A program made the position numbers and the translations under genes. DNA of 64,000 nucleotides from the NCBI GenBank assembly GCA_964627085.1, contig CAZVIP010000001.1, positions 3,654 through 67,653 of the forward strand, written 5' to 3'. This DNA is from an uncultured Candidatus Saccharibacteria bacterium (lineage in GTDB: Bacteria > Patescibacteriota > Minisyncoccia > Phycocordibacterales > CAIZLB01). Positions 1 through 64,000 of the stretch are shown here, piece after piece (within the stretch, counting starts at the first letter, position 1; the number at the start of each line of letters is the position of its first letter). The notes under the pieces were generated by a model. That model worked only from the letters and a program-made list of their open reading frames with translations. It had not been told where the DNA came from and ran no database searches.

Positions 1-1
1 A

Positions 2-481
2 AAGATTCCATTCTATTCAATTCACGGATTCGAAGACCATACCGATGCAGGTCAGGATGAACAAGTTGACGGCGACCTTGAACAAGACCAAAACATTCCA
101 ACAACAGAAGAAAACTCCGTACCTGCTGTATCCGCCTCAACACAAGAGAAAATTAAAATGCACTATAGTGGTGATGACGATGATAATGAGGGTGAGCACT
201 ATGATGATAAGACATGGACAAATACTGGTTACGGTAAAGATGACAGCATTCTAAAAATCATCAAAGAAGAAGACCTTGTTCATGCAAACTCAACCCCTAA
301 ATCTAATGGTGCAGGTGGTGGTGGAGGCGGTGATGGGATCATGTACAAACTCGTGAAAGGCACTCGAAAGTTTTTCAGTGGTTTATGGAAAGGGATCCGT
401 GTCAGTCTCGGATTTGCAAAAGGCGTCAGCGATGAAATCAGTGCAACAAGGGCAGTTGATAAAAACAAGAGGAATTCTTAG
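2..481 (+). CDS. C-terminal fragment of an acidic, low-complexity protein (Asp/Gly-rich); ORF is open to the window start
   Basis: Frame 2 is open from nt 2 to the stop at 481 (own translation). Sequence is D/E-rich with a GAGGGGGGDG run. A strong hairpin plus T-run follows. No recognisable family. Confidence 0.45.
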   Translation, partial: KIPFYSIHGFEDHTDAGQDEQVDGDLEQDQNIPTTEENSVPAVSASTQEKIKMHYSGDDDDNEGEHYDDKTWTNTGYGKDDSILKIIKEEDLVHANSTPKSNGAGGGGGGDGIMYKLVKGTRKFFSGLWKGIRVSLGFAKGVSDEISATRAVDKNKRNS

Positions 482-515
482 ATTGAAGCTCTCGCCCTCA
501 GCGGTTGATTCAAGA

Positions 516-562
516 CAAAACAAAACACCACGGATTGCCCGTGGTGTTTTGTTTTGTCGAGT
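516..562. terminator. Bidirectional intrinsic terminator between the + ORF and rplB
   Basis: Perfect inverted repeat caaaacaaaacaccacgg / ccgtggtgttttgttttg flanked by T/A runs, lying between convergent gene ends (481 and 573). Confidence 0.7.
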
Positions 563-572
563 TCGTGACAGA

Positions 573-1412
573 TTATCGTTTTCCGACTTTTCGTCTTGAA
601 ACAATAAGCTTGTTTGAGTACTTCTTAACTCGGCGTGACTTCTGGCCTTTACCAGTTGGCTTACCGTAGATAGAAATAGCTCGTCGTCGTCCTCGTCCTT
701 GGCGGCCTTCACCTCCTCCGTGTGGATGATCCACAGGGTTCATAGCTGTACCTCGGACAGTTGGGCGAATACCCTTCCATCTTGAGCGACCAGCTTTACC
801 AAAGTTTTGAAGTCGATTTTCTTCATTTGAAACTTCTCCGATAGATGCCCATGCAGTATCGATGATTTTTCGAATTTCAGTTGATGGCATTTTGATGAGT
901 GTGTAACCCATATCCTGAGCTACAACTTCAGCAAATGATCCAGCAGCTCGTACGAGCTTGGCACCACCTTCTGGTCTTAGTTCGATGTTGTATACAAAAG
1001 TACCAACAGGGATATTTCTAAGAGGAAGTCTGTTACCAGCTTTTACTTCTGCTTTTTCACCAGCGAGGATTGTATCACCTACCTTTACTGATTGTGGAAG
1101 GAGAACGTATCTCTTTTCACCATCAGCATAGCAGACAAGAGCAATGAAACCAGTTCGGTTTGGATCATATTCAACAGTCAAAATTTTGGCTGGAATTTCT
1201 CGTTTGTCGAACTTGAAGTCAATGTCTCTGAAACTTCGCTTATGACCACCTCCTTTGTGTCTTGTAGTGATTCGGCCAGTATTGTTTCTACCAACACCTC
1301 GCATTCCTCCAGTTGTAAGAGGTTTGTGTGGTGTACTAGTAGTCAAAATTGATCGAAGTGACACATGTGTTGTATGACGGCGTGATGGAGTTGTTGGTTT
1401 ATATCTTTTCAT
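573..1412 (-). CDS. rplB: 50S ribosomal protein L2
   Basis: 279 aa with L2 hallmarks (GGGHKR, RNxxGxxxxHKGGG, MNPVDHPHGGGEG) and position in the S10 operon. Confidence 0.97.
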   Translation of the reverse strand: MKRYKPTTPSRRHTTHVSLRSILTTSTPHKPLTTGGMRGVGRNNTGRITTRHKGGGHKRSFRDIDFKFDKREIPAKILTVEYDPNRTGFIALVCYADGEKRYVLLPQSVKVGDTILAGEKAEVKAGNRLPLRNIPVGTFVYNIELRPEGGAKLVRAAGSFAEVVAQDMGYTLIKMPSTEIRKIIDTAWASIGEVSNEENRLQNFGKAGRSRWKGIRPTVRGTAMNPVDHPHGGGEGRQGRGRRRAISIYGKPTGKGQKSRRVKKYSNKLIVSRRKVGKR

Positions 1413-1439
1413 AACTATTGTGTTATATAACTTGTATCA

Positions 1440-1742
1440 CTAAGCGAGATCAATTTTGTCTCCCTTTTTAAGGAAAACAATAGCTTTCTTTATCGCTTGT
1501 TTTTTGCCGACCTTTCCTCTTACAAAGACTTTTTTTGCAGGAGTTCGTACAATGTTGACCTTTACAGGAACAACTTTGTACATTGCTTCAATAGCTTTCG
1601 CTACTGTAATTTTTGTTGCATCTTGCACAATCTCGAAAATATATGCGCCTTTTTCAGCTGAAAAAGTTGCCTTCTCTGTGATTCGAGGTTTTTTGATTGT
1701 GCCAGTTGCGTGTTTATTGATTGATATATTCATAGCGTTCAA
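1440..1742 (-). CDS. rplW: 50S ribosomal protein L23
   Basis: 100 aa, L23-like (ITEKA...YIFEV...KVN), sitting between rplD and rplB as in the S10 operon. Confidence 0.9.
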   Translation of the reverse strand: MNAMNISINKHATGTIKKPRITEKATFSAEKGAYIFEIVQDATKITVAKAIEAMYKVVPVKVNIVRTPAKKVFVRGKVGKKQAIKKAIVFLKKGDKIDLA

Positions 1743-1746
1743 TTAA

Positions 1747-2475
1747 CTAACGAGCACTTCTCGATTCGAGAGTGACAAGTGATGCTTCTGGAGAAGCGAT
1801 CACTACGTATTTATAATTTGCGAGAGCAAGAGGGTTCAAGTTTCTTGTTTCCATGACTTCGAGGTTACCGAAGTTCTGGAATCCACGCTTCACATTCAAA
1901 GAAAGTTCAGGTGATGCAATAACTGCAGCATTTCGTTTCTTGTTTACGAGCATAGGAATACCAGCACCAGTTGCAACTCGACTGAGCACAGATTGTGCAT
2001 TTCGAGTTTTTGGTTCTGTGATTTCAAGATCCTTGATAAAGATGACTTCACCATCTCGGAATTTCTTTGACAAGATTGTAAACAAAGCTTTTGTCTTCAT
2101 CTTCTTGTTAATTTTTCGAGAGTAGTCTTTGTCACTTCGAGGTCCGTGAGCCACACCTCCGCCTACCCAGATAGGTGAGCGTCGTGAGCCGTGACGTGCA
2201 CGTCCTGTCCCCTTTTGAGCCCAAGGTTTTTTACCAGTACCTGATACTTCACCTCGGTTTTTAGTATGAGCAAGAGATTCTCGAGCATCAGTATTCATTG
2301 AAGTGATTACTTGATGAACGAGGTCAGCATTCCATGAGAGACCGAATATTGATTCAGGGAGAGTGATCTTTCCTGATTCCTTACCAGCAATATCAAAGAC
2401 AGAAACTTCCATTGAGACCGGAGTGGCCGCTTTTGGAGTTTTTGCTTTTGCAGTTGTTTTTGTTGTCTTAGCCAT
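1747..2475 (-). CDS. rplD: 50S ribosomal protein L4
   Basis: 242 aa. L4 motifs KKPWAQKGTGRAR...GGGVAHGP. N-terminal Lys/Ala-rich extension. Confidence 0.95.
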   Translation of the reverse strand: MAKTTKTTAKAKTPKAATPVSMEVSVFDIAGKESGKITLPESIFGLSWNADLVHQVITSMNTDARESLAHTKNRGEVSGTGKKPWAQKGTGRARHGSRRSPIWVGGGVAHGPRSDKDYSRKINKKMKTKALFTILSKKFRDGEVIFIKDLEITEPKTRNAQSVLSRVATGAGIPMLVNKKRNAAVIASPELSLNVKRGFQNFGNLEVMETRNLNPLALANYKYVVIASPEASLVTLESRSAR

Positions 2476-2483
2476 GGTATTGA

Positions 2484-3086
2484 TTAGCCTCTTACTTCTA
2501 CTAATGTGCCCTTTCGACCAGGAATTGCACCTCGGATATATATTTCATTTGCCTCATTGTCTACCGAGACAACAATAAGGTTTTTAACTGTGACTCGATC
2601 TCCGCCCATTCGGCCGGCCATTTTACGGCCTTTGAATACGCGCTGATATCCACCAGCACCAATAGATCCTGGTTCACGTTCAGAGTGTTTCTGACCGTGT
2701 GATCTTGGACCTCCATGGAATCCATGTCTTTTAACTACACCTTGGAAACCTTTTGCTTTTGAGATTGCAGATACCTGTACAGTATCACCAGTCTTGAATT
2801 CAGTCTGAATTTCTTGACCAGGTGCAAATTCACCAGAAGCATCTTTGACTTCCATGAGTGTTGAAAAATTACCCATGTCTTTCATAACGCCCTTTTGTGC
2901 TTTGTTTATATTCTTTGCGCTCTTTTTGCCGAATGCGATTTGCACCGCATTGTAGCCATCCTTACCCTCTGTTTTGACTTGCGTCACGAACATTGGACCA
3001 GTCTTGAGGACTGTTACTGGATGCACTCGGCCGTCTTCGTCGAAGAGCTGAGTCATATTCAGTTTTGTTCCCAGAATAAATTTCAT
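2484..3086 (-). CDS. rplC: 50S ribosomal protein L3
   Basis: 200 aa. L3 motifs (ILGTKLNMTQ, FKGRKMAGRMGG). Confidence 0.95.
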   Translation of the reverse strand: MKFILGTKLNMTQLFDEDGRVHPVTVLKTGPMFVTQVKTEGKDGYNAVQIAFGKKSAKNINKAQKGVMKDMGNFSTLMEVKDASGEFAPGQEIQTEFKTGDTVQVSAISKAKGFQGVVKRHGFHGGPRSHGQKHSEREPGSIGAGGYQRVFKGRKMAGRMGGDRVTVKNLIVVSVDNEANEIYIRGAIPGRKGTLVEVRG

Positions 3087-3293
3087 AGCAGCATTTTGTT
3101 AATTTTGAACAGAAGAAGGAAATGATATGTTTAAGGAAAGCGATTGCTCGCTATTCTCAAACTTTCTTAATTGATCAGGTGACGTTAGGTGCGAGGCGAA
3201 ATAATTATTTTCGACTGAGACGTACTGATTGTACGTTGAAGAAGAAAATGATTATTTTAACGAAGCAGATGACGTTGACTGGTCGATTAAGGG

Positions 3294-3650
3294 TTACATC
3301 ATTTTGACGTCGATATTCACTCCAGAAGGAAGCGAGAGATTCGTAAGAGCCTCTACAAGCTTTGCATTAGGATTGATGATATCAATAAGTCTTTTGTGTA
3401 CTCGCATTTCAAACTGTTCTCGCGCATTTTTGTAAATGAACGTTGAACGGTTGACTGTGTACTTTCGAATTTCTGTTGGAAGTGGGATTGGTCCGACAAC
3501 CTCTGCATCGTAGCGAAGTGCTGTATCCATGATCTGTTTGATAGATGCATCGATAATCTTAGATTCGTACGCGCGTACTCGAATTCGAAGTTTTGGTACA
3601 ACTTCTTCTTTTCCGATTGTTTTCTTTTTTGTCGCTTCTTTTACAGCCAT
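3294..3650 (-). CDS. rpsJ: 30S ribosomal protein S10
   Basis: S10 core ([12 protein letters not shown]...GPIPLPT...). ATG at 3650 is chosen ([10 protein letters not shown]); the longer ORF to 3671 would start on TTG. Confidence 0.9.
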
Positions 3651-3694
3651 ATGGCGAAGGTTAAAGAGCAATTAAGCCCGCTAATAAACTAGTG

Positions 3695-4891
3695 TTACGC
3701 GACGATCTTTGTAACGACACCAGCACCTACAGTTTTACCACCTTCTCGAATTGCAAGTCGCTGCATTTCTTCAAGGGCAATTGGAGCTACAAGTTTAACT
3801 TTGAAAGTTACTGTATCTCCAGGCATAACCATTTCTACACCTTCCTTCAATGTTACTTCACCAGTTACGTCTGTTGTTCGAACGTAGAACTGTGGCTTGT
3901 AACCTGAGAAGAATGGAGTGTGTCGACCGCCTTCTTCTTTCTTCAAGATATATACTTCAGCTTCGAAATCTGTATGAGGTTTTACTGAACCTGGCTTACA
4001 GAGAACTTGTCCTCGAGTAAGATCTTCTTTTTTAGCACCTCGGAGGAGAATACCAGCGTTGTCACCGGCCTGTCCTTCCTGAAGCTGCTTGTTGAACATT
4101 TCAATACCTGTAACAGTAGTTGAAGTTGTGTCCTTGAGACCTACGATTTCGATAGTCTCACCTACCTTGATGATACCCTTTTCGATTTTACCTGTAACTA
4201 CAGTTCCTCGTCCTTCGATAGAGAAAATATCTTCGATAGGCATAAGGAATGGTTTGTCAGTTTCTCGAACTGGAAGTGGAATGTAAGTATCAAGAGCTTC
4301 TGCAAGTTCTAGAACTTTCTTAGACCATTCATCGTCTGTACCTGTTGCTTCGAGAGCTTTGAGAGCTGAACCTCGAATAACTGGAGCGTTGTCACCGTCA
4401 AATCCGTTCTTTGAAAGAAGTTCTCGGATTTCAGCTTCAACTAGGTCAAGCATATCTGCATCATCTACCATGTCACACTTGTTCATGAATACGATGATCT
4501 TTGGAACTCCTACCTGCTTAGCCAAGAGAACGTGTTCTCGTGTCTGTGGCATAGGTCCGTCAGTTGCGGCTACCACGAGGATAGCACCGTCCATCTGAGC
4601 AGCACCAGTAATCATGTTCTTGATGTAGTCGGCGTGACCTGGGGCATCAATGTGAGCATAGTGTCTCGCATTTGTAGCGTACTCGTTGTGAGAAAGTGAG
4701 ATAGTAATACCTCGAGCCTTTTCTTCAGGAGCCTTGTCGATAGCATCAACACCTTTAATTGTTGCCTGCATACCAGCTCGGCTGAGTACGTTAAGAATAG
4801 CCGCTGTAAGAGTTGTCTTACCGTGGTCTACGTGTCCAATTGTACCTACGTTAACGTGAGGTTTTGATCGGTCAAAAGCTTCTGCTGCCAT
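3695..4891 (-). CDS. tuf: Elongation factor Tu
   Basis: 398 aa. [22 protein letters not shown] and full EF-Tu architecture. Confidence 0.98.
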
Positions 4892-5284
4892 ATTTTTTTG
4901 CTTTAATTAATATTTATCGATAAATATATTTGTAAATAAACTTGTCTGCATTGCTTCAAGGTATGTTTAACTTAAAAAGCCAATAAATAAAGAAAAACGT
5001 TATTTATGGCGATGTTAAGGTAAAGAAACCGGACGGGTATCCATTGACTATTCAGTTGTAGTGCAATTGGGTCAGAGGTATGTGTGTATCCTGGCTACGA
5101 TATGTGTTTGACACATTTGTTTACCTGGAATTTCCTGTGGCTCTATAGGGCCGCAAGATGCATACATTCACGAGCAATTGAATTAACTTGAGTGTCGTTT
5201 CTTTGGTTTTAAAAAACCAAGAAGATACAAGACAAAAACGCAATAAAGCGTTGTAGAGATAGTATCATATTTATGGTAGTTGTC

Positions 5285-5327
5285 AAAAAAACAGACCACC
5301 TCGGTGATCTGTTTTTTTGACTTGTAT
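5285..5327 (-). terminator. Intrinsic terminator downstream of fusA
   Basis: Hairpin cagaccacc-tcg-gtgatctg flanked by A/T runs, 35 bp beyond the fusA stop. Confidence 0.6.
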
Positions 5328-5359
5328 ATTAAGACTAGAATATAGCCTATATAGACCTA

Positions 5360-7516
5360 TTACGCAGTAACCTTTCGAGATTCAACGATAGTCTTTTCTA
5401 CGTTTGGAGGAACGATATCGTAGTGATCGAATTCCATAGTCATAGAACCTCGTCCCTGTGTCATAGATCGGATATCAGTTGTATATCCAAACATTTCTGA
5501 AAGCGGAACCATGGCTCGGATGACTCGGAGTCCCTGACCTCTTTCTTCCATACCTTCAATCTGACCTCGCTTAGATGAAAGTGAACCTGTAACGTCACCC
5601 ATAAACTGTTCTGGCATTACACATTCTACCTTCATGATTGGCTCGAGGATAACAGGTCGTGCTCGCTTAGCAGCTGCCTGGAAAGCCTGAGAACCAGCAA
5701 TCTTGTACGCAATTTCAGATGAGTCAACATCGTGGTATGAACCGAAAGTAAGTTCACAAGACACATTTGTAAGTGTGAATCCTGCAACAATACCTCTGTC
5801 CATAGCCTCTTTGACACCCTTTTCAACTGCAGGGATAAATTCAACTGGAATAACACCTCCCTTGATAGAGTCGATAAATTCGAATCCTTCTTCTCGGTGT
5901 ACGTTCTTTGGAATTTTCGCACCTTCCTCAAGTTTTTCGAGTGGCTTGATAGTGATCTTTACGTGACCGTACTGACCCTTACCTCCAGACTGCTTGATGT
6001 ATTTGTATTCTTCTTCTGCAGAGCCTGTGATTGTTTCTCGGTATGCTACCTGTGGCTTACCTACGTTTGCTTCTACATTAAATTCTCGCTTCATTCGGTC
6101 AACCATAATTTCAAGGTGGAGTTCTCCCATACCTGAAACAATAGTTTCTCCTGTTTCAGTATTTGAAGATACTCGGAAAGTTGGATCTTCATCCATAAGT
6201 TTCTTGAGAGCCATACCCATCTTTTCCTGATCAGCCTTTGTTTTTGGCTCGATCTTGAGGGACACTACCGGTTCTGCGAATTTGATTGGATCGAGAACAA
6301 TTGGATTAGCTTCATCACAGAAAGTATGTGAAGTTTTTGCATCCTTGAGACCTACAGCAGCTGCAATTTCACCAGCGTATACTTTCTTTACTTCTTCTCG
6401 CTTGTTAGCCTGAAGTCGCACGATTCGTCCTAGTCTTTCCTTTGTGCCAGTTGTTGAGTTATAAAGGTATGAACCAGCTTCGACTGTACCTGAATACACA
6501 CGGAAGAATGTAAGCTGACCTACGAATGGGTCGTTTTGTAGTTTGAAAGCAAGTGCAGCAAACGGTTCTGTATCAGAAGCCTTTCGCTCAATTTCTTCAC
6601 CGTTGTCTGGGTTAAGACCCTTAACTGGCGGTACATCGAGTGGGCATGGAAGATAGTCAACTACAGCATCGAGTACGAGCTGTACACCCTTGTTTTTAAG
6701 AGCAGTACCTGTGAATACTGGGAATACTTTGTTTGCAATAACACCTTTTCGCATAGCAACCTTGATCTGATCAACACTGAAATCAGTCTTACCCTCTAGA
6801 TATTCATTCATCATTGATTCATCGAATTCACATGCCTTTTCAACAAGTTCAGCTCGGTATTTTTCAGCATCAGCCTTCATATCTTCTGGAACTTCACCTT
6901 CTACTACCTGTGAACCCATCTCCCCTTCGAATCGGTATGACTTCATCTTGATGAGGTCTACTACACCTTCGAAATCTGACTCAGCACCAATTGGAAGCTG
7001 CATTCGGATAGCATTTTTGTTGAGTCTATCGAGGATAGATGCATATGATCGCTCAAATGAGGCACCCATACGGTCGAGCTTGTTGATGAAACAAATTCGA
7101 GGTACATGATACTTGTCAGCTTGTCGCCATACTGTTTCAGACTGTGGCTCTACACCGGCTACACCGTCAAATACCACTACTCCACCATCGAGTACTTTGA
7201 GTGATCGCTCTACTTCTACGGTAAAGTCTACGTGACCTGGTGTGTCGATAATGTTAAATCTCTGCATCTTTGAGATATCCTTACCCATATATGTTGGGTT
7301 CCAGAAACAAGTAATCGCAGCGGCTGTGATAGTAATACCACGCTCCTTTTCCTGTTCCATCCAGTCAGTTACAGCTTCACCTTCGTGTACTTCACCAATC
7401 TTGTGGCTCATACCTGTATAGTAAAGAACGCGCTCAGACGTTGTAGTCTTACCCGCATCGATGTGGGCGATAATACCGAAGTTTCGTACTCTTTCTAGTG
7501 GATAGTCTCTATTCAT
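5360..7516 (-). CDS. fusA: Elongation factor G
   Basis: 718 aa. [17 protein letters not shown] and EF-G domains II-V. Confidence 0.97.
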
Positions 7517-7722
7517 ATAATGATTAATTTTTTATTAAAATAATTTGCTTTTCTCAGAACTGTGATTATTATTGCTTGATTATTAAGTAATCACTAGGTG
7601 ACTACGAAACATAATTTCAGCAGAAACTATATAGACGAGCGATAATAATCACAATCCTGAATGTTTGCTTAAATTATCATGTATTTTGCTAATTTGCAAT
7701 GTTTTTCAGGTAGAATAATTGA

Positions 7723-7757
7723 AAAAACAGACCATTTGCAGGGTCTGTTTTTTCTAT
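7723..7757 (-). terminator. Intrinsic terminator after the inserted Cys-rich protein gene
   Basis: Hairpin aacagaccatttgcagggtctgtt followed by a T-run on the coding (minus) orientation. Confidence 0.6.
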
Positions 7758-7829
7758 TATTTAGCCTTTTTTCATCCTTTGGATATACAAGTGGGTACTT
7801 TAGCGTAGATTTATCTACCCGGACGACAA

Positions 7830-9446
7830 TTAATGCTCGATAATTGCTGGTAGTGCACCGCATTTATTGGGCACAGAGCTAGATTGTAGGTCAATCCACT
7901 CCCCAGCAGTATCTAGCTTATATTGCTGCGTACAGGTCAGTGTATGTGATCCGATAGGTAAATTATATGGAGGATCTATGTTTATAATCTTGTTTGAAGG
8001 GACCGAAACCGAACTGCCAGCACTCTTCATCTCACAAATAACCCTTGAATCTACAGATCCCTCTGGTCTTTGCGCTTCAGTCATCTCATTTGTCTGCCAA
8101 TACCCACCACAGAGCGTAGTTGCTTGGTTTTTAGGTATTTCACCTGGTTTTAGTTTAAAATAATCAATTACCTTTGAGCAGGTATAACACGTACCATTAC
8201 TGTTTATACAATACTCCCTCTGGTCAACGACAGTTCCACTATCTGATAGCCGACAATCACAATTCTCACTCTCTGGGATACATTTATCCTTTGAAGTACA
8301 GAAGTATTCACCAGTCATACATCTTGCCTTGCATAAAGCAGGGTCTATTGCATCTGGGTTTTTGCATTGCCATCTCCAACTACTATATGCAGGGCTAAAA
8401 TCCCAGGTTGGCTCACCGTCATCCAAAAGCCCAAGTACACTACCCACTGCACATAACTGATTACCTGTAATATATTCACCCGCTGGAGTAGTTGTTGATA
8501 TAGAACCTCCTGCTGGTAGCTGATAATCAAGTGATTCCCTGTAAATTTCAGTACCTGCAGCCTGGCCACAATATGATTTTGGACATTCGTTCATATTACT
8601 CACGCACATATAACTTGTCATTGGCATCTGATCACCGCAATAGAATTGACCAGCATTGCAATCAACTCTTTCAAAAGGACATGATGCTTTTACTGTAGTG
8701 TTACCTTTTGTTGCTGACACTTCTACAACGGCTGAGTTGGTCGCATTGTAATAAGTATGTTCATAAGTTGGATTTCCAGGATTATCAACACCTTCGACAT
8801 TCCAGACAAAACTAAAATCTTCCGTTGGTGTAGTAGTACCCGATATTACAGCTGTGAACTGTACAGGTTCACCAAGCACACCAGTACCTGGATCGACAGT
8901 GCATGATAGGCTTGCATCACTAATTCTGACTGCATCACACTCGACTGTACCGCCACCAAAAATTCCTGCACATGCCCATTCATATGAATCATCATTTATT
9001 CTAAGATCTATTGCAGATCCGACCCGACATAAATTTGTTGCAGGAAAAGATGTTCGTGGTGTTGTTGTAGCTGAACCACACTTGCCATTTATACCCCCAA
9101 CAATAGTTGCGCTATACCTATGTACGTTTCCACAACCCAAACCCCATTCCATTGAAAGTGCAGCTGGCCCAATTCGATCAATGGTCTCACTCTGGATTAA
9201 TGCACAGCCCCATGACGGCCATGAGTTCTTTCCACACACTCTTGTATACGTCGCGCTCCCCGAAACATTGTATGTGATATTATCTTTCACCACAGTGTAC
9301 TGACATGAATGTGTATAACGACATTCTTTTGGTTTCTTTTTTGAACCCCTCGCTTCAGCTGTATTAATAGAAAATACAGTTGTGAAAAAGAGCACAAACA
9401 GCGCGAGTATAAAAACACGAGACAGTTTATTGTATTTCATATTCAT
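7830..9446 (-). CDS. Secreted Cys-rich protein with a PKD-like domain (hypothetical)
   Basis: 538 aa with an N-terminal signal/TM segment and more than 40 Cys. Central segment FTAVISG...FSFVWNVEGVDNPGNPTYEHTYYNATNSAVVEVSATKGN fits the PKD/Ig-like pattern. Confidence 0.7.
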   Translation of the reverse strand: MNMKYNKLSRVFILALFVLFFTTVFSINTAEARGSKKKPKECRYTHSCQYTVVKDNITYNVSGSATYTRVCGKNSWPSWGCALIQSETIDRIGPAALSMEWGLGCGNVHRYSATIVGGINGKCGSATTTPRTSFPATNLCRVGSAIDLRINDDSYEWACAGIFGGGTVECDAVRISDASLSCTVDPGTGVLGEPVQFTAVISGTTTPTEDFSFVWNVEGVDNPGNPTYEHTYYNATNSAVVEVSATKGNTTVKASCPFERVDCNAGQFYCGDQMPMTSYMCVSNMNECPKSYCGQAAGTEIYRESLDYQLPAGGSISTTTPAGEYITGNQLCAVGSVLGLLDDGEPTWDFSPAYSSWRWQCKNPDAIDPALCKARCMTGEYFCTSKDKCIPESENCDCRLSDSGTVVDQREYCINSNGTCYTCSKVIDYFKLKPGEIPKNQATTLCGGYWQTNEMTEAQRPEGSVDSRVICEMKSAGSSVSVPSNKIINIDPPYNLPIGSHTLTCTQQYKLDTAGEWIDLQSSSVPNKCGALPAIIEH

Positions 9447-9447
9447 A

Positions 9448-10491
9448 TTAGTTTTTCTTTATTGTAATTTTACTATTAATATATGAACGCATACTCTCTT
9501 TCTCTTTTTTTCCAAGTGTAATATCTTGGTCAATTGCTTCCAATGCCTTCTTTTTCCATTCATCACCTGCCTTTTTGTCACCAGTAATTATCTCAACCTC
9601 AGAGAGAAGTAGGTAGGCACTCGCTTGGTTTGGGTTGATTGCAATTGCTTTCTTTGCATCTGCACGGACGCTCTCAATCAATTGCTTAATTTCTGCATCT
9701 GTCTCCATGTCTAACGCTGTTGAAAGCTCTACCTTTGCTTTCATCACCCACGCTTGTGGCATAGTCTCATCAAGTGATACCGATCTTTGGATTTCATCTA
9801 GCGCCTGATCAATCTCCTCTTCATTAAAAGAAATATACGAAAGCACTTGATACCCTTCAGCCTTCATTCGATTACTAGTAGATGCAGAGATGAGACTATC
9901 CACTGTCTTGCGGGCGAGCTCGAATTTATTTTGTCTCACATATAATCGCGCAAGATTTAACAAAGCATGATCATTTGAGGGATCAATTTTTAGTGCCTGA
10001 TTATAAAGCTGCTCTGCTTTTTCTAAATCACCTTGCAAATCATATGCATGTCCATTATTACTATGCGCTTGAGAATTTCTAGGATTGAGTTCGATCGCCT
10101 TTTCATACATACCATGTGCATCATCATATTTTTCTTGAATCTCAAAAGCATATCCTTTTATTCGATATGCCTCACTATTTTTTGGATCTATTGCAAGCAC
10201 CTTATCAGCTGTTTCTATTGCAAGCACAGCACCACCCTCTTCTTTGAATGTTACACTGCCCTTTTGTGCATATGTCGCAGCGAGCAATAAGAGTGCGTTT
10301 ACATTGTTTTTATCTTTTTCTAGGTTTTGGAGCGACTTATCAATAGCACCATCTAAATTCCCTGTATCATAATCATTTACCACATTTATTACTGCTTTTT
10401 CTCTATTATATTTATTTAGGTAAAAGAGCCCTACAGACATTCCGGCAACTACTACAATTGTTAAAATTGTGATGAGAATTTTTTTCTTCAT
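9448..10491 (-). CDS. TPR-repeat protein with N-terminal membrane anchor
   Basis: Several 34-aa TPR-like repeats (AYxxKGxA...YxKAIELNP). Start placed at MKKKILITIL (10491); the longer ORF to 10599 lacks an RBS-like context. Stop abuts the start of the downstream Cys-rich gene. Confidence 0.7.
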   Translation of the reverse strand: MKKKILITILTIVVVAGMSVGLFYLNKYNREKAVINVVNDYDTGNLDGAIDKSLQNLEKDKNNVNALLLLAATYAQKGSVTFKEEGGAVLAIETADKVLAIDPKNSEAYRIKGYAFEIQEKYDDAHGMYEKAIELNPRNSQAHSNNGHAYDLQGDLEKAEQLYNQALKIDPSNDHALLNLARLYVRQNKFELARKTVDSLISASTSNRMKAEGYQVLSYISFNEEEIDQALDEIQRSVSLDETMPQAWVMKAKVELSTALDMETDAEIKQLIESVRADAKKAIAINPNQASAYLLLSEVEIITGDKKAGDEWKKKALEAIDQDITLGKKEKESMRSYINSKITIKKN

Positions 10492-10629
10492 ATTGAAATA
10501 TATTATACACTCAAAAACACAAAACACCGCAAGTGATGCGGTGTTTTGTGAACATTGTGTGAATAATGTTTTTGTAACCTTTGCTCTATTCGAGCACATG
10601 GTTGCAAGGAGTGCTTTTTGTAAAGTAAA

Positions 10630-11100
10630 TTACCAAGCGAAGTGTGCGAACGCTTTGTTCGCATCAGCCATCTTATGTGTATTTTCCTTTTTCTTAACTG
10701 CTTCACCTTCATTCTTTGAAGCGGCGAGAATTTCATTAGCAAGCTTGAGGTGCATTGGCTGACCCTTTTTTGATCGTGCAGCTGCGATAATCCAGTTCAT
10801 AGATAGATAAGCCTTTCGTTCTGGTCTTACTTCTCGTGGAACCTGATAGTTCGCGCCTCCGACTCGTCTTGAACGCACTTCCACTGAAGGAGCCGCATTC
10901 TTGAGAGCTGTATCGAAAACTTCAAGAGGATTTTCAGTCTTTGCTAGATCTTTGATTACATCGAGCATGTCGTAAACGACTCTTGATGCAGTCACCTTCT
11001 TTCCATCGAGCATGACGTGGTTAATGAATTTCGCCAAAGAATCAGAGTTATACTTGATATCTGGCTTTAATGTGAGCTTTCGCTTTATTTTTCTTCGCAT
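10630..11100 (-). CDS. rpsG: 30S ribosomal protein S7
   Basis: 156 aa with S7 signature regions (VEVRSRRVGGANYQVP). Confidence 0.95.
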   Translation of the reverse strand: MRRKIKRKLTLKPDIKYNSDSLAKFINHVMLDGKKVTASRVVYDMLDVIKDLAKTENPLEVFDTALKNAAPSVEVRSRRVGGANYQVPREVRPERKAYLSMNWIIAAARSKKGQPMHLKLANEILAASKNEGEAVKKKENTHKMADANKAFAHFAW

Positions 11101-11172
11101 TGTTTTAATCTTGTGCAGTTCTTCAGCATGTAACGCTTTTTACATACTTACTCTGCTTATAATAATTTATAA

Positions 11173-11592
11173 TTATTTCTTCGCTTCTTTTGGACGTTTT
11201 GTACCGTATGCAGATCGCTCCTTTCGTCGCTTGTCTACTCCAGCACAGTCGAGCTTACCTCGGACGATTGTGTATCTAAGACCTACGTCTTTTACACGAC
11301 CACCTCGGAGAAGTACTACTGAGTGCTCTTGTAGGTTGTGACCCATACCTGGGATATATGCAGTAACTTCATAACCGTTTGTAAGTCTTACTCGAGCAAT
11401 CTTTCGAACCGCTGAGTTAGGCTTCTTTGGAGTCTTTGTAGTTACCTTTGTACATACACCTCGCTTGAATGGAGAGTCATACTTTACAGGTCTGTTCAAA
11501 AGATGGTTGAAACCACGAGTTAAAGCCACAGCTTTTGATTTTCGCTTGGCCTTAAATCGATTCTTTTTTACTAATTGGTTTAATGTTGGCAT
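11173..11592 (-). CDS. rpsL: 30S ribosomal protein S12
   Basis: 139 aa. PTLNQL...PKKPNSA(L/V)RK...VRLTNG and highly conserved S12 core. Confidence 0.97.
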
Positions 11593-11786
11593 TAATTACT
11601 TTACTTAAATTTATTCTGATCATTGCAAAAGCCCTGACCCTCGTATAAGTGGACTAAAGACTACTATAAATATAGTTAGAAAGCAAGGCTTTACCCTAGA
11701 TGACGACAATTATATGTAATCCGAGTGCATTCTGACTGGCAATTGACTAACAGCCACCCGGCAACTAACCGACAAATGCCTGACAA

Positions 11787-12392
11787 CTAGCCAACAATTA
11801 CCTTAAAAATGAAGGAAATGACCGGGTTTATTATCTCAACAAAGGCAAAGATAAAAATTAAAGTGAGAAAAAAACCATAACCCTCTATTTTTCTGAACAA
11901 TTCTGCTGTTTTCATTGGGAAAAGCGCATAAAGCACCTTTGAACCATCAAGTGGCGGCAAAGGGACCATATTGAATACTGCGAGCGCGATGTTTGTATAT
12001 ATAGCCATTACAAGTAGTGTTTGTGTGTGCTCGAGTAATCCAACACCATAAAACCTTAATATTAGCCCTAGAATCGTGGCAATTACGACATTTGATAGCG
12101 GGCCAGCTATTGCAACAATTGCCTCACCAAAACGCTTGTTCTTGAGGTTATAAGGATTAAAAGGGACAGGCTTCGCCCAACCAAGCATCAAGCTCCCTGG
12201 CAAAAGCATACATATAATAGGAACAACCACAGATCCTACTGGATCGACATGCTTCAAAGGATTCAAAGTAAGTCTCCCTGCGAGTTTTGCAGTTGGATCA
12301 CCCTGCCAAAGCGCCGCCACACCATGCGATACCTCATGTATAACAACCGAAAAGATGAGGATAATGAATGAAAAAATGAGTAACAAAGCCAT
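11787..12392 (-). CDS. Site-2 protease family (peptidase M50-like) membrane metalloprotease
   Basis: 201 aa polytopic membrane protein with an HEVSHG (HExxH) motif in a TM helix, typical of the M50/S2P family. Confidence 0.7.
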   Translation of the reverse strand: MALLLIFSFIILIFSVVIHEVSHGVAALWQGDPTAKLAGRLTLNPLKHVDPVGSVVVPIICMLLPGSLMLGWAKPVPFNPYNLKNKRFGEAIVAIAGPLSNVVIATILGLILRFYGVGLLEHTQTLLVMAIYTNIALAVFNMVPLPPLDGSKVLYALFPMKTAELFRKIEGYGFFLTLIFIFAFVEIINPVISFIFKVIVG

Positions 12393-12456
12393 GGTCTATG
12401 AGTTAGTGTAAATAAATATTGCCAAACTTAAAATGTATGATACCATGGCTCTACAT

Positions 12457-12699
12457 ATGTCAAAAGTCTGCGCAATTACAAAAAGAAGCTCTCAAAGAGG
12501 CGGCGGTTATTCAAACGCTGTTCGAGCCACTAAATTCAACCCAACAGGAATTGTCCGAAAGTATGCAAACCTTCAGACCAAGAAGATTTTCATCCCTGAA
12601 ATCAACAAATCTGTTCGATTGACTATTTCTACTCGAGCACTCAAGACTATTCAGAAGAATGGTGCGTACGCAACTCTCAAAAAAGCTAACTTGATCTAA
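12457..12699 (+). CDS. rpmB: 50S ribosomal protein L28
   Basis: MSKVCAITKRSSQRGGGYSNAVRATKFNP is L28-like. Start taken at the internal ATG 12457. A palindromic terminator follows at about 12727-12760. Confidence 0.85.
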   Translation: MSKVCAITKRSSQRGGGYSNAVRATKFNPTGIVRKYANLQTKKIFIPEINKSVRLTISTRALKTIQKNGAYATLKKANLI

Positions 12700-12815
12700 A
12701 TCGGTTATTTTTATAAGTTCGATGGAAAAGGCGCCATGATGGCGCTTTTTTCTTTTCATCATTTATAGTTGGCAGGTAGAGCATCGACACTGTTGTTGTA
12801 CATACTATTTCTGAC

Positions 12816-13832
12816 CTACCGTTTCTGCTGTTGTGCCTCATACATATAGAATCGCGCCGTACCAAGATTGTCTGTTCGGTAAATTTGTTTTTCAGGAACA
12901 TATCTCTTAAGAAGATCCACTACTTGTTTATGCGGGTGGCCGTATGAATTTTTTTCGCCGGATGATATCAGTACTATTTTGGGCTTAATGGTGCTGAGCA
13001 GATATTCTGAAGTTGAGGTCTTTGATCCATGGTGACCAACTTTTAAAATATCGATTGTCCCTGCTCTCTGCGCAAAAATCTTTTCTTCTTCTATACCTGA
13101 GTCACCAGTGAATAGAATTTTATTACCGTTGTTTTGTGAATTGAAAACAAAGACAACTGAGTCTTCATTTGCGGCGCGATTGTTTGTATTTGTCTTTAGC
13201 CTTGAAATCTCTTTTTTGAAATCTGGATAAATAATATTTATACTCGCATCTTTTTGTGCGCGCGCTACAGACTGCACATTATTTTTTTTCGGTAAATTTG
13301 AATGAAATGTTACTCCCACACCATTGAATCCAAGTCTCAGTATTTTTACTCTGCTAATTTTTTTGTCGTCCTTCAGGCGATCTATATATCCATATTTTAG
13401 GGGTGAAGAAATTATTGCCCCGACCTTGTATGACTTGAGTAGTTTTGAAATCACACCCGCATGATCAGCGTCATCGTGTGTCAAAAAAATCAGGTCATAT
13501 GTCTTGCGTTTATATGAAATTGTTTTGAACATATTTTTGAGAATATCAGGAAGACCCCCAAGCTCCGCACTCCGCACATCTGATTCGCTTTTTTCAAATT
13601 TACTAAAATCATTACCTGTGTCGATTAAGATTTTTTGCCCGTGACTTAGCTTCAATGAAAAACTGTCACCTTGTCCAATATCTTTCATTGTGAGTATCTC
13701 AACCTGATTTTCACTGAGTATTCTTTGCCATAACACATAGCCCAAAATGTTCGTGGATGAGACAAAAAGACCCGCCCCCAAAACTAGAAATAGAACCTTT
13801 GTGTAGACATGGTATACTGCTCTTGAAATCAT
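12816..13832 (-). CDS. ComEC/Rec2-type metallo-beta-lactamase domain protein (stand-alone C-terminal ComEC module) with N-terminal TM
   Basis: HDDADHAG and VGHHGS motifs of the MBL fold, laid out as in the ComEC C-terminal domain. Confidence 0.75.
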   Translation of the reverse strand: MISRAVYHVYTKVLFLVLGAGLFVSSTNILGYVLWQRILSENQVEILTMKDIGQGDSFSLKLSHGQKILIDTGNDFSKFEKSESDVRSAELGGLPDILKNMFKTISYKRKTYDLIFLTHDDADHAGVISKLLKSYKVGAIISSPLKYGYIDRLKDDKKISRVKILRLGFNGVGVTFHSNLPKKNNVQSVARAQKDASINIIYPDFKKEISRLKTNTNNRAANEDSVVFVFNSQNNGNKILFTGDSGIEEEKIFAQRAGTIDILKVGHHGSKTSTSEYLLSTIKPKIVLISSGEKNSYGHPHKQVVDLLKRYVPEKQIYRTDNLGTARFYMYEAQQQKR

Positions 13833-13858
13833 TTACTAGATTTAATTAATTTATTGAT

Positions 13859-14452
13859 ATGACATTTATTGAGAAAAAATTTGAGATCCCAGCACTTGAT
13901 GGCATTAGCCAAAAGACAGTCGATGAACACCTCAAGCTTTATGCAGGGTATGTGAAGCATGCAAACTTAATCCAGGAAAAGCTAAAGGAACTCTACAAAG
14001 ATCAACCTGCAAATGTGTATGTAATTGGTGAGCTCCACAGGCGCTTTGGTTTTGAATTTGATGGAATGAGAAACCACGAACTTTATTTCGATCAGCTCCA
14101 AGGTTCTGCATCACCACTTAGTTCAGACAGTGCGCTCGCACAAAAAATTTCTGCGACATGGGGATCAGTCGAAACATGGATGATTGAGTTCAAAAGTCTC
14201 TGTCTCACACGAGGTATCGGATGGTCGATTTTGCACTATGATAAAAACACTGACACTCTTATCAATTCATGGATCGAGGAACAACATCTTGGACATCTAG
14301 CCGGTGTTGATATTGTCTATGCACTCGATATGTGGGAACACTCATATATGCTCGACTATGTCCCAAGTGAAAAGAAAAATTATGTTGAGTCTTTTATAAA
14401 GAATACAAATTTCTCTGTCCTTGAAAAAAGATTTGAAGCACTACAGTCTTAG
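13859..14452 (+). CDS. sod: Fe/Mn superoxide dismutase
   Basis: 197 aa. DMWEHSYMLDY signature and N-terminal helical hairpin (HxxKHH-like). Hairpin terminator at 14453-14478. Confidence 0.9.
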   Translation: MTFIEKKFEIPALDGISQKTVDEHLKLYAGYVKHANLIQEKLKELYKDQPANVYVIGELHRRFGFEFDGMRNHELYFDQLQGSASPLSSDSALAQKISATWGSVETWMIEFKSLCLTRGIGWSILHYDKNTDTLINSWIEEQHLGHLAGVDIVYALDMWEHSYMLDYVPSEKKNYVESFIKNTNFSVLEKRFEALQS

Positions 14453-14620
14453 ATTAAAGTCAGTCGACTTTTTGTCCTAACCACCCTCCTCTGCCACATA
14501 AATCAAACCTATAATTTGTTTGGCACACAGGTAATGTGTTACATACATCTCAAAACTTCTGCCAGTATTGATCCGGCAGGAGTTTTGTTTTTTTGTGAGC
14601 ATATTCTGATTTGCTGTTTT

Positions 14621-16180
14621 TTAGCCATCTTTGATTTGTGTGTTATTCAATCTGGGTTCATGTCTGTAACTTAGATAATTCAGAAAGAAAATTGCAGGCA
14701 ATAGATAGGCATATGCAGTGCACATTTCAACAGTTGAATATATTTTGAGCGGTATTGTTGAGAAAGTGAATGATGAAAAAAACTCAGCCACCCATATTAT
14801 CTCTCCTAACAAAATTGATGAAACCCCTTTGAATAACATAGCGAGAGGCAAAGTGATGTAACTCGCACACAGCATAAGAAGTACCATAAGCATGGTAAAG
14901 GGAATAATAGGAAGTACGAGTATATTTGAGAAAATGAATACTGTAGAGAGATCACCTGATATGTGTAACAGAAGTGGAAATACCAAAATCTGTGTTGCAA
15001 GTGAACTTGAAATTATCTCTCGGAGCATAAATTTTTTTGGAATAAATTTTATCAAATTCCCTATCGGACCAGTCAAAGTCATAAGTCCTAGTGTCGCCAT
15101 AAAGCTCAGTTGAAAAGACATGTCGTATAGCGGAAGCAATGGATTGTGAATAGACATAATAAGTCCGGTGATAAGCAGTAGCATGACCGATGAATTCGAC
15201 TCAAGAAAACTTGTCCCGCGCGGTTCGGGGTCTAAATCTGAATTTGAATTAGGTCCGATATCACCATCACTCATCTCATTATTTTTTTCCGGAATCTTAT
15301 TTTCATAAATTCCAATGAGTGTGTTAACAATCACTGGCACACCACTCATGAGCACAGATCTGACAACGGATGGCGAGGCACCGGTCATCAAGCAAAACAA
15401 AGTCATCAAAACCAAACCGAACACTGATTGTGCAAGCGGTGGAAATCTTTTGAGAACTGAGAAAAGTGCCACCGAAATAATGGAGACATTTGATCCAGAT
15501 AAAACAACAATATGTATCAATCCAACTTTTCTGAATTGCTCGAGTAGTTCAGGTGTCATCGTACCCTTCCCCGAAATAGTGAGGCCAGAAGCAAGGTCAC
15601 TCAGTGGACTATCCAAAAGTGAAAATATTTTATTTTCTAGACGCTTCCGTAAATCAATCAAGCTCCGAGTGAGTGTAAAAGAATGCCTTTGAGTCATCTC
15701 ATGTATCACAAGTTTTTTTATTTCAAATCGTATTCTCTCTTTTCTCAAAAAGTTTGCGTAGCTCAGTTTTTTATCATCACATCCTGAGTTCCCTGAAAGA
15801 CATCTATCTATCTGACCGAGGTTACCAGAAACATACAACATGTCTCCAATATCGACCGATTCATTGATACCAATTTTCGCGAGAGTATCCACCAATGCAA
15901 GACCGTATATATTCGCTGACACATATTCTGGATCACTGACTGTGCCACACATCTTAAAATCTGCCGACTCACACACCTCTGTGACTCTTATCTTGAATGT
16001 ATATTTCTCTGATTTTATTTTTGGCTCCTCGGCGACAAGTATTTTGAAAAAACCTCTCCCGACATGTCGACTAAGTTCTGTCTCCCGAGATTCGGATTCG
16101 GTCACTGAAAAATACCGGATACCATACACCAGACAAAGCACAACCAAAAGAATAATCTGAAGTTTTGTTTTTACCCTCAC
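14621..16180 (-). CDS. comEC: ComEC/Rec2 competence-domain membrane protein (N-terminal/core ComEC module, no MBL domain)
   Basis: 519 aa polytopic. GLIHIVVLSGSNVSII matches the ComEC competence-domain signature. Low-complexity insert present. Apparent GTG start. Confidence 0.75.
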   Translation of the reverse strand: MRVKTKLQIILLVVLCLVYGIRYFSVTESESRETELSRHVGRGFFKILVAEEPKIKSEKYTFKIRVTEVCESADFKMCGTVSDPEYVSANIYGLALVDTLAKIGINESVDIGDMLYVSGNLGQIDRCLSGNSGCDDKKLSYANFLRKERIRFEIKKLVIHEMTQRHSFTLTRSLIDLRKRLENKIFSLLDSPLSDLASGLTISGKGTMTPELLEQFRKVGLIHIVVLSGSNVSIISVALFSVLKRFPPLAQSVFGLVLMTLFCLMTGASPSVVRSVLMSGVPVIVNTLIGIYENKIPEKNNEMSDGDIGPNSNSDLDPEPRGTSFLESNSSVMLLLITGLIMSIHNPLLPLYDMSFQLSFMATLGLMTLTGPIGNLIKFIPKKFMLREIISSSLATQILVFPLLLHISGDLSTVFIFSNILVLPIIPFTMLMVLLMLCASYITLPLAMLFKGVSSILLGEIIWVAEFFSSFTFSTIPLKIYSTVEMCTAYAYLLPAIFFLNYLSYRHEPRLNNTQIKDG

Positions 16181-16192
16181 CTTGCCATCATA

Positions 16193-16232
16193 AAAAAGTA
16201 CACATTAAATAATGTGTACTTTTTTCTCAAAT
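16193..16232. terminator. Bidirectional hairpin terminator between rnhA and comEC
   Basis: aaaaaagtacacatt-aaat-aatgtgtactttttt perfect hairpin with flanking runs. Confidence 0.6.
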
Positions 16233-16283
16233 ATTTCCGAAGCCTCAAAACACAGGTGTCCCCACTTTTCTTAATCAACTAGA

Positions 16284-17069
16284 TTAACCAATCTTCAAAA
16301 ACTCACTCACGATTTCATCTTCATTAGATTTTGAAAAAGATTTCTTAAACTTTGCTTTTGATGTACCCTTCACTCTTTTTTCACATTCAGCCCAAGTCTG
16401 ATCTTTGAATATTTGGCCGTCCACCATACTGACATATGAATAAGCTATTGCACTTTTTGATTTTCCGCTGGCAGATTTTTTATTGTCCTTAAAAGTTTTT
16501 ATTTCTTGCTCACTGATAAGCACCAATACATCCTGGTGCGAATAATCTTCTGCAAAACCAGAATAAAGATCTTCAGGATTTCCATCGGCAAAAGAAGTTG
16601 CAATGACATCACATCTTTCATTACCAGGCACTCCAGCATGTCCGGGCACCTGTCTCCACTCAAATGCAAAACCATTTGATTTTAATTTGATGAGTACTTC
16701 ATCAATCGACTTCCAGATATCGGCATTTTTTACATCCTCCTTTCCTTGAGTTATCCAATTATTTCTTTTCCACCCTTTGATCCAGGTTGTGATTCCATTT
16801 ATTAAATAGCCCGAATCCGTATGAATAATACAAGTTTTCTTGATGTCATTTTCCTGATAGTAATCAACAAAAGACTCGAGAGCCTTGAGCAGCGCCATCA
16901 TCTCCATACGATTATTTGTGGTGAGTGCCTCTTTTCCTCCAAATTCATCAACTTTAATTCTGCCATGCGAATCTGGATATACGGCAATTGACCCATATCC
17001 CCCAGGACCAGGATTACCCCTTGATGAACCGTCGCTGTAAATAACTATCGATGCTGGTTTATGTGACAT
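16284..17069 (-). CDS. rnhA: Ribonuclease HI with about 100-aa C-terminal extension
   Basis: DGSSRGNPGPGGYG, TNNRMEMMALL, HTDS and VPGHAGVPGNERCD motifs of RNase H type 1, plus an extra Lys/Ser-rich C-terminal region. Confidence 0.9.
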   Translation of the reverse strand: MSHKPASIVIYSDGSSRGNPGPGGYGSIAVYPDSHGRIKVDEFGGKEALTTNNRMEMMALLKALESFVDYYQENDIKKTCIIHTDSGYLINGITTWIKGWKRNNWITQGKEDVKNADIWKSIDEVLIKLKSNGFAFEWRQVPGHAGVPGNERCDVIATSFADGNPEDLYSGFAEDYSHQDVLVLISEQEIKTFKDNKKSASGKSKSAIAYSYVSMVDGQIFKDQTWAECEKRVKGTSKAKFKKSFSKSNEDEIVSEFLKIG

Positions 17070-17140
17070 ATTATTTATTAAAATTTAATCTGCGATTTTA
17101 TATTTTATGCTTTTATATTTAAGCCAAAACAATATGACCA

Positions 17141-18928
17141 TTATATAACATTTAAAACTTTTATCCTGACTTCACTTGCTCCCCTAAACTGATTGAGCTC
17201 AAGCTGGCCAATAATGACTGGGTTTTTGATAGCCATGAGCTCAGCGAGCTTGTCCGCTCCAGTATATTCAGTAAAAAACTGTATACCTTTTATATGCCCG
17301 CAATCAATTTCTAGATGCTCTTTTGTCTTACCAAATAGCCTAGGTGAAATAGCATGTAGCCCTCTTATCGCAAAGATAGGTCTTTCATTTCCAACTCCAA
17401 ATGGCGACAGCTTGGCAATTTCAGTATATAAACCACGACCAACATCCTTGATATCAATTTCAAGGTCGACAATTGGCAGATCCGAACCTGTAGGCGAAGC
17501 ACTTTCTGACAGACCTGCATCTGCAATTTTATTTTTATTGTCGCTTTTATTCACATATATTTTGTGAAAAGCGCCAACAAGCCCCGCCTCAAGCTCCGCA
17601 ACTTGTTCATTCGTAGTCGAAAACCCTCCTGACATGGCATGTCCGCCTTTGTTCACAAATAAACCCTCTCTAGTACCATTCATAAGCTCGACAATATCGA
17701 CACCCTCAACAGATCTCACTGAACCTTTTATAAGTCCATCATCACTTTGACCCCATACAAATACAGGCTTTTTTGCCAGCTTGAGTATTTGTGTGGCTAC
17801 AAGCCCGAGTATCGGCGGTTTCCATCCTTTGTCACCAATGACAATCACCGGCAACTGTGCGTCCATACCCTTGAGCATAGTATTCACCTGCTTCATGGTT
17901 TCAGCGACCATTGTTTTTCGTTTTGTATTGATGGTGTCGAGCTCTTTTGCCAATCTCATAGCATCATCAAAATTTTGTGCAGTAAGTAAATCAAAAGCCA
18001 ATGCAGGAGAGGCAAGTCTTGAAGCAACATTGATGCGTGGCGAGATTGTAAATGTCACATCTTCTTCCTGCATCTTACTTTTTGGAATAGCATTGCATTC
18101 ACAAAGGGCATTTATCCCAAATCTCTTTGACTTACGAAGAACAATTAGACCGAAATACGCAAGGACACGATTTTCACCAACAAGTGGTACCATGTCAGAT
18201 AACGTTGAAATACCCACCAAATCAAGGAGCCATTTTTCATACCCTTCTGGAATACTAGCCTTATATATAAGGTTATTTTGTTGAATAGTTTTGACCAAAG
18301 CGACGACAATCTTATACATCACCGCAGCTCCACAGAGCATTTTTTCAGGATATAGACATGTCTGCTGTTTTGGATTCACAATTGCAAATACATCCGGCAC
18401 AATATCATGTGGCAAGTGATGATCTGTAACAACAATATCAATATCTCTCCCTTTTGTTTTTTGTGAATAAGCTCTGATATCAGCACATGGAGCAACATCT
18501 GCAATACCACAATCAATCGTGATAACCAACCTGCAATCAGCATCAATATATGGCTCAACTACTGAGCTATGTAGTCCGAAACCTTTTTCGTGTCTATCTG
18601 GGGCAATATACGAGACATTTGAATATGAAATTGTCGTAAAGAAATCATGAATTATAGATGCCCCTGGCAAACCATCTGCATCATAATCAGAGTAAATTAA
18701 AATATGTTCATTGTTTTCAATAGCAGAAAGTATCCTTGTGACTACTTTTTCCATATCCTTGAGTAAAAAAGGGTCATGTATACCCGACTCAAAATCTGGT
18801 GACAAAAACGAATCCCTTTCAATGTCAGAGACTCCACGCAAGTGAAGTAATTTATCCAAAATACTCATATCTTTATAATCCGCATCGAATCCTTTTCCAC
18901 CAGTATGCTGCTTGAGTATATATTTCAT
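17141..18928 (-). CDS. recJ: Single-stranded-DNA-specific exonuclease RecJ
   Basis: 595 aa. DHH motifs (YSDYDADGL, VTDHH) and DHHA1 region. Confidence 0.9.
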   Translation of the reverse strand: MKYILKQHTGGKGFDADYKDMSILDKLLHLRGVSDIERDSFLSPDFESGIHDPFLLKDMEKVVTRILSAIENNEHILIYSDYDADGLPGASIIHDFFTTISYSNVSYIAPDRHEKGFGLHSSVVEPYIDADCRLVITIDCGIADVAPCADIRAYSQKTKGRDIDIVVTDHHLPHDIVPDVFAIVNPKQQTCLYPEKMLCGAAVMYKIVVALVKTIQQNNLIYKASIPEGYEKWLLDLVGISTLSDMVPLVGENRVLAYFGLIVLRKSKRFGINALCECNAIPKSKMQEEDVTFTISPRINVASRLASPALAFDLLTAQNFDDAMRLAKELDTINTKRKTMVAETMKQVNTMLKGMDAQLPVIVIGDKGWKPPILGLVATQILKLAKKPVFVWGQSDDGLIKGSVRSVEGVDIVELMNGTREGLFVNKGGHAMSGGFSTTNEQVAELEAGLVGAFHKIYVNKSDNKNKIADAGLSESASPTGSDLPIVDLEIDIKDVGRGLYTEIAKLSPFGVGNERPIFAIRGLHAISPRLFGKTKEHLEIDCGHIKGIQFFTEYTGADKLAELMAIKNPVIIGQLELNQFRGASEVRIKVLNVI

Positions 18929-18959
18929 AAGACTTGTTATTTCCGGATTCTATCATAGA

Positions 18960-19409
18960 ATGCATAATATGAATCAAAAAATGCATGCAAATCACCAAGA
19001 AGATTGTGTTTTCTGTAAAATTGTTACTGGAGATATCCCAGCCACAAAAATATATGAAGACAGTGAAACCCTAGCCTTTTTAGACATTTCCCCTGTTAGC
19101 CCTGGTCACACTCTCGTAATTCCAAAAGACCATTTCGAAAATATATACACCACACCCACAGAGCTATACTGCAGAATCCAAATGTCAGTACAAAAAGTAG
19201 CACTTGCGGTCAAACAAGCAGTTGATGCAGATGGCATAAACATTATTTCAAACAATGAAGCCGCAGCAGGTCAGGTCATCAACCACTCTCATGTACACAT
19301 CATTCCAAGACATAATGACGACAGTCTCGCCCACTGGCCACATATCCAATACAAAACCGAACAAGAAATCAGCGACACGGCCGAGAAGATCAGAAAAGAG
19401 CTCAACTAG
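18960..19409 (+). CDS. HIT (histidine triad) family hydrolase
   Basis: CVFCKI...GHTLVIPK...HSHVHIIPR (HxHxHxx) triad. Start is uncertain (several in-frame ATGs from 18912 to 18981); 18960 is chosen to reduce overlap with the recJ start. Confidence 0.8.
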   Translation: MHNMNQKMHANHQEDCVFCKIVTGDIPATKIYEDSETLAFLDISPVSPGHTLVIPKDHFENIYTTPTELYCRIQMSVQKVALAVKQAVDADGINIISNNEAAAGQVINHSHVHIIPRHNDDSLAHWPHIQYKTEQEISDTAEKIRKELN

Positions 19410-19441
19410 CGCTAAATTCAATTAGCAACTGACTTAGCTGG

Positions 19442-20650
19442 TTAGGCAAGCGCATCAATTCCAGGCAAAGTTTCATTTTGCAGAAATTCAATCATAGCCC
19501 CACCACCTGTTGATATATAGACTGATGGATTTACATTATCTATTTCTGCAATCGCAGCTGTCGTATCTCCACCACCAAGAAGTGACTCAATACCTCGGTC
19601 TGATAACAATTTAGCGAGAGCAATCGTTTGCTCTTTGAATCCAATTTCATAATTGCCCATAGGTCCATTCCAGAGTACAAATGGTTTTTGGCCACTTGCA
19701 TCACATTCATCAAAAAACTTAGTGACTTCTGCAATTAAATCAGGTCCGATATCCAATACTGATTCATTTCCACCTACCATATCTGTCGCCACAGTCCGGA
19801 TCTGTCCGTCTGTGTTTTTCACAATCACATCTTTTGGAATGATTAATTTCGGACTATTTATTATGGATGAAAGAGATACCTCGACATCACTCACGAGTGA
19901 AGTACCTACACTGAGCCCTTTTGCTTTCATAATATCGTTGAAAAGCGCACCACCAACAATAACCTTATCAGCACTCTGCATAAACTTTTCAATCAAAGGA
20001 AGTTTGGTTTCAAATTTTGCACCGCCAAGTACAAATAGAAATGGATGAGTTGGATGAAGTCCTTTTTTCAAAAAACTAATTTCTTTTTCAAGTTGGAATC
20101 CTGCAGCATGTGGAAGTAGTGCTGGCAAACCAGTAACTGATGCATGTGCTCTATGTGAGACAGAAAAAGCATCATTGATATAAAAATCCGCGAATGACGC
20201 AAGTATTTTCGCAAATGCAGGATCATTTTCTTTTTCCCCTGGTACCACTCGAAGGTTTTCAAACAAAACAATACTATCCCCCAAAGACATTATTTCAGCC
20301 TTAATTGAAGCCGCATTTTCAGGACTTACATATGCATCGTCAACAAAAAGTCTTGCTGGCATATCAGGCATGAAATTAACCGCAAATGGATATTCAGCAG
20401 GATTTGATGCATGAATATTATTAATATGCGCAGCGACAGCATCAAGACTTGCTTTTTGTTTATTCTCAATATGTGAGATTAAAATAATTTTTGCGCCCGC
20501 TTTAATCAAAAAAGAAATAGTCTCAAAAGATGATTTAATTCTAAAGTCATCAATCACCTTCCCATCGATAACCGGCACATTATAATCCACACGTACAATA
20601 ACTGTTTTTCCACTAAGTTCCGAAGGGTTTATTTGTGAGATGAGTTTCAT
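19442..20650 (-). CDS. pgk: Phosphoglycerate kinase
   Basis: 402 aa. Typical PGK N- and C-domain sequence. Its ATG directly abuts the tpiA stop. Confidence 0.9.
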   Translation of the reverse strand: MKLISQINPSELSGKTVIVRVDYNVPVIDGKVIDDFRIKSSFETISFLIKAGAKIILISHIENKQKASLDAVAAHINNIHASNPAEYPFAVNFMPDMPARLFVDDAYVSPENAASIKAEIMSLGDSIVLFENLRVVPGEKENDPAFAKILASFADFYINDAFSVSHRAHASVTGLPALLPHAAGFQLEKEISFLKKGLHPTHPFLFVLGGAKFETKLPLIEKFMQSADKVIVGGALFNDIMKAKGLSVGTSLVSDVEVSLSSIINSPKLIIPKDVIVKNTDGQIRTVATDMVGGNESVLDIGPDLIAEVTKFFDECDASGQKPFVLWNGPMGNYEIGFKEQTIALAKLLSDRGIESLLGGGDTTAAIAEIDNVNPSVYISTGGGAMIEFLQNETLPGIDALA

Positions 20651-21712
20651 TTATTTTTTCTTATTATTCTTATTTGGATTCTTTGTGTTTTTCACACTTT
20701 TGGTACTTTTTGCGCTTTTGCTATTTGTAGAAAGCGGCTTTGCCTTAGTCTTTTTAACTTTTTGTTTAATTATTTTTGATTTCTTTGCTACAACTGAACT
20801 TGTTTTTATCTGAGCCAGAGTATGTGACTCAGCATTTAGTTTATTCTTTTTGTCCTGGAGCGAAGTCTTGATGTCTCTGATTTTTTGAATATCCTTAACC
20901 TTACTTTCGCTTATTGTTGGAAGAATAATCGCAGAGCATATGTCCTCGAAACTCTTTGGATCAAAACTTGCTCGTCCAATCAATAAACCATCAACTTCAC
21001 CGTTCCAAATAATATCCTCTGCATTTTCAGCATTTACTGAACCCCCGTAGAGAATCTTTGTTCCTGTTGCAATGGAATCATTATATAAATCTCGGAGAAC
21101 TTTGCGGATATAAATAACCATCTGATGAAGCTCATGTCCTGTGAGAACAACAACATCCTTTTTACCAATAGCCCACACAGGCTCATAAGCAATCACGAGG
21201 TTTGCAAAATCAGTATTAGACATTCGCGAGAGCGAAGACTTAATTTGTCGTTTGATCTCATCTAGGTATAGACCTTCTGCATCTCTCTCGGTCTCACCAA
21301 TACATAAAATAGCATTCATTTTTGTGAGGAGTATCTGACCCATCTTAACGGCAACAATTTCATCTGTATCACCCATAGCACGCCTCTCTGAGTGGCCCAC
21401 GATAGAATAACTAGCACCAATAGAGTGTATGAGACTGGCAGAGACCTCTCCGGTCTTTGACCCCATCTCAAAAAAAGATGCGTCCTGACTACCAACAAGA
21501 GTCGGTGAACCAGCAAATGCTGATTTAAGGATTGAAATCAAGGGGTACGGCGGACAAACCAATACCTGAAGAGAGACATTAGATTTATTTACCTTTTTAT
21601 ATGTCTTTGAAATTGTAGCAAAAGCGACAGCGCGCTTATTGGCCTCAGCAAGAGTGGCTGGCGTCATTTTCCAGTTCGCGACAATAAGTAGTTTTTTATT
21701 TAGTTGTGACAT
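20651..21712 (-). CDS. tpiA: Triosephosphate isomerase with about 100-aa Lys-rich C-terminal tail
   Basis: ANWKM, GHSERR, AYEPVWAIG and GGSV TIM signatures. Tail is K/S/T-rich and ends KNNKKK. Confidence 0.9.
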   Translation of the reverse strand: MSQLNKKLLIVANWKMTPATLAEANKRAVAFATISKTYKKVNKSNVSLQVLVCPPYPLISILKSAFAGSPTLVGSQDASFFEMGSKTGEVSASLIHSIGASYSIVGHSERRAMGDTDEIVAVKMGQILLTKMNAILCIGETERDAEGLYLDEIKRQIKSSLSRMSNTDFANLVIAYEPVWAIGKKDVVVLTGHELHQMVIYIRKVLRDLYNDSIATGTKILYGGSVNAENAEDIIWNGEVDGLLIGRASFDPKSFEDICSAIILPTISESKVKDIQKIRDIKTSLQDKKNKLNAESHTLAQIKTSSVVAKKSKIIKQKVKKTKAKPLSTNSKSAKSTKSVKNTKNPNKNNKKK

Positions 21713-21766
21713 GATGGAATTATATCATGTGCAAATTTTGTCGCTGTCCTTGTGTCTCGCTTTTTT

Positions 21767-23551
21767 TTATTGTTCAATCTCCTTCCAAGTATCCACATTC
21801 CAAGCACCAGATGGTCCAGAATCAAATGAAATGTCTGCAAGGCCTGATTCATATGTCACCGTTGCACCGCCTTCCATAATTATCTTATTCGCTACAGCAG
21901 ACTTTGCAGCAAACCCCCCACTAAACTTGATTGTTCCAAATGGTGCCAAAAGCACAACTGAACTTGCGCCTCCTTCAGCAACTACTGTGATACCTGATCC
22001 AGTCTCAGTTTTGTCTGTTATTAGCAAAACATAACTTCCTGACTGACCATTTCCAGTAACCACACCCCCGCCTTGTAGACTTGCAGTATTAGCTACAATA
22101 AATTCATCCCCTGTACCGTATCCAGTAGCAAGCTGTACACGTCCACCTCCTTCTACCTTGAATAAACCAGTCACATATAGCGGACCATTAAGAGTAAGTA
22201 TTGCACCCCCTCCAACAATCAAATCACCGTTAATTTTCATTGGTCCTTGTGTACTTGTTGAGGTATTATTGCCCAAATTCCAAGTTGAATTTCTGACGAC
22301 ACCGGTTGATGCCTCATCTTTCCATGCTTGAATATTGGCAGCTGAAATTGGCATACCGATAGCAGTTGGAAGTGGTTGTGTAAGATTACAAGCCTTATTA
22401 TTTCCAGTTCCAAGCTGACAATAGAGCGCACCACTCACTGTTGAGTTATTTACCGAACCAGCATTGGCACTACCGTTTATTGTCATACCACTGATTGTCC
22501 CAGTTGTCCCAACAGACATTGAGAAAAATACATCCTGTCCACTGGTTGCATCATAATAACTTCCCCATGTTGTACCATTCTTATTCCTAAGCTTGAGCTG
22601 ACCATCAGCATATACACCATTATTTGTAGCAAAAGTATAATAATTCGCATTACTTCCTTGATATTCAATCGTCATCCAATAATCCGTATTTGCAGATATG
22701 GAAGCAGGTGTTGCAGGATAAATTTCAACCCAATCATATGCCGTTGTCACGAGCGAGGCACTCATAGAGCCCGTACCACCAATTTGAGTGGTTCCAACTG
22801 AACCACCACTATTATTGTAAATTTTGAGTGTTGCATTCGCAGGTGCACCAGTCTTTTTTACATAGACATTAAAAGATGAGATCTGTGTTGTTGTAGCGAG
22901 GCGAAATTTTTGGGCAAAGAGCTGGACATTATTTGATTTACCTACATCAATAGTTGTCGTAGGGGTTGATGTAGTACCATTTTGCATGATCGGCGTATCA
23001 CTCAAATATGATGCAACCGTTGCATTTCCAGTGATTGTTGAACCACCCGACGCAGTAATATTTCCATTTGAATATACATTTCCATACACTGTTGGTCCTC
23101 CACTCATTTGAAAACCTCCATTACCAACTTGCAGTCCGAAATTAATTGAGACACCTGTACCTTGTGTGAATCTCGCCCTTGAAGCCCGCTGTGAAGTACC
23201 ATTTTCACCAATTGCAATGATTTGTTTTGAACCACCCACATCAGTAACCTGTGCAGTTGAAGTTGAACCATTTACCGAGAGCACAAGTGTGGCAGGCAAT
23301 GTACGGCCAGAATTAAGTCTATACAGTGCATCATCTTGCAAAATATCCGCGGAGTTTACACTTTTGCGAGCAGAAAGTATTAGATTAGAGTTTTTGATTT
23401 GTGATGCAATTGGTGATGCAATACCAATGACAACTACAAGTGAGAGTACCAAAAAAATCATGACCGTCATCATAATGACTTGCCCGCTTTGTTTGTTCAC
23501 CTTTTGAAGACTCACTCTTTTTCCAAATATGTTTTTTTGCATCTTTTTCAC
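21767..23551 (-). CDS. Large pilus-associated protein (N-terminal TM anchor, Gly/Thr/Asn-rich beta-rich body), putative pilus tip/adhesin component
   Basis: 594 aa. Single N-terminal hydrophobic helix. It is the last gene of the pilB-pilC-pilin cluster. No assignable family. Confidence 0.45.
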   Translation of the reverse strand: MKKMQKNIFGKRVSLQKVNKQSGQVIMMTVMIFLVLSLVVVIGIASPIASQIKNSNLILSARKSVNSADILQDDALYRLNSGRTLPATLVLSVNGSTSTAQVTDVGGSKQIIAIGENGTSQRASRARFTQGTGVSINFGLQVGNGGFQMSGGPTVYGNVYSNGNITASGGSTITGNATVASYLSDTPIMQNGTTSTPTTTIDVGKSNNVQLFAQKFRLATTTQISSFNVYVKKTGAPANATLKIYNNSGGSVGTTQIGGTGSMSASLVTTAYDWVEIYPATPASISANTDYWMTIEYQGSNANYYTFATNNGVYADGQLKLRNKNGTTWGSYYDATSGQDVFFSMSVGTTGTISGMTINGSANAGSVNNSTVSGALYCQLGTGNNKACNLTQPLPTAIGMPISAANIQAWKDEASTGVVRNSTWNLGNNTSTSTQGPMKINGDLIVGGGAILTLNGPLYVTGLFKVEGGGRVQLATGYGTGDEFIVANTASLQGGGVVTGNGQSGSYVLLITDKTETGSGITVVAEGGASSVVLLAPFGTIKFSGGFAAKSAVANKIIMEGGATVTYESGLADISFDSGPSGAWNVDTWKEIEQ

Positions 23552-23569
23552 TTGTTTACAATTAAATAA

Positions 23570-24121
23570 TTACTGATAAGTACCACGTAAAATCACTGTA
23601 CTATAAAAGTTTTTTGAAATTACAGCCGGAGTTGCCTCATCTGATAAAAGACTGAGCTCAATCTTTAATGCCACTGAATTTGAGGTAGTTATTTGATAAA
23701 GAGTAAAACCTATAACCTTCACACTTTCATTTGTGAGAGGCCCTTGATTAATATTATTTTCAGACACATAAAGCTTGTCTCCAGAAACAAAAAATCGAGT
23801 TGTTGTTGATTGGCCAGAGGTCAAATCTGTTGCGATAAACGTCACGGCACCAGGTGAGATTTGAAATGTGGATGATGCCGCATTAATACTATCTGAACTA
23901 CGAGCCACACGTGTGATTCTATCAAGTACAGAAATTGCTGAGTCCTCAATCTCTCTTGTGTTTCGGACGGCTCTATAATTGGTCGTAATCATAAGTACTG
24001 ACTGCACAATTGTCCCGAGAAGCAAAACAAGCATCGACATATATACAAGCAGCTCAATAAGTGACATCCCTCTGATGTATTTAGCTTTTGAGTTTACTTT
24101 TGAGCAGTTTTTCATGTTCAT
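23570..24121 (-). CDS. Pseudopilin / minor type IV pilin-like protein
   Basis: N-terminal GMSLIELLV hydrophobic segment resembling a prepilin class III signal. Start trimmed to avoid overlap with the upstream pilin gene. Confidence 0.6.
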   Translation of the reverse strand: MNMKNCSKVNSKAKYIRGMSLIELLVYMSMLVLLLGTIVQSVLMITTNYRAVRNTREIEDSAISVLDRITRVARSSDSINAASSTFQISPGAVTFIATDLTSGQSTTTRFFVSGDKLYVSENNINQGPLTNESVKVIGFTLYQITTSNSVALKIELSLLSDEATPAVISKNFYSTVILRGTYQ

Positions 24122-24125
24122 GTGA

Positions 24126-24605
24126 TTAATTATTGAAAGTTTTGAAGATATATAGATCGACCGATCTTGTGGTTGTCCCAGCTTGCCCAGGCCATGCCAC
24201 ACTGACTGTGGCTCTTCTGCTATTTGTATCTACTGTGCCACCGCTTTCTACCAAATTAAAACTTCCATCTCTATATGCATCTGAATACACGATTGTTCGA
24301 GTAAAAATATCAACAATTTGCGGAGTGGTTGTCGCTGTCCAATTTCCATTTCTCCATCTCAAATAATATGTTGTTCCAACTGTGCTTGAGGCAATGTTTG
24401 ACCATGAGGTATCTCGCATCACTCTCACAGCTTCTACACCCTCTTCGATAAGAAAAGTACTTTGTATCTTCTCAGTATTTTGAAGTGAGATGTCGACCAG
24501 TGATCGATATGCATTAATAATACCGATAATAACTGAACCCATAATCGCAGAGGCGATAATTACTTCAACCATTCCAAAACCTTTTTTATTTTTAAACCGA
24601 TTCAT
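24126..24605 (-). CDS. Type IV pilin-like protein (prepilin N-terminus)
   Basis: MNRFKNKKGFGMVEVIIASAIMG: G/F-x-x-x-E prepilin cleavage/methylation motif. Confidence 0.7.
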   Translation of the reverse strand: MNRFKNKKGFGMVEVIIASAIMGSVIIGIINAYRSLVDISLQNTEKIQSTFLIEEGVEAVRVMRDTSWSNIASSTVGTTYYLRWRNGNWTATTTPQIVDIFTRTIVYSDAYRDGSFNLVESGGTVDTNSRRATVSVAWPGQAGTTTRSVDLYIFKTFNN

Positions 24606-24613
24606 TATTAGTA

Positions 24614-25156
24614 CTATTGTACCTCAACTAATCCGGTTCCGTATATATTTATCAACTTTTGCTTGTTGGTAATTCCTGTTGATTTGAAAATTATTGTACC
24701 AGTTGCATTTGGTGTACCTGAAATTTTATTAAAATACACATCAACAGCACCACCGGAGAGGTTGATACTATCTACATATGTCCTATTGTTGAATACCTGC
24801 ACGAGATTTGTTGATGAACCGTTTACAAAACTTTTCCCTTGGAAAAGAGTAGCTGTCGTCGAAGCAAAGTGCACACCATAGTTTAGATTTCTTTCACCAC
24901 CAATCGTGAGTGCCTTAGCGCGGATTAATGTACTGACAACATTTTCAACGTCTTTATCGAGCATCTGCTGATTAGTCATTTGCTTAAAGACAGTCATGGA
25001 TAGACTAAGGAGCAATGTCAAAATACCAATTGAAACCAAGATTTCAATCAAAGTAAAACCAGCCATTCCTTTAGGCGTATTTTCGCGAGTACCTTTACTT
25101 ACCTCAACAGTTCCGTTTTTATTCAAATTTTTATCAAAAATAGATAATTTGGTCAT
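24614..25156 (-). CDS. Type IV pilin (probable major pilin)
   Basis: KGMAGFTLIEILVSIGIL canonical GFTLIE N-methylation motif. 180 aa. Confidence 0.8.
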   Translation of the reverse strand: MTKLSIFDKNLNKNGTVEVSKGTRENTPKGMAGFTLIEILVSIGILTLLLSLSMTVFKQMTNQQMLDKDVENVVSTLIRAKALTIGGERNLNYGVHFASTTATLFQGKSFVNGSSTNLVQVFNNRTYVDSINLSGGAVDVYFNKISGTPNATGTIIFKSTGITNKQKLINIYGTGLVEVQ

Positions 25157-25168
25157 TTTACTTATATT

Positions 25169-26371
25169 TTAGAGATTATTCATAACTGAATACATCGGAG
25201 TAATCATCGATACCGCAAAGAACCCAACGGCCGCACCAATAAAGACCATCAAGAATGGCTCGATAATTGTCGATAGATCTTTTGTCTTTTGCTCAACTTC
25301 ATTTTCATAGAATGTGGCCACACCAATAAGCATGGCAGCCAGTTTACCTGTCTCTTCTCCTACACTAATCATTTCACCCACAAAAACCGGATATAGCTTA
25401 TTTTGCTTTGAAAATACCGTAGATAGTGGCTCTCCTTTTTCAACAATTTTTTCAGTCTCTGCTAATACATCCTTATAATATGTGTTTTGCATCACTTCAC
25501 CTGTGATTTTTACTGCCTGTAGCAAATCAACACCTGCAGACAAAAGCGAAGACAGAGTTCTAGTCGTCTGAGCAGCATTTGACTCCTTCAAAATAGGGGC
25601 AACAATCGGTATTCGAAGTACGATAAAGTCAAAAAATCTTTTACCCTTTTTAGTACGCAGAGCATACATAATCAAGACAATCACTCCAATAACCATGAAA
25701 AAAGCCAATATATAGTAATTCTGTAAAAAAGAACTCATGCCCAATACTATTTTTGTAGAAGTTGGAAGCTCCACCTTGAGATCAGTAAATGTTTTTGTAA
25801 GGCCAGGCACCACATATACCATCATGAGGATACCAATAATGGCCATCACTGAGATAATTACAGAGGGATACATCATGGCTCCTTTTACCTTCTTGTGAAG
25901 GGCGAAAGTCTTATCCATCTGAGATGACACATGTTTTAGTGAATCAACAAGGTTTCCAGACTCCTCGCCTGCTCTAACCATTGAGACAAAGAGCTTACTA
26001 AACACCTTTGGATGGGCAGCCAGTGACTCATTGAATGTCTTTCCAGATGAAATAGATGCATTGAGGGTACGGCAGACGGCCTGCATCTTCTGATTTGTAC
26101 TTTGTCTTTCAATTACATTGATTGCCCTTGAGAGCGAAAGGCCGGCTTCGAGCATGTTCCCCACATTTCGGGCAAAAGTAATCTTATCGAGTGTCTTTAT
26201 TCTCGAAAAGAGAGTTATTTGCATAGATCTTTTTTCTTTGGCTTCTTGCACGGTAACCAAAGTCTCACCAGTTTTTTTGAATTCCTGATAGAAAACTGAT
26301 TTATCAGCAACATCCATACTACCCGAAAATCGAGCACCTTCTTTTGTAATTGATGTATAGGCGAATTTCAT
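25169..26371 (-). CDS. pilC: Type IV pilus assembly platform protein PilC (GspF family)
   Basis: 400 aa with two T2SS-F repeats and three TM segments. Confidence 0.9.
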   Translation of the reverse strand: MKFAYTSITKEGARFSGSMDVADKSVFYQEFKKTGETLVTVQEAKEKRSMQITLFSRIKTLDKITFARNVGNMLEAGLSLSRAINVIERQSTNQKMQAVCRTLNASISSGKTFNESLAAHPKVFSKLFVSMVRAGEESGNLVDSLKHVSSQMDKTFALHKKVKGAMMYPSVIISVMAIIGILMMVYVVPGLTKTFTDLKVELPTSTKIVLGMSSFLQNYYILAFFMVIGVIVLIMYALRTKKGKRFFDFIVLRIPIVAPILKESNAAQTTRTLSSLLSAGVDLLQAVKITGEVMQNTYYKDVLAETEKIVEKGEPLSTVFSKQNKLYPVFVGEMISVGEETGKLAAMLIGVATFYENEVEQKTKDLSTIIEPFLMVFIGAAVGFFAVSMITPMYSVMNNL

Positions 26372-26419
26372 TTCTAATGTGTATATAGTATATCACCACA
26401 ACACCGCGTGTGCGGAATA

Positions 26420-28171
26420 TTACTCAACAGAAACCACACGCAAAATTTCTTCAATTGATGTGAGGCCTTGTACTGCTTTGAAGATTCCGTCTTCAAACAT
26501 TGTGAGCATGCCTTCTTTGCGAGCTTGTACCTCAATATCATCGCTTGTCTGTCCTTTAATAACCATTTCTTTAATTGCAGGAGAAATTTTGAGTACTTCA
26601 TGTATACCCACACGACTCTTGTACCCATCTTCACTTTCAGCATCAGGTACTGGTTTGTAGAACGGAATGGTTGTCCAGTCTGCATTTTTTTCTACGATAT
26701 TTTCCTCTCTAAGTGCATTCAATATTTTATCCATGTCCACATGTTTTGAAACCTGGGCGAGTTCTTCTTTTGTCAAAATATATTTTTGTTTTGAAGAGTG
26801 CAGTCGGCGCACAAGTCTTTGCGCAATTACCACTCGGAGTGTTGATACAAGAAGAAACGGTTCACATTTCATATCAATAAGACGCGGAATACATCCAGCT
26901 GCAGAGTTGGTGTGCAAAGTTGAAAGTACGAGGTGACCTGTGAGTGCAGCATTGATAGCGAGCGCCGCAGTTTCATTATCTCGAATTTCTCCCACCATAA
27001 TTACATCAGGGTCTTGTCGAAGAAGTGAACGAAGTCCAGAGGCAAATGTAAAACCGATTTCAGGTTTTACTTGAGTTTGATTTACACGCTTCATTTGATA
27101 CTCAACAGGATCTTCAACTGTAGAAATATTTACATCAGGTGTATTTAAAATGTCGAGAGTTGTATAGAGGGTTGTTGTCTTACCAGAACCAGTTGGCCCT
27201 GTTGTCAAAATCATACCGTCAGCGAGATTTGTAGCTTCGTGAATAAGCTCAAGGTTTCGGCCGTGAAAACCAAGTTTTTCAAGGGTAAAACCAGATGCGG
27301 TCTCACGCAAAAGTCGCATAACTGTCTTTTCTCCGAAGTATGTCGGTAGTATCGAAACTCGAAATGAAATCTTTTCGCTGTTGAGTTCGATGCGGAATCG
27401 GCCGTCTTGTGGGAGTCTCTTTTCATCCAATTTCAAATTAGAAAGTACTTTGATACGCGCAGTAATACTGGCACCAACTTTTTTTGGCAATACCATGGCA
27501 TCATGCAAAATACCGTCAATTCGATAACGCACCACGACTTCAAGTTCCATTTGTTCGATATGAATATCAGATGCATCCTGGAGTACTGCATGCTTCAAAA
27601 GTGTGTCGACAATACGAACAACAGGTAAATCCTCCGCAAGTTTTTTCAAATCTTCACCGCTTGCACTATCACCTTCTTCTTGTCTTACTTTTAGATTGCT
27701 CGCCTCTTGTTGAATAATATCTCCGAAGTCTGCCTTGAGTGTTTTTTGATATTGGATTAAAGCAGCCTTCATCGACGCCGTATTTGTCAGTCGAGGTAAA
27801 ATCTTGAGACCTGTTTTCTTTTTTACAAAATCAATAGCAGATAAATCATCTGTATCGAGCATAGCAACTTCGAGTGACTCACCTTTTTTATCGTATGCAA
27901 CAATATTGTGATTTCGTGCAATCGGTTCAGGAATAAGAGAGAGAACTTCAAACTCGAGCTTTTGATTTTTCAAATCAATAAATGGTACACCAAGTAAGTG
28001 TGCGAGTATCCTTCTATAATCATCTTCATTAATTTTTCCACCAGAAATAAGTATGTCCCCTATTTCAGATTTCTTGTCGGTTGCAGTTTGAAATGCAATA
28101 TCAAGATCACTTGCACTAATTAAACCAGATTCGACAAGTGCTTGTTTGAGTTGGGTTGATTCGATGAACAT
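26420..28171 (-). CDS. pilB: Type IV pilus assembly ATPase PilB (GspE family)
   Basis: 583 aa. Walker A GPTGSGKTTTLY, Asp box, His box. N-terminal GspII-like region. Confidence 0.92.
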   Translation of the reverse strand: MFIESTQLKQALVESGLISASDLDIAFQTATDKKSEIGDILISGGKINEDDYRRILAHLLGVPFIDLKNQKLEFEVLSLIPEPIARNHNIVAYDKKGESLEVAMLDTDDLSAIDFVKKKTGLKILPRLTNTASMKAALIQYQKTLKADFGDIIQQEASNLKVRQEEGDSASGEDLKKLAEDLPVVRIVDTLLKHAVLQDASDIHIEQMELEVVVRYRIDGILHDAMVLPKKVGASITARIKVLSNLKLDEKRLPQDGRFRIELNSEKISFRVSILPTYFGEKTVMRLLRETASGFTLEKLGFHGRNLELIHEATNLADGMILTTGPTGSGKTTTLYTTLDILNTPDVNISTVEDPVEYQMKRVNQTQVKPEIGFTFASGLRSLLRQDPDVIMVGEIRDNETAALAINAALTGHLVLSTLHTNSAAGCIPRLIDMKCEPFLLVSTLRVVIAQRLVRRLHSSKQKYILTKEELAQVSKHVDMDKILNALREENIVEKNADWTTIPFYKPVPDAESEDGYKSRVGIHEVLKISPAIKEMVIKGQTSDDIEVQARKEGMLTMFEDGIFKAVQGLTSIEEILRVVSVE

Positions 28172-28789
28172 GTATTGCAGATATTATACAACTATCCATA
28201 AAATAAAACTAAATTAAATTTGAAAAATCTGTTGAAAATTTTACTACCTTTGCTTAAAAATTATCAACAGCACCAGTCGCTAGATATGTACAAACATATA
28301 TGAGAGGAATATAATTACAGTGGTTGGTCCTTTTGCACCACAGCTACGTGCATTTTTCTCTCAGCTACATGGGATGAGTGAGAATTAGTTAGTGAGTTTG
28401 CTCAGATAAAAAACCAAATACATACACCCGGCATTCGTGAATCCGTCTTGCCAACGGCCAGTCTTCCCACACTCGTACCATACAAGTGTGGAGACCAAAC
28501 CCTCGCGGCCGCCCTATGAAACTGACAATTTCTAAGGGCGGCCTTTCCATTTTATAGATTTGACACCCCAAGCCAAAAAACATACTATATATAGCGTGAA
28601 TGGTTCGCCCGAAAGGCGGGCCAAATTTTTTACCCAAAAAATCCCGAAATCCAGCGTAAAACCAGCAAAATCTGCCAACACACAGCTAGAAAACCCTTAT
28701 TTTGGGCCAAAAAATGAATAAAATCACAATTTAATATCAAATCTCTGGCCACATGCCAAAGATTTAACGATTTATAACAAAAAAAACAC

Positions 28790-30052
28790 ATGTTTGATCT
28801 CAAAGTTATACATTCAGTGCTAGACCAGCTCGAAGAAGAGCGAGGTATTCCAAAGGAAAAAATCATCGAGGCCATCGAAATGGCCCTTGCAACAGCCTAC
28901 AAGAAAGAATACGGCCGAAAAGGCCAGTATATTAGGGCTTCTTTTGATATTACATCAGGAGATACTCATTTTTATCAGGTCAAAACAGTAGTTGACCCTT
29001 CTTCAGTCATTTATGAAAAAGAGACTACAGAAGAACGCGAAAAAGCTGAAAATGACTCTAAAAATAACGCCGAAAACGCAGAATTAGGCGAAAAAATCTT
29101 CTTTAACGAAGAACAGCACATTTTGATTGACGATGCTCGAAAAATCAAAAAAGACATCAAAGTAGACGATGAACTCGTATTTCCACTAGAAGCAAAGGAT
29201 GATTACGGACGAATCGCTGCCCAGACTGCTAAGCAGGTTATTATCCAGAAGATCCGCGAAGCTGAGAAAGTTTCAGTTCTTGGTGAATTCGGCAAAAAAG
29301 AAGGCGAAATTGTCTCAGGAACAGTCGAAAGAGTGGAAAGAGGCAATATTTACATCAATATGGGCCGAGCCGTCGGTCTTCTCCCTTATGATGAACAAAT
29401 CCAAGGCGAACACTTCAAGCAGGGTGAGAGAGTCCGAGCCGTCCTCCTACGCGTAGACGAAACTCCACGAGGTATTTACCTTAGAATGTCACGCTCTAAT
29501 CCAAAATTCTTGAGTGAACTCTTTAAAACAGAAGTACCAGAAATTGCAGGAGGTGTTGTCGAAATCAAATCTGTTGCACGAGAAGCAGGTGCGCGATCAA
29601 AAATCGCCGTATATTCAAGTGATGACCATGTTGACCCAGTTGGTTCTATGGTTGGATCAAGAGGTGTACGAGTAAACACAGTTTCAAGCGAGCTTGGTGG
29701 TGAAAAAATCGATATCATCGAATGGCATGAAGATCCTGCTAAATTTATCAAAGAATCACTCCAGCCAGCAAAAATTGTCAGCATCAATGTAAATGAAAGT
29801 GACAAGATGGCCATTGTTGAAGTAACAGAAGACCAGCAATCACTCGCAATCGGCAAAGGCGGACAGAACGTTCGACTTGCAGCAAAACTCACAGGATGGA
29901 GAATTGACATCCGATCAGTCAAAGGCGAAGTCCTCGCAGATGCAGAAGGTGAAGACGAAGACAATCTCAAAATAGATGAAAGCGATTTCAAGGATATTTC
30001 AAATCTAAATATCGCTGACGACGTTGCGCCAGAATTTCGAGATAAAGAATAA
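28790..30052 (+). CDS. nusA: Transcription termination/antitermination factor NusA
   Basis: 420 aa. N-terminal RNAP-binding domain, S1 and two KH regions (GxxG, IGKGGQNVRLA). Confidence 0.93.
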   Translation: MFDLKVIHSVLDQLEEERGIPKEKIIEAIEMALATAYKKEYGRKGQYIRASFDITSGDTHFYQVKTVVDPSSVIYEKETTEEREKAENDSKNNAENAELGEKIFFNEEQHILIDDARKIKKDIKVDDELVFPLEAKDDYGRIAAQTAKQVIIQKIREAEKVSVLGEFGKKEGEIVSGTVERVERGNIYINMGRAVGLLPYDEQIQGEHFKQGERVRAVLLRVDETPRGIYLRMSRSNPKFLSELFKTEVPEIAGGVVEIKSVAREAGARSKIAVYSSDDHVDPVGSMVGSRGVRVNTVSSELGGEKIDIIEWHEDPAKFIKESLQPAKIVSINVNESDKMAIVEVTEDQQSLAIGKGGQNVRLAAKLTGWRIDIRSVKGEVLADAEGEDEDNLKIDESDFKDISNLNIADDVAPEFRDKE

Positions 30053-30074
30053 TTATTAAAATTACATATCACAT

Positions 30075-31022
30075 ATGATTAAAGTTTTTGGTCACATATC
30101 ACCAGATACAGATGCAACAGTGAGTGCGATTTTGTGGGCTTGGTATTTGAATACCTACAAGGCACAAAAAGCTGAAGCCTTCGTACTAGGTAGTCTCAAC
30201 AAAGAAACATCATTCGTTCTTCACAAATGGAATATTCCTGAGCCAACTTTGCTCGACCGTGATCTCACAAAAGATGATCAGGTTGTCATTGTAGACACAA
30301 ACAATCCAAAGGAACTTCCAGACACAATTGGTGAAGCAGATATTATTCAAATCATCGATCACCACATGCTTGTAGGAGGGCTTTCTTCACGAAAACCTAT
30401 CCCTGTAACAATCGAACCAGTCGCATCAACCGCAACTGTCATGTTTGATCTCATGAACTCACATGTAGGATCTGAGCGAGCAGGAGGTGAAATTGATTTA
30501 CCAACTGATATTGCAGGATTACTTCTTTCATCAATACTTTCTGACACATTGGCATTTCGATCGCCAACAACAACGCCAAAAGATAAAAGTGTTGCAGATA
30601 GCCTTGCAAAGAAACTCGGCCTCGATATCGAAACATATGCAAATGAAATGTTCGCTGCCAAATCTGATATTTCAGATTTCACAGACAAAGGACTCCTTCA
30701 CCTTGATAGTAAGAAATTCGAGCTCGGCGACAAAAGTGTCAGAGTTTCAGTTATCGAAACAACAAATCCCGAAACAGTACTCGCTCGCAAAGACACAATT
30801 GTGCAAGCAATAGAGGAAATTAAGCAGGAAGAAAGCGACATTACAGACATCTTGTTTTTCGTTGTAGATATCCTCAAAGAAGAAGCAACCGTGTTCACAT
30901 ACAATCAATTCACAAAGGACGTCATCACACATTCTTTCGGAGTTGCAGTAGACGGTGACACACATATTCTTCCAGGAGTAGTTTCACGAAAGAAGCAAAT
31001 TATCCCTTCACTCAAACTTTAA
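30075..31022 (+). CDS. ppaC: Family II (Mn-dependent) inorganic pyrophosphatase, DHH/DHHA2
   Basis: HxSPDTDA, DTNN and IIDHH motifs. About 315 aa, typical of PpaC. Confidence 0.85.
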   Translation: MIKVFGHISPDTDATVSAILWAWYLNTYKAQKAEAFVLGSLNKETSFVLHKWNIPEPTLLDRDLTKDDQVVIVDTNNPKELPDTIGEADIIQIIDHHMLVGGLSSRKPIPVTIEPVASTATVMFDLMNSHVGSERAGGEIDLPTDIAGLLLSSILSDTLAFRSPTTTPKDKSVADSLAKKLGLDIETYANEMFAAKSDISDFTDKGLLHLDSKKFELGDKSVRVSVIETTNPETVLARKDTIVQAIEEIKQEESDITDILFFVVDILKEEATVFTYNQFTKDVITHSFGVAVDGDTHILPGVVSRKKQIIPSLKL

Positions 31023-31039
31023 AATAATCCCCCACACCC

Positions 31040-32140
31040 ATGTCAAAACCATTCAAAATCACAAAACAAGAACCAGTCAAAGACGTACATTGCGAAATTG
31101 ATGTTCATGTAGAAATTTCAGAAGAAGAACTTACAAAATTCCGCGCAGAAGCAATCAAGAGTTTGAGTGCCGCTGTCAAAATTGACGGTTTCCGAGAAGG
31201 AAAGGTTCCAGAGAAAATGATTGTCGACCGATTCGGTGAAATCGCAGTTCTCGAAGAAGCGGGTCAGCTCGCTCTTGAGAAACACTATGGCGATATCATT
31301 GTGGCCACAGAACTTAAGCCAATTGGTTCACCAAAGGTTCTTATTACAAAAGTTGCCCCAGGTGAGGCTTTTGGAGTAAAGATGAATTTCTCAGTTCTTC
31401 CAGAAGTAAAGATTGCTGACTACAAAAAATTCAGCAAGGACGCTTTTAACCTAGATGAAAAAGCTCAAAAAGAAGCATCAGCTAGACTTGAAGTTACTGA
31501 CAAGGAAATTGACGATGCAATCAAAAATCTCCAAGACCAAGTTTCACATCAGGAATGGCACGATGCTCATCCAGAAGATCACAGTCATGATCATGGAAAA
31601 AGCGAAGGCAAAGAAATTGAACTTCCTGAAGTTAATGAAGATTTCATCAAGAAATTCGGTGATTTCAAAACAGTTGAAGAATTCCGAGCAAAAATCGCAG
31701 ATGGTATGAAACAAGAAAAAGGTAGAAAAGAAGTTGAAAAAGCACGTCTTTCACTTATGGAGAAGCTTATTGAAAAATCTGATATCAAAGTCCCTCGCCT
31801 CATGATTGATTCAGAGCTCAATCGTATGCTCGCAGAAATGTCAGCACAGATTTCTGAGATGGGTATGAAACTTGAAGATTACCTAAAGCACATCCACAAA
31901 ACAGAAGATGATATTCGCAAGGAGTGGGAGAGTGATGCTGAAAAACGTGTTAAAACACAAATCATCATGACTGAAATTGCTGTTGCCGAAAAACTCGAAC
32001 CAGCAAAAGAAGCTATTGAAAAAGAAGTAAACACTCTCATGAGTATGTACAAAGACGCAGACCGCATGCGCGCAACAATCTATGTAGAACAATTCCTCAC
32101 AAATGACTTAGTGTGGAAATTCTTGGAGGCAGTGAAGTAA
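31040..32140 (+). CDS. tig: Trigger factor lacking the FKBP/PPIase domain
   Basis: N-terminal ribosome-binding motif GFREGKVP and C-terminal TF arm domain. The central PPIase region is replaced by a short His/Asp-rich linker. Confidence 0.8.
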   Translation: MSKPFKITKQEPVKDVHCEIDVHVEISEEELTKFRAEAIKSLSAAVKIDGFREGKVPEKMIVDRFGEIAVLEEAGQLALEKHYGDIIVATELKPIGSPKVLITKVAPGEAFGVKMNFSVLPEVKIADYKKFSKDAFNLDEKAQKEASARLEVTDKEIDDAIKNLQDQVSHQEWHDAHPEDHSHDHGKSEGKEIELPEVNEDFIKKFGDFKTVEEFRAKIADGMKQEKGRKEVEKARLSLMEKLIEKSDIKVPRLMIDSELNRMLAEMSAQISEMGMKLEDYLKHIHKTEDDIRKEWESDAEKRVKTQIIMTEIAVAEKLEPAKEAIEKEVNTLMSMYKDADRMRATIYVEQFLTNDLVWKFLEAVK

Positions 32141-32226
32141 TTGGATTAAAGCATTCAAGGTATACAGATATAAAGTTACACTTTAGAGAAAAGAGCACGA
32201 CCCTTCCGGGTTGTGCTCTTTTTGCA

Positions 32227-32892
32227 TTAGCTTTGGTTAGTTGCGATTCCTGGGCTCGCTCCATATACCAAATAGCCGACCTCGTCCAGACCCCACGGAC
32301 TACTCCAATTTCCAAGTGGACTCACGAGCCCAATTCGATTTGGATACTTCGGATCAAACATTGGCACAGCCCATGTGCCGGAGGCTAACTTATGCAGTGA
32401 TCCAAGAGCAATTATCTTCCGTCCAGAATTCCGCACCACCTCTGACTCAGGGCTCTTCAAATATGCATACAGCATCTCAAAAGTTGCCAGCTTATATTTC
32501 ATTGACCTCAAGGTGTAATACCTTTGCTTCCGACTTCCATCTTCAAAAACAACCCACCACAATTCACGACCGTCGAGACCTGGATGAAACCCTCGTAAAA
32601 TATCATACGCGCTTTCATTAAAAATATAATCCATCGGTCCAACTGAGTCATACAAAGTATTTAGTGAATATAGTTCACCTACTTCAAATGATTTGACCTC
32701 AAGTGAGTCCAGTCGTCTGGGTAATTTCATCTTTCCAGGTATAAGCTTACCATCTTCAAGGAATCTATTTTTATTCACGACGTAAGTGATGTTTGTGACC
32801 GTTTCATCCACTTTGCGTGCATATGGCAACCAATCAGGATCACTGGCCACGATTTCAGCAAATTTAGGAATTAGTATTTTGGTTTTATTCAT
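32227..32892 (-). CDS. Hypothetical protein (partner gene of TrmB-like paralog 1)
   Basis: Long ORF. Start placed at MNKTKILIPKF. No recognisable family. Confidence 0.5.
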   Translation of the reverse strand: MNKTKILIPKFAEIVASDPDWLPYARKVDETVTNITYVVNKNRFLEDGKLIPGKMKLPRRLDSLEVKSFEVGELYSLNTLYDSVGPMDYIFNESAYDILRGFHPGLDGRELWWVVFEDGSRKQRYYTLRSMKYKLATFEMLYAYLKSPESEVVRNSGRKIIALGSLHKLASGTWAVPMFDPKYPNRIGLVSPLGNWSSPWGLDEVGYLVYGASPGIATNQS

Positions 32893-33096
32893 AGCATTTT
32901 TGTTTGTGTATTCTAAAGGAGCATCAAGGTGACAAGGGTAGCAAATGTCTATATGCAGCCATATTTTATTGATCTTTCGCAATCTACCCGGTGACAAGTT
33001 TTGTCAGGCTTTGATTGTGATAAATTAACACCTTTCTCCGAAAAAAATATAGGACGAACGCACACATACGTCAAAGTGTTGACACATATTGACAAC

Positions 33097-33855
33097 ATGT
33101 ATACCATATCAGTCATGGAACTCCTAACGGAAAAAGAAAAACAAATACTGGCCTCTTTATACAAAAATGGCTCAAGTCCAATTAGTAAAATCGCTAAGGA
33201 TACCCTCATAAATAGAACAGCCCTCTATCACACCTTTGATCTATTAATTAAAAAAGGGTTAATCAACAAAAGCATTCGGGAGAACACTTCATACTTTGCA
33301 CCCCTACCACTACCTGAATTTAGAGAATGGCTCAAAAAGCAAAAAAGCCAACTAGAAAAAGAAACCGACTCACTAAGTCAGTGGTCAAAAAATGTTAAGC
33401 AAAACTCGGGCGACAACCTTCAGACCGAAATCAAATACTATTCGGGTATTGAGGGGATGGAATATCTATATGCGGATGGCCTCAGGGATAATCCAGGAAA
33501 AGAAATCCTAGCCATTACAGACTACGATAAAGCTTATACAGAATTTAAAGGCTTCTTTGAGAATGAATATTTCCCTACCCGCGTAAAAAAAGGTATCCAT
33601 GTAAAAAGCATCGTGTCCGAAGATTCACCAGCAGGTAAAAAAGATATATCGAGAAAACAAGATCTTCTACGTCAAATGAAATTTGCAAACATATTCAAAG
33701 ATTTAGGCATCGAGCTCAACATATACAATGACAAGGTCTCTATCATTTCTCTTGATAAAAAGAACCCGACCGGCATCATCCTTAAAAACAAAATCATAAA
33801 CAATGCCTTTAGAGAGATCTTTAATTTTATTTGGAAGAATTCAAAAAGTAGGTAA
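33097..33855 (+). CDS. TrmB-like winged-HTH transcriptional regulator, paralog 1
   Basis: N-terminal TrmB-type HTH (EKQILASLYKNGSSPISKIAKDTLINRTALYHTFDLLIKKGLI). C-terminal domain shared with the five paralogs below. Hairpin terminator at 33880-33925. Confidence 0.7.
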   Translation: MYTISVMELLTEKEKQILASLYKNGSSPISKIAKDTLINRTALYHTFDLLIKKGLINKSIRENTSYFAPLPLPEFREWLKKQKSQLEKETDSLSQWSKNVKQNSGDNLQTEIKYYSGIEGMEYLYADGLRDNPGKEILAITDYDKAYTEFKGFFENEYFPTRVKKGIHVKSIVSEDSPAGKKDISRKQDLLRQMKFANIFKDLGIELNIYNDKVSIISLDKKNPTGIILKNKIINNAFREIFNFIWKNSKSR

Positions 33856-33952
33856 AAAGTAGGCAAATTTGCTCAATCCAGACGTTATAATACCCGCCCA
33901 AATTGCTCGGGGCGGGTATTTGATTTGTGTCGGTGCTGTTGCACCGATGATT

Positions 33953-34387
33953 TTAGCGCGCGAACCGGGCAAGCCGGTTGCGTCGGGCGTTTGCCTGGCG
34001 CGCGGTGTGGAAGGTGACAAACATCACACCAACAGCTAAAACGTCAAAGAGAAAGACGGTGCCTAACATTGCCTTGTGCACGATATTGGCATAACTGCCA
34101 TTACCATGCAGTTGGACTGACTTGCGAACCATCTCCCCGACACAGCCGGTGAAAAAAGTTGCAGCCAAGACTGAGAAGCATGTTAGGAGAAAGTCAACCT
34201 CCTGCCGATTGAACATCGGCACTTTCGGCTGACTTGCTTTCAACTCTGCCTCATAGACGGCGCGGTCTTCTGCTACTCGGCGAGCAATCTCTGCGGGAGA
34301 GAGAAACTTTACACGGATCTTGACGGTCTGCTTTTTAAGGGTGTCGCCTGAATTTTTTGGCCGTGATTGGTCATCGAACTGATTCAT
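33953..34387 (-). CDS. Hypothetical membrane protein, high-GC (foreign-looking) gene
   Basis: 144 aa. Soluble N-terminal region followed by two predicted TM helices. Local GC is about 55-60% against about 38% in neighbours. Confidence 0.5.
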   Translation of the reverse strand: MNQFDDQSRPKNSGDTLKKQTVKIRVKFLSPAEIARRVAEDRAVYEAELKASQPKVPMFNRQEVDFLLTCFSVLAATFFTGCVGEMVRKSVQLHGNGSYANIVHKAMLGTVFLFDVLAVGVMFVTFHTARQANARRNRLARFAR

Positions 34388-34602
34388 GGGATTTTCTGGG
34401 TTGTGGCCTTTTGGGCCGGGTTGGTGGATTTGTTGTTGGTTCGCTACGTCCCACGGTGACAGTTTGTCAGAGTGATAGAAACGGTAAGATGGAAAGAATA
34501 TCCTTGTATATTATACTACTTTTGGTGGTTTTGTCAATGTTTTGTCCTCCCTTGTCCCCTTAAGACCTAGAATTACCTGCAATACCCGGCCAGAAGCCAG
34601 AC

Positions 34603-35619
34603 CTACTGCAAGATATTATAAATCCCATCATTGATTTTCTGTTCCTCACCAAAGGCTTGTTTTCGAGCTTCTTTGTAGAGCATATACATGGCTACAATTT
34701 GTGCATAGCTTTTGGCCTGCTGGACGAGTTGATCAGCGTATGTTTTCGCCATATCCCCTGTCATTTTTCCGAGGAGTTCATTTTGGGCCAAAGCGCCAAC
34801 ACCTATACTCACCGCACCCACAATTGCAGTTGTTGTCGCAGACACAATACTTCCAACTGCATCAGTTCCGAGATTGAGGATGAGTGCCTTTTTGAATGCT
34901 TCAGTTTTTGAGACTTCATTGAGCGCATTCATTTCTGTGACCACAATCAGGAACACATCGCGAGGCATAGCCTGGAGAGTCACGTGATCAAGGAAAATAA
35001 ACCAAGAGTATCTTGTCTTGATTCTTACATAGTATGAAAGCACCAAAATTACTGCGAGCAATACTACAAAATATCCGATGACTATAGGTAGCACCATATT
35101 TGAAGCGATACTAAATGATCCAATAATATTTACCGTACTCATAACTGGATCCAAAGATAATATAGTCGCACCTTTTGTAAATACAAAAATAATTGATGCA
35201 ATAAATAGCAAAACTAGAAGTTGAATGAGGAGCTGATATTTAAAAAACATTCTCACACGAAAATGTATCGTTTGCTTAAATAGCTTTTTTGAAATCTTTG
35301 AGCTCTGGTCTGGAGTGAGCTCTCTTTTATCAAAAAATGAATCAATCCAAATATTTTTCTCTGTCTCAAACACAAATGTAAAAAACCAAGAATAAATTAG
35401 AGCGAAAATAACATAGGTCACCGCAACATAGATATACGGCGCAGAGAGTAAGAGTGAAGTAAAAGCTTCTTTGCCCATAGCCTGTACACCCAAATACCCA
35501 ATACCGATTGCAAGTAGTGCTGGCCAGACAATAATAAAAGTCCTCCACATCAATGTCTTTTTTCGCAAATTAAGTTGCGCACCAATGGTCGAGATAATCT
35601 CTTTATATGTTGTATTCAT
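34603..35619 (-). CDS. Hypothetical polytopic membrane protein
   Basis: 338 aa with at least six hydrophobic helices and a C-terminal amphipathic segment. Co-oriented downstream of the helicase gene. Confidence 0.55.
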   Translation of the reverse strand: MNTTYKEIISTIGAQLNLRKKTLMWRTFIIVWPALLAIGIGYLGVQAMGKEAFTSLLLSAPYIYVAVTYVIFALIYSWFFTFVFETEKNIWIDSFFDKRELTPDQSSKISKKLFKQTIHFRVRMFFKYQLLIQLLVLLFIASIIFVFTKGATILSLDPVMSTVNIIGSFSIASNMVLPIVIGYFVVLLAVILVLSYYVRIKTRYSWFIFLDHVTLQAMPRDVFLIVVTEMNALNEVSKTEAFKKALILNLGTDAVGSIVSATTTAIVGAVSIGVGALAQNELLGKMTGDMAKTYADQLVQQAKSYAQIVAMYMLYKEARKQAFGEEQKINDGIYNILQ

Positions 35620-35826
35620 GCATTAAATTATCTCGTGAAATTGTGCGGGGTGCAAATGTTAAAACCCTCCTACACCATTTCTGATGCGGGAGGGGTCTTT
35701 GAGTTTATGGATAACTCAATCTTCAAATCTGGCTTTAATACCTGATCTTTAGAAACCTGTGGAGATACCACTATGTGGTGTAACGAGACACCTTGTTGGA
35801 ACAATTAATGTTGAATCAATTGCTTG

Positions 35827-38157
35827 TTACTTTTTCTTGCCAAGGAACTTGGGCCACCCTGGGAAGTTAGCATAATATACGGCAGGTGCACTCGGAAGAC
35901 GCGGGTCTTCTTTGTATCTCTTCTTATATTCTTCCACCGTCCTAATTCCCAATGCAATCACAGCTTTCGATGCTTTTCGCCATGTTGCATAGTAATCCTT
36001 TTTGGTTCCTCCGAGAAATATAGGCCAGCCGGGCCAATCTAAGGGGTAGACAAGATGGGGATTACTTGGAAGACGCGGATCTTCTGTGTACCGTTTAATA
36101 TAATCAATTTTACCTTCAATCCCTTTGGCAATCGCAGCTTTGCTTGCTTCTTCACATGTGCCATAGAAGCTCTTTGTCAAACCTCCAAAGAACACAGTGT
36201 AGCCTGGCCAGTCAGAGTAGTAGACATCAGGAGTGCTTGGAAGACGAGGATCTTCTTTGCACCTATTTTTATATTCTCTCATACTTTCAATCCCTTTTGC
36301 TACCACAGCTTTCGAAGCTTCTTGCCATGTTCCATAGAAATCTTTTTTGGACCCACCAAAGAACACAGTATAGCCAGGAAAGTCTGAGTAGTAGGTATGG
36401 GGAGTACTTGGAAGACGAGGATCTTCTTTGCACCTTGAAGTATATTCTTTACAATTCCTGATCCCTGATGCAATCACTGCTTTCGAAGCTTCTTGCCATG
36501 TTCCATAGAAGCTTTTTGCAGAGCCTCCGAGAAATACACGCCAGCAAGGAAAATCTGAGTAGTACCTATCAGGTGCACTTGGAAGACGCGGATCTTCTGT
36601 GTACCGTTTAATATAATCTATTTTACCTTCAATCCCTTTAGCAATCGCGGCTTTGCTTGCTTCTGCACAGGTCTCATAGAAATTCTTCGCAGAACCCCCG
36701 AGAAACACCGTATAGCCTGGGAAGTCAGTATAATAAACATGAGGCGCACTCGGAAGACGAGAATCTTCTCTGTGTCTAGACCTATAGTCTCTCAGATTTT
36801 CAATTCCCATCGCAATCGCCGCCTCACTCGCTTCTGCACAAGTACCATAGAAGTTCTTCTTCAAAGAAGCGTAGAACTCGATGAGCTCCAGCGCCTCTTT
36901 TTCAAAAGTATACGTGATACCCTCGAACTTAATTACGAGAGTTTTCTTATGCTGAATTTTCTGTGAACTACTAAGTGCAGCACCAAAGGTTTGAAACAAG
37001 CTATCTAGCTTTTGCCTATTATGAGCAAAGTCCAGAACAGTGAGTTTCTTTTTACCCTTAGTAGCCAAACGAAGTCCACGACCTACTTGCTGAATCCAGG
37101 CATTTTTGAATCCATGGGCACGTAAGAGCACAACAAGATCAACGGCCGGAATATCAACCCCTTCGTTAAGTGCGTCAACCGCGGCGATATACCGAAGCTG
37201 ACCAGACTTAAATGCTTCAAGAGTTTCTTCATTCCGTTTCCTTATCCTACTCATACTTTTCGTCCCATCGGTTGAACCCGAGTGAAGCGCTTTGCAGCTA
37301 GGCATGAGTTCCGCAATCAGGTTCGCATGGGCAATATTTCTGCAGAATACCAAACCGTGTGTGCATGTATGCTCGAGGATTTTGTTGACAAACTCTTGCT
37401 CCTGCTCTCTGACCAAGACTTCATGTTTTATTTCATCTGGATCATGTTGACTCCTGACGCGGTCTTTCTCCGCCTCTATCTTTCCTTTGAGAGCGTCATC
37501 AAATGTGCCCCCAACAAAATGATAGTCAACATGAGGGAACAACCCTCTTTTGAGTGCGGTTTCACCATCGAGCAGATACGACTCTTCACCAAAGAGGTCT
37601 TTGATGTTGCGACGATCTGCTCTATCTGGAGTTGCAGTCATGCCAAGTTTATATGCCACAAAATGCTCGAGGGTTGGTCTATAGGTATCCGCTTGGCTCC
37701 AATGGGATTCATCCACTGTCACCACGTCGAAATACTTTTTATCCCATCGATACAAGTTTTTACCCATGGTCTGCCATGTAGCAAAGACAAACCGAGCTTG
37801 GTGTGCCTTCTTCTTTGAACTCTGTCCATTATACGAGGCCATGGAAACGGTATTGCCAAAGAAAGCTTTAAACGCCTTCATTGCCTGCACCAGGATGTAG
37901 TTGTTGTGCACGAGGAATAGCACTCTACCCGTCTCACCTTTTGACAGATAATCCAGTAGTGCCTGAACAATATGCATGGATGTAATGGTCTTTCCGAGGC
38001 CTGTGCCCATAACTAGCAAGGCCTGGTGTTTCTTGATTAGATCACTTAAGCAGGCTTCTACGGCCTCTGTTTGGTATGGACGTAGTGTGATTTTATTTTT
38101 TGGATTTGTTTGTTTTGCTAGTTTCGGTGTTTTTGTTGATTTTGTTGTTTTTTTCAT
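35827..38157 (-). CDS. Superfamily-2 (ResIII/DEAD-like) helicase with six C-terminal 57-aa tandem repeats of the integrase-type repeat unit
   Basis: Motifs I (GTGLGKT), II (VDESHW), III (MTATP) and VI (QQVGRGLR). The C-terminal 345 aa are six repeats of F[YW]xTxxEASKAxIAxGIxxxxEYxxRxKEDPRLPSxPxxxYxDFPGWxxFLGG. Confidence 0.85.
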   Translation of the reverse strand: MKKTTKSTKTPKLAKQTNPKNKITLRPYQTEAVEACLSDLIKKHQALLVMGTGLGKTITSMHIVQALLDYLSKGETGRVLFLVHNNYILVQAMKAFKAFFGNTVSMASYNGQSSKKKAHQARFVFATWQTMGKNLYRWDKKYFDVVTVDESHWSQADTYRPTLEHFVAYKLGMTATPDRADRRNIKDLFGEESYLLDGETALKRGLFPHVDYHFVGGTFDDALKGKIEAEKDRVRSQHDPDEIKHEVLVREQEQEFVNKILEHTCTHGLVFCRNIAHANLIAELMPSCKALHSGSTDGTKSMSRIRKRNEETLEAFKSGQLRYIAAVDALNEGVDIPAVDLVVLLRAHGFKNAWIQQVGRGLRLATKGKKKLTVLDFAHNRQKLDSLFQTFGAALSSSQKIQHKKTLVIKFEGITYTFEKEALELIEFYASLKKNFYGTCAEASEAAIAMGIENLRDYRSRHREDSRLPSAPHVYYTDFPGYTVFLGGSAKNFYETCAEASKAAIAKGIEGKIDYIKRYTEDPRLPSAPDRYYSDFPCWRVFLGGSAKSFYGTWQEASKAVIASGIRNCKEYTSRCKEDPRLPSTPHTYYSDFPGYTVFFGGSKKDFYGTWQEASKAVVAKGIESMREYKNRCKEDPRLPSTPDVYYSDWPGYTVFFGGLTKSFYGTCEEASKAAIAKGIEGKIDYIKRYTEDPRLPSNPHLVYPLDWPGWPIFLGGTKKDYYATWRKASKAVIALGIRTVEEYKKRYKEDPRLPSAPAVYYANFPGWPKFLGKKK
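35830..36870 (-). repeat. Intragenic tandem repeat array (6 x 171 bp) encoding the helicase C-terminal repeats; units 2 and 5 near-identical at DNA level
   Basis: About 95-nt near-identical segments at 36061-36160 and 36572-36672 (cttggaagacgcggatcttctgtgtaccgtttaatataatc...), 3 units apart. Confidence 0.85.
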
Positions 38158-38461
38158 ACTGATTTTCTAGGTTTCTGAGTTTTTGTTGTTTCTGGTTAGA
38201 CACGAAGCAGTTCAATGTCAAAGAACTTTGCCTCCTTTTATTCAATTGGTACCAACCAACTGAATTTAGAGACAACAATAGAATAACTGTGTCAATAGTA
38301 TATTCAAACATCATAAATGCTGTTTTGCATTCAGGGACTATATATAAGGCTATTGCGGATATCTTTATTTTTGTCAAAAATATTGACTAAATTTAGATTG
38401 AGTATAAAATAGGGTAAAAGGCGCAAAAACACGGAAATTTGATCAAAAATTCACCTAGAAT

Positions 38462-39211
38462 ATGCAAACAACATCAAAACCACTGGAACAAACCCTTAAA
38501 AATATAGGTTTTGAGGATAAAGAGGCGAAAATATACCTCGCCCTACTTCAACTTGGACCTAGTGATGCAAAGGCAATTAGTGGAAAGTCAGGAATCAAAA
38601 AACCAACCACATATGTCATTTTGGAGAGTCTACGTCAGAAAAATGCGGTGCTCTTTCTCCCTAATGCCAAAAAGAAATTATTTGCAGCCAAAAAACCTGA
38701 TGAAATATTTGAGGAAGCAAATAAGCGTATACATTCTGCATTTAGCCAACTCCCCCTTCTGAATGCACTCTCTCGAAACTCCAAGGAAAAAGCTATGGTC
38801 ACCTATTATGAAGGAAAGGCTGGCTACGCACAGGCTATGCAATATAAACAAGATGAGGTTATACGAATAGGTGAACTCCCTTGTTATTTTGCAGCTGCAT
38901 TTAATATTGACCCGGATATCCTGGTTGCTGTGGACAAATACATGAGTCACCTCAAGAAAAACAAAGTGCACTTACGTGGTTTTGCACCAGAACATGAAAC
39001 TATTCACTTTTATCAATCAAAAGATCCTGAATTCTTGAGCGATATCAAAATTCTTCCTTATGAGGTGTATAGCGGTAGATCATCAATTGAGATTAGCGAA
39101 ACCTTTGTGAGATTCACTTTATTTGAAGAGCAGATGTTCGTAATCATAGACAACACTGAAATTGCAAAAATCATGAAGCAGATCTTCGAAATGAATTGGA
39201 GGGCGTATTAA
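38462..39211 (+). CDS. TrmB-like winged-HTH transcriptional regulator, paralog 2
   Basis: EAKIYLALLQLGPSDAKAISGKSGIKKPTTYVILESLRQKNAV HTH. Divergent from the helicase gene. Confidence 0.7.
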   Translation: MQTTSKPLEQTLKNIGFEDKEAKIYLALLQLGPSDAKAISGKSGIKKPTTYVILESLRQKNAVLFLPNAKKKLFAAKKPDEIFEEANKRIHSAFSQLPLLNALSRNSKEKAMVTYYEGKAGYAQAMQYKQDEVIRIGELPCYFAAAFNIDPDILVAVDKYMSHLKKNKVHLRGFAPEHETIHFYQSKDPEFLSDIKILPYEVYSGRSSIEISETFVRFTLFEEQMFVIIDNTEIAKIMKQIFEMNWRAY

Positions 39212-39257
39212 ATAACCACACTTAGTATTCCAGATAAAACTGTAAAGTGTAAAAACT

Positions 39258-40016
39258 TTAAGCGAGCATACTCACTCCCACAATCGCCGCAGTCTCTGCT
39301 CTTAAAACAAATTGCCCGAGTGCAAGTGGTGTGATATTTTCTTTCATAAATAATTCAATCTCTTCATCTGTCCATCCGCCTTCTGGGCCTATAAATATTG
39401 CTTTGTTCTTTGTTTCTTTTAAATCTACTTTAATATTTTCATTTGAAATGTGACCGAAGAATACTGCATTATTTGTTTTCTTTGCGAGAACAATTGCATC
39501 TTTGAGTTCTATGATTTCACCAATGACAGGTATATCCATTCGTCCGCTCTGCTCACTTGCTTCTATTGCAAGTTTATTTAGACGCTCGAAATTAAGGCCT
39601 GACTTCACTGTTCGCTCTGTCATAACCGGGATAATTGATGTGACACCAAGTTCAGTTGCCTTTTCTACAACTAGATCAAAATTACTATTTTTAATAATTG
39701 CCATATAAAGTGTGGTGTGTGTTCGGGGTAAATTACCAAGCTCAGTTGAAGCCGCTCTGTCTTGTTCTACCCATGTAAGCACAGCACCTTTTTTGCGCTC
39801 AAGAGAAATAAATTCTGCAAGCCACTCTCCTATTTTTTCATTATAAATAAGCACCCTGTCGCCTTTGCTCATTCTAAAAATATCTCTCCACTGATGGATG
39901 AGTTGTTCTTCACGTCCATGTCCCTCACTATTAATACCTGTTGTTTCAAAGCCAATACGAAATTCAGCCCCAACCTCTGGTGAAAAATCCGCCAAATAAA
40001 ATCGATGTAGTCGCAT
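39258..40016 (-). CDS. rsmE: 16S rRNA (uracil1498-N3)-methyltransferase RsmE
   Basis: MRLHRFY N-terminus, PUA-like N-terminal domain, IGPEGGWTDEE and RAETA SPOUT motifs. Confidence 0.88.
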   Translation of the reverse strand: MRLHRFYLADFSPEVGAEFRIGFETTGINSEGHGREEQLIHQWRDIFRMSKGDRVLIYNEKIGEWLAEFISLERKKGAVLTWVEQDRAASTELGNLPRTHTTLYMAIIKNSNFDLVVEKATELGVTSIIPVMTERTVKSGLNFERLNKLAIEASEQSGRMDIPVIGEIIELKDAIVLAKKTNNAVFFGHISNENIKVDLKETKNKAIFIGPEGGWTDEEIELFMKENITPLALGQFVLRAETAAIVGVSMLA

Positions 40017-40068
40017 ATGTCACTATCATGCAGGATTTGGCGATGAATTGCAAAAGTTAATAACAAAT

Positions 40069-40914
40069 CTATTTATCCAGTTTTGCATTCCATGACAACT
40101 CAAAAATCATTTTCATTAGCCCGTGTATTGTTTTGTCTTCGATTATTACACCAGTGAAATTATCATCTTCGAGATTCACTATTGAGACCTTGTTCTCGCC
40201 GTATATTGTTATTTCTGCGTTATACGCAAAGATACCTGCTGGGACGAATTTCATCAATGGTATAATCGACTCCTTAAAACCGTCATAGTTTCGCGCGGTA
40301 AAACCCTTATCACTTTCTGTCTCTGGGACAATTGCTCTAGTTGCAATACCCATACGTTCTTTTTCTCTGCGATATTTTTTAAAAAAATTGTCGGGAAGGG
40401 CTTGCTCGAGCTTTGTCGCATTTGCCCAAGCGAGCATTTCATATGCAACTTCAACTTGAATATGATCTTCATATACATTGATAACCCCGTCTATTCCTTG
40501 ATAATAAGTTACTTTCGGCCTCTCTGTTTTATGCATCAAATCTTGAATAATCGGCAGGATGGTTTGTGCTTGATTGATTTCATCTTGAATAAGGGACAGC
40601 TTTGACTTTGTATACTTGAGTAGCTTGGACGGGTTCTCTAGCTGATAAAATAGTTTATTCTTTTTTTCCACCTCATTTACAACCCCCTTTACCGACATTT
40701 GGAGCAATAACGAATACACAGTACCCCTCTTAATGCCCGTGTATTCAGCAATCTTTGATGGAAAGGCCCCTCCAAGTTCCAATAAAGCCAGATAAATCAG
40801 TGATTCCTTCTCATTTAAACCAGATTTTTGAAGTTTTTTAAGCAGGATCTCATTCTTGATTTTCATGATTAAATTATAATTTTTTAGGTTACTTTTGTCA
40901 ATTTGTTCTGACAA
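40069..40914 (-). CDS. TrmB-like winged-HTH transcriptional regulator, paralog 3
   Basis: EKESLIYLALLELGGAFPSKIAEYTGIKRGTVYSLLLQMSVKGVV HTH. Shared C-terminal domain ending FELSW. Confidence 0.7.
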   Translation of the reverse strand: MSEQIDKSNLKNYNLIMKIKNEILLKKLQKSGLNEKESLIYLALLELGGAFPSKIAEYTGIKRGTVYSLLLQMSVKGVVNEVEKKNKLFYQLENPSKLLKYTKSKLSLIQDEINQAQTILPIIQDLMHKTERPKVTYYQGIDGVINVYEDHIQVEVAYEMLAWANATKLEQALPDNFFKKYRREKERMGIATRAIVPETESDKGFTARNYDGFKESIIPLMKFVPAGIFAYNAEITIYGENKVSIVNLEDDNFTGVIIEDKTIHGLMKMIFELSWNAKLDK

Positions 40915-41059
40915 AAATATATTTATTCAATAATATTGTTTATATAAGCCATATTATGGATTCTTATTGATATTCTTGCACAATACTATTTACAATACTG
41001 TATATTTGTTGCAGAAAAGAACAAGCCGTTCTTTCCACAACCAAAAACCCAAAATCAGT

Positions 41060-41710
41060 ATGAAAAAGAAAAGATTGCTAGATGACAATAGCTTTGGACC
41101 AGAGATCAGCTCTAATGTAATCCCTGGCCAGATCCGGAAAACCACAGATCCAGATCAAATACATATTGATCACGGAGAGGATTATCGACCACCTACCCGT
41201 GATATACGTGCTGTATCTTTCTTTGTATGGATCCATAAAATGATCAATGCAAGGAAACTGACAGAAAACACAAGCCTCAGGCGGAAGCTCCTGGACGGAA
41301 GAAGGCTCGCAAGCTACTTTGACGGACTGCAAGAAGATGAGGTGTATGAAAAATTCCTTCAACTACACCACTTTGCCAACGATTTATCAGATAGCTCAGT
41401 GGATGAGGAGCGGTTTAAAGCGCTGAAAAACTTTGCTTGCTCGGCATTTAAAGATCTGTCACAAACCAGACACCCAGATGCGATGCATGTCTTTCGCAAA
41501 ATACAATCCAAGACGTTCTGCGAAGAAAATCTGTTTGTATGGCTTGAAGAGGCAAGTTCGAAAACACATCGCAAAGGGGCTGCCACAGGAACAATTCACA
41601 TTAGTGACCTAAGTAAATTCACAGATATGCTGAATTGCGAGAGTGACCCACCCGAAACACCAGCAAGGTCACCTTACGAAGTCTGGCTACTGATAGCACC
41701 CGAACACTAA
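41060..41710 (+). CDS. Hypothetical protein (partner of TrmB-like paralog 3), moderately elevated GC
   Basis: Start at MKKKRLL. No known family. Divergent to paralog 3. Confidence 0.5.
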   Translation: MKKKRLLDDNSFGPEISSNVIPGQIRKTTDPDQIHIDHGEDYRPPTRDIRAVSFFVWIHKMINARKLTENTSLRRKLLDGRRLASYFDGLQEDEVYEKFLQLHHFANDLSDSSVDEERFKALKNFACSAFKDLSQTRHPDAMHVFRKIQSKTFCEENLFVWLEEASSKTHRKGAATGTIHISDLSKFTDMLNCESDPPETPARSPYEVWLLIAPEH

Positions 41711-41799
41711 AAGCTTATATCTTCGAACACCTCTTGTTGCATTCGTGCAGCAAGAGGTGTTTTACCTATACACAAAACAGAAGAAAATTGGTTTTGAGA

Positions 41800-42627
41800 T
41801 CAGAAAGAATTGTCAATTTTATTTGCACACATCCCCCAGGCAATATCAAAAACCATTTTTATCATACCGTAAAAAGCCTCATCTTCGATAACTACCCCTA
41901 TAATCTTCTTATCTTCATGTTGTTTTCCTAGTTTGAACATTGCTATTTTATTTTTTCCATACAACGTCATTTCGCTTGCCCAAGGAAAGATTTCCTTGTT
42001 GACTTTCCTGATCTGAGGAAAGTATCTTGTATTCTTCATAAAACCATATACGTTCTCGGCAAAAGAGTTTCCGTACTTATCATCAGGGACAAGTGCGCGC
42101 ATGGTAATTTTTTGCGACAATTTACCTTTTGTAAACTCAGATTGCTCCTGTTTAGAAAGATACCCATCAAAAGCCTTTGCATTGAATATTGTGGACATCT
42201 CATAATTTTTATACCTGAGCATGTCAAAATATATTTCTTTGATTTCACTATATCCATTGAAAATGGATATTTTAGGCAATGCTCCGAAAGAAGAAAACAA
42301 CTCCGTAAGATGAGGAATAGCTTTTTTAATTCCGGCCATTTTTTTATTAAAATCTTTATGTTGATATTCGATATAACTCAATAGTTTTTCAGGTGAAGAT
42401 AATATGTAAAAAACTTTTTTATTTTTCTCTACATCAGAAACCAAACCTTTGATAGCAAGAGACGTGAGTGTCTTGTAGCATGTACTCCTGTTTATATGAG
42501 CCTCTTTAGCAATTGCTGAGGGAAAACCTTGTCCACCCAGCCTAAACAATGAGACGTAAACTATTTTTTCTTTGTCAGATAATCCCATATTCTCCATTTG
42601 TTGTACGAGATATTTGAGTGTTTGCAT
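41800..42627 (-). CDS. TrmB-like winged-HTH transcriptional regulator, paralog 4
   Basis: DKEKIVYVSLFRLGGQGFPSAIAKEAHINRSTCYKTLTSLAIKGLV HTH. C-terminus ends FDIAWGMC, as in paralog 5. Confidence 0.7.
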   Translation of the reverse strand: MQTLKYLVQQMENMGLSDKEKIVYVSLFRLGGQGFPSAIAKEAHINRSTCYKTLTSLAIKGLVSDVEKNKKVFYILSSPEKLLSYIEYQHKDFNKKMAGIKKAIPHLTELFSSFGALPKISIFNGYSEIKEIYFDMLRYKNYEMSTIFNAKAFDGYLSKQEQSEFTKGKLSQKITMRALVPDDKYGNSFAENVYGFMKNTRYFPQIRKVNKEIFPWASEMTLYGKNKIAMFKLGKQHEDKKIIGVVIEDEAFYGMIKMVFDIAWGMCANKIDNSF

Positions 42628-42834
42628 ATGTTTAATATACTACCATATTGTTCGTTTGTGCGAACAAGAATCTCTTATACATAGAATACCCTTATACATA
42701 AACATATAATCCATCAGTATTGTATGAATACAGTAACAGATTGTGTAATCCATGCTTATCTACACCTTGGATTGAGTCCACCTATCTACGACTAACTAGC
42801 AGTAGATATATAGTCACAACAAAATATACATATT

Positions 42835-43422
42835 ATGAACGTAAAAAAATACCCATCCCAAGAATCACTCAGCAACGCCCTGGCAGATATCAGTTCCATC
42901 TTCCCTATCCACATGGACACCAATACATCTTTTACCCATTGCAATCAAGGTTTAGTAGAGAAAAATCCTGCAGTATTGGTCCCAGTATTCAGTGGCTTGG
43001 CTCCCGAGACACCTCCCAATTGCCGGCCAGCTACCTTTGAGGAATTAATTGCCTTTAGCGAGGAGTGTGAATTCGAATCTGATGAAGACAGCGAGGAGAG
43101 CCCAGGTTCCCGACTTATTAAAGACACCGCAGGTATCATCCTTGCAACTGGAACAAAACTCTATAAGCTAGGTGAAAATATCGAAGGCTTATTCCCTTCA
43201 TTTATCCCCTTCTTCTACCCAAAAAGAAGCTGGAAATTCTGGGGTCGAGGCTATTCACCTAAATTCGAAAGGTCTTTCTCACTTTTACAAAACAGCGGAA
43301 GACTCAACATTCTTCAACTGATCGAAAGTTTGACTGACCCTAGAACATTAAAACACCCCACTTGGTTCAAGGATGATTCGGGTATAGACAGCATTCCAAG
43401 GGTGTTGTATATCAAAACATAG
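42835..43422 (+). CDS. Hypothetical protein (partner of TrmB-like paralog 4)
   Basis: 195 aa with no known family. Two hairpin terminators follow (about 43440-43495 and about 43505-43545). Confidence 0.5.
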   Translation: MNVKKYPSQESLSNALADISSIFPIHMDTNTSFTHCNQGLVEKNPAVLVPVFSGLAPETPPNCRPATFEELIAFSEECEFESDEDSEESPGSRLIKDTAGIILATGTKLYKLGENIEGLFPSFIPFFYPKRSWKFWGRGYSPKFERSFSLLQNSGRLNILQLIESLTDPRTLKHPTWFKDDSGIDSIPRVLYIKT

Positions 43423-43679
43423 TGTTTTCTTGCCCTCCTATTTATTTGATATATACAAGTGTTGATATCAAATAAAATGGGAGGGCTTTATCTTTTTCAC
43501 ACTAATCAACGACCCAAGCGAAAGCTGGTGGGTCTTTTTTTGTTAACATAATATTTATCAATTGCTGACATAGATCGTGCAATCCACACAAATAAATCGG
43601 CCCAACCTAATATATCCGACTGCAACACTCGAAGAAGATATGAGTAGAAAAAATATTTAATGCTAAAATCAAATTAACC

Positions 43680-44016
43680 ATAGGACGTTTGATGCTTGAA
43701 CCTCCGATTTGGTTTCTAGCGCTGAAGCCACCAGGTTATCTTTTTTCCATGGTCTAGTCAGAGAAAAAAGGTTCTTGACCACCAATCTTGAGCCCAAAAA
43801 AGCGCCTCACCCGACGTTAGAGGGTCTGAAATTGTAATGCGGACCCGCTCTAGTTAATGTAAGCAACCCACCCTTCTGTAGTTATCTACTAAACAAGCAT
43901 CTGAATAAGGAAGCCAGTGGACTTACATTAACTAGGCGGGACGCTTTAGGACTCAAATTTGCACATTGTTTTGAACATAATTCATTCCAGACCGGACCTT
44001 TGTTCGGTCTTTTTTA
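43680..44016 (+). ncRNA. Candidate structured non-coding RNA (about 330 nt) of unknown class, ending in an intrinsic terminator
   Basis: No ORF of 60 aa or more across 650 bp. Extended -10 element (TGcTAAAAT) near 43660-43672. A 13-bp perfect long-range helix (tagttaatgtaag / cttacattaacta) is nested in a longer stem. Terminator hairpin agaccgg...cggtct plus T6 at 43989-44016. Confidence 0.3.
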
Positions 44017-44068
44017 TAAGGTCACAAACTGTGACCTTAGTGAAAACTTAGGAGTTAATCACAATGAA

Positions 44069-44833
44069 TTAAACACACATCCCCCAGGCAAACAAAAACA
44101 CCTGCTTGAACATATTTGAAATTGTTGGTGATGTGATAGTTACCGCATATACATGACCGTCTTTGAGTGAAAAAAGAGCCACACGCTCATCTGCAATAAT
44201 CATTGTCGAATGAAACATATGCTGTGCAGGTAAAAATCTAACCTCGCGGAACTGGTCATTTGTATATGCAGACAGACCAAGATCCTTTGCAAAATCAGGT
44301 GCGAGTAGATGTGTGAAAATTTTAAGCTTGTTTTTTCGAGCGAGCACAGCTGGCAGATACTTTGGGAAATATTCCAATAACTCCGGATGTGAAATTGTAT
44401 ATAAATTTCGATCGTCCCGAGTTTCAAGCATGTCATATAGACCCCCGATAATATCTTTTATCGAATCTTTTCCTTCATAAAACCTTACTTCTGGCTGTGG
44501 CCCAGACTTTTGCATCATAGATTCCAACTCTGGAAATATCTCTTTTATCTTTTCTGCCTTTTGCTCTGCACTTTTGACGAGACGCCTCGGATGCTCTGCA
44601 AACCAATATGCGACCTGATTTTTCTTAAAAATACCCACCAAATTAAGCTTTTTGAGTCTTTCGAGGTCATTGTAAACAGTAGTTCTTGGGAAATTGACCT
44701 GTTTTGAGATTTGAAAAACAGTCTGATCCTTATTAGCGAGGAGATATAGATAAATAGCAATCTCACGTTCATTGAGGCCAAATTCGAGTAGATTTTGGGT
44801 TAAAGAGTCTTGTGTCATAAATATGGACAACAA
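44069..44833 (-). CDS. TrmB-like winged-HTH transcriptional regulator, paralog 5
   Basis: EREIAIYLYLLANKDQTVFQISKQVNFPRTTVYNDLERLKKLNLV HTH. C-terminus FLFAWGMCV. Confidence 0.7.
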   Translation of the reverse strand: MLSIFMTQDSLTQNLLEFGLNEREIAIYLYLLANKDQTVFQISKQVNFPRTTVYNDLERLKKLNLVGIFKKNQVAYWFAEHPRRLVKSAEQKAEKIKEIFPELESMMQKSGPQPEVRFYEGKDSIKDIIGGLYDMLETRDDRNLYTISHPELLEYFPKYLPAVLARKNKLKIFTHLLAPDFAKDLGLSAYTNDQFREVRFLPAQHMFHSTMIIADERVALFSLKDGHVYAVTITSPTISNMFKQVFLFAWGMCV

Positions 44834-44901
44834 TAGTATATATAATATATGGCTATGTGTAAAGCTATTCGTGTGTTTATATTTCTAGACTGCCATTTTT
44901 T

Positions 44902-45468
44902 ATGACACATATTGACTATAGTAGTATTCTATTGTGTAGAACAAATCCGTTCTTCACAAACAACAAAAACACAACAAATAGAAATCAAGACAATATGACT
45001 CACTCAAAATTACTCGCCAGCATGCTTTTCGCTGAAAAAGACTATGTGATGGGAATTTACTGTAAGGGTAAGTTTTACATTCATTGGAATTTCGAAGCCA
45101 GTACAACTCAGCCATTAACAGGCACTCTTCCAGACGGTAAAACTTGGACATCTGAACCCCTAGGGGAATTGCACTCGTCCGTGTCTTTGTTGCATGAATA
45201 TGCAGACAAAGAATTCAGAATGGCAACTATCAGAAAAAAGGACTTGCTAGCCGATGGGACTCTGGTTAAGGTAGACCTCTATTTCGATGCAATCCTTGAT
45301 ACAGCGGGTTTAAGTGACAACGACAAACATTTTGCTGAAATCCCAAAGGAAGTTTTGACTCTGCTAGACGAAGGAAAGGATCCCTGCGTTGAAGAGTGCG
45401 GGAGTAGTATCAACACCGTGCTCATCCCCTTCGACTTTACCAACGTGGTCTTAATTGGCTACGAATAA
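44902..45468 (+). CDS. Hypothetical protein (partner of TrmB-like paralog 5)
   Basis: ORF with no known family. The true start may be the internal ATG near 45000 (MTHSKLL). Hairpin terminator at 45480-45525. Confidence 0.5.
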   Translation: MTHIDYSSILLCRTNPFFTNNKNTTNRNQDNMTHSKLLASMLFAEKDYVMGIYCKGKFYIHWNFEASTTQPLTGTLPDGKTWTSEPLGELHSSVSLLHEYADKEFRMATIRKKDLLADGTLVKVDLYFDAILDTAGLSDNDKHFAEIPKEVLTLLDEGKDPCVEECGSSINTVLIPFDFTNVVLIGYE

Positions 45469-45610
45469 ATGCGAAGGGTCACCAAAGTAACAAACATAGC
45501 CATCCGCATTCAAGCGGATGGCTATTTCTTTTATTAAAAACCCAGACTTGGTCCTCAGTCGTTATGATTATCAATCTTGCAAACCCCTCATTTTCCCTTA
45601 TAATCAAGCC

Positions 45611-46183
45611 ATGTTAATACCAACAGTAATCGAAAAATCACAATTCGGGGAGCGAGCATATGATATATACTCTCGCCTACTTCGAGAAAATATTATTTTC
45701 CTAGGAGGACCAATTGATGACAATGTCGCGAATATTGTCATTGCGCAACTTCTCTTTCTCCAATCTGAAAATCCAAAAAAAGACATCAGTCTCTATATCA
45801 ACTCACCTGGAGGATCTGCTTCTGCAACCCTTGCAATGATTGATACGATTAATCATATCAAGAATGATGTATCTACCATTTGTATCGGCATGGCAGCTTC
45901 TGGAGGCGCATGGCTTCTCTCAGCGGGCACAAAAGGCAAGAGATATGCTCTTGCAAACTCTGAGGTTATGATTCACCAACCACTCGGTGGTGCAGAAGGT
46001 CAGGCTACAGATATCGAGATTACTGCCAAGCACATCGTTGGGCTCCGCAAGCGACTTGCTGAAATTATGGCAAAGAATACTGGCCAGAAGTTTGAAAAAG
46101 TTCAGCAGGATCTAGAGCGAGACTTCTTTATGTCTGCAGATGAGGCAAAGAAATACGGTATCATCGATAAAGTCCTCAGCTAG
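45611..46183 (+). CDS. clpP: ATP-dependent Clp protease proteolytic subunit ClpP
   Basis: NSPGGSASA (Ser), MIHQP (His) and D catalytic triad context. Start at MLIPTVIE. Terminator at 46236-46265. Confidence 0.92.
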
Positions 46184-46305
46184 TTTATAGTTTTGTTTAT
46201 TTTGACAATTTGAGCTTTACACACAAAACAAAAACCACCAGCACAGGTGGTTTTTGTTTTTCTTCATGCTTCCAAAGAAATATTGATTCTTTACATATTT
46301 TTTTA

Positions 46306-48297
46306 CTACAGTGTTACAACTGGTGTTCTCAATGCTTCAAGTCCCCATATTTGAGTTGTGGTACCATTCTGTCCTCCCCAATAAAATGCATCAATAAACA
46401 TTTGATAGTTATTTAATGTTGTTTGTTTTGGAAAACCAGTAAATACCCTAACCTCCACATTTGAGATAGAACCATCCGCAATTGGTTGATTTGGTGTGGT
46501 CGAAACACTTATATATGGTTGATATACAGAGTTTTTATCCAAGTAACTTACGAAGCCGTTTTTACTCAAACCAATTCTGAAATCACTAATTACAGGTGCT
46601 GCAAAGCTTGCTCCCTTTGCCTCAATTTGCATATTGAATTTCGCACTAAGCGCACTCGTTGTACTCGTATTGTACTGATCTAATATTGGTGAGTCGACAA
46701 AGATAATGTTAGGGGCCGCAGGATACATAGTATACCTATTGCCACCGATTACAGTTTTATTTACTGTATCAGTAACCCCATTGTTATAAGTTACCTCAGT
46801 AAGCGAAACCGTGATAGGACTACCCGGTATTGTATTTGGTGCAAAATCCGCCTTAACAATTAAGTATTGTGACAAATCTTTTCCAACAGGAATAGCTAAG
46901 TCTTTGAACTCAACTATATATGAAGCTGGTGACACAGTTGAATACAATACCTTAGAGGAATCATTGCTTAGTGACATGGTCTTTGGAACCAAGCCAGATA
47001 CAGCAAACTTCACACTCTTTATTGTTGAGCTCGCATTTGTAGACTTCGCCGAGAATCTAAAAACAGGATTGTTTTGTGATCCTAATGTTGGACTTACAAC
47101 AATATTTCTTCCAGTTAGTGGAGAAGTTGTTGTTGCAACAACGAGCACGGCAGGCGTTACTACGAACGGCGTACAATCACTGTCAGCCATATCAATAGTC
47201 ATATCATAATCATTATCTACACCATCAGTACAAAGCGCATATGTATTCTCGACTGGAATTACAACAGGTTTACCTGAGAATTCGATAGTCTTACGGAATG
47301 CATCACCATCAAATGAATAGTATCCGACTAATCCAGCAGGATTAGTTGCAGTGATAGATTTGGCTTGGTAACCATCAATAGAGACAATTCTATCTATATC
47401 AACCACGTTTGTCTCAAAATACACCTGAAGCTTTTTTCCATAACCAGCTTGAATAGGTATATTAAGACCGCTCAATCGTGCGTAATAATCATTATTTGCA
47501 TCCCTAGTAAAAGTACTCATTGTGTTTACTGGTATATTCAATAACACAGTATTTCCTTCTTTTAGGATAATTCTCTTAATGAGAGCCGCCGGATTTTCTC
47601 TAACCAAGACATTTGTAGCCCCTGGTATTACATTTGAATTCTGCGCAACACTAACCTCAAGGTCAATTGAACTGACTGTTTGAGCAGTTCCGGTTGCTGC
47701 TAAATCTAGATTATAGACAACACTTGTTGTACCACTTTGCTGTTTCGAAGGCACATTTGGCATACCAGCAGCGGGTGGGACAACTATTATTGCACCCTTG
47801 AACTGTGTCTTTGCTTCAATTGTGAAAACACCACTTCTAGATTCGACATTATATCTATTCACAAGCTGAATTTGATATCTGCCATCTTTGAGATCTTTTG
47901 GTACATAGAAATCGAATGTACTCTGCCCAGACTTTGTCTGCCCTACCGGGATCACATTAGTTGTCTCCGAAGAAGTTGCCGGCAGCCTAATAATTGAAAC
48001 TCTGTACGGCTCTCCGTTATTTCCCCTCCACGAAATCTTATACATCTGTCCTGGACGAAGATTGTCACCAGCCAAAGGCGAGGTAATCGTCACTTGCCCA
48101 GCGACTGAATTGATACATTTATTTATTCTTGTCTGGCCCGTGTCTCCTTTTTGATCAGAGAGACATTTAATCACACCTATGAGCTGATCTCTGTTTAGAG
48201 AATCCAGCGCCGGTGTTGTTACACTTTGCTCTGAGCGAGCAAAGACCGGTATACACGCTACAAACGCAAGGCATGCAGCAGCTAATGTCTTTTTCAT
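46306..48297 (-). CDS. Large secreted beta-rich protein (hypothetical surface or adhesin-like)
   Basis: 663 aa. N-terminal signal peptide MKKTLAAACLAFVACIPVFA. Thr/Ser/Asn/Val-rich with no recognisable catalytic motifs. Confidence 0.6.
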   Translation of the reverse strand: MKKTLAAACLAFVACIPVFARSEQSVTTPALDSLNRDQLIGVIKCLSDQKGDTGQTRINKCINSVAGQVTITSPLAGDNLRPGQMYKISWRGNNGEPYRVSIIRLPATSSETTNVIPVGQTKSGQSTFDFYVPKDLKDGRYQIQLVNRYNVESRSGVFTIEAKTQFKGAIIVVPPAAGMPNVPSKQQSGTTSVVYNLDLAATGTAQTVSSIDLEVSVAQNSNVIPGATNVLVRENPAALIKRIILKEGNTVLLNIPVNTMSTFTRDANNDYYARLSGLNIPIQAGYGKKLQVYFETNVVDIDRIVSIDGYQAKSITATNPAGLVGYYSFDGDAFRKTIEFSGKPVVIPVENTYALCTDGVDNDYDMTIDMADSDCTPFVVTPAVLVVATTTSPLTGRNIVVSPTLGSQNNPVFRFSAKSTNASSTIKSVKFAVSGLVPKTMSLSNDSSKVLYSTVSPASYIVEFKDLAIPVGKDLSQYLIVKADFAPNTIPGSPITVSLTEVTYNNGVTDTVNKTVIGGNRYTMYPAAPNIIFVDSPILDQYNTSTTSALSAKFNMQIEAKGASFAAPVISDFRIGLSKNGFVSYLDKNSVYQPYISVSTTPNQPIADGSISNVEVRVFTGFPKQTTLNNYQMFIDAFYWGGQNGTTTQIWGLEALRTPVVTL

Positions 48298-48975
48298 TTA
48301 TTATTGTGCTAAGAAGTAAAGAATCAATATTCTTTGGGACGTAGAGTGATAATAACACAATTGTCCTTTATACAAAATTAATCTGTTGATAAGTGTCCTT
48401 TATTGTTTGTTTCTTGCAAGAAATTCAAGCATTGATAAAAGACATTATACGGAGTTTATGTTTGTTCTTTATTTTTAAGAGCTCACACACAAAGTGTTTT
48501 CATTTATTTTTTTGTGATTTTCTTTATCTGTTTTTCATCACAGAAAATGTATTAAATATTTTTTATTGTGTACTCATCTTTTACGTAATGCATTTTGTGC
48601 TATGTATTTGGTACTATTTACAAAACACAAATATGTATTCTTATGTTTTTGCCAAAACTGCCCTGCGAGAGAATTTCTCTATTGTATTGAATATGATTTG
48701 AATTATCTGGATATTGTACAACTGATAAATTTGATACATCAGTTGTAGGGCTATAAATATGACTATATTCAAGTGCTCTGTATTCTATTTATATTTACAG
48801 ATACATGTTTACTCATTTTCTTTCGCAAAATAATTTTAACTGTTGATTTATAAAGCTTTTTTTAACTAACCCAAGAATCCATTGCATCTCATTGCTTGAA
48901 AATACGGCTTAATATATAATTATTGCGTAACCCGTTCCGGTCGAATTACAAGCAATCAAACCGAACATAAATAAT

Positions 48976-49248
48976 ATGAACAAAGCAGCACTCGTAGACA
49001 AAGTACACGAAGCACTAGGATCAACAAAGGTTCAGGCTGAATCTATTGTTGACTTGATTTTCGATACAATCACAGGGTCTTTGAAAAAAGGCAATGAAGT
49101 ATCAGTAGCAGGCTTCGGTATCTTCTCTGCAAAGCAGCGAGCCGCTCGTTCAGCTCGAAACCCTCGAACTGGCGAAATGGTAAAGGTTGCAGCTATGAAG
49201 GTTCCAAAGTTCAGAGCCGCTAAGGCTTTGAAGGACGCAGTTAAATAA
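48976..49248 (+). CDS. hup: DNA-binding protein HU
   Basis: 90 aa. MNKAALVDKV...GFGIFSAKQRAARSARNPRTGE...VPKFRAAKALKDAV. Terminator hairpin at 49318-49358. Confidence 0.93.
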   Translation: MNKAALVDKVHEALGSTKVQAESIVDLIFDTITGSLKKGNEVSVAGFGIFSAKQRAARSARNPRTGEMVKVAAMKVPKFRAAKALKDAVK

Positions 49249-49565
49249 TCTGCAATCACCTTCCTATCACCAATTTTGGTGATTTTAGAGAATATGCTCG
49301 CGGTTAGCGACAATCATTCTCAACAAAAAAACTCCGACACCACTCGGAGTTTTTTTGTTTTTTGTAAGCAATATTACTTACCCCGAACTCCCTACAGACA
49401 AAGATACTCTTGGTGTTGATTTGTAATGAAATTGATAAGGAAATAAGGAGGGTCTAAAAGCGGAGGTAAAGTAAAAACACCCAGAGCTCCGAGGAGATAG
49501 GTGTTGGTTGAAAGTTTTAAGAGAATTGAACTCTACGGTTGCTTCACCGGGTGGGTTTACCACCA

Positions 49566-49928
49566 TTAACCACAATCGTAGGCAGCTTTGATTGTATGGA
49601 TTTCATCCCAGCCTAAACCAGGAACTTCGACGATTTTCTTCCAGACGCGCCAGTAGTTCATCATTTTACCGAGTTGGATACGTTCGTCGTAACCAAGCTT
49701 AGCGATCCGAGGTTCAAGAAAGTCTGCCACGGCCTGACTAGTTAGGTATCCTGCTCCACCAAACAAAATGAGTTCATCATCTGTCATGTGACGAAGCAAG
49801 CCTTTAAGTAAAGGTAGGTCTTCGTCTGCGAACTGACGTTTACCACTCACTTTGGCGATTGTGACTAGCTCTGCCACAAGAGTTTTTGCTGCAACTGCAA
49901 TTCTGTCCTTACTTTCCGGTGTATTCAT
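49566..49928 (-). CDS. Hypothetical protein (partner of TrmB-like paralog 6), elevated GC
   Basis: 120 aa with no known family. About 47% GC. Confidence 0.5.
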   Translation of the reverse strand: MNTPESKDRIAVAAKTLVAELVTIAKVSGKRQFADEDLPLLKGLLRHMTDDELILFGGAGYLTSQAVADFLEPRIAKLGYDERIQLGKMMNYWRVWKKIVEVPGLGWDEIHTIKAAYDCG

Positions 49929-50141
49929 ATTTTTTCAAGGTTAAGTGTAGTAAAAGGATTTAATCCGCTTGGCGATTGCCAGCAGGTCGACTATCTCCTT
50001 TCTCCTACACTCAACTTTGGCACCCTTCAATGAACTTGACTTTCTGGTATAAGTATAGCCTAATAATGGTATTTAGTCAATACCTATTGACTACCAAATT
50101 TTTGACCTTTACAGTATATAAATAAAAGCTAAAATTAATGC

Positions 50142-50912
50142 ATGTCAAAAATCTTTGACCAAAATACCACTAATACTGTGAAGGAGCTTTGCACCTTAGG
50201 CCTAACTGAGAAGGAGGCTTTGGTGTATCTAGCTCTTTTACCCCGTCGCGACACAGGCTCTTCCAAGCTGGTACTTGCCACCGGATTACACAAGCAGTTT
50301 GTCTACAATGCCTTAGGAAAGCTGGAGGGACTAGGTCTCGCAAAGCACGTAATTCAGAACGGGCGCAAGAAGTTCAGCGCCAACACCCCTCAACGCATCG
50401 TGAGTCTGATTGAGGAGAAAAGGGTCGCGGCAGGACGCCTAGCAGCAGAACTTCAGAAAAAATATATCGGAGCACATGATCAGGATGCAGAAATATTTCA
50501 GGGTGATAACGCTTTTGTCATGCACCAAATGAACAACATCGAGAGAGCACCTGAAGGAGCTACGCTATGTGTTATAGCAAGTGCGTCAGAACGCTATGGC
50601 GCAATTTTGCGTGAGCACGACCTTTGGGATGAATTTGAACGAATCCGAAAATCAAAAAATATTGCTATAAAATACCTGGGTTCGGAATCTCAACTTGAAA
50701 CCCTCAAAAGCAGAATGAGTGATGAAAAACCTTGGGAATATCGTATTCTTCCTGGCCACGCAACAGGACTCATGAATACTGACATTTGGGATGACCATGT
50801 AACATTCAATATATTTGGTGAACCGGTCCTTTCCATAACTATTACAGGTAAAGAAATCACCGATGGTTATCGACAATTTTTTGACACACTTTGGAAACTA
50901 GGGAGAATTTAA
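50142..50912 (+). CDS. TrmB-like winged-HTH transcriptional regulator, paralog 6 (elevated GC)
   Basis: EKEALVYLALLPRRDTGSSKLVLATGLHKQFVYNALGKLEGLGLA HTH. C-terminus FFDTLWKLG. Confidence 0.7.
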   Translation: MSKIFDQNTTNTVKELCTLGLTEKEALVYLALLPRRDTGSSKLVLATGLHKQFVYNALGKLEGLGLAKHVIQNGRKKFSANTPQRIVSLIEEKRVAAGRLAAELQKKYIGAHDQDAEIFQGDNAFVMHQMNNIERAPEGATLCVIASASERYGAILREHDLWDEFERIRKSKNIAIKYLGSESQLETLKSRMSDEKPWEYRILPGHATGLMNTDIWDDHVTFNIFGEPVLSITITGKEITDGYRQFFDTLWKLGRI

Positions 50913-50966
50913 CTCAATGATTAGTATATAAAAAGACCAGGCATAACCTGATCTTTTTATATTTTG

Positions 50967-51037
50967 TGCGGGATAAGAGAATCGAACTCTTGTCTACTGC
51001 TTGGAAGGCAGTCATTCTACCACTAAACCAATCCCGC
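50967..51037 (-). tRNA. tRNA-Gly (anticodon TCC)
   Basis: Hand-folded cloverleaf: acceptor GCGGGAT/ATCCCGC, anticodon stem ACTGC/GCAGT, loop CTTCCAA, T-arm GAGTTCGATTCTC. No encoded CCA. Confidence 0.8.
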
Positions 51038-51185
51038 ATTTATTGTGTTTTTGTTTCCACCCTTTATCAGGGCCCTATAGAGACAAACGACATACTCACC
51101 TATATCCAAACATGTTTAAGGTAAGCACAGCAATACTATATCAAAGAGATGCAGGAAATACAATTTCGTATATACTTTACCTATA

Positions 51186-52451
51186 ATGAATGGCCAAAAG
51201 AAATATATTGTCTTAGCTCTTTTTTCCATATCAATACTTGGATCAGTTGTAATTTACACGATCTTTGCCACACAAAATGCTGGTGAAAATTCAAAATACG
51301 CTTATTTTTGGCCAAAAAAGACAGAACAGCTCGCAACGATTTCATCAAAAGTTAATTCAATTGGTGATAAACTGCGAAAGCACAACCTCTTTTTCTCAAT
51401 CCCTAAACCGCTATTGCAGATAAATGCACCTGAATTCAAGATAATTAACCTCAACCAACCCAAAACATTACCTGAAAGTACACCTGCCGTGAGCCAAACC
51501 CCATCACCTGTGCCTTCACAAAAAAACCAAGCAAATACAACGCAAAACCCCATAAACATTCTTCCTGCACCAAAAACATCAGTTGCTGATATTATCAACT
51601 CGATACCAAACAATAACAATATTAATAACACACCGGAAAACAGCGTTGTTAATATACTTTGTAAAATCACCAACGGTAATACCACTCAAAATATTTCAAG
51701 CTCAGGAATCCTTATTTCAAATTCTGGCCTTATTTTGACAAATGCCCACGTTGCAGTGCATCCATTCTTGGACACATATACCGATTCAGCGGTTTCATGT
51801 GAAGCAAGGTCTGGATCCCCTGCTGTGAGCCCTCAAAAAGCTTCTCTTGTGTATATTTCACCGCAGTGGACATCAAGACATGCTGGTGAAATTTATGGTA
51901 ATTTTTCTGCCGATACAGGCGAAGATGATTTTGCCATCTTAAAGACATCACCAATCACTGGTCAGAGCAAAAATCAAAAAATATCACTACGAAACAAGGA
52001 TAATACCCTCTTATACGGTACACATACTGGTAACATCAATAACTTAGTTATTGGTCAGAAAATAAAGCTAATTGGATACCCAATTAACACCCAAAACACA
52101 CTATCACTCTATAAAAAGACCGAGGATTTGAATATTAACCATTTAACTAGCCTCGGAAATGAAAACACTAAGGATATTATTGAGACCTCGACGAGTATTA
52201 TTGGGAAAAGCGGCGCATCAGGAGGTGCAATTATTGATGCCCAGAACTACTTGGTAGGATTAGTAGCAAATATTGCCCCATCATCTGCAAATAACACCTA
52301 TGTAAGGGCACTCACCCTAGATCATATATACAAAACTCTTGAATCAGAGACTGGAATACAGTTTGACGAACTAATTTCTTCAGATGGCAGCAAGCTCAAG
52401 AAGTATTTTGAAGCCAACTATTTAAACAGCATTAAAAACAACCTTAGATAG
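51186..52451 (+). CDS. Membrane-anchored trypsin-like (S1 family) serine protease
   Basis: N-terminal TM. Catalytic context LTNAHV (His), DFAIL (Asp), GKSGASGGAI (Ser). Confidence 0.7.
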   Translation: MNGQKKYIVLALFSISILGSVVIYTIFATQNAGENSKYAYFWPKKTEQLATISSKVNSIGDKLRKHNLFFSIPKPLLQINAPEFKIINLNQPKTLPESTPAVSQTPSPVPSQKNQANTTQNPINILPAPKTSVADIINSIPNNNNINNTPENSVVNILCKITNGNTTQNISSSGILISNSGLILTNAHVAVHPFLDTYTDSAVSCEARSGSPAVSPQKASLVYISPQWTSRHAGEIYGNFSADTGEDDFAILKTSPITGQSKNQKISLRNKDNTLLYGTHTGNINNLVIGQKIKLIGYPINTQNTLSLYKKTEDLNINHLTSLGNENTKDIIETSTSIIGKSGASGGAIIDAQNYLVGLVANIAPSSANNTYVRALTLDHIYKTLESETGIQFDELISSDGSKLKKYFEANYLNSIKNNLR

Positions 52452-52782
52452 ACTGTCGGTGTAGGTCTTTTGCTCGTTTTGCGATTACTGCAACTACAGC
52501 ATCGATATCATCAATATCCCTTATTTTATTTGGTTTTTGCTCACCACATTTCAGGCATTTGTGTAAAACCGTGTAGGCCTTCCCTGTTGTCCCTTCTATT
52601 CTATAAGGCTCCATGAGGCCACAGCATTCATTTGCCCTGTCACCAGGGTTAATGTCAACATGTTTGCACCATAAGCACTTTGGACAGTGATTTGTATATC
52701 CATCCCCTACTACAAAAAAACCACATTTTTCACATGTAAAGTCCTCTTTTTTTCTAGTAAACCTTTTTGCTTGTAGTGTCAT
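52444..52782 (-). CDS. RNHCP-domain zinc-ribbon protein
   Basis: FTCEKCG...GYTNHCPKCLWCKH...HKCLKCG: Cys clusters and the xNHCP motif of the RNHCP family. Confidence 0.65.
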   Translation of the reverse strand: MTLQAKRFTRKKEDFTCEKCGFFVVGDGYTNHCPKCLWCKHVDINPGDRANECCGLMEPYRIEGTTGKAYTVLHKCLKCGEQKPNKIRDIDDIDAVVAVIAKRAKDLHRQSI

Positions 52783-52881
52783 ATATGCGAACCTGTGGTC
52801 AAAATAATGAGAAACCAGTATATAAGTTTGTGTAGGAAGTGTTAGCTATTTACTAACCAACCACACAATCTTAACTTCTTG

Positions 52882-52954
52882 TCGGGGCGCCGGGATTCGA
52901 ACCCGGAGTCACGTGTTCCCAAAACACGTATGTTAGCCGTTACACCACGCCCCG
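52882..52954 (-). tRNA. tRNA-Pro (anticodon TGG)
   Basis: Hand-folded: acceptor CGGGGCG/CGCCCCG, anticodon stem CGTGT/ACACG, loop TTTGGGA with G37, T-arm CCGGGTTCGAATCCCGG. Confidence 0.8.
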
Positions 52955-53034
52955 ATTTGTATTTGAGCATTATCAGATACATTACCTTGAAAACAAGGTA
53001 ACTTTCGATAGCTTAGCATAGTTTTTTTTATATC

Positions 53035-53814
53035 TCAATTAAATTGAATAATATCAAGCTTTTCAAAAGATACAGATGCTGAAAACCTACACCTTTTCGA
53101 AACCACTCGCCCAGGCGGAGTGGAGCCTGGCAAGGCTTTAAACTCAATATACATAAGATATACTAGAGCACATACTTCCCCGCCTTTCAATACCTCTTTT
53201 TTGAATTTTTTAGACGAAATGTGCAAGGCGACAGATCTTTTTATTTTTTTTGATTTCAAAAATGTCATCGGCAAAAATTCAGAGCAGTTACACATGTAAC
53301 TTTTTGTAGTGGGTTTTGATTCTGTGGCTTTATACATGAATACTTTGGCATTATCGACACGACCAATCTGACCCACTATCCCCTCGTCTGTCAAACATGA
53401 TTCCCATACTTCAGCTGTGCGGTCAAGCCTGCCGGCCTTGCAATCATCAGCGTTCCCGGGTTCTGTCAAACAAAAACAGAACCTTGACCTAACCTCAAAC
53501 ACAAAAATATCAGTGAATGTGGCACGTGAAACGTCATTTTCACGTGTAACCGAGGTATACAAGAGGTCAATTTCACCATTTCTACCGACGTGTATATTCG
53601 ACCCGAGGAGGTTGAGCTGGGGTAGGTTTCTTGCTATCCAGTATTGGGCATATTTCTCACCATAACTGCCCACATTCTTTTTGCCTGATAATCTATCATT
53701 GTCATAAATCCCGGAGTAGGGGCCCGGCACTGATATTTCATTTATATGTCTATTGCTTGTCATTTGATACTCGGTTAGACAGTCATGTTCGGCATGACCT
53801 TTTAGCTGGTGCAC
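53035..53814 (-). CDS. Hypothetical protein with YraN/UPF0102-like (PD-(D/E)xK) endonuclease-like N-terminal region
   Basis: Segment EKYAQYWIARNL...GRNGEIDLLY...IFVFEVRSR resembles the YraN signature (E...GEIDLI...VFVEVKxR). The remaining approximately 150 aa have no family. The gene boundaries are uncertain. Confidence 0.35.
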   Translation of the reverse strand: MHQLKGHAEHDCLTEYQMTSNRHINEISVPGPYSGIYDNDRLSGKKNVGSYGEKYAQYWIARNLPQLNLLGSNIHVGRNGEIDLLYTSVTRENDVSRATFTDIFVFEVRSRFCFCLTEPGNADDCKAGRLDRTAEVWESCLTDEGIVGQIGRVDNAKVFMYKATESKPTTKSYMCNCSEFLPMTFLKSKKIKRSVALHISSKKFKKEVLKGGEVCALVYLMYIEFKALPGSTPPGRVVSKRCRFSASVSFEKLDIIQFN

Positions 53815-54391
53815 CAGCTGAGTTAGGCTACCAAGTGGCTGATTAAATTCTGATCAACTTTGCGTATATTTTGAATGAAAATTGAAAAAGAAAAAATGGA
53901 GGGGGCAAAGATGATAATAGGTGAGGGTATCAGGAGAGAGAAGCGAAGAAAAAAAAAGGGGGGGGCGACAAGGGAGAAAGAAGAAGCGACGTGGAAAGGG
54001 TAGTGACGATGTACTTACCCAAGACTTGTTACACATGAGACATCCACTAGTGCAAAGTCGGGTCCGAAAGGTAGAGAGTTATCGACAAAAAGAAGTCTGA
54101 GGGGCAGTAGGTCACCCTGTACTTGAATCCAAGTTGTCGTCAGGTGAGGTAAAAGGCCAGAAAGGAGAAAAGCGCTAGGATAGCCCAAATCAGTCAAAAA
54201 CCAACACTTTTTTCAACCAGAAACACCCTCTAAAAGACTGTCTTTTATCAACATATCCACTGAGTTATCCACAGTTTTGTCTTTTTCAGACTATTCACAA
54301 CTGACCTTTATATTCAGTATATGGCTATAAACAAGGTTATATTGAAATAGTTAGGAAATCAGTCACAAAGCAAATCAAAGTCACAATTTTG

Positions 54392-54462
54392 TGCGGGTAG
54401 GGAGAATCGAACTCCCGTCTCGTCCTTGGCAAGGACGCATTCTACCACTAAACCATACCCGC
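54392..54462 (-). tRNA. tRNA-Gly (anticodon GCC)
   Basis: Hand-folded: acceptor GCGGGTA/TACCCGC, anticodon stem CGTCC/GGACG, loop TTGCCAA, T-arm GGGAGTTCGATTCTCCC. Confidence 0.8.
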
Positions 54463-54524
54463 ATGTTTTATATTTTATACATTCACAATAAATATTGCAA
54501 AAGCATACCTGACCTTTGTCATTG

Positions 54525-54596
54525 TGCACCCGCCAGGATTCGAACCTGGAATAACGGTTCCGAAGACCGTTGTGATATCCATTTCACCACGGGTGC
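54525..54596 (-). tRNA. tRNA-Arg (anticodon TCG)
   Basis: Hand-folded: acceptor GCACCCG/CGGGTGC, anticodon stem ACGGT/ACCGT, loop CTTCGGA, T-arm CCAGGTTCGAATCCTGG. Confidence 0.75.
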
Positions 54597-54754
54597 GAAT
54601 ATCTTACTTTGAATTAATAGATGTTTTGAGGCTATTCTATTTGGCCCCATAACTAACCGATATGGTTAATGTCTTTGGCCAAATTACTAATTCAACTTAA
54701 AGATAGTACATTATAAATAGCAAAAAATCAAAATATATACTAGTATTTCATTAA

Positions 54755-56371
54755 ATGACAAGATATATCTCCAACGGGCAGGAAGCAGCGACAAATACCG
54801 TCGAAATCAACACTGTCAAAATACCTCAGAAAATAAAGCTTATTGCAAAAACAATGAGCGATGCTGGGTTTGATGCATATCTTGTTGGAGGATGCGTCAG
54901 AGACCTAATTTTGGAAAGAAAACCCAAAGATTGGGACTTTACAACAAATGCTAAGCCTGAAGAAATCCAAAGTCTATTTACCCGAACATACTATGAAAAT
55001 ACATACGGCACAGTAGGGGTAGTAATCGAGGATGACCACACAAAAAATGAAACAGGGGCAGCCGAAGCAAGGTCTGCATCAGATCAAAAAACAAACACCT
55101 CAAACACTAACGTGAACAACAATACTCTAAACAAAGAGTTAGTTGCTTTAGATATCATAGAGATCACACCATATAGGACAGAGGGGGATTATAAGGACGG
55201 AAGACATCCTACATCTGTTGATTTCGGCACGGACCTTCACGGTGACTTAAATAGACGAGACTTCACAATCAACGCACTCGCTTATGACCTTAACAAAGAT
55301 ACATTAGTAGATGACTTTAATGGCTTAAAGGACATTAAAGAAAAGGTCTTAAGGACAGTAGGGGATCCCGACAAACGTTTTACTGAGGACGGACTCCGAC
55401 TCCTGCGAGCCATAAGATTAGCCGCGGAACTTGGTTTCACGATTAACATTGATACAGAGACAAGTATTTCAATGAATTCCGAAGTTTTATCCAAAATTGC
55501 CCAGGAAAGGATCCGGGATGAGTTTGTCAAAATGCTTAGTAACCAAAACGCTGTCACATCTATATTCTTGCTTCAGAAGCTTGGATTAATGAAATACATT
55601 ATCCCTGAGCTAGAAGAAGGGTTACACATGGAACAAAACCAGGCACATAGCTATAGTGTTTATGAGCACCTTTTGCGCAGTATGCAATGCGCTGTTGATA
55701 AGGAATACCCTGTAGAAATAAGGATTGCCGCACTTCTTCATGATATAGGCAAGCCCAGAAGTAGACGTTTTTCAGAGGAAAAGAAAGACTATACCTTCTA
55801 CGGCCATGAGGTTATCGGTGCCAAGATGACTAAAAAGATCTTGGAGAGGCTAAAGTTTTCACGGGAAACAATAGATTACGTCGAGAAACTTGTCCGTTGG
55901 CACATGTTCTTTAGCGATACAGGGCAAATAACACACTCTGCAGTGCGAAGAATGATTGCAAACGTAGGCAAAGATCATATCTGGGACCTAATTAACCTTA
56001 GAATATGTGACAGAGTAGGGACAGGGAGACCAAAAGAAGAACCTTATAGACTCAGAAAGTACATAACAATGATCGAAGAAGTACTCAGAGACCCTGTCTC
56101 TGTATCAATGCTCAAAATTGACGGCAATACAATGATATCTCAGCTAGATATTACACCGGGACCAAAAATTGGTTTCATGTTAAACATTCTTCTTGGTGAA
56201 GTTATTGAGGATCCATCCCTTAATACAGCTGAATACCTAGTTTCACGAGTAACAGAACTAAATGATACTGATGAAAACACACTCAAAGAATTATCGAAAA
56301 AAGCCGTCGACTTACGAAACATGGTTGAGGAAGAAGAGGTTCAGTCTATCCACAAGAAAAACAGAGTATAA
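54755..56371 (+). CDS. cca: CCA-adding enzyme (tRNA nucleotidyltransferase, PolyA_pol head plus HD domain)
   Basis: GGCVRD...DxD head-domain motifs, RDFTINA, HD motif LLHDIGKP. 538 aa including a Thr/Asn-rich insertion. The local tRNAs lack encoded CCA. Confidence 0.85.
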   Translation: MTRYISNGQEAATNTVEINTVKIPQKIKLIAKTMSDAGFDAYLVGGCVRDLILERKPKDWDFTTNAKPEEIQSLFTRTYYENTYGTVGVVIEDDHTKNETGAAEARSASDQKTNTSNTNVNNNTLNKELVALDIIEITPYRTEGDYKDGRHPTSVDFGTDLHGDLNRRDFTINALAYDLNKDTLVDDFNGLKDIKEKVLRTVGDPDKRFTEDGLRLLRAIRLAAELGFTINIDTETSISMNSEVLSKIAQERIRDEFVKMLSNQNAVTSIFLLQKLGLMKYIIPELEEGLHMEQNQAHSYSVYEHLLRSMQCAVDKEYPVEIRIAALLHDIGKPRSRRFSEEKKDYTFYGHEVIGAKMTKKILERLKFSRETIDYVEKLVRWHMFFSDTGQITHSAVRRMIANVGKDHIWDLINLRICDRVGTGRPKEEPYRLRKYITMIEEVLRDPVSVSMLKIDGNTMISQLDITPGPKIGFMLNILLGEVIEDPSLNTAEYLVSRVTELNDTDENTLKELSKKAVDLRNMVEEEEVQSIHKKNRV

Positions 56372-56883
56372 AAATAAGGAAGAACCAGAAAAAAAAAGGG
56401 GGGGGTATCGACCTAAAAACGTTGCTCGGCAATAAAACTCGGGAAATAAAAAAGCCGCCCCATGTGCGCAATTTTGAAAGAACTAGAAAACGATTGATTA
56501 ATTTGTACCCAAACCCGTCCCAAAAAATATTTAATTGTGAGTTGCGCTCACGTGACGACTTATGAAATAAGCCCTGTGGTATGTCCTAGATGGATTAACA
56601 ACGATTACTGAACTGCAATGTTGATATATATATTTTGAGAGTTCGTATCGTGAACCCATCCATAAAAGACACCCATGGTCTTTTCAAATAACTTTTGCCC
56701 TCACTGAATGGCGCCCCCTGACATAAATATCGCATGTCCTTTAATATTCGTAAAGGACATTATTTATTATTCTGTGGATAAGTCACTGATTTTGCAAAAT
56801 ATAAATGTCTTTTATGTATTTTCTCTGCGGACCTTTCTTTCGCCGTTTTTGACTGAGGTATATAAAATTTTATTTCAACCTTA

Positions 56884-57663
56884 TTATTCAATCTCAATTG
56901 AGACCGGACAGTGATCAGATCCATAGACCTCACCGTGTATTTCAATAGATTTGATTTTCTTTAAAATCTTTTTTGTGGCAAAAAAAGTATCAATTCTCCA
57001 ACCTATATTCCTATCTCTTGCTGCTGTTTTCATATCCCACCATGTAAACACATCAGATGCTTCAGGATTAAAAACTCTAAATACATCACTGAGACCAAGG
57101 CGGACCAGTGCATCGAGTTTTGCTTGCTCCTCAGGCAAAAAGCCAACATTACCTTGATTCTCTTTAAATCTGGCAGCGTCATTTTCTTTGTGAACTATAT
57201 TAAAATCACCACAAACAATAACCTCTCCACCTGAATCAACAAGAGTCTGTATATGTTTCAGCATTGCGTCATAGAAGTTGATTTTGTAGTCCAATCTTTC
57301 TTTTGCACCTCCACCGTTAGGGAAGTAACAGTTTATAAGCGTAAACATAGGAAATCCTACTTGTATAAATCTTCCTTCTTGGTCAAGAGTACCGTCATTA
57401 AGTTTTAGTGAATCAAGAGTGTTTGTCGGGGTTTCTTTTGTATAGATAACAACACCACTATACCCTTTCTTCAATTTGGAGTGATCGAAATAGCTACTAT
57501 AGCCTTGCGGAGACCTCGTGTGAGCGTCTAGCTGGTCCGGATGGGCCTTTGTTTCTTGTAAACATAATATGTCTGGGTTGTGACTTAATATCTCGTCAAA
57601 GGCACCTTTTTTGACCGATGCGCGTATACCATTCACATTCCAGCATATTATTTTCTTTGCCAT
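56884..57663 (-). CDS. xth: Exodeoxyribonuclease III (Xth/APE family)
   Basis: CWNVNGIR, LCLQETK and SDHCPV motifs of the EEP nuclease family. 259 aa. Confidence 0.9.
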   Translation of the reverse strand: MAKKIICWNVNGIRASVKKGAFDEILSHNPDILCLQETKAHPDQLDAHTRSPQGYSSYFDHSKLKKGYSGVVIYTKETPTNTLDSLKLNDGTLDQEGRFIQVGFPMFTLINCYFPNGGGAKERLDYKINFYDAMLKHIQTLVDSGGEVIVCGDFNIVHKENDAARFKENQGNVGFLPEEQAKLDALVRLGLSDVFRVFNPEASDVFTWWDMKTAARDRNIGWRIDTFFATKKILKKIKSIEIHGEVYGSDHCPVSIEIE

Positions 57664-57787
57664 ATTGGCACTATTCTACACTAAATATATTTTTTTAATC
57701 AAAAGTGATTAAAGGCTGGTTTTAAAGATTGATTAAAAATTAATTACTAACAAAAGGCAGAAGGCAGAATTTGCTGCTAGATTAAAA

Positions 57788-58702
57788 TTAACTGCGCTTA
57801 CTGTGAAAATTCTTATGAATTTCTTTAAGGTGCCTGTCAGTAACATGTGTATATATCTGAGTCGTGGTGATATTTGCGTGCCCAAGGAGCGCCTGGACCG
57901 AACGTAAATCAGCCCCGTTTTGAAGTAAATCTGTTGCAAAACTATGTCTGATGACGTGGGGGGTGACTTTTTTTGATATACCAGCTTTTATGGCATAGGA
58001 TTTAACCATTCTCTCAACTGATCTTGGGATAGTATTAAAAAGCGTTGGGGAATCTATATTTGTAGCCACCTTTTGATAGTTCTTTATTGCAGACTTGGCC
58101 TCTTCTGACAAAAAAACTACTCTTACTTTTTCACCTTTTCCCCTTACAGAAATTTCATCTTTTGACAAATCAAGGTCGCGAGGGAGTGCACAGACCTCGG
58201 AGACTCGGAGCCCGGTTGAGAATAGTGTTTCTAGAATAGCCTTATCTCTAGCCCCTTTTTTCACATCTTTTTCCTTTGTAGGTGCATCAAGTAGCCTCAT
58301 GAGCTCTTCGTGCGATATCAAATCGAGTGATCTTTCTGGCACTTTTGCCAGTTCGATACTCTCGGCAGGGAGAGTTTTGATTGCTCTTTTTGTATTTAGA
58401 TATTTGAGGAAAGAGCGCAGGGCAATCAAATAGTAGTTTTGTGTCCTTTTTTTGAGTGTTTGCTGGCCCAAAACAACGGTCTTTTGGACTTTTGGTGAGT
58501 TTTTTGTTACTTTTCTGTTTAACCAGAGGCGATATTCGCGGATTTTGTCTGTTGTGATGTCTTCGACAGCAGGTGATCCGGCGTATTCAATAAATAAAGA
58601 GAGGTATCTATCGTAATTTTCAACGGTTTTTAGGCTTCGACCCTTCTCAATCTCAATATGTTCCAGGTATTCTCGCTTGAGTTGATTGATATTGTGCGAC
58701 AT
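57788..58702 (-). CDS. Tyrosine site-specific recombinase (XerC/XerD-like)
   Basis: Catalytic R...HxxR...Y region: RHSFATDLL, LLGHANITTTQIYTHV. N-terminal SAM-like domain. No adjacent phage genes. Confidence 0.8.
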   Translation of the reverse strand: MSHNINQLKREYLEHIEIEKGRSLKTVENYDRYLSLFIEYAGSPAVEDITTDKIREYRLWLNRKVTKNSPKVQKTVVLGQQTLKKRTQNYYLIALRSFLKYLNTKRAIKTLPAESIELAKVPERSLDLISHEELMRLLDAPTKEKDVKKGARDKAILETLFSTGLRVSEVCALPRDLDLSKDEISVRGKGEKVRVVFLSEEAKSAIKNYQKVATNIDSPTLFNTIPRSVERMVKSYAIKAGISKKVTPHVIRHSFATDLLQNGADLRSVQALLGHANITTTQIYTHVTDRHLKEIHKNFHSKRS

Positions 58703-58839
58703 GAAATAAATATAGCACAAAAGGCACGAAGTGTGGGCGCTTTATCCCAAAAATACCCCAAAACACATGTACCAAAACCACACTTTAGAGCCAGTTACAG
58801 GCTTGCATCGAAGATATATCTGTGATACCATTTTAAATC

Positions 58840-59187
58840 ATGTTAACAAAGTCTAAAAAACAGCGAATTATTAAAGGCGTGCAGGTACACGACACTGATA
58901 CTGGCTCTCCAGAAGCACAGGTTGCTTTGATCAGCGAACAAATTGAGGAACTTACAAAACACCTTAAGAAACACCTCAAAGATAACAGTTCACGAAGAGG
59001 TCTTCTACAACTTGTAGCAAACAGACAGTCACACCTTAAATACCTACAAAAGAAAGATCCAGCAAGATACACTGAACTTATCACTAAGCTTGAACTCAAG
59101 CGAAAGGATACTTCAAAGAAGGCTGATGCTCCAGCAAAAACAGTTAAAGCAAAGGCAAAAGCCGCTAAAGCTGCAAAGAAGAAATAA
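58840..59187 (+). CDS. rpsO: 30S ribosomal protein S15 with Lys/Ala-rich C-terminal tail
   Basis: S15 core (HLKKHLKDNSSRRGLL...) followed by the tail KKADAPAKTVKAKAKAAKAAKKK. Hairpin terminator at 59192-59235. Confidence 0.9.
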   Translation: MLTKSKKQRIIKGVQVHDTDTGSPEAQVALISEQIEELTKHLKKHLKDNSSRRGLLQLVANRQSHLKYLQKKDPARYTELITKLELKRKDTSKKADAPAKTVKAKAKAAKAAKKK

Positions 59188-59303
59188 TAAAAAATCAAAA
59201 ACATACTCAGCTGGAGTATGTTTTTGATTTTTTATTCATCTATCTTATGAACAGCTAATCGTTTTTTCAAATATTTTAAAAATAAGTTTGATATAATTTA
59301 AAT

Positions 59304-59834
59304 ATGTCAGTTATAAAACACAAAGAACAGCGTGTTGGTATTTTTATAGATACACAAAACCTATACCACAGCGCCAAGAATTTATATAGAGCACGAGTTA
59401 ATTTTGGTGCAATCATGAAAGAAGCAATAGCAGGGAGATCACTCATCCGTGCGATTGCCTATGTTATTACCACAGAAACAAATGAAGAGAAAAGTTTTTT
59501 TGATGCGCTAGGAAAACTAGGTATTGAAACAAAAACTAAAAATCTTCAGATTTTCGGCGATGGTGCAAAAAAGGCAGACTGGGATGTTGGTCTTGCAGTT
59601 GATGCAATTAAATTAGCCCCAAAACTAGATACGATTATCATTGCATCAGGTGACGGTGATTTCATTCCACTTGTTGAATACTTGAGAACAAATCAAGGTT
59701 GCCAAGTAGAGGTAATCGCCTTTGGAAGATCATCTTCTTCAAAGCTAATTGAATACGCAGACGACTTCATCGATATGTGCGATAACCCACGAAAGTTTGT
59801 TATGGGACGAGGTCAACCTGGACACGGAAATTAA
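59304..59834 (+). CDS. NYN-domain (LabA-like, PIN-related) protein
   Basis: VGIFIDTQNL...IIASGDGDFIPLV pattern of the NYN/LabA family. Confidence 0.7.
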   Translation: MSVIKHKEQRVGIFIDTQNLYHSAKNLYRARVNFGAIMKEAIAGRSLIRAIAYVITTETNEEKSFFDALGKLGIETKTKNLQIFGDGAKKADWDVGLAVDAIKLAPKLDTIIIASGDGDFIPLVEYLRTNQGCQVEVIAFGRSSSSKLIEYADDFIDMCDNPRKFVMGRGQPGHGN

Positions 59835-59849
59835 TCACCCGAATACACA

Positions 59850-60872
59850 ATGGATAACGAGCTCAACAAAAAGGAAGAAAATAACATCAATGATCCACGA
59901 GGAGGAAACCTCAGTCCTTTTGCCGTGAAGCCTACTGTCAAAATCACAGACGCACTTGATCAGGTAGCAAAGCGTGAATCCAGCACAAACACCGTCAAGA
60001 CTTTTCAGTCTGATATTTCAAGCACTGTCAAAACAGACAATGTTTCGATGATTAAAATCGCCCTTGCTGAAAAAGAACGCCGAGAAAAAAGCGGAAATCT
60101 ACTTGATGTATCTAGCCCAAAAAAATCATACAAAGGACTATTGGTAGTTATTTTCACACTCGTAGTGCTTGCAGGTGCCGTTGGTTTTGTTTATTTCTAC
60201 TTCAATAAACCACCAGCACCCACACTAAAAGAAACAATAGCACCCAAAGAACCTGAGTTAGTATATTCTGAGAATCAGGTGGCAATTGACGTAACAAGCA
60301 AAGCACCCGCAACAATACTCCAGGAAATCAAAACAGTTTCTTTGGCAAAATTTGATCTCGGCACAATTCAACGTGTATTTCTGACAACACAAAATGCATC
60401 AGGTACAAGACAGAGTATTACTTCATCAGAACTATTTTCAAAACTAAAAAGTAGAGCACCGGAGAGCCTGATCCGTTCAATCGAACCGTATTTCATCATC
60501 GGTGCATACTCATTTACACCACATGATTCTTTTGTGCTTTTCAAAGTAAAATCATATGACAGTGCCTATGCAAGCATGCTGCAGTGGGAACCATACATGG
60601 AGACAGATATTGGAAATATGTTTATCTATGAAAGCCTGACACCAACCGAAAACAACCAAGCCTCAACAACAATAACCACAATAGACAGAGTGGCTGGTGT
60701 TTTCAAAGATAAAATACTACAAAACAAAGATACAAGAGCTCTTATACTTCCAGATGGTTCAACTAAATTCCTGTATACTTTTTTGGACAAACAAACACTA
60801 TTGATTGTGTCTAGCGAAAAAGGACTCAAAGAAATCATCTTTCGAACAACTTCAGGTAGAATCATTCGCTAG
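59850..60872 (+). CDS. Hypothetical single-pass membrane protein
   Basis: 340 aa with one TM helix (LLVVIFTLVVLAGAVGFVYFYF) and no family match. Confidence 0.5.
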   Translation: MDNELNKKEENNINDPRGGNLSPFAVKPTVKITDALDQVAKRESSTNTVKTFQSDISSTVKTDNVSMIKIALAEKERREKSGNLLDVSSPKKSYKGLLVVIFTLVVLAGAVGFVYFYFNKPPAPTLKETIAPKEPELVYSENQVAIDVTSKAPATILQEIKTVSLAKFDLGTIQRVFLTTQNASGTRQSITSSELFSKLKSRAPESLIRSIEPYFIIGAYSFTPHDSFVLFKVKSYDSAYASMLQWEPYMETDIGNMFIYESLTPTENNQASTTITTIDRVAGVFKDKILQNKDTRALILPDGSTKFLYTFLDKQTLLIVSSEKGLKEIIFRTTSGRIIR

Positions 60873-60948
60873 GTGAGGTTTCCACAGTATAAGGATATTT
60901 GATTTAAATTTTGCATATATTTAATATGTCTCGGTTTATAGTTGACCC

Positions 60949-62550
60949 ATGGTCAAAATAGCCAAAATAAAATCAATCTGCTTACAAAAAAACTCTATAA
61001 AAATAATCGATATTGAGACTGATATCAGTAGGGGATTATTCTATTACAGCATCAGCGGAAACATAGACAAATCAATATCTGAATCAAAACAACGAATACT
61101 TGCCGCACTCAAGAATAGTAACTTTGATCTACCGTCGAGAAAGAATTATAAAGTCACGACCTCTTTACTCCCAAATAATTTCCCAAAAACAAACTACGGT
61201 ACAGAATTGGGAATAGTTTTATCGTACCTCTTGGCAACCGGTCAAATACATATCCCAAAAGCTGAGAGCTATCTATGCATTGGAAACATAAGCGTTGATG
61301 GGGGTATATACTTCGAAACGACAAAACTTGTCCACGCGATATCATATGCACACTCTTTGGGGTATTCACACTTTGTTATACCGAAACTTCAAGGTGAGGC
61401 AAACAATACCTTGGTAAATTATATTAATACATTCAATAATATTTCATACATACAAGCTGAAAAGATATCAAATCTAAAAGACATCAATATAAATCAGACT
61501 AGCACTACAAAAAACACTCCATATACAACTCTCGAAATTTCTACAGCTGTCGAGGGTCAAACTGAACAAAACATAAATAAGCGATATCTCTTCGACACAA
61601 TCACTGGTCTTAAATATCAAAAACGTGCGCTCATCATTGCAGCAGCAGGAAATCACCCTTTGCTATATGCAGGCGTACCAGGTACAGGCAAGAGCACACT
61701 GGCATCGGCATGTATAGAATTACTAGACAATATTTCGCTATCTGAAATTGACGCAAATACACCAACTAAACACACAGAAAACATTTTCAAAAGAAACTCA
61801 ATGGTTATTGGGCCAGAGACCTCAATTATTAAAACAATGGGCCGGCAGGATGACTTGGAAAACTCACCTAGACAAGGAACGATAATAATCAATGAGCTAT
61901 GTGAATTTAGCAAAAAAGAAATTGAATCACTTCGTATATTCCTTGAGAATAATAATATTTACAATGATCAAATACACAAAGGGAAAATTCATAGCACATT
62001 AATTATAGCAACAACAAATAATTGTCCTTGTGGCCGCAATAGTAAAGAAAATAATAAAAATACCCAAACGGAAATAACTTGGCAAAAGCAAGACAACTCA
62101 TGCGTGTGCACCAAGAATAGAATTGAACAATATCAAAACAGATTATCAGAATCTGTTTTGGACAGGTTTCCGCTTGTTTGCAACTTTGTTTATGAAAGAA
62201 ATCACAGCACCGATGATGTTGAAAATCAAAAAGCGCAAATTAATAAAACACCTCAAGAAACAGCACTTTTTATCCACAAAAAGATAGCTGCCGCCAGGAT
62301 AATCCAGAGGAAGAGATCCCATAAATACAACCAAGAATTAACAGTTGCCGAAATATACACCCTTGGCATAACCGAACAAGGTCAAACCGAACTAAAAAAG
62401 ATTACCGACCTATTTGCATTCTCAAAAAGGAAAATACTACACACACTCCGTGTCGCAAGAACAATCGCAGACATCGAGCAAAAAACACACATAGAAAAGA
62501 CGCATATCCTTGAGGCGATTAGCCATGTCAAAGTAAGAGCCTTTAACTAA
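60949..62550 (+). CDS. comM: ComM/YifB-family Mg-chelatase-like AAA+ ATPase
   Basis: N-terminal Lon-like/ChlI domain. Walker A GVPGTGKST. C-terminal Mg_chelatase_C-like region. Contains insertions relative to canonical ComM. Confidence 0.8.
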   Translation: MVKIAKIKSICLQKNSIKIIDIETDISRGLFYYSISGNIDKSISESKQRILAALKNSNFDLPSRKNYKVTTSLLPNNFPKTNYGTELGIVLSYLLATGQIHIPKAESYLCIGNISVDGGIYFETTKLVHAISYAHSLGYSHFVIPKLQGEANNTLVNYINTFNNISYIQAEKISNLKDININQTSTTKNTPYTTLEISTAVEGQTEQNINKRYLFDTITGLKYQKRALIIAAAGNHPLLYAGVPGTGKSTLASACIELLDNISLSEIDANTPTKHTENIFKRNSMVIGPETSIIKTMGRQDDLENSPRQGTIIINELCEFSKKEIESLRIFLENNNIYNDQIHKGKIHSTLIIATTNNCPCGRNSKENNKNTQTEITWQKQDNSCVCTKNRIEQYQNRLSESVLDRFPLVCNFVYERNHSTDDVENQKAQINKTPQETALFIHKKIAAARIIQRKRSHKYNQELTVAEIYTLGITEQGQTELKKITDLFAFSKRKILHTLRVARTIADIEQKTHIEKTHILEAISHVKVRAFN

Positions 62551-62579
62551 CATAAACCAAGAAATCAAATACGAACTGA

Positions 62580-63719
62580 CTAGAAAGGATTCTTACTTCC
62601 TCGGACTTCGAAGTGCAGGTGTACACCAGTAGACTGACCAGTATTACCCATCTTTCCAATTTTCTGACCCTTGGAAACTGTCTCACCTTCGGTAACCAAA
62701 GTTTCATTAAGGTGACCATAGAGCGTCTGAGCCCCATTCGGATGCTTAATTACCACATATGTACCATACCCACCATTCCATCCACCCGAACGACTAATGA
62801 CTACAGTACCTGCGGCAGCAGCAAGAATCGGTGTATTGAGAGGTGCTGCAAGGTCAACACCGTTGTGTCCATGGATACCCTGTGTTCGAATCGCGCCAAT
62901 CACTGGCTTCGTCAACCATGATGAACCCGAACTATTCTTTGCATCAGCAACTGTTTTTTTCTTTTTTGCAATCTTTGCCTTATCTTCTTTTGCTTTTACA
63001 TCTGCACCACCAGCCTCATGTCCTGGACCGACAACACTATCAGCGTCTGGGATAATAATAGTCGTACCAACAGCAAGAACCGTTCCACTATCCACATCAT
63101 TGAAATTAGCAGTTTCCTTGGCATCGGCACCGTATTGTTTAGCGATTTTGGCAATAGTATCACCCTTTTTCGCAATATACTTCACACCAGCTACAGGTAA
63201 GATAACAAGAACTTGGTTTGGGCGTATAACCTCTTTTGACCCAAGGTCATTAGCGATTCTGATAGTATTCGTTGTTACATCGAACATACCCGCAATTTGC
63301 TCAATTGTATCGCCACTTCGTACGGTATACAAACTAATCTGATCTGAAATAGGTCGAAAATCTGCGTTTGCAACAGCACTACCACTCGGACCAACATTTT
63401 CATTACTGATCGCAGTATTATCTACAATTACGATAGGGTTAACCACTGAAACCTGCGGATCGATATTCTTTGGTGCCTGGAGAAGAGGTAAGGTCTGCAT
63501 ATTCCTCGGTAAATCTATCTCATCAATCTTTGCCCGACTCTCATTTAAACCAAAAATAGAACCGAGGACGAAACGCTTTTCTGTTGAATTTATACCCTTT
63601 TTCTCAATAATACCCATATCCGCAAAGGCAGATGATGCAAACAAAACAGCAAAACCTAGCACGAACACAGTCGCAGCAGCTGGAAGGCGTATTAAAAACG
63701 GCTTCAAATTTGTCACCAC
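62580..63719 (-). CDS. Secreted peptidoglycan hydrolase: two LysM domains plus an M23 (LytM) peptidase domain
   Basis: Signal peptide. LysM motifs (YTVRSGDTIEQIA, YIAKKGDTIAKIA). M23 motifs HxxxD (GIHGHNGVDLAA) and HLHFEV. Confidence 0.88.
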   Translation of the reverse strand: MVTNLKPFLIRLPAAATVFVLGFAVLFASSAFADMGIIEKKGINSTEKRFVLGSIFGLNESRAKIDEIDLPRNMQTLPLLQAPKNIDPQVSVVNPIVIVDNTAISNENVGPSGSAVANADFRPISDQISLYTVRSGDTIEQIAGMFDVTTNTIRIANDLGSKEVIRPNQVLVILPVAGVKYIAKKGDTIAKIAKQYGADAKETANFNDVDSGTVLAVGTTIIIPDADSVVGPGHEAGGADVKAKEDKAKIAKKKKTVADAKNSSGSSWLTKPVIGAIRTQGIHGHNGVDLAAPLNTPILAAAAGTVVISRSGGWNGGYGTYVVIKHPNGAQTLYGHLNETLVTEGETVSKGQKIGKMGNTGQSTGVHLHFEVRGSKNPF

Positions 63720-64000
63720 GAGCTCCTTTTTGGTAGGAACCCTCGGGTCATGAGGGGGGATTAAAATAAGTTTCGAATTTAGTTTATATGTAACACATTT
63801 TCGATGCCAACCAATACGGTATTTTGACAGATTTTAGCTAAACACTTTGATATCCTCCACAATTTATTGTTAGATAATTATGTAGAAAGAGTAGCAAAAT
63901 CCAGAAAAAAGCCTTATTTATAGGCATTTACACTTATGTTTCATAGTGTTCCTTAATTCTAAGGCATATGGGCAGGGTGTCAACCACTGATATGGAGATA

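Follow-up and report, generated by a model that had tools for sequence, protein, structure and literature searches.

A predicted two-gene module of a TPR protein and a cysteine-rich secreted protein between rpsG and fusA in uncultured Paceibacteria

Genes and proteins between rpsG and fusA

The window analysed here is a stretch of 64,000 nucleotides from an uncultured member of the Paceibacteria (CPR). Its minus strand carries, in a confirmed order, rpsL (11173-11592), rpsG (10630-11100), a TPR ORF, a 538-aa ORF, fusA (5360-7516) and tuf (3695-4891). The upstream neighbour of the two ORFs encodes ribosomal protein S7 (Pfam Ribosomal_S7, E=2e-55), and the downstream neighbour encodes EF-G (Pfam GTP_EFTU, EFG_III, EFG_IV and EFG_C). 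The order and strand of rpsL, rpsG, fusA and tuf are those of the classical str operon of E. coli and Bacillus.

A preliminary description of this DNA had placed two tightly coupled genes between rpsG and fusA, and both are real. The TPR gene lies at 9448-10491 (minus strand, 347 aa) and is supported by Pfam TPR matches, an AlphaFold2 model and an orthologue family. The gene of the Cys-rich protein occupies 7830-9446 (minus strand, 538 aa). Only 1 nt separates the TPR stop codon (9450-9448) from the following ATG (9446), which bears out the tight coupling. The product types also hold: one protein is predicted to be secreted and Cys-rich, and the other to be a membrane-anchored TPR protein. The left edge of the interval first reported belongs to a 64-aa ORF (7669-7863, minus strand). 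It overlaps the 3' end of the Cys gene and its terminator, has no family match in a Pfam search, and is probably not a gene. The locus recurs on 12 contigs, assembled independently from several samples, so an assembly artefact is ruled out.

The longest ORF of the TPR gene starts at 10599 and runs across a hairpin that follows rpsG. The most likely start is the conserved ATG at 10491 (347 aa, MKKKILITIL...), in agreement with one gene caller and with protein cluster P0156. The protein begins with KKK and a single hydrophobic, transmembrane helix. About eight TPR hairpins follow, predicted to be extracytoplasmic. A search against Pfam, which the preliminary description had proposed, gave strong matches above the gathering thresholds: TPR_17 with 93 bits (cut-off 24), TPR_11 with 74 and TPR_19 with 73, the best E-values among these and other TPR families reaching 3e-27. 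The AlphaFold2 model, built from 61 sequences, has a pLDDT of 95.3. It consists of a long helix (residues 2-42) and 16 further helices that form a superhelix. The nearest solved folds found by Foldseek are OGT, APC6 and Tom70/71 (E from 1e-8 to 1e-14, TM-score up to 0.68). These proteins (Tom70/71, APC6-Cdc26, OGT) enclose extended peptides or C-terminal tails, but they are eukaryotic and cytosolic, and the likeness is one of generic repeat fold only. Conserved positions of the TPR protein include Y, H, N and R residues and a DITLG motif. It contains no cysteine and therefore no lipobox.

The Cys-rich protein has 31 cysteines, and not more than 40 as previously counted. Six orthologues with 42-48% identity keep all of them, and this invariance is consistent with structural disulfides. 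No family above threshold was found in Pfam or NCBIfam. By inspection, its N-terminus MNMKYNKLSRVFILALFVLFFTTVFSINTAEA|RG is arranged like a Sec signal peptide, with n, h and c regions and an AxA site (MNMKYNKLSR-VFILALFVLFFTTVFSI-NTAEA|R). The predicted peptide covers residues 1-33 (9348-9446, minus strand) with cleavage at AEA|R, and residues 7-26 are helical in the structure model. The orthologues have an equivalent region, except P0003, whose called N-terminus is shorter.

Four parts follow the signal peptide, all encoded on the minus strand. An N-terminal "CGNxH" domain was delimited by alignment at residues 40-116 (9099-9329). Its invariant residues are C48, C81, P94 and C105-G-N, with H109 nearly invariant, and it has no match in PDB or Pfam. 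Next comes a four-Cys "CG" module at residues 121-172 (8931-9086; CGxxxG..P..LC..G...W.W.C.G.GG..C.A), matched at E=4e-12 by an HMM made from repeats of P0054 and P0021. This module is a single copy of a widespread tandem repeat, which is the matched region for most of the 2280 profile-search matches and has no model in Pfam or NCBIfam. Residues 178-258 (8673-8915) form an Ig-like beta-sandwich domain. A profile of six orthologues matches phage T4 Hoc at E=2.3e-6 (residues 171-248; best domain 1.1e-4), and the model has beta strands at 179-255 with only moderate quality (pLDDT 55-77). The likeness to the Ig-like domains of Hoc stands at the profile level; the Cys-rich protein has no phage or defence match, and none in PHROG or in phage genomes. 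Finally, a C-terminal domain with four conserved Cys was aligned at residues 434-538 (7833-8147). It ends in C-x3-P-x3-E-x-COOH (here KCGALPAIIEH), and a PDB search with it returned no match.

The Ig-like domain is the part earlier called "PKD-like". Pfam PKD (PF00801) reaches 13.1 bits there (E=0.1, residues 182-236), below its gathering cut-off of 23.5, and what is supported is a generic Ig-like domain that covers only about 15% of the protein. Of the two features proposed for the 538-aa ORF, the signal peptide stands (read by eye) and the PKD fold does not. The structure model of the whole protein is poor (pLDDT 44, from 4 sequences), which leaves any fold outside the Ig-like part tentative.

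Predicted transcription signals

A hairpin resembling an intrinsic terminator follows rpsG at 10518-10550 (minus strand). Its stem of 14 perfect pairs, including 7 G-C, closes a 5-nt loop and is followed by TTTTT; the folding energy is -22.3 kcal/mol. A hairpin with a T-run also lies 3' of rpsG in L085 and L010. The preliminary description had missed the hairpin at 10550-10518.

An extended -10 box, TGTATAAT, is found at 10502-10509 (minus strand), 10 nt before the TPR ATG, and is kept in relatives. Either TGTATAAT or GGTATAAT lies 6-10 nt 5' of this ATG in all seven str-linked loci (the window, L085, L010, L087, L006, L084 and L091). Given this short and conserved distance, the TPR-Cys mRNA is predicted to be leaderless or nearly so.

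The TPR-Cys unit ends in a terminator-like hairpin at 7721-7754 (minus strand, although bidirectional in sequence). It corresponds to inverted repeat I2, with 20-nt arms that are 95% complementary, and it was reported before at 7723-7757. A promoter for fusA had been expected within 7517-7720, and one is predicted there at 7671-7699 (minus strand): a -35 TTGCAA (7699-7694), a 17-nt spacer with TG, and a -10 TAATTT (7676-7671). The motif ATTGCAAA-N14-TGATAATTTA is invariant in seven of seven related loci, whichever gene precedes fusA. Downstream, the fusA 5' leader at 7554-7660 (minus strand) is strongly structured, with the 35-nt arms of inverted repeat I1 around two hairpins. Its folding energy is -48.8 kcal/mol (z=-6.6), and none of 200 shuffles was equally stable. 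It belongs to no Rfam family.

In total, rpsG, the Cys gene and fusA are each predicted to be followed by a terminator, and the TPR gene, fusA and tuf each to be preceded by a promoter. Compared with the classical str operon, the cluster of the window would break up into rpsL-rpsG, TPR-Cys, fusA and tuf, four units in all. Transcription of rpsL-rpsG would end at the strong terminator after rpsG (10550-10518). The extended -10 promoter (10509-10502) would start the TPR-Cys mRNA, which would stop at 7754-7721. A separate transcript of fusA would then start at the conserved promoter of this gene (7699-7671) and include the highly structured leader. The post-rpsG terminator, the TPR -10 box and the fusA promoter lead us to predict that the pair is transcribed separately from rpsL-rpsG, contrary to the co-transcription once proposed; the terminator recurs in the window, L085 and L010, and the -10 box in seven loci. 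Some read-through from rpsG into the TPR gene may occur. For leaderless promoters and for terminator-promoter junctions, this locus provides clear, if predicted, examples. They illustrate how, in a reduced genome, a ribosomal gene cluster could be divided into transcription units that are independent of each other.

Relatives and the wider gene pair

The preliminary description took rpsG-fusA as a nearly inviolable linkage. Among 67 related Paceibacteria, the two genes are separated by a median of 457 bp, by more than 500 bp in 33 species and by more than 1 kb in 25, so the premise of a conserved linkage fails in this lineage. Likewise, the fusA-tuf gap is larger than 500 bp in 39 of 44 related Paceibacteria. 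Compared with the classical str operon, both junctions are usually interrupted in these relatives. The 33 widely spaced rpsG-fusA gaps carry unrelated cargo. In a crude scan, a terminator follows rpsG in 22 of 33 interrupted loci versus 6 of 30 compact ones. Gene order thus indicates that the gap is used freely for extra genes in this lineage.

The TPR and Cys genes lie directly upstream of fusA in L006, L010, L084, L085, L087 and L091. These are six of the seven distinct relatives with EF-G 91-95% identical to that of the window. In the six, S7 is 81-85% identical, the TPR protein 46-58% and the Cys protein 42-48%. This shared position shows that the pair is ancestral, older than the split between these species, and the claim of an insertion falls on the very finding that the preliminary description said would refute it. 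Where EF-G identity is 87% or lower, relatives do not have the pair at rpsG-fusA, and many of them have a compact junction. The GC content of the interval is unremarkable. We found no flanking repeats, mobility genes, compositional anomaly or phage homologues that would mark a mobile or phage-derived cassette. From these comparisons, the pair is inherited at rpsG-fusA in a small group of uncultured Paceibacteria. What seemed a foreign cassette breaking a conserved operon is ordinary: the str cluster is routinely split in Paceibacteria and the pair is inherited.

The pair is not confined to this site. About 65 TPR orthologue clusters show 33-59% identity over the full length. Eight loci were selected solely on the length of their contigs, and seven of them are unrelated to ribosomal genes. 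In all eight, the gene of a secreted Cys protein adjoins the TPR gene, 5-10 bp downstream or 3-47 bp upstream of it. Altogether, the adjacency is present in 18 of 18 loci examined, across at least five genomic contexts and with TPR identity down to 33%. Three arrangements occur: TPR then partner, partner then TPR, and divergent. In L089 and L090, the TPR gene is divergent from the gene of a protein with only the N-domain in common.

The N-domain was detected by Jackhmmer in 13 of 19 partner proteins and the C-terminal tail motif in 15, and each of the 19 has one or both. The N-domain HMM misses L094, L095, L097 and L098, and the tail is absent from L089, L090, L092 and L093. Since neither hallmark is universal, one binding epitope common to all partners is only a possibility. 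We defined the module as a TPR orthologue of about 350 aa, with an N-terminal transmembrane helix and a C-terminal D-x-D-I-T-L-G, beside a secreted protein with a CGNxH N-domain and/or a C-x3-P-x3-E-x C-terminus. The pair of the window has all these features, and the module holds in 18 of 18 loci examined. On this sequence evidence, the pair is part of a wider two-gene module without annotation. Its secreted member has two domains absent from Pfam, NCBIfam and PDB, and also one copy of a widespread Cys repeat that no curated library covers.

Possible roles of the pair

The best reading of these sequences is that the pair encodes a surface TPR receptor or chaperone and its variable extracellular partner. 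More precisely, we consider it somewhat probable that this is an autonomous, inherited two-gene operon and not a passenger of the ribosomal operon, and that the module comprises a surface TPR receptor that holds its partner. The single N-terminal helix would keep the TPR protein on the outer face of the membrane. Its superhelix might bind the constant parts of the partner, the CGNxH domain and/or the ...P-x3-E-x tail, and so hold or assemble it at the cell surface. The partner's middle (CG module, Ig-like domain and Cys knots), which evolves fast and would be held by disulfides, would then be turned outward to do the binding. CPR bacteria are believed to rely on surface contact with their hosts, and an outward-facing binding partner would suit an ultra-small episymbiotic bacterium.

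Other explanations differ in origin or in function. That the pair is a recently acquired cassette within an intact rpsL-rpsG-fusA-tuf operon, a surface factor expressed in step with the ribosomal genes, is very unlikely. The genes do share the strand of rpsG and fusA, terminators can leak, and the pair is missing here, often at compact junctions, in relatives with EF-G at or below 87%. However, six of seven relatives with EF-G of at least 91% keep it at this site, where its proteins have diverged to 42-58% identity, and the interval shows neither compositional anomaly nor flanking repeats, mobility genes or phage match. Besides, a strong terminator and a conserved promoter are predicted between rpsG and the TPR gene, and rpsG-fusA is interrupted in half of the 67 related species. 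Even more improbable, to the point of being barely credible, is that the adjacency lacks a functional link and was inherited by chance in one clade. Full-length homologues of the Cys protein are only a handful and TPR proteins are abundant and promiscuous, but the 18 of 18 paired loci, with their varied contexts, three arrangements and TPR identity down to 33%, argue against chance.

A possible explanation, although on the unlikely side, is that the membrane-anchored TPR protein is a maturation factor of the CcmI/CycH or NrfG type. It would grip a terminal segment of the exported partner during oxidation of the 31 Cys or addition of a cofactor, and the mature partner would be released and not anchored. 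NrfG and CcmI use their TPR domains to recognise the C-terminal segments of client apocytochromes. These systems share with the window pair an N-terminal anchor, an extracytoplasmic TPR region and a co-encoded, Cys-containing secreted client with a conserved C-terminal segment. The tight and conserved gene pair, the extremely Cys-rich partner with every Cys invariant and its conserved extreme C-terminal tail agree with such a role. In addition, the three invariant Cys and the nearly invariant His of the N-domain could be a cofactor or metal site. On the other hand, the weak match to Pfam TPR_CcmH_CycH (PF23914, E=5e-8) gives 33.5 bits against a cut-off of 42, a score exceeded by those of many generic TPR models. 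A CxxCH haem motif is missing from the partner, the neighbourhood is free of Ccm and Nrf genes, and in the loci examined neither a thiol-oxidoreductase nor a lyase gene adjoins the pair consistently. Some partners are also very Cys-poor, with only 3 Cys in L092. A role in pilus assembly or secretion is very improbable. Here the TPR protein would be an assembly factor of the PilW/PilF, TadD or Tgl type, and the Cys-rich protein a pilus-associated adhesin or another type IV pilus-like component. The envelope TPR proteins PilW/PilF, Tgl, TadD and PrsT are of comparable size and work on a partner that is secreted or exported, and among named NCBIfam models theirs score best. An orthologue bears the name "Flp pilus assembly protein TadD" in one source, and L096 has a pilM-like gene at a distance of about 4 kb from the pair. 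Nevertheless, the scores are 2-6 times below the cut-offs: 64.4 bits versus 154 for PilW (TIGR02521, E=1e-17), 89 versus 312 for PrsT (TIGR02917; about 900 aa against 347 aa) and 35 versus 225 for Tgl. The TPR protein has no lipobox Cys, unlike lipoprotein pilotins, and the signal peptide of the partner is of Sec type and not prepilin type. A secretin gene appears in none of the loci examined, 17 of 18 neighbourhoods have no pilus genes, and the TPR protein is accompanied by neither an exosortase nor a PEP-CTERM partner. Compared with PEP-CTERM proteins, the end of the partner has no PEP motif, transmembrane helix or Arg tail.

The reading as a surface receptor that holds its partner can be extended further. 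To our knowledge, almost nothing is known of how CPR bacteria display or anchor surface proteins. The module might represent an undescribed and fairly widespread two-component system of surface display or sorting in cell-wall-poor, ultra-small bacteria, a speculation that we regard as unlikely as it stands. The TPR receptor would read a constant "address" on extracellular proteins that diversify rapidly and are knotted by disulfides. This address would be the CGNxH domain of about 80 aa, with its three invariant Cys and His, and/or the exact ...C-x3-P-x3-E-x-COOH tail. Sortase/LPXTG and cohesin-dockerin would be the functional analogues, with a TPR clamp used here instead. A TPR protein paired with a partner whose address is constant and whose body is hypervariable makes a concrete hypothesis that is open to binding experiments.

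Finally, the pair is linked to fusA in two arrangements, between rpsG and fusA as in the window and between fusA and rplJ in L014 and L015. This could reflect some tie to the expression of translation genes.

Gene order at the locus

On the minus strand of the window, the genes follow the order rpsL (11173-11592), rpsG (10630-11100), a TPR ORF (9448-10491), an ORF for a 538-aa secreted Cys-rich protein (7830-9446), fusA (5360-7516), tuf (3695-4891) and rpsJ. Pfam confirmed S7 and EF-G and gave strong TPR repeats in the TPR ORF. Twelve contigs, assembled independently and from several sequencing runs, carry the identical locus; contigs of this organism come from runs SRR13444026, SRR13444019 and ERR15951185. 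Therefore, the arrangement is real. The preliminary description, which placed two genes between rpsG and fusA, was essentially right, with corrections. Their tight coupling holds, as a single base separates the TPR stop from the next ATG. Likewise, the terminator-like hairpin expected after the second gene lies at 7754-7721 (minus strand).

The corrections concern the Cys-rich protein and both gene limits. The protein has 31 cysteines instead of more than 40. Some gene callers lengthen the TPR gene to 383 aa, with a start at 10599 (the longest ORF). We rejected this start because the extension (10492-10599, minus strand) lacks conservation and crosses the rpsG terminator, a perfect 14-bp hairpin with a T-run at 10550-10518 (minus strand). 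The start common to the orthologues is the ATG at 10491, giving 347 aa (MKKKILITIL...). At the left edge, the 64-aa ORF at 7669-7863 overlaps the terminator and is probably spurious.

Ancestry of the pair and state of the rpsG-fusA junction

We show that the TPR gene and its secreted partner form an autonomous-looking conserved pair, ancestral at its site, in a lineage where the str cluster (rpsL-rpsG-fusA-tuf) is split. Six loci in other genomes (L085, L010, L087, L006, L084 and L091) carry a full-length Cys-rich homologue directly after a TPR orthologue, just upstream of fusA. All full-length homologues of the Cys-rich protein are accounted for by these six. Relative to the window copies, identity is 91-95% for EF-G, 91-92% for S12 (where it is on the contig) and 81-85% for S7. 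It is 46-58% for the TPR protein and 42-48% for the Cys-rich protein. Only one genome with an EF-G at least 91% identical (L005) is without the pair; a 1076-aa secreted protein takes its place.

The GC content of the pair is normal. A search for flanking repeats that might be insertion scars gave no more than 14-nt matches within coding regions, attributable to chance. The Cys-rich protein had no phage or defence link in PHROGs, PADLOC or tblastn against phage genomes. Together with the synteny in relatives, these sequence comparisons indicate that the pair is ancestral to a sub-clade and fast-evolving. The proposed recent insertion is thus contradicted by the same pair at the same site in related genomes, an outcome that the preliminary description itself gave as grounds for rejecting it, and what looked like an operon-breaking insertion is ordinary for this clade.

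The gap between rpsG and fusA behaves like a little island for genes of secreted proteins. Secreted proteins of 980-1980 aa are encoded directly after rpsG in the close relatives L004 (5658-8609), L005 (10691-13921), L006 (10610-13933) and L084 (1-8704). Their C-terminal Cys-rich modules resemble residues ~330-505 of the window Cys-rich protein. In the same gap, L006, L084 and L091 have an additional 317-339-aa secreted protein before fusA.

An S7 scan of species-representative genomes returned 80 loci, all labelled CPR (Patescibacteria) or unclassified, with S7 identity of at most 86%. The named ones were mostly Paceibacteria/Parcubacteria-type, together with many automatic "Saccharibacteria" titles. 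The rpsG-fusA gap, measured in 67 loci, had a median of 457 bp and exceeded 500 bp in 33 and 1 kb in 25. The fusA-tuf gap had a median of 2454 bp in 44 loci (39 above 500 bp, 32 above 1 kb). The heterogeneous cargo ranges from large secreted proteins, toxin-antitoxin-like pairs and nucleotidyltransferases to rplJ-rplL or genes of the S10 operon. So, the premise that the rpsG-fusA linkage is among the most conserved, and untouchable, fails in this lineage. When scanned crudely for a terminator after rpsG, 22 of 33 interrupted loci had one, compared with only 6 of 30 compact ones.

More broadly, the ribosomal super-cluster is rearranged in the Paceibacteria lineage. Several Paceibacteria have rplJ-rplL between fusA and tuf (L014, L015, L035, L038, L044), and L043 has an S10-operon block there (rpsS, rplV, rpsC, rplP and others). 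A literature search, noisy and no proof of novelty, found no account of str-cluster splitting in CPR or of the TPR-partner module.

Predicted transcription units

A strong hairpin with a T-run follows rpsG in the window, L085 and L010. Immediately downstream of the rpsG hairpin, each of the seven str-linked loci (the window and the six relatives) has a TGTATAAT or GGTATAAT box, 6-10 nt ahead of the start codon of the TPR gene. This spacing predicts a leaderless or near-leaderless mRNA. Considering this box and the predicted terminator, the suggested co-transcription of the pair with rpsL and rpsG is not favoured, although some read-through may occur.

The promoter that the preliminary description expected for fusA within 7517-7720 is borne out as a prediction. 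The motif ATTGCAAA-N14-TGATAATTTA is invariant in 7/7 loci, whichever gene precedes fusA. In the window, the 5' leader is unusually stable (z=-6.6, 35-nt arms; promoter plus leader 7554-7699, minus strand). In the orthologues, it starts with a hairpin and U-run (GCACACGACTTTTTCTCAAAGTCGGTGCTTTT), attenuator-like in look. This might be a regulatory leader for EF-G. Rfam had no match for it. In the intergenic regions, the Rfam scores of MIR851, IS128 and SraB stayed well short of threshold and reflect nothing more than hairpins. Across the window, Rfam passed its threshold only for four tRNA genes in 3.7 kb (50967-54596, minus strand).

The 468-nt fusA-tuf spacer (4892-5359) contains a fusA terminator (~5311-5292, minus strand). 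Overlapping it is a tuf promoter, TTGACA-16-TACTAT (TTGACA/TGATACTAT) with an upstream TG (5286-5259, minus strand). Both are conserved in L010. A leader of ~360 nt follows (z=-2.9), with blocks conserved in L010 such as ACCTCTGACCC and TGGATACCCGTCC..GTTTCTTTA. It may represent either a small RNA or a long leader of tuf. From these predicted terminators and promoters, the cluster looks cut into four transcription units: rpsL-rpsG, TPR-Cys, fusA and tuf.

The two proteins and the wider TPR-partner module

All 31 cysteines of the Cys-rich protein are invariant across six orthologues, although identity is just 42-48%. The PKD-like fold first proposed for it was not sustained as such. Pfam PKD stayed below threshold (13.1 bits, E=0.1, cut-off 23.5), and NCBIfam gave nothing for the 538-aa protein. 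Over residues 171-248, the orthologue profile hit phage T4 Hoc in its Ig-like domains (E=2.3e-6), which supports an Ig-like domain. With 4 sequences, AlphaFold2 reached a pLDDT of only 44, insufficient for comparing folds. That the products are secreted and located at the surface still holds as a prediction.

Among 1.84 billion representative proteins, a profile search turned up just two more full-length relatives, and a metagenome scan with the Cys-rich alignment only two new loci (L089 and L090). One four-Cys module of ~58 aa (residues 121-172, window 8931-9086) is all that more than 2000 other proteins of the profile search have in common with the Cys-rich protein. This repeat (G.CG...G..f...P...LC..G......W.W.C.G..GG....C.A) is the matched region in most of the 2280 matches, P0007-P0155 among them, with up to ~40 copies in tandem. 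It is covered by no Pfam or NCBIfam model.

The TPR orthologues form a compact family (~65 clusters, 33-59% identity, 340-390 aa). The AlphaFold2 model (61 sequences, pLDDT 95) shows a long N-terminal helix, then ~8 TPR hairpins. The helix is read as the membrane anchor and a stalk. As it lacks cysteine altogether, the TPR protein is not a lipoprotein. Family-specific conserved positions are Y74, G78-S79, E117, Y129, H148, Y163, H175, N179 and R182, as well as a C-terminal D-I-T-L-G motif.

By its gene neighbourhoods, the pair belongs to a wider TPR-partner module. We picked eight TPR-cluster loci (L091-L098) solely for their long contigs, and next to the TPR gene in all eight was one encoding a secreted, Cys-containing protein. 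In L091 and L094-L098, this partner gene follows the TPR gene at a distance of 5-10 bp; in L092 and L093, it precedes the TPR gene by 3 and 47 bp. Seven of the eight neighbourhoods are unrelated to ribosomal genes (enolase, gyrB, topA, recG and others). In L089 and L090, the TPR gene is divergent from a 400-424-aa protein sharing only the N-terminal ~80 residues. Between fusA and rplJ, L014 and L015 carry the pair in a shorter form; linkage to fusA thus recurs in two different arrangements. L097 has two pairs in tandem (5001-7246 and 8686-11098) with an Nramp transporter gene between them, so the module can be duplicated. A Peptidase_C39_2 gene directly upstream of one pair and a sortase gene two genes downstream of another (L095 4183-4968, L098 8640-9299) are both isolated cases, not consistent across loci.

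The partners share their ends. In alignment A6, the N-domain (residues 40-116) is marked by C48, C81 and C105, three cysteines that never vary, by P94 and by the motif C-G-N-x-H; jackhmmer detected this domain in 13 of 19 partners. A word-index search with it alone gave no match because there are no shared 5-mers. The C-terminal domain has four conserved Cys and the exact end C-x3-P-x3-E-x (KCGALPAIIEH in the window), a hallmark of 15/19 partners. Each of the 19 carries at least one of the two. PDB profile searches with both domains gave nothing meaningful, and the N-domain members had chance-level Pfam matches only. The middle is variable: CG modules, Ig-like domains, Cys knots, Pro/Thr linkers. 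The module is thus conserved and unannotated, with two new domains in CPR bacteria.

A partner gene neighbours the TPR gene in all 18 loci examined, which show three different arrangements, and adjacency by mere chance is unlikely. Among solved folds, the TPR model comes nearest to TPR superhelices of a generic kind that bind peptides or tails (OGT, APC6, Tom70/71). We propose that the TPR domain would sit on the external face of the membrane and bind the constant end or ends of the partner, to keep it at the surface or assemble it there. The variable body, bonded by disulfides, would then point outward. The main rival is a CcmI/NrfG-like maturation chaperone, with the same binding and a different purpose, the product being released. 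A pilus-accessory role of the pair is unlikely; as to named families, the TPR protein scores far below every cut-off for PilW, PrsT, Tgl, LapB and CcmH/CycH.

Follow-up and report, generated by a model that had tools for sequence, protein, structure and literature searches.

The 64-kb window, by which we mean the whole stretch of DNA analyzed, belongs to a Paceibacteria-type CPR bacterium (Patescibacteria) with a tiny genome and encodes six full-length paralogous proteins of 246–275 amino acids (reg1–reg6, spanning 33.1–50.9 kb), each of which faces a divergent partner gene. The six are clear TrmB-family homologs with the architecture of TrmBL2, and as judged by sequence they are paralogs of a TrmB-family branch found throughout the Patescibacteria. 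The pairing of a regulator with a divergent partner that varies is characteristic of this family and not a coincidence of the window. We consider it probable that these proteins are autoregulated local repressors with fast-changing neighbor genes, which is the best reading of the evidence below.

Six paralogs with the architecture of TrmBL2

All six open reading frames were confirmed at the positions given in the initial annotation, and each encodes a predicted TrmBL2-like regulator: reg1 (33115–33855, + strand; 246 amino acids from MELL), reg2 (38462–39211, +; 249 amino acids), reg3 (40069–40866, −; 265 amino acids), reg4 (41800–42627, −; 275 amino acids), reg5 (44069–44818, −; 249 amino acids from MTQ), and reg6 (50142–50912, +; 256 amino acids). 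The reg1 frame can be extended to a start at 33097 or 33001, but 33115 (MELL...) is the most likely start, as are 44818 (MTQ...) for reg5 and 44995 for the partner of reg5, par5, the latter giving a protein of 157 amino acids. With these corrected starts, the intergenic regions between regulators and partners are ~175–305 nt in length. The window also contains rsmE (39258–40016), 52 nt downstream of reg3, and an HU gene (48976–49248).

Full-length alignment, a six-member profile, and pairwise BLAST agree that the six constitute a single family, as the initial annotation had proposed. The proteins can be aligned end to end, with invariant E14, L21, Y44, G117, F242, and W246 (reg1 numbering) and pairwise identities of 22–31%. 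The profile retrieves just these six from the window (next match, E 0.36), and BLAST aligns ~250 amino acids between paralogs (reg3–reg4, E 4.7e-43; reg1–reg3, 7.5e-19; reg5–reg6, 2.6e-9). The shared C-terminal motif was also found, although as F-x-x-x-W instead of the F(E/D)xxW first described, the residue following F being E or D in four of the six. Five of the paralogs (reg1–reg5) have orthologs elsewhere at 53–85% identity, as compared to the 22–31% between paralogs, and by this comparison the duplications are ancient; the suggestion that these are old paralogs and not recent duplicates thus held. The orthologs are mostly located within the same nusA-tig...rsmE...clpP-hup neighborhood. Sixty-eight homologs are closer to reg1 than to the other paralogs (~48–57% identity for those listed), while orthologs were found for reg2 in genome L030 (57%), for reg3 in L013 (62%) and L016 (53%), and for reg4 in L010 (66%) and L015 (57%). 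For reg5 there are 26 (44–85%) besides the strain's own copy. No close ortholog of reg6 was found among homologs in other genomes.

The N-termini of all six match Pfam TrmB (PF01978; reg1 is 0.1 bit below the cut-off), and a Pfam search of reg1–reg6 revealed no WYL domain, in agreement with their description as TrmB-like and not WYL proteins. Pfam Regulator_TrmB matches reg5 only, below threshold (16.8 bits vs. a cut-off of 22.2). The similarity extends across the whole protein. The six-paralog profile aligns with TrmBL2 residues 14–260, and a 45-sequence profile aligns with residues 12–262 of 263 (E 2.3e-13), with FxxxW aligned to FNEYW. In a Foldseek search with an AF2 model of reg5 (pLDDT 86), TrmBL2 was the best match (E 2.7e-13) and TrmB the next (4e-10); the C-terminal domain of the model also matches the PLD-fold protein F13. 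In each of the six, a winged helix is followed by a long helix and then by a truncated effector domain with FxxxW at its end; alignment and model together indicate that what they keep of the effector domain of TrmB is its PLD-like first half. The predicted structure bears out a relationship to TrmBL2 and TrmB. The sugar-binding subdomain of TrmB is missing. A near-invariant Tyr of the family aligns with the recognition Tyr described for TrmB and TrmBL2 (PMC4158304).

TrmBL2 of Thermococcales (TK0471/PF0496; PDB 5bpd, 5box, 5bqt) resembles the six in length (264 vs. ~250–275 amino acids) and in its winged helix-turn-helix with recognition Tyr, long helix, truncated effector domain, and C-terminal FxxxW (PMC4158304). 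The proteins studied here differ in being bacterial (CPR) and are 18–20% identical to archaeal TrmBL2. TrmB and TrmBL1 (Tgr; PDB 3qph), which sense sugars and regulate ABC transporters and glycolysis in archaea, are homologous to the six in the DNA-binding domain and the first effector subdomain, but the six lack their ~70–90-residue sugar-binding C-terminal β-barrel. An undescribed system had been suggested for this region. That idea is not sustained, as homology to TrmB and TrmBL2 is clear and includes the C-terminal domain and its FxxxW motif; the six look like an uncharacterized branch, in bacteria, of a regulator family that is already known rather than a new kind of system.

Divergent partners and their turnover

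The six head-to-head pairs are all real, and gene calls made independently for this strain in a database give identical partners. These are par1 for reg1 (32227–32892, −; 221 amino acids), an SF2 helicase for reg2 (35827–38157, −; ResIII, Helicase_C, and six INT_rpt matches in Pfam), par3 for reg3 (41060–41710, +; 216 amino acids), par4 for reg4 (42835–43422, +; 195 amino acids), par5 for reg5 (44995–45468, +; frame open from 44902), and par6 for reg6 (49566–49928, −; 120 amino acids). Except for the helicase, the partners were said to lack known families, and this holds against Pfam, PADLOC, and PHROGs: par1 and par4 have no match in any of the three, and par3 and par6 have none in Pfam. Two homologs at 55–56% identity show par1 to be a real coding gene, and in L020 the gene divergent from the reg1 ortholog encodes a remote par1 homolog (E 2e-7). 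For par3, eight remote homologs (E 5e-6 to 7e-4) occur among 1.84 billion representatives and have in common AFKDLS..RNP.AM...DGSAVIVLHVS; one par3 homolog has no adjoining TrmB gene. The ORFan par4 forms a singleton cluster at 90% identity among ~15 billion proteins. The GC content of the partners had been described as unlike that of the host, but the shift is mild (0.41–0.455 vs. a window mean of 0.396), and the clear outlier, ORF 33953–34387 (0.52), is not among the listed partners. Codon usage in the partners, par6 excepted, is at or below the lower end of the core-gene range.

The regulator-plus-cargo layout recurs beyond the window. At loci fetched from other Patescibacteria, a divergent upstream neighbor was found for 42 of 47 family genes (89%), as compared to 104 of 299 other genes (35%; Fisher p 1e-12), counts that are not independent because they derive from crude ORF calls and related genomes. 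Database gene calls gave a divergent neighbor for 13 of 14. The neighbors are variable in relatives and not fixed, which would have spoken against the initial annotation, with orthologs of one regulator facing unrelated partners in different genomes and nucleotide homology between genomes stopping just past the regulator control region. The slot between clpP and reg5 is occupied in L001 by an unrelated protein of 257 amino acids by ORF call (249 by database gene call) and in L030 by an unrelated protein of 222 amino acids. In L010 and L015, the gene upstream of the reg4 ortholog belongs to a family other than that of par4; the one in L010 is not called as adjacent owing to an intervening, doubtful 92-amino acid ORF. 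The helicase, along with ORFs 33953–34387 and 34603–35619, is missing from L001 and L030.

Orthologous regulators are faced by ORFans, by Peripla_BP_6 or NMT1 binding proteins accompanied by ABC transporters, or by cupins; the other identifiable partners in relatives are single metallo-β-lactamase-fold (MBL), DUF3307, weak TPR, and radical-SAM-like (weak, sub-threshold) proteins. Peripla_BP_6 proteins occur in relatives in tandem regulator–binding protein arrays, and the partner can also be an entire ABC transporter operon of the NMT1 type. Such pairing with solute-binding proteins or transporter operons resembles that of archaeal TrmB with the mal/TM operon, although the Peripla_BP_6 and NMT1 families are not of the sugar type. 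These partners recall the classic TrmB-transporter pairing more than BrxR/CapW, the WYL-domain regulators of defense islands to which the initial annotation compared the layout. The likeness to BrxR/CapW is functional only, in that a dedicated local regulator stands beside variable cargo; the fold is different, a WYL domain is absent, and the cargo has no match to known defense systems.

Were these nevertheless defense-island modules, each regulator would control anti-phage or symbiosis cargo as BrxR/CapW do, with the ORFans among the partners being unrecognized defense or effector proteins. Variation in the partners from one orthologous locus to another, and their atypical codon usage, would fit this explanation, as would the motor of the SF2 helicase, which resembles those of restriction enzymes and PbeA, an MBL-fold, Apyc1-like partner in L014, and PemK-type toxin genes near the loci in L030 and L031. 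We nonetheless find a defense link very improbable. Searches of the partners against PADLOC and PHROGs yielded only generic SF2 motor-domain matches to the helicase, and a search of viral contigs for the reg1 and reg5 subfamilies returned none. Where partners can be identified, most serve in transport or metabolism, and the region is embedded in a syntenic block of housekeeping genes in which no integrase or transposase was seen. About half of the genes in these genomes are Pfam-less regardless, so a partner of no known family is not special in itself.

Control regions between regulators and partners

Intergenic palindromes, which the initial annotation mentioned, are present and are conserved within the subfamilies that have orthologs (reg1–reg5). 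Between par1 and reg1 there is a palindrome at 32992–33006 (TGACAAGTTTTGTCA), and a similar sequence, TGACAGTTTGTCA, is present on the downstream side of the ORF 33953–34387 promoter, at 34457. The reg1 promoter and an operator-like element follow at 33066–33107 (+), comprising GTCAAAGTGTTGACACATATTGACAAC and then a −10 TACCAT; a promoter scan identified TTGACA-17-TACCAT. In most of 17 genomes, a 28-nt consensus, TGTaAAa.TGTTGAcACAatTTGACAAC, is located 25–35 nt 5' of the ATG of the reg1 ortholog (up to 74 nt in L014), and in six loci nucleotide homology to other genomes starts at 33066–33077. The reg2 palindrome (38373–38410, +; GTCAAAAATATTGAC) overlaps the −35 of a TTGACT-16-TAAAAT promoter, and its TCAAAAATATTGACTAAAT also occurs upstream of the 57%-identical L030 ortholog. 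The reg3/par3 control region (40873–40913) contains the palindrome TGTCAATTTGTTCTGACA and the reg3 promoter, a perfect TTGACA-17-TATAAT whose −35 is the left arm of the palindrome; the L013 ortholog retains TTTTGTTAGTAAAAATTGACAAAA. As 6 nt separate the end of the −10 from the ATG, the reg3 mRNA is probably leaderless. The reg4 palindrome (42648–42667), TTGTTCG-N6-CGAACAA, has half-sites unlike those of the other paralogs and is conserved in its orthologs, being present upstream in both L010 and L015 (GTGTTCGCACAAATGAACAA and TTGTTCGCTCAAAGTAACAA).

Alignment of eight orthologous upstream regions and the promoter scan define a bidirectional reg5/par5 control region (44814–44935), with a block conserved upstream of reg5 orthologs in eight genomes. 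It contains the reg5 promoter TTTACA-17-TATACT (44863–44835), a TGTCC-N-TGAC overlying the reg5 start codon, and the par5 promoter ATGACA-17-TATTCT (44902–44930), accompanied by the tandem repeat TGACACATATTGACT. The one other place that has the tandem TGACA-N5-TGAC(A/T) is reg1, and the near-identical 14-mer at the reg1 and par5 promoters fits a single protein or promoter class equally well as paralog-specific operators. Homology to L001 ends at 44978, ahead of the par5 ATG. The reg6 control region (50074–50159) has two palindromes, TAGTCAATACCTATTGACTA at 50074–50093 and GTCAAAAATCTTTGAC across the start codon at 50144–50159, with the reg6 promoter TTTACA-16-TAAAAT at 50108–50135; the left arm of the first palindrome supplies the −35 of the par6 promoter TTGACT-17-TATACT (50080–50052). 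The half-sites (TGTCA/TGACA or GTTCG/CGAAC) are, we presume, unlike published TGM/TrmB motifs.

The strongest σ70-like promoters of the region coincide exactly with the regulator palindromes or elements in the promoter scan. GTCA/TGAC palindromes are concentrated in the six intergenic regions (5 in 1,315 nt, as compared to 4 in 7,546 nt of intergenic sequence elsewhere; p 0.005), while the overall palindrome count in the window is not above shuffled expectation (21 vs. 16.3 ± 3.4). The arms TTGACA/TGTCAA are also the σ70 −35 consensus, and paired −35 boxes of divergent promoters would yield similar palindromes without any regulator. The regulators could then act elsewhere or be redundant, their neighbors being new ORFs in a recombination-prone, gene-poor stretch; partners that are unrelated between close relatives and the par3 homolog without a TrmB neighbor are in line with this. 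Such a lack of functional coupling seems unlikely to us given the bias to divergent pairing across many genomes. In addition, conservation reaches the spacer (TTGACAAC) and the start codons, which is more than −35 boxes require, the reg4 half-sites are not −35 sequences and yet are kept in orthologs, and the par1 family accompanies reg1 orthologs in two lineages.

A chromatin role bears on the same elements. The closest relative with a solved structure, TrmBL2, is a largely non-specific chromatin protein. It is abundant and acts as a global repressor (PMC3031468, PMC4158304). That it is the best full-length match in sequence and structure, and that the sugar-binding subdomain is missing, would be consistent with proteins that cover DNA largely irrespective of its sequence and silence genes globally, their neighbors being irrelevant; nucleoid proteins are scarce in CPR genomes, although HU is present here. 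This role is improbable in our estimation, as the conserved palindrome at the regulator's own promoter differs from subfamily to subfamily, divergent pairing is strongly favored, and tandem regulator–binding protein arrays occur in relatives. The possession by each paralog of its own conserved palindrome and divergent neighbor suggests specific local regulation, unlike the chromatin coating by TrmBL2.

A proposed model of local autoregulation

The observed homology, architecture, gene arrangement, cis-element conservation, and partner turnover are together best accommodated by autoregulated local repression. The arrangement is similar to that of classic divergent autoregulators of the MarR, TetR, and LysR types, with a palindromic candidate operator over the regulator's own promoter in a shared intergenic region and with regulator mRNAs that are probably leaderless. 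It differs in the protein family involved and in that the partner is swapped between close relatives, while the regulator and control region persist.

We infer DNA binding at the candidate sites, repression, control of the partner, and response to a ligand. Each paralog would act as a local repressor that recognizes a specific sequence and controls its own gene. In the form of a dimer (or tetramer), it would bind a subfamily-specific palindrome or repeat overlapping its own promoter at the −35 and spacer; the mRNA made from this promoter may often be leaderless. As the site lies within a compact bidirectional control region, binding would govern the divergent neighbor as well. The C-terminal domain would serve in oligomerization and probably in signal sensing. 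The regulator and its control region are inherited as a unit within the nusA-tig...rsmE...clpP-hup neighborhood, while the gene that they face turns over quickly.

Protein family and architecture

Six ORFs of 249–284 amino acids lie where the initial annotation had placed a set of paralogs. In the ORF listing these are reg1 (33115–33855, + strand), reg2 (38462–39211, +), reg3 (40069–40866, −), reg4 (41800–42627, −), reg5 (44069–44818, −), and reg6 (50142–50912, +). They do align as one family over their full lengths, with an invariant tyrosine in the recognition helix (Y44 of reg1), an invariant glycine, and a C-terminal F-x-x-x-W motif. Pairwise identity is 22–31%, and BLAST connects all six over ~250 residues with E-values as low as 5e-43. 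A profile of the six paralogs retrieves just reg1–reg6 from all ORFs of at least 50 amino acids in the 64-kb window (next match, E 0.36). The Pfam model of the TrmB winged helix-turn-helix (wHTH; PF01978) matches reg2–reg6 at 31.7–51.4 bits (cut-off 25.6); reg1, at 25.5 bits, falls 0.1 below the cut-off but nonetheless aligns with the other five. The tyrosine is carried by at least 90% of 45 family members and aligns to the RVY or RTY of TrmB and TrmBL2. TrmB proteins pair a DNA-binding domain (PF01978), in which Tyr50 is the recognition residue, with an effector domain (PF11495); Y50 is the DNA-recognition tyrosine in both Pfu TrmB and TrmBL2 (PMC4158304).

The shared C-terminal domain of ~170 amino acids proposed from sequence does exist, and profile and structure matches identify it as a truncated TrmB effector domain. 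The six-paralog profile matches the solved TrmBL2 structure over residues 14–260, and a 45-member profile covers residues 12–262 of 263 (E 2.3e-13), with the family FxxxW falling on TrmBL2 FNEYW. The latter profile covers only residues 7–150 of TrmB (3qph). An AlphaFold (AF2) model of reg5, computed from 20 orthologs (pLDDT 86), has TrmBL2 chains as its eight best Foldseek matches (E 2.7e-13 to 1.4e-11), with TrmB next (4e-10); its C-terminal domain also matches the PLD-fold protein F13. The Pfam model Regulator_TrmB (PF11495) is matched by reg5 alone, at 16.8 bits (cut-off 22.2); the homology of all six C-terminal regions to this effector domain comes from the family profile and the AF2/Foldseek comparison.

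The second effector subdomain, a β-barrel with sugar contacts N305, G320, M321, V324, I325, and E326, is absent from the six regulators, which end where TrmBL2 ends. TrmBL2 itself lacks the C-terminal sugar-binding part of ~70 residues (PMC4158304). In this respect reg1–reg6 differ from the canonical sugar-sensing TrmB and TrmBL1, and they share with archaeal TrmBL2 sensu stricto the layout of a DNA-binding domain plus truncated effector domain. NCBIfam equivalog scores for TrmB and TrmBL1 (15–44 bits) are so far under the cut-offs (500–650) that the regulators are not sugar-sensing TrmB. As judged by profile and model, reg1–reg6 are TrmB-family members with the architecture of TrmBL2, itself about 264 amino acids long.

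Orthologs and chromosomal neighborhood

Homologs come from Patescibacteria/Paceibacteria metagenome bins, where they are annotated solely as "helix-turn-helix domain-containing" or "TrmB". Loci were searched with subfamily alignments, because the six-paralog alignment was too diverse; this gave 18 loci from genomes and 5 from metagenomes. The closest paralog is reg1 for 68 of 105 matches (~48–57% identity among the matches listed) and reg5 for 30, of which 26 are orthologs (44–85% identity). Among the fetched loci, orthologs of reg3 occur in L013 (62%) and L016 (53%), of reg4 in L010 (66%) and L015 (57%), and of reg2 in L030 (57%); none was found for reg6. Since separate paralogs have orthologs in other genomes, the duplications are older than the divergence of these genera.

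The gene order nusA–(ppa or DHH)–tig ... rsmE ... clpP–(rny)–hup is conserved, with two to five TrmB-like genes inside. The closest relative, L001 (~74% nucleotide identity), has just two TrmB-like genes in this neighborhood. There rsmE directly follows the reg5 ortholog, so that the window is longer at this point by ~4 kb, comprising reg4 and reg3 with their partner genes par4 and par3. Relative to L001 the window also has a further 4.3-kb block (33953–38157), likewise missing from L030. This block, probably inserted through horizontal acquisition, contains a 144-amino acid ORF (GC 0.52), a 776-amino acid helicase of SF2 type carrying six INT_rpt repeats in tandem, and a 338-amino acid ORF that by eye resembles a multi-pass membrane protein and has no family match.

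Several genomes have a TrmB-like gene directly upstream of rsmE (39258–40016 in the window), but the paralog in that position varies: it is reg3 in the window, whereas L001 has the reg5 ortholog there and L013 and L015 have the reg1 ortholog. These swaps suggest repeated insertion or deletion of regulator–partner units at this position. A tRNA-Gly(tcc) gene (50966–51037) starts 54 nt past the reg6 stop codon, with three further tRNAs within 3.6 kb; no integrase was seen. PemK-type toxin genes lie close to reg5 orthologs in L030 (8811–9209) and L031 (9433–9831), and the window has none.

Divergent partner genes and their turnover

The head-to-head arrangement described initially holds for all six regulators in the window, each of which faces an oppositely oriented ORF. 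The partners are par1 (32227–32892, −), facing reg1; the helicase (ResIII/Helicase_C with the six INT_rpt repeats; 35827–38157, −), facing reg2; par3 (41060–41710, +), facing reg3; par4 (42835–43422, +), facing reg4; par5 (44995–45468, +, ORF open from 44902), facing reg5; and par6 (49566–49928, −), facing reg6. Beyond the window, a divergent upstream neighbor occurs for 42 of 47 family genes as compared with 104 of 299 other genes (Fisher p 1e-12; all non-redundant loci, crude ORF calls), a bias that is strong even though these counts come from related genomes and are not independent events. By database gene calls, the count is 13 of 14 family genes.

A recurrent partner is a Peripla_BP_6 solute-binding protein (L014, L016, L017, and L019). 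Among other Paceibacteria, tandem arrays of three to five Peripla_BP_6/TrmBL2-like regulator pairs are found in L014 (1–15100), L016 (1700–9900), and L019 (14500–18700), with a BPD_transp_2 permease near the array in L014, and regulator and binding protein seem to have been duplicated together.

Apart from the helicase, the window partners belong to no known family, as had been noted: par1 and par3–par6 have no match in Pfam, PADLOC, or PHROGs. Their clusters hold 1–4 members each among about 15 billion proteins, and they are real genes of very narrow distribution. For par1 there are two homologs (55–56% identity), and its structure model from a 3-sequence alignment (pLDDT 33) is unusable. Eight remote homologs of par3 were found among 1.84 billion representatives, one of them not adjacent to a TrmB gene. 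With par3, these homologs (P0125–P0132) form a small, uncharacterized family of proteins of ~160 amino acids with the core AFKDLS-x2-RNP-x-AM ... DGSAVIVLHVS, a member of which adjoins a DUF8370 protein in L034. The GC content of the partners, claimed to be unlike that of the host, is indeed above the window mean, but the gap is modest (0.41–0.455 vs 0.396). Their codon usage is at or under the lower end of the core-gene range, par6 excepted. Other contigs of the same organism are at least 99.98% identical, which leaves partner dN/dS uninformative.

About half of the genes in the fetched loci have no Pfam match, so the notable point is the turnover of the partners and not their being of no known family. 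That one regulator has variable neighbors, as first proposed, is seen for both reg5 and reg1. Orthologs of reg5 (44–85% identical) face eight unrelated genes: par5 and proteins of 166, 174, 222, 257, and 283 amino acids, all without a family; a 311-amino acid protein that matches TPR weakly; and a complete NMT1-type operon of binding protein, ATPase, and permease, found in L026. In three genomes clpP and reg5 flank a syntenic slot, yet the proteins occupying it are unrelated. The partners of reg1 orthologs are cupins in L005 and L006, Peripla_BP_6 proteins in L014, L016, and L017, and various ORFans elsewhere; a par1-like protein faces the reg1 ortholog in both the window and L020 (E 2e-7). 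When partners were compared with one another by phmmer at maximum sensitivity, the only links were between par1 and the L020 partner, between the two cupins, among the binding proteins, and within the L010/L015 pair; the similarity between par1 and par4 is not significant. We also considered the partners as decayed solute-binding proteins and rejected this, tblastn of Peripla_BP_6 partners against the window giving nothing below E 0.02.

The initial annotation had likened the modules to defense-island regulators of the BrxR/CapW type. It is very improbable, in our assessment, that the regulators control defense cargo. PADLOC is blank for par1, par3, par4, par5, par6, and the two membrane ORFs, gives only generic motor-domain matches for the helicase, and recognizes no adjacent defense system; PHROGs is equally without partner matches, and the identifiable partners are mostly transport or metabolic. 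The reg1 and reg5 subfamilies have no relatives on viral contigs. BrxR and CapW are fusions of WYL and wHTH domains, whereas the six regulators have a TrmBL2-like fold and no WYL family among their Pfam matches (E ≤ 0.1).

Between par4 and reg5 is a 646-nt stretch (43423–44068) that is free of ORFs, which is unusual in so compact a genome. It contains two hairpins (43432–43486 and about 43510–43535) and then an irregular hairpin of ~170 nt whose 14-bp arms are perfect (CTAGTTAATGTAAG / CTTACATTAACTAG); an intrinsic terminator comes next (43989–44016, +). Fold z-scores are −3.8 (+ strand) and −4.5 (− strand). Rfam gives no family match, no protein remnant was found, and related loci contain nothing that matches the stretch as protein or DNA; possible identities are an ncRNA or a MITE-like inverted repeat.

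Control regions, predicted operators, and proposed regulation

In a promoter scan, the best sigma-70-like promoters in the 32–51 kb region were located directly upstream of regulators: TTGACA-17-TATAAT (reg3), TTGACA-17-TACCAT (reg1), TTGACT-16-TAAAAT (reg2), TTTACA-17-TATACT (reg5), and TTTACA-16-TAAAAT (reg6). Several stop 6–8 nt before the ATG, which points to leaderless mRNAs, as predicted for reg1, reg3, reg4, and reg6.

Conserved elements overlap these promoters. The reg1 element (28-nt consensus TGTaAAa.TGTTGAcACAatTTGACAAC) is present in 17 genomes. In 8 genomes, reg5 has a block GTCAA-N6-GTCAT-N6-8-GAC(A/T)GT across the partner promoter and a second site, TGTCC...TGAC, over the reg5 start codon. 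Palindromes occur at reg2 (GTCAAAAATATTGAC, also in L030), reg3 (TTTTGTCAG-N6-ATTGACAAAA, also in L013), and reg4 (TTGTTCG-N6-CGAACAA, unlike those of the other paralogs and also in L010 and L015). At reg6 there are two, TAGTCAAT-N4-ATTGACTA and, over the start codon, GTCAAAAATCTTTGAC. We predict operators of TGTCAA/TTGACA type for reg1, reg2, reg3, and reg6 and, for reg5, a related but imperfect block of GTCA/GAC type; the operator predicted for reg4 is TTGTTCG-N6-CGAACAA. GTCA/TGAC palindromes are not enriched window-wide (21 vs 16.3 expected). The six control regions, which are the regulator–partner intergenic segments 32893–33114, 38158–38461, 40867–41059, 42628–42834, 44819–44994, and 49929–50141, nevertheless hold five of them in 1,315 nt, whereas the remaining intergenic DNA holds four in 7,546 nt (p 0.005). 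Part of the symmetry is accounted for by −35 boxes placed back to back, the half-sites being identical to the −35 hexamer; the conserved spacer element, the start-codon sites, and the reg4 arms, which are not −35 hexamers, go beyond what such boxes explain. In silico, then, each regulator's own promoter carries a conserved putative operator, whose arms coincide with −35 hexamers and to which the regulator may bind.

TrmBL2, the closest solved relative, is an abundant, largely sequence-nonspecific, DNA-coating chromatin protein and global repressor (PMC3031468, PMC4158304), and reg1–reg6 might work likewise. This is improbable: such a role is ill-suited to six diverged paralogs with distinct conserved sites, and the paralog-specific palindromes, as predicted, argue against nonspecific coating.

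Nucleotide homology across genomes starts at the edge of the reg1 element (33066–33077) in six loci and on the reg5 side stops at 44840–44978, short of the par5 ATG. These limits at the control-region edges indicate that regulator and control region are a conserved unit. We give a small probability to regulators and divergent neighbors being functionally unlinked, a view contradicted by the orientation bias together with the conserved control regions.

A 14-mer, TGACACATATTGAC, is shared by the reg1 promoter (33080–33094) and the par5 promoter (44903–44917); the two sites are the sole TGACA-N5-TGAC(A/T) direct repeats in the 64 kb and hint at reg1/reg5 cross-regulation or a shared promoter class. 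Within 34457–34537, a perfect TTGACA-16-TATAAT promoter on the minus strand upstream of the 144-amino acid ORF is followed by a palindrome, TGACAGTTTGTCA, that is similar to TGACAAGTTTTGTCA, located at 32992 between par1 and reg1, and may be an extra target of one of the regulators.

For local repression, we envisage that each paralog, as a dimer or tetramer, would use its wHTH to bind the palindrome or repeat specific to it, occluding its own strong promoter (autorepression) and, across the compact bidirectional region, blocking the partner promoter as well. The C-terminal PLD-like domain would serve in oligomerization and perhaps in response to a ligand, should such a signal exist; once repression is lifted, the partner would be expressed.

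The claim of an undescribed system does not hold as such, since the family is already known as TrmB and the logic of divergent autoregulators is known too. Two-domain TrmB proteins (PF01978 plus PF11495) have been recorded in 19 bacterial genera (Maruyama 2011, PMC3031468). Full-text searches found no literature linking TrmB with CPR or Patescibacteria. What is new is a TrmBL2-like branch that is CPR-wide, multi-copy, and clustered, together with the operators predicted for it and the replacement of the partner gene beside a conserved regulator/control cassette. Tentatively, and with low confidence, we suggest that in Paceibacteria this cassette is an "expression dock", in which the TrmBL2-like regulator and a bidirectional promoter-operator stay stable while the far-side gene keeps being exchanged for others (ORFans, binding proteins with transporters, cupins, or a helicase). 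It would be a pre-wired switch for new genes, with tig–clpP as a hotspot accumulating docks. Reduced-genome symbionts would thereby gain a dedicated switch for acquired or newly born genes, possibly for host interaction, and partner swapping at a fixed regulatory dock, if real, would be a neat way of domesticating new genes.

A large share of bacterial diversity belongs to the CPR/Patescibacteria, whose tiny genomes have few recognizable regulators; to our knowledge, almost nothing is known of their gene control. The data point to a multi-copy TrmBL2-type family clustered at a conserved chromosomal site, head-to-head with fast-changing genes. Its defined, predicted protein–DNA pairs offer a testable entry into CPR gene regulation and, from the bacterial side, a point of comparison for the debate over archaeal TrmBL2 as chromatin protein or specific regulator.

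Follow-up and report, generated by a model that had tools for sequence, protein, structure and literature searches.

SF2 motors of the kind described below are found in restriction enzymes as well as in genome-maintenance proteins. For the type IV modification-dependent restriction enzyme SauUSI (PDB 7CLG) it was shown by experiment that the SF2 domain is a dsDNA translocase, with a target-recognition domain (TRD) at the C-terminal side (PMC7913695). RadD (E. coli YejH) and the archaeal and bacterial XPB proteins are SF2 proteins that act in genome maintenance and lack a nuclease (PMC8887467, PMC9049331), and a similar motor is present in the R subunit of type I restriction enzymes (HsdR of the EcoAI/FtnUII family). 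The repeat INT_rpt (PF14882) is carried by the GmtZ/VPA1269-family integrase, which sits in a three-gene mobile module of Gammaproteobacteria, the Gamma-Mobile-Trio (GMT), and GMT islands insert site-specifically (bioRxiv 10.1101/2023.03.28.534373). The window analysed here is a stretch of 64,000 nucleotides from an uncultured Candidatus Saccharibacteria bacterium, in which one gene joins an SF2 motor to an array of INT_rpt units. Its 776-aa product is one of a family of uncharacterised helicases that are common among Patescibacteria (CPR). With a probability of roughly 55%, it is a stand-alone Patescibacterial helicase that combines a nuclease-less SF2 DNA motor with a multivalent DNA-binding array and serves genome maintenance.

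The helicase gene and its motor

35827..38157, minus strand: 776-aa SF2 helicase with C-terminal INT_rpt array, stop codon included (ORF list, Pfam)
38098..38157, minus strand: Lys/Thr-rich N-terminal tail, aa 1-20, predicted to be disordered (pLDDT <50 for residues 1-20)
37006..38094, minus strand: SF2 motor core, aa 22-384, two RecA-like domains (Pfam, AF2 model)
36859..37005, minus strand: linker from motor to repeats, aa 385-433, conserved in the family (AF2 secondary structure, alignments)
35830..36858, minus strand: six INT_rpt units of 57-58 aa, 171-174 nt each (Pfam, unit table)

A Pfam search placed ResIII at aa 22-179 (E 6.4e-33), Helicase_C at aa 257-364 (E 8.5e-11) and INT_rpt in six stretches (E 2.6e-64; 213.7 bits vs a cutoff of 26.5), in agreement with a preliminary description of the locus as a helicase core followed by six integrase-type repeats; no nuclease or other effector domain was found by the same search. 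The SF2 helicase motifs are intact (motif I, GTGLGKT; II, DESH; III, TATP; VI, QQVGRGLR), and K56, D149, E150, Q356/Q357, G359, R360 and R363 are invariant in a family alignment of 30 sequences. The stretch coding for the N-terminal tail is overlapped by a 9-nt tandem repeat (38096-38152, 6.3 copies by TRF). In the AF2 model, the linker consists of a β-hairpin (406-419) and a subsequent helix (420-432), and the block FEVSGxGFEFTFSDxVVDLMKVLE is kept across the family alignments.

The best sequence matches of the motor in the PDB are SauUSI (7clg, 1e-34), RadD (8e-22) and HsdR (5e-14), and the 776-aa protein matches phrog_16 'DNA helicase' at 1e-62. The AF2 model of the motor matched the folds of RadD, HsdR, SauUSI and XPB, with RadD (Foldseek E 9e-18) and XPB as the best. 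As judged by sequence, the closest characterised motors are mostly those of restriction enzymes. The likeness to SauUSI includes the placement of a putative recognition module C-terminal to the SF2 motor, but the 776-aa protein has neither the N-terminal PLD nuclease nor the DUF3427-type TRD, and the INT_rpt array replaces coupler and TRD. With RadD and XPB it shares the absence of a nuclease from an SF2 motor, whereas its tail is unrelated: sequence and fold alignments end at about residue 385-450, with no match to a RadD-like zinc ribbon or C-terminal domain. On the NCBIfam RadD model the protein reaches 99.9 bits vs a cutoff of 720. HsdR has a similar motor (NCBIfam 1.3e-37; PDB 3h1t), but here too the score (129.6 bits) is well under the cutoff of 550, and the N-terminal nuclease region of the model (1-140) is left uncovered; neither hsdM nor hsdS lies beside the helicase in the window.

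Distribution of the repeat

The repeat had been taken to occur chiefly in phages, mobile elements and giant viruses, a view that stood in part. GmtZ supports the mobile-element side with five INT_rpt units that are 38% identical to the helicase array over 100% of its length, although they lie N-terminal to Integrase_2 (PF13009) while the helicase array is C-terminal to the motor. Helicase models of giant viruses lend support as well: in A0A2H4UVX6 from Bodo saltans virus (782 aa), a region fits the two-unit model with E 6e-4 and TMq 0.52, a match that is structural only, at 17% identity. The phage side found no support: a search of 50,697 phage genomes gave no match, no repeat-bearing relative occurs among the best viral-contig matches, and the carriers recovered include many chromosomal Patescibacterial helicases besides repeat-only bacterial proteins.

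In the sister SF2 helicases P0041 and P0042, a motor of 31-37% identity is followed by five helical HNH_repeat (PF18780) units of about 55 aa, which occupy the position of the INT_rpt array; the two repeats are different families, with a profile-profile probability of only 63%. One further protein joins an HA 'helicase-associated' domain with INT_rpt. By analogy with GmtZ, the HNH_repeat sisters and the HA protein, and in view of its overall basic character (pI 9.2), the array is probably a DNA-binding module. In an AF2 model of two units (pLDDT 95), each unit is built of four helices, two of 10 residues and two of a single turn. Neither sequence nor fold search retrieved a solved structure for the repeat, the fold matches being non-significant, with ribosomal proteins among them, and no experiments on INT_rpt or on any family member were found in the literature.

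The family and its genomic contexts

The helicase plus INT_rpt architecture occurs in at least 68 proteins, many of them from Patescibacteria, with 1-6 repeat copies per fusion and a mode of 3. At least about 40 homologues with the full architecture are 33-43% identical to the 776-aa protein, and a search with the repeat region alone gave further fusion homologues. Saccharibacteria, Nomurabacteria and Taylorbacteria are the named sources of some members. Among the Patescibacterial entries annotated 'DEAD/DEAH box helicase family protein', P0003, P0004 and P0226 (Candidatus Nomurabacteria) have the architecture of the 776-aa protein, and L006 (Candidatus Saccharibacteria) likewise consists of ResIII, Helicase_C, the conserved linker and an INT_rpt array. 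These members, too, are encoded by chromosomal genes that stand alone. The 776-aa protein differs from the family in its six units, the maximum among the matches listed, in the internal homogenisation of units 1-5 and in its K/T-rich N-terminal tail. The closest relative among the matches listed, the partial P0002, is 69% identical to it; the core of P0002 reaches 83.5%, its three repeats only 36-58%, from which it follows that the array outpaces the motor in evolution and was expanded in the window lineage. Repeat number is evolutionarily labile in the family, as had been surmised from the window.

Across 12 other contexts the helicase gene stands alone amid housekeeping genes with no partner gene in common, usually as the last of its transcription unit and facing a convergent gene. 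Genes lying no more than about 5 kb away include dprA-topA and holB (twice each), mfd, ruvB, UDG with fpg, xseAB, a 5'-3' exonuclease and a PD-(D/E)XK nuclease. About 9 of the 13 contexts have a repair or replication neighbour, where a rough estimate for small genomes would give some 40%; this is a weak signal for genome maintenance, and none of the neighbours is conserved across the 13.

A fast-evolving array at non-syntenic locations fits defence at least as well as housekeeping. A second reading, possible but distinctly less probable, is a single-gene conflict factor, either a stand-alone helicase acting against phages or mobile elements or a domesticated mobile-element protein; the diversifying array would recognise foreign DNA, and the motor would displace proteins or stall replication, leaving the DNA uncut. 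The motor is nearest to the cores of SauUSI, HsdR, type IV restriction enzymes and PbeA, yet a nuclease or effector domain is absent, and the PADLOC mREase_IV models match the 776-aa protein (2e-37) in the generic helicase core only. The array varies in copy number, its rate of evolution far exceeds that of the motor, and synteny is absent even for the 83%-identical P0002, which adjoins a methyltransferase, a GIY-YIG nuclease and a DGR, whereas the contexts as a whole are mostly housekeeping rather than defence islands. Integrases of mobile islands carry INT_rpt and giant-virus helicase models contain similar modules, but neither the best viral-contig matches nor the phage genomes yielded a repeat-bearing relative.

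Compared with genome maintenance on DNA, a role in unwinding RNA or remodelling RNPs, with structured RNA instead of DNA bound by the array, is improbable. Weak sequence and fold similarity of the motor extends to DEAD-box and RIG-I-like proteins, nusA, tig and rsmE are among the neighbours in the window, and ribosomal proteins appear among the fold matches of the repeat noted above; on the other hand, DNA enzymes alone (SauUSI, RadD, HsdR, XPB) make up the best matches, in sequence as in structure, the partners of INT_rpt are integrases, and the ResIII-type 'RPYQ' and DExH motifs, which are typical of DNA translocases, are present.

Neighbouring genes

33953..34387, minus strand: orphan ORF of 144 aa, two hydrophobic segments
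34510..34537, minus strand: perfect match to the sigma-70 consensus (TTGACA-16-TATAAT; 12/12 in a consensus scan), upstream of the 144-aa ORF
34603..35619, minus strand: 338-aa polytopic membrane protein, about 5-6 hydrophobic segments
35627..35656, minus strand: promoter-like TTTGCA-18-GATAAT upstream of the 338-aa gene (9/12 consensus, weak match only)
35661..35699, minus strand: hairpin ending in UUUU, candidate intrinsic terminator between the helicase stop and the 338-aa gene (RNA fold)
38462..39211, plus strand: TrmB-like regulator, divergent from the helicase (Pfam TrmB 9.7e-14)

The preliminary description had located the 776-, 338- and 144-aa ORFs and the divergent TrmB-like gene correctly, and had likened the group to a defence system; on that view the group would form one operon, in which the helicase would act as sensor or motor and the membrane proteins would be the effectors. 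The three genes do lie on one strand, separated by 207 and 215 nt, the regulator is divergent, and the layout is 100% kept in nine checked short-read contigs, yet all of these come from the same strain. In 15 family loci (174 kb), tblastn with the two membrane proteins (338 and 144 aa) and with both flanking TrmB proteins gave no match. Conversely, the 338-aa protein has five distant homologues, which are found beside rplS/rlmH, rpsB/tsf or ruvX/recO/asnS, and no helicase lies near them. Co-occurrence, on which that description itself had staked the proposal, is thus missing in both directions; this largely refutes the operon, and the 338-aa and 144-aa genes, like the TrmB-like regulators on either side, are neighbours, not conserved helicase partners.

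Other evidence also speaks against an operon. The candidate terminator after the helicase gene is stable (-20.1 kcal/mol, z -4.68; 0 of 200 shuffles equally stable), and a promoter-like site precedes each downstream gene. The 144-aa protein is an orphan, with no relatives among 1.84 billion representatives; its gene has a GC content of 0.52 (window 0.40), and its region matches no Rfam family. The 338-aa protein has no match in Pfam, PADLOC, NCBIfam or PHROG, and the PADLOC search that had been advised was silent on both membrane proteins. Since six TrmB-like genes lie in the 64-kb window, one of them at 33001-33855, the adjacency of one to the helicase is unremarkable. Taken with the missing co-occurrence, a joint operon is very unlikely.

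The six-unit array

36688-36858, minus strand: unit 1, aa 434-490
36517-36687, minus strand: unit 2, aa 491-547
36346-36516, minus strand: unit 3, aa 548-604
36175-36345, minus strand: unit 4, aa 605-661
36001-36174, minus strand: unit 5, aa 662-719
35830-36000, minus strand: unit 6, aa 720-776
36064..36160, minus strand: conversion or duplication tract in unit 5, about 95% identical to unit 2 (local alignment)
36577..36673, minus strand: partner tract in unit 2 (local alignment with the unit 5 tract)

The array has a period of 171 nt, and whole units show nucleotide identities of about 0.49-0.78 to each other. Units 1-5 are mutually 0.70-0.75 alike, against at most 0.62 with any orthologue unit. 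The close identity of units 2 and 5, seen earlier and read as recent conversion, was recovered: over 97 nt there are about 5 mismatches, and an exact core of 42 nt starts at 36064 and 36577 (offset 513, or three units). Synonymous sites in the tract are mostly identical as well, a sign of recent gene conversion or duplication and not of protein-level selection; units 2 and 5 have recently undergone intragenic conversion or duplication. An assembly artefact, with the repeat mis-joined or mis-counted, is scarcely credible: all nine k=31 short-read contigs checked (of 23 from the same strain) stop inside the repeat at 36093-36150, but because no exact repeat within the gene is longer than 42 nt, the six-unit path is unique for an assembler with k>42, the frame is open across six well-formed units, and one other family member also has six.

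Proposed role of the family

In the preferred reading as a stand-alone genome-maintenance helicase, the gene would be transcribed alone, and the basic, multivalent INT_rpt array of its product would bind DNA and so anchor or target the motor, taking the place held in SauUSI by coupler and target-recognition domain. The SF2 motor would then translocate along the DNA or remodel it. The array has grown from about three to six units in the window lineage, and it is undergoing homogenisation by intragenic duplication or gene conversion. For this Patescibacterial family, the likeliest role would be genome maintenance in the manner of RadD and XPB, that is, repair, recombination or fork processing.

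The helicase gene and its motor

The helicase gene lies on the reverse strand of the window and is followed there by two ORFs for membrane proteins, with TrmB-like regulator genes on either flank; the ORF map gives the following features.

33001-33855, +, TrmB-like gene
33953-34387, -, 144-aa ORF, co-oriented with the helicase
34603-35619, -, 338-aa ORF, co-oriented with the helicase
35827-38157, -, helicase ORF, 776 aa
38462-39211, +, TrmB-like gene

The architecture given in the preliminary description, a ResIII/DEAD-like helicase core followed by six integrase-type repeats, was confirmed by the ORF map and by Pfam, which places ResIII at aa 22-179 (E 6.4e-33, 114 bits) and Helicase_C at aa 257-364 (E 8.5e-11, 42.5 bits), both over the cutoff. 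Two RecA-like domains and intact motifs I (GTGLGKT), II (DESH), III (TATP) and VI (QQVGRGLR) identify a helicase of the SF2 ResIII/DExH type. An alignment of 30 family sequences at 31-43% identity has invariant residues in both motor and repeats, among them K56 of motif I, D149/E150 of motif II and Q356/Q357/G359/R360/R363 of motif VI, and the linker block is conserved; catalytic competence of the enzyme is predicted on these grounds. The AlphaFold model has a mean pLDDT of 79.9, with the core and the repeats mostly above 80 (AF2 motor core mostly 75-97). Pfam detected no effector domain of any kind, nucleases and methylases included. The N-terminal tail, Lys/Thr-rich and predicted to be disordered, is encoded by a 9-nt tandem repeat of 6.3 copies at 38096-38152.

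The motor among known enzymes

The PDB sequence matches of the motor are SauUSI (7CLG, E 1.1e-34), RadD (E 8e-22), an HsdR fragment (3H1T, E 5e-14) and XPB (about 1e-12), while the fold matches of the model comprise RadD, HsdR, SauUSI, the type ISP enzyme LlaBIII and XPB; in PHROGs the helicase matches phrog_16 'DNA helicase' (1.4e-62). Assignment to HsdR (EcoAI family, NCBIfam NF046051) was rejected at 129.6 bits against a cutoff of 550, with model positions 141-534 of 768 covered only. HsdR has an N-terminal nuclease and hsdM/hsdS partners, whereas the helicase is adjoined by membrane proteins and TrmB regulators. A SauUSI-like type IV enzyme was discarded as well, the PADLOC model mREase_IV being covered at positions 241-586 of 953 only. 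Enzymes of this type surround the motor with an N-terminal PLD nuclease and a C-terminal DUF3427-type target-recognition domain, both absent here, and Pfam found neither PF13091 nor PF11907 in the helicase, in contrast to the relatives P0048-P0120. The layout of SauUSI, a motor joined to a target-recognition module, resembles the motor and array of the helicase; translocation of the SauUSI SF2 domain on dsDNA has been demonstrated (PMC7913695).

RadD, which assists RecA in strand exchange as an accessory factor (PMC8887467), was matched by the motor only (NCBIfam NF053632, 99.9 bits vs a cutoff of 720), and the fold alignment of about 400-450 columns is essentially that of the motor; the zinc ribbon and the RadD C-terminal domain, which a full-length match would include, were not matched. 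In the case of PbeA, the PADLOC model is covered at positions 234-630 of 672 only, leaving its N-terminal ~230 residues without a counterpart. All PADLOC matches to the helicase (mREase_IV, PbeA, REase_I) span the core only, and none of its neighbours is matched, neither as a partner gene of a PbeA system nor otherwise. Among the best matches in viral contigs no repeat-bearing relative was found, the relatives there being core-level only (23-33% identity).

The INT_rpt array

The C-terminal array matches INT_rpt (PF14882) in six separate stretches with an E value of 2.6e-64 (213.7 bits vs a cutoff of 26.5), which bears out the integrase-repeat motif recognized at first reading.

INT_rpt units of the helicase (residues; reverse strand; period 171 nt)
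434-490, unit 1
491-547, unit 2
548-604, unit 3
605-661, unit 4
662-719, unit 5
720-776, unit 6

A two-unit model, calculated with 48 aligned unit pairs as input, reached a pLDDT of 95. Each unit is built of two ten-residue helices and then two one-turn helices, the latter surrounding the conserved segment D-P-R-L-P-S...P...Y.DFPGW..FLG. No resemblance to this fold was detected in the PDB, neither by Foldseek (best E about 5) nor by a profile search at E<=10, which came back empty. Literature searches on the function of INT_rpt/PHINT_rpt produced a sole mention, in a list of structure-less repeat families. In a viral structure library the best match of the two-unit model was an unnamed 309-aa protein (E 4e-4), followed by a 782-aa 'DEXDc helicase' of Bodo saltans virus (A0A2H4UVX6, E 6e-4, TMq 0.52) and, more weakly, by a Marseillevirus LCMAC102 helicase (A0A481YT28, E 0.3); both giant-virus helicases have ~780-810 aa (BFVD models), and the likeness is structural. 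No sequence match to the array occurs in 50,697 phage genomes.

On plasmids the array matches 'VPA1269 family' and 'integrase repeat-containing' proteins. The best of these is encoded in the middle of a gmtY-(VPA1269)-gmtX Gamma-Mobile-Trio (GMT) module on the Pseudomonas plasmid NZ_CP084414.1 (L182:3608-9446), a VPA1269/GmtZ protein whose N-terminal half consists of 5 INT_rpt units, ahead of an Integrase_2 domain. Mobility of GMT islands has been shown experimentally, with insertion at specific inverted-repeat sites, and their published description does not mention INT_rpt repeats (bioRxiv 10.1101/2023.03.28.534373). INT_rpt is also carried by repeat-only proteins. Since the array of the helicase is basic (pI 9.2) and INT_rpt is fused to integrases and helicases, the array can reasonably, if indirectly, be inferred to bind DNA. 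Judged by the consensus, positions 20-23, 26-27 and 40-42 of the unit are candidates for hypervariable sites.

History and size of the array

A tract common to units 5 and 2 (36064-36160 and 36577-36673) has about 5 mismatches in 97 nt and an exact core of 42 nt (36064-36105 / 36577-36618); the copies are offset by 513 nt, that is three units, while nucleotide identity between whole units is 0.49-0.78. As synonymous positions within the tract are mostly identical, they indicate that recent gene conversion or partial duplication produced it, rather than selection on the peptide, in agreement with the intragenic event proposed initially. P0002, the closest relative and a partial sequence, is 83.5% identical to the helicase over the last 261 residues of motor and linker, and its three repeats are 36-58% identical to the units described here. 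Units 1-5 are each most similar to another unit of the helicase itself (0.70-0.75, vs 0.42-0.62 for any orthologue unit); unit 6, at the end of the array, is alone in matching orthologues (0.61) just as well as its own neighbours (0.60). The simplest history that can be read from these comparisons is a lineage-specific expansion from about three to six units, with the units still being homogenized and arrays in general diverging fast relative to the motor. The conserved motor (83.5%) and the hypervariable array (3 vs 6 units, 36-58%) provide a testable handle on the role of INT_rpt.

One may ask whether six units could be an assembly artefact. The same strain is represented by 23 or more public short-read contigs, and SRR13444001, SRR13443998 and ERR4853120 are among the samples that contain it; nine of the contigs (k=31) were compared, and all of these are 100% identical to the window and stop at 36093, 36105 or 36150, inside the tract of units 2 and 5 (L087-L095). 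The helicase gene contains no exact repeat longer than 42 nt, so that assembly with k>42 is unambiguous; the six-unit structure is therefore probably right and an artefact highly improbable. The 42-nt repeat breaks assemblies at k=31, with the consequence that the gene will often look truncated or absent in short-read assemblies. Only a single contig on record yields the exact 776-aa product.

A family of fusions in Patescibacteria

A database search returned about 40 proteins of identical architecture with lengths of 442-776 aa; full-length members are 33-43% identical to the helicase, and the partial P0002 69%. Searching with the array only adds many more fusions, typically of 570-590 aa, whose most specific annotation is 'DEAD/DEAH box helicase family protein'. 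Members combine the motor, a beta-hairpin/helix linker and at least one INT_rpt unit, and the helicase can be aligned with them end to end. Counting with an HMM made from the six units of the helicase gave 1-6 repeats in 68 fusions (mode 3), the maximum of six being reached by the helicase and by its relative P0003. Those relatives that are named belong to Candidatus Saccharibacteria, Nomurabacteria and Taylorbacteria and to 'Patescibacteria group' MAGs. Scans of genomes and metagenomes with the family alignments gave at least 2 and at least 5 true family loci, respectively, the matches listed being mostly generic SF2 helicases.

In the nearest relatives without INT_rpt, P0041 and P0042, the exact place of the INT_rpt array is taken by five HNH_repeat (PF18780) units, which fill the C-terminal ~300 aa, and P0161 joins the Pfam HA 'helicase associated' domain (PF03457) to five INT_rpt units. 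These arrangements suggest that helicases of this clade are repeatedly equipped with short helical repeat arrays that can replace one another. Profile-profile comparison of INT_rpt and HNH_repeat gave an hhalign probability of 63%, suggestive at most. More distant relatives bear PLD nuclease and DUF3427, Mrr or HIT domains. Public databases already contain the architecture, among their precomputed Pfam combinations and under generic NCBI names.

Genomic contexts

The window resembles a Patescibacteria (CPR) chromosome, with genes for EF-G, ComEC, RecJ, a PilB-type ATPase, NusA, a DHH phosphoesterase, trigger factor, RsmE, the CCA-adding enzyme and ComM, and four tRNAs. DNA-uptake and recombination genes are concentrated in it, as is typical of Patescibacteria (ComEC 14621-16180, RecJ 17141-18928, PilB-type ATPase 26420-28171, ComM 60949-62550).

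Genomic contexts of twelve other family members
P0003: CTP synthase upstream; convergent histidine kinase; 5'-3' exonuclease and RuvB near
P0004: divergent dprA-topA; convergent mfd
P0011: MFS transporter; convergent RNase J
P0013: holB directly upstream; dprA-topA about 5 kb off
P0002: convergent helicase-like gene; MTase; GIY-YIG; DGR
L006 (Saccharibacteria): helicase after clpB
L007: convergent secA
P0226: convergent UDG and fpg
P0020: xseAB upstream; convergent murC
L185: L-PSP; serine recombinase
L187: PD-(D/E)XK nuclease; alaS
L183: holB downstream

No gene is common to these twelve contexts, and membrane proteins of the 338-aa or 144-aa families do not occur in them. holB directly adjoins the helicase in two loci (L004:6765-7781, L183:2389-3171), and dprA-topA is near it in two (L002:4067-7742, L004:1-2461). 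The P0002 locus (L086:1715-8993) comprises a Viral_helicase1-like gene, an N6/N4 methyltransferase, a GIY-YIG nuclease and a DGR (RVT_1 + bAvd). Targeting of the helicase repeats by this DGR was rejected, as no template/variable-repeat pair was found in the locus.

In its observations the preliminary description was correct in every checkable detail, including a 338-aa polytopic protein (about 5-6 hydrophobic segments) and a high-GC 144-aa protein with two hydrophobic segments. The multi-gene defence system of helicase, membrane effector and regulator, suggested by its comparison with helicase-based anti-phage systems, did not hold. The components do not co-occur in the loci compared: tblastn with the 338-aa, 144-aa, both TrmB and a 256-aa ORF gave no match in 15 family loci (174 kb total), and the annotated contexts agree. 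The 338-aa protein belongs to a tiny family of five distant homologues only (31-36% identity, no Pfam match), which adjoin rplS/rlmH, rpsB/tsf or ruvX/recO/asnS; in the four loci retrieved (L096-L099), which differ in their housekeeping neighbourhoods, no helicase lies beside them. A hairpin follows the helicase stop (35661-35699, -20.1 kcal/mol, z -4.7, terminal UUUU), and a promoter-like site is found just upstream of the 338-aa gene. The TrmB-like genes flanking the helicase are little informative, because the window holds six such paralogues:

33001-33855, TrmB-like
38462-39211, TrmB-like
40069-40914, TrmB-like
41800-42627, TrmB-like
44069-44833, TrmB-like
50142-50912, TrmB-like

All encode a wHTH and a C-terminal domain (249-284 aa) within 17 kb, an unusual local expansion of this regulator family. 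A helicase operon with a defence role has become a most improbable reading, and the locus should not enter defence-system catalogues.

The 144-aa region (33895-34540, -) is a compositional island with a GC of 0.52 and a GC3 of 0.58 in a window of 0.40. Its ORF is preceded by a perfect TTGACA-16-TATAAT promoter match (34537-34510) and a ~120-nt leader without obvious Shine-Dalgarno sequence, and terminator-like hairpins lie past the stop. The protein has no relatives among 1.84 billion cluster representatives. No Rfam family matches at gathering score; a relaxed threshold gave a weak Leu_leader match (26.9 bits vs 50), and the transcript fold z of -3.2 vs -1.2 for the control is suggestive. The region may represent an orphan gene, recently acquired DNA or an RNA of unknown kind.

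Proposed function

The helicase is best regarded, with a probability of about 0.55, as a nuclease-less, ATP-driven DNA translocase/helicase that would act as a stand-alone protein, its multivalent C-terminal array binding DNA and thereby anchoring or targeting the motor, most likely in genome maintenance of the RadD/XPB kind. The maintenance role is suggested by the housekeeping-type contexts and the recurring replication/repair neighbours, and by nothing else; such neighbours occur in about 9 of 13 contexts vs roughly 40% expected, by our own estimate, so that the signal is weak. The main rival is that the gene acts alone in genetic conflict, foreign DNA being recognized by the fast-evolving array; with those contexts on one side and the divergence of the array on the other, it is unlikely, if worth keeping in mind. 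An RNA-directed role of a motor whose closest matches include the dsDNA translocase SauUSI appears very unlikely.

A more speculative proposal, itself quite unlikely, would see INT_rpt arrays as fast-evolving, modular DNA-reading heads, conceptually akin to tandem DNA-binding repeats in general. Unit number and sequence would set specificity, and in Patescibacteria the array would direct an SF2 translocase without nuclease to new targets, for single-protein surveillance of specific DNA, foreign or chromosomal, the expansion from three to six units being an ongoing change of specificity. If true, this would amount to a previously unrecognized single-protein DNA surveillance system.

Patescibacteria have few recognizable DNA-repair helicases and rely heavily on DNA uptake. 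The helicase adds one member to a known but unstudied family that is widely recurrent in these bacteria, and is a well-supported example of it.

Follow-up and report, generated by a model that had tools for sequence, protein, structure and literature searches.

An ORF-free gap beside a TrmB-like regulator gene of a CPR bacterium: a putative strain-specific transcript or relic next to a predicted operator

Organization of the locus

The region described here lies in a 64-kb window, the whole stretch of DNA that was analysed, of which 92% is covered by open reading frames (ORFs) of at least 60 aa. Between 43423 and 44068 (646 bp) no ORF of this length occurs, as stated in the initial annotation, which had singled out the gap between 43422 and 44069 as free of such ORFs. 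No other interval in the window without an ORF of this size is as long, the second longest measuring 468 bp. The G+C content of the gap is 0.44-0.46, compared with 0.29-0.36 in the other spacers, and its sequence is 100% identical across 10 independent Logan assemblies of the same organism.

The gap forms the right-hand tail of an organism-specific segment of about 4 kb (about 40067-44052) located between rsmE (39258-40016) and the gene for TrmB-249. In order, the segment contains TrmB-281, an orphan gene of 216-247 aa, TrmB-275, an orphan gene of 195 aa (42835-43422) and the gap. Six TrmB-like winged-HTH paralogs with 21-31% mutual identity are found in the window; the TrmB-like proteins are 249-281 aa long and match the TrmB/TrmBL1 models over the N-terminal HTH only, with scores far below the cut-off. 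A search of 5.8 billion proteins returned no homologue of the 195-aa gene immediately upstream of the gap, and searches of the segment's orphan genes for defence, phage or NCBIfam annotations were negative. The segment encodes neither a recombinase nor a transposase and is flanked by a 12-bp direct repeat:

Positions 40055-40066, plus strand: left copy of the direct repeat, AGTTAATAACAA, matching the right copy at 11 of 12 positions.
Positions 44053-44064, plus strand: right copy of the direct repeat, AGTTAATCACAA.

In four independent relatives that carry a TrmB-249 orthologue, alignment with the window is confined to positions from 44075 on. These relatives are L011 (about 92% nucleotide identity), L026/27, L028 and L029/30 (85%, 82% and 79% amino-acid identity, respectively). 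The next gene in L011, L026/27 and L028 is rsmE, and the alignment resumes at window positions 40025-40062. Since these three relatives join position 44075 to 40025-40062, about 4.0 kb is present only in this organism. A single related copy of the 12-bp repeat is found in L028. The more distant relatives L019 and L024 carry orthologues of TrmB-281 and TrmB-275 between rsmE and clpP, so that both insertion of the segment and its repeat-mediated deletion are possible; by either route, these alignments indicate that the segment is dispensable in close relatives. The relatives share 78-82% identity in a 720-aa housekeeping protein, and their submitters labelled them Candidatus Parcubacteria, Taylorbacteria, Patescibacteria or Saccharibacteria. 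Judged by these labels, the organism of the window is a CPR bacterium, apparently of Parcubacteria type.

DNA resembling the gap was not detected by blastn or nhmmer in 241 kb of sequence from relatives, whether at the loci of TrmB-275 orthologues or at those of TrmB-249 orthologues. A blastn search with 'distant' settings against PLSDB and INPHARED also gave no match, and an origin of the gap from a plasmid or phage was rejected. The covariation analysis with homologous spacers that the initial annotation had proposed was not possible because the gap has no homologue in the sequences searched: it is absent from all close relatives found, with no nucleotide, translated or structural match in these collections.

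Absence of coding signal

Coding potential was scored with a 3-periodic Markov model trained on the long ORFs of the window, in which genes of the window average +7.8 per 150 nt. All six frames of the gap scored negative. The best-looking of them reached -0.063 per nt, below the neighbouring orphan genes, which score about 0 per nt when left out of the training set. Gene calling placed no gene inside the gap in any of the 10 assemblies. Plus frame 2 is the most conspicuous, with open stretches of 46 and 93 codons separated by a single TAA; the 93-codon stretch runs across both the terminator T3 and the palindrome described below, so its length is not due to coding.

Searching 1.84 billion representative proteins with phmmer yielded no real homologue of the 93-codon frame. 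Its sole match, P0008, is an artefact in which the score is summed over seven identical 31-residue repeats at 29% identity. Five conceptual translations of the gap gave nothing in a Pfam scan, and tblastx of the gap against the DNA of relatives found no match. When all 169 ORFs of the window were compared with the gap by tblastn nothing was detected, and on this ground a pseudogene of a window paralog, ClpP and TrmB included, was rejected. The gap contains no tandem repeats and no TIGR- or CRISPR-like arrays. The region is non-coding, and neither a conserved small protein gene nor a decayed gene was found by Pfam, phmmer, tblastx or the coding model.

Terminators, promoter-like element and putative transcription unit

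The following features were located in the gap upstream of the palindrome:

Positions 43432-43498, plus strand: terminator T1, a long hairpin GCCCUCC...GGGAGGGC (43432-43486) followed by a U-rich tail.
Positions 43511-43541, plus strand: T2, a terminator-like hairpin (43511-43534), GACCCAAGC-GAAA-GCU..GGGUC, followed by U7.
Positions 43661-43669, plus strand: extended -10-like element TGCTAAAAT, with no convincing -35.
Positions 43676-44016, plus strand: putative transcription unit of about 340 nt, with no ORF, no coding signal and no Rfam match.
Positions 43839-43945, strand-symmetric: near-perfect palindromic hairpin of 107 nt, from inverted-repeat search and minimum free energy (MFE) folding.
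Positions 43989-44016, plus strand: T3, a canonical intrinsic terminator with a 9-bp stem (43989-44010), a CUUU loop and U6.

T1 (fold -30.5 kcal/mol, z = -8.3; entry I14 in the list of inverted repeats) ends the 195-aa orphan gene as its intrinsic terminator, and T1 and T2 (fold -13.1 kcal/mol, z = -2.3) together insulate the unit downstream. Both lie directly 3' of the upstream gene and are missing from the initial annotation. T3, the one terminator that had been reported there, was recovered by our terminator scan with nine pairs, a 4-nt loop and a T6 tail. It has no ORF or coding signal upstream and lies 570 bp past the previous gene, which has two terminators of its own. The gap thus holds three plus-strand terminators in a row, the last with no ORF in front, and T3 is a Rho-independent terminator of the kind expected of an sRNA gene, not attributable to any coding gene.

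The beginning of the unit is less clearly marked. TGCTAAAAT is present where an extended -10 promoter had been proposed; no site in the gap, on either strand, makes a better promoter candidate, and none but this one scores at least 8.5. As a motif, TGNTAWAAT is found at 8 places in the window, where 10.5 would be expected, and a scan of the window finds promoter sites at the score level of TGCTAAAAT about 2.3 times per kb per strand. A scan for sigma-70 promoters found no site in the gap region. Because the motif is as frequent as chance predicts and the sigma-70 scan is negative, a promoter at 43661-43669 is not statistically supported. We regard 43676-44016 as a putative unit, either a candidate strain-specific sRNA-like transcript or a relic. 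Target prediction with RNAduplex returned mostly unrealistic long interior loops and was discarded.

Fold strength and the palindromic hairpin

The whole unit (43675-44018) folds with an MFE of -101.3 kcal/mol (z = -4.1). Across 186 non-overlapping 344-nt windows the genome background is z = -0.79 ± 1.74, with a 5th percentile of -4.27, and the unit ranks about 7th among the 186 by z; this background covers the plus strand and was computed with 15 shuffles, which makes its z values noisy. Removal of T3 lowers the signal to z = -2.96, the 5' 125 nt of the unit give z = -0.85, and the minus strand gives z = -3.05. These sub-region scores trace the fold signal of the unit to one hairpin plus the terminator, and apart from T3 and this strand-symmetric hairpin the fold is ordinary. 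An RNA of about 330 nt with several long-range helices, as the initial annotation had envisaged, is therefore not supported.

The core of the hairpin is a perfect 14-bp inverted repeat, CTAGTTAATGTAAG / CTTACATTAACTAG (43850-43863 / 43922-43935), with a spacer of 58 nt, and it is the sole perfect inverted repeat of at least 14 bp with a spacer longer than 8 nt in the 64 kb. The helix is extended by CCCGC/GCGGG and GCG/CGC to arms of 23-25 nt, which are imperfect outside the core, and the inner part pairs CCAC/GUGG, CUUC/GAAG and GUAG-UUAU-CUAC. The perfect long-range pairing noted earlier is thus real but 14 bp long, not 13, and the outer GC stem and the small internal hairpin GUAG-UUAU-CUAC noted with it both appear in the MFE fold. 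The hairpin region (43838-43948, 111 nt) has an MFE of -42.8 kcal/mol and a z of about -6.3 on either strand. Since it folds equally on both strands around a perfect Watson-Crick core, a structure in RNA and a palindrome in DNA cannot be told apart by the fold. One copy of the hairpin occurs across the window and the 241 kb from relatives, where a covariance model built from it recovers nothing but the hairpin itself, and its arm pattern has no exact match in the JGI metagenome and IMG/VR collections.

Comparison with known RNA families

At gathering scores, Rfam identified four tRNAs only in the window, and at E <= 0.05 the whole window yielded the tRNAs, one spurious miRNA and nothing else. 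A permissive scan of 43300-44200 (900 nt, up to E = 10) gave nothing above 20 bits; the best matches scored 14-20 bits against gathering scores of 40-114, and all weak matches near the gap are terminator or hairpin look-alikes. No covariance-model match to bacterial RNase P RNA (RF00010/RF00011), with its P4 pseudoknot core and CR-I/CR-V, was found in 43300-44200. A tmRNA, with its tRNA-like domain and tag-peptide frame, was found neither by Rfam nor by ARAGORN, which reported 4 tRNAs in the window, and the remaining Rfam 15 families (6S, SRP, riboswitches, ribozymes and large ornate RNAs) gave no score near the family threshold. These results agree with the initial annotation, which had found none of the conserved motifs of RNase P RNA or tmRNA. 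If it is made, the candidate transcript lies outside every described RNA family.

The palindrome and a TrmB-type operator class

Two palindromes bear on the regulation of the locus:

Positions 44019-44037, both strands: perfect palindrome AGGTCACAAACTGTGACCT, that is, AGGTCACA-AAC-TGTGACCT, with the core GTCAC-N5-GTGAC.
Positions 44892-44906, both strands: imperfect palindrome GTCAT-N5-ATGGC (minus-strand reading) in the divergent promoter region of TrmB-249 and a cargo gene.

The first of these is perfect, as originally described, and can be written GGTCAC-AAACT-GTGACC. It lies 31 bp downstream of the TrmB-249 stop; the right junction of the 4-kb segment is 15 bp away. The pattern GGTCAC-N5-GTGACC is expected 0.06 times per window, in which the copy at 44019-44037 is the one perfect instance, and it recurs perfectly once each in the TrmB-249 loci of L014, L015 and L016 (0.01 expected). 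The relaxed pattern GTCAN-N4-6-NTGAC occurs seven times in the window against about one expected. Five of the seven sites are at TrmB-like paralogs (33070, 38373, 50076, 50144 and 44021), the first four of them at the paralogs' promoters, and in three of these promoters (33070, 38373 and 50076) the -35 hexamer coincides with the right half-site TTGAC. Additionally, when the TrmB-249 promoter regions of nine genomes are aligned, GTCAT-N5-ATGAC stands out as conserved some 75-85 bp before the start codon. Its counterpart in the window is the imperfect site at 44892-44906, a presumed autoregulatory operator that served as the comparator for 44019-44037.

The palindrome at 44019-44037 has the build of a TrmB operator, namely inverted half-sites of 5-6 bp, a 5-nt spacer and a TCAC/GTGA-type core, and its motif class recurs at the promoters of the cognate regulators. 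The conservation of GTCAT-N5-ATGAC, the recurrence at paralogs and the likeness to the archaeal motif discussed below support by comparison the earlier proposal that a TrmB-like paralog binds here; very probably, a protein of this family binds the palindrome. Its position is not that of an operator, as no promoter scoring at least 8 lies beside it on either strand. It is placed between T3 and the stop codon of TrmB-249, at convergent gene ends, and the copies in L015 and L016 are likewise flanked by convergent gene ends, with unrelated neighbours (SHMT, a PEMT-like methyltransferase and an M50 peptidase). The copies have perfect arms of 10-12 bp, the outer parts of which differ between loci yet remain complementary. 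A 3'-end position with covarying arm extensions would likewise be compatible with a hairpin in an RNA or a terminator, or with a REP-like element. Because it lies only 15 bp from the right junction of the segment, the palindrome may be an orphaned operator.

Interpretation of the gap

We tentatively favour, while holding it somewhat short of probable, a reading in which the gap is accessory, lineage-specific non-coding DNA at the end of the segment, from whose central part a strain-specific, sRNA-like transcript of about 340 nt would be made, with a TrmB-type operator beside it. The two tandem terminators would end the 195-aa orphan gene. A plus-strand unit of about 340 nt, probably transcribed, would then run from the weak extended -10 element to T3, with the 107-nt hairpin as the only strong structure of the resulting RNA. 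Beyond it, between the convergent ends, GTCAC-N5-GTGAC would serve as an orphan or auxiliary operator for a TrmB-like regulator, most likely TrmB-249, which is encoded next to it, or one of the paralogs. We infer the binding by a TrmB paralog from the recurrence and conservation of the motif class, and the transcription of the unit and its strand from a lone plus-strand terminator, the sole promoter-like site scoring at least 8.5, at the right distance and on the same strand, the high G+C content, the hairpin z of -6.3, the unique inverted repeat and the lack of coding signal and of protein homologues. The anatomy of the gap, its lack of coding signal and its absence from relatives are direct observations, as is the class of motif to which the palindrome belongs. 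Against this reading stand the chance-level promoter, the missing homologue, the dispensability of the region in close relatives, a minus strand that folds almost as well, a hairpin made up solely of Watson-Crick pairs, and a whole-unit z at about the 5th percentile of the genome.

A stronger version of the same proposal seems unlikely to us. It would make the unit a structured, strain-specific sRNA of about 340 nt, acquired not long ago and travelling as non-coding cargo within a hypervariable array of TrmB-like regulators and orphan genes, together with a working paralog operator. The palindrome would then insulate or control the sRNA, and GTCAN-N4-6-NTGAC would represent a paralog-specific 'operator code' for the expanded bacterial TrmB-like family in these Parcubacteria.

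It is a serious possibility, though on balance a doubtful one, that the gap is instead inert debris of gene turnover in a hypervariable locus, with T3, the weak promoter and the palindrome as leftovers of a lost cargo gene and of a lost TrmB-type promoter belonging to an earlier setting of the segment. From one genome to the next, TrmB paralogs are paired with unrelated small genes, and a different one is present even in the relative at about 92% nucleotide identity, where the switch to another small gene occurs at the start codon. The gap itself is missing from all close relatives, its G+C content resembles that of coding DNA, the 46 and 93 codons of plus frame 2 are interrupted by one stop, and the palindrome sits 15 bp from the junction with no usable promoter or gene beside it. 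Against this reading, all frames lack a coding signal, scoring clearly under the orphan genes, and no frame has a homologue. The 93-codon frame owes its length to something other than coding, given its course through the terminator and the palindrome, and a 14-bp inverted repeat and two hairpins that are still perfect would be unexpected in old debris.

The strand symmetry of the 107-nt palindrome raises the prospect, which we consider improbable, of an element acting at the DNA level, either a recombination or transposition site or a MITE-like sequence tied to the insertion or excision of the 4-kb segment. Its arms of 23-25 nt with a perfect 14-bp core are fully symmetric, the segment is flanked by the 11/12 direct repeat, and of 10 copies of the heptamer AGTTAAT in the 64 kb, 4 coincide with the two repeats at the junctions and the two arms of the hairpin. 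This last coincidence was noticed post hoc, with a rough p of 0.002-0.16. The segment nevertheless lacks a recombinase or transposase, the hairpin is single-copy in the window and the 241 kb from relatives, and no target-site duplication surrounds it. Integron attC sites carry 5'-RYYYAAC ... GTTRRRY-3' cores at the stem base, have extrahelical bases and lie at the 3' junction of the cassette. The hairpin shows the opposite order, GTTAATG...CATTAAC, its 14-bp stem is free of bulges and extrahelical bases, and the junction is 105 bp away; identification as an attC site was rejected.

A small protein gene or recent pseudogene is very improbable. The candidates would be a 42-aa ORF with a TTG start (43709-43837), a 21-aa ORF with an ATG start (43692-43757) or a gene in frame 2 with one stop. 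Frame 2 is unusually open, and genes in this genome lack Shine-Dalgarno sequences, so their absence in the gap is no argument against coding. The coding scores are strongly negative, however, no gene was called in any of the 10 assemblies, no homologues were found, and the sequences around the candidate starts do not resemble those at the starts of other genes. Finally, a highly divergent housekeeping RNA (RNase P RNA, tmRNA, 6S or SRP), an option kept by the initial annotation, has size alone in its favour and is effectively refuted by the lack of any Rfam match in 900 nt up to E = 10 or of a tmRNA in ARAGORN, and by the absence of the locus from relatives at 92% nucleotide and 79-85% protein identity.

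Significance

A new functional RNA in the gap is unproven, and the best-supported positive result is the operator class predicted for the palindrome. If the transcript is real, it would be among the first candidate sRNAs described in a CPR/Parcubacteria genome and an example of strain-specific non-coding cargo in a fast-turnover locus; in kind it would be an ordinary orphan sRNA delimited by a terminator, found in an unusual host. The operator class is the more durable result, as it provides a testable DNA motif for an expanded and uncharacterised bacterial branch of TrmB-like regulators and would link that branch to the archaeal architecture. For genome scans the locus offers the lesson that 'ORF-free plus hairpin plus terminator' is insufficient alone, since the background z-scores and the absence in relatives removed most of the apparent signal of a large structured RNA.

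Comparison with known systems

RNase P RNA and tmRNA resemble the putative unit in length (about 330-340 nt); the unit differs from both in having no conserved motifs and no covariance-model or ARAGORN match, at a locus that is dispensable in relatives. Strain-specific, trans-encoded sRNA genes delimited by terminators are a general class in bacterial accessory islands. Like these, the unit is a few hundred nt of non-coding sequence bracketed by a promoter-like element and a Rho-independent terminator in variable DNA. Unlike them, it has no conservation, identified target or Hfq/ProQ-type features, and its sole strong structure is a symmetric hairpin.

REP/BIME- and MITE-like elements also form stable palindromic hairpins in spacers between convergent genes, and, as in these elements, the GGTCAC-N5-GTGACC core is conserved while the arm extensions are variable but complementary at each locus. 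In contrast to such elements, the palindrome is very sparse, at one per 64 kb, no RAYT or transposase was seen, and the 107-nt hairpin is single-copy in everything searched.

The Thermococcales glycolytic motif (TGM), TATCAC-N5-GTGATA, is bound by the TrmB-family regulators TrmBL1 and Tgr (PMC4158304). It differs from the palindrome in its outer bases (TA/TA, against GG/CC here) and in its archaeal rather than bacterial (CPR) host. The palindrome, a predicted operator, lies at a gene 3' end and not in a promoter, and the window proteins match TrmB/TrmBL1 over the N-terminal HTH only. Despite these differences, both motifs consist of inverted 6-bp half-sites around a 5-nt spacer with the identical inner core TCAC-N5-GTGA, and both are found beside genes for TrmB-family winged-HTH proteins, regulators that are autoregulated, here presumably, through such sites.

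Genomic segment and its junctions

A segment of about 4.0 kb (about 40067-44052) is missing from contigs L011, L026/27 and L028 of relatives, in which rsmE adjoins the gene of TrmB-249, one of several TrmB-like winged-HTH paralogs named here by length in amino acids. The segment holds TrmB-281, an orphan of 216-247 aa, TrmB-275, a 195-aa orphan and the ORF-free gap, and it is bracketed by a direct repeat with 11 of 12 positions matching (AGTTAATAACAA at 40055-40066, AGTTAATCACAA at 44053-44064). Either an insertion or a repeat-mediated deletion may have produced the difference from the relatives.

At their 3' ends, the genes of TrmB-275 and TrmB-249 carry the same 18-nt stretch, CACACATCCCCCAGGCAA (41826-41843 and 44074-44091), encoding AWGMC in two proteins that are just ~25% identical, and its right copy begins at the breakpoint with the relatives. 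This stretch may reflect gene conversion or be a recombination substrate.

Two Logan contigs end within the segment. L012 (1423-1441; window 43458) stops exactly at the apex of the hairpin that follows the 195-aa orphan gene and continues into Illumina adapter sequence (AGATCGGAAGAGCACACGT), and L013 stops where the 3' arm of the 14-bp repeat begins, at 43923. Both ends fall at palindromes and are probably artefacts of the assembly or of the fragments.

Cargo genes and palindromes of the TrmB-like paralogs

Each TrmB-like paralog lies beside a small divergent (cargo) gene, and these genes are unrelated from genome to genome, some carrying a Clp_N domain and others being orphans:

Window: 44995-45468, 42835-43422, 40967-41710
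Relatives: L011 2-445; L019 9374-9826; L022 3438-3920; L024 7340-7807

In a relative with ~92% nucleotide identity, similarity ends at the cargo-gene start codon (window 44998). Coding-model scores are near zero for the window orphans. Start codons of window genes have A/T-rich surroundings (..ATATTATGA..), and no Shine-Dalgarno sequence is recognisable upstream of most of them (e.g. 42835, 44818, 42627, 48297).

Palindromes of the form GTCAN-N4-6-N'TGAC sit in the paralog promoter regions:

33070-33083
38373-38387
50076-50091
50144-50159
44892-44906

At 33070, 38373 and 50076 the right half-site, TTGAC, is also the -35 hexamer; this overlap and the placement of the palindromes suggest autorepression and a paralog-specific operator code.

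Folding regions and terminators

Further 344-nt plus-strand intervals equal or exceed the candidate in fold strength, and several overlap spacers with long perfect terminator-type hairpins, such as a 23-bp stem at 59186-59236:

45409-45752, z = -7.9
33713-34056, z = -5.5
59169-59512, z = -5.2
3097-3440, z = -4.5
49193-49536, z = -4.4

Among the strongest z-scores in the window is also that of 7569-7912 (z = -7.6), overlapping a 313-bp spacer (7517-7829) upstream of a 720-aa housekeeping gene (5363-7531, minus strand). The spacer contains:

7554-7588/7626-7660, inverted repeat with 35-nt arms
7714-7761, hairpin

It had no match in Rfam; a role as leader or regulatory RNA is possible.

Most terminators of the window are A-run/stem/T-run hairpins, for which bidirectional use is possible. 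In a relative (L016, 17510-17590), as in the window, an intrinsic terminator precedes the GGTCAC-N5-GTGACC palindrome, its stem (CGGACC...CGGTCC) resembling that of the window terminator at 43989-44016 (CCGGACC...TTCGGTC). Terminator and palindrome may form a conserved composite.
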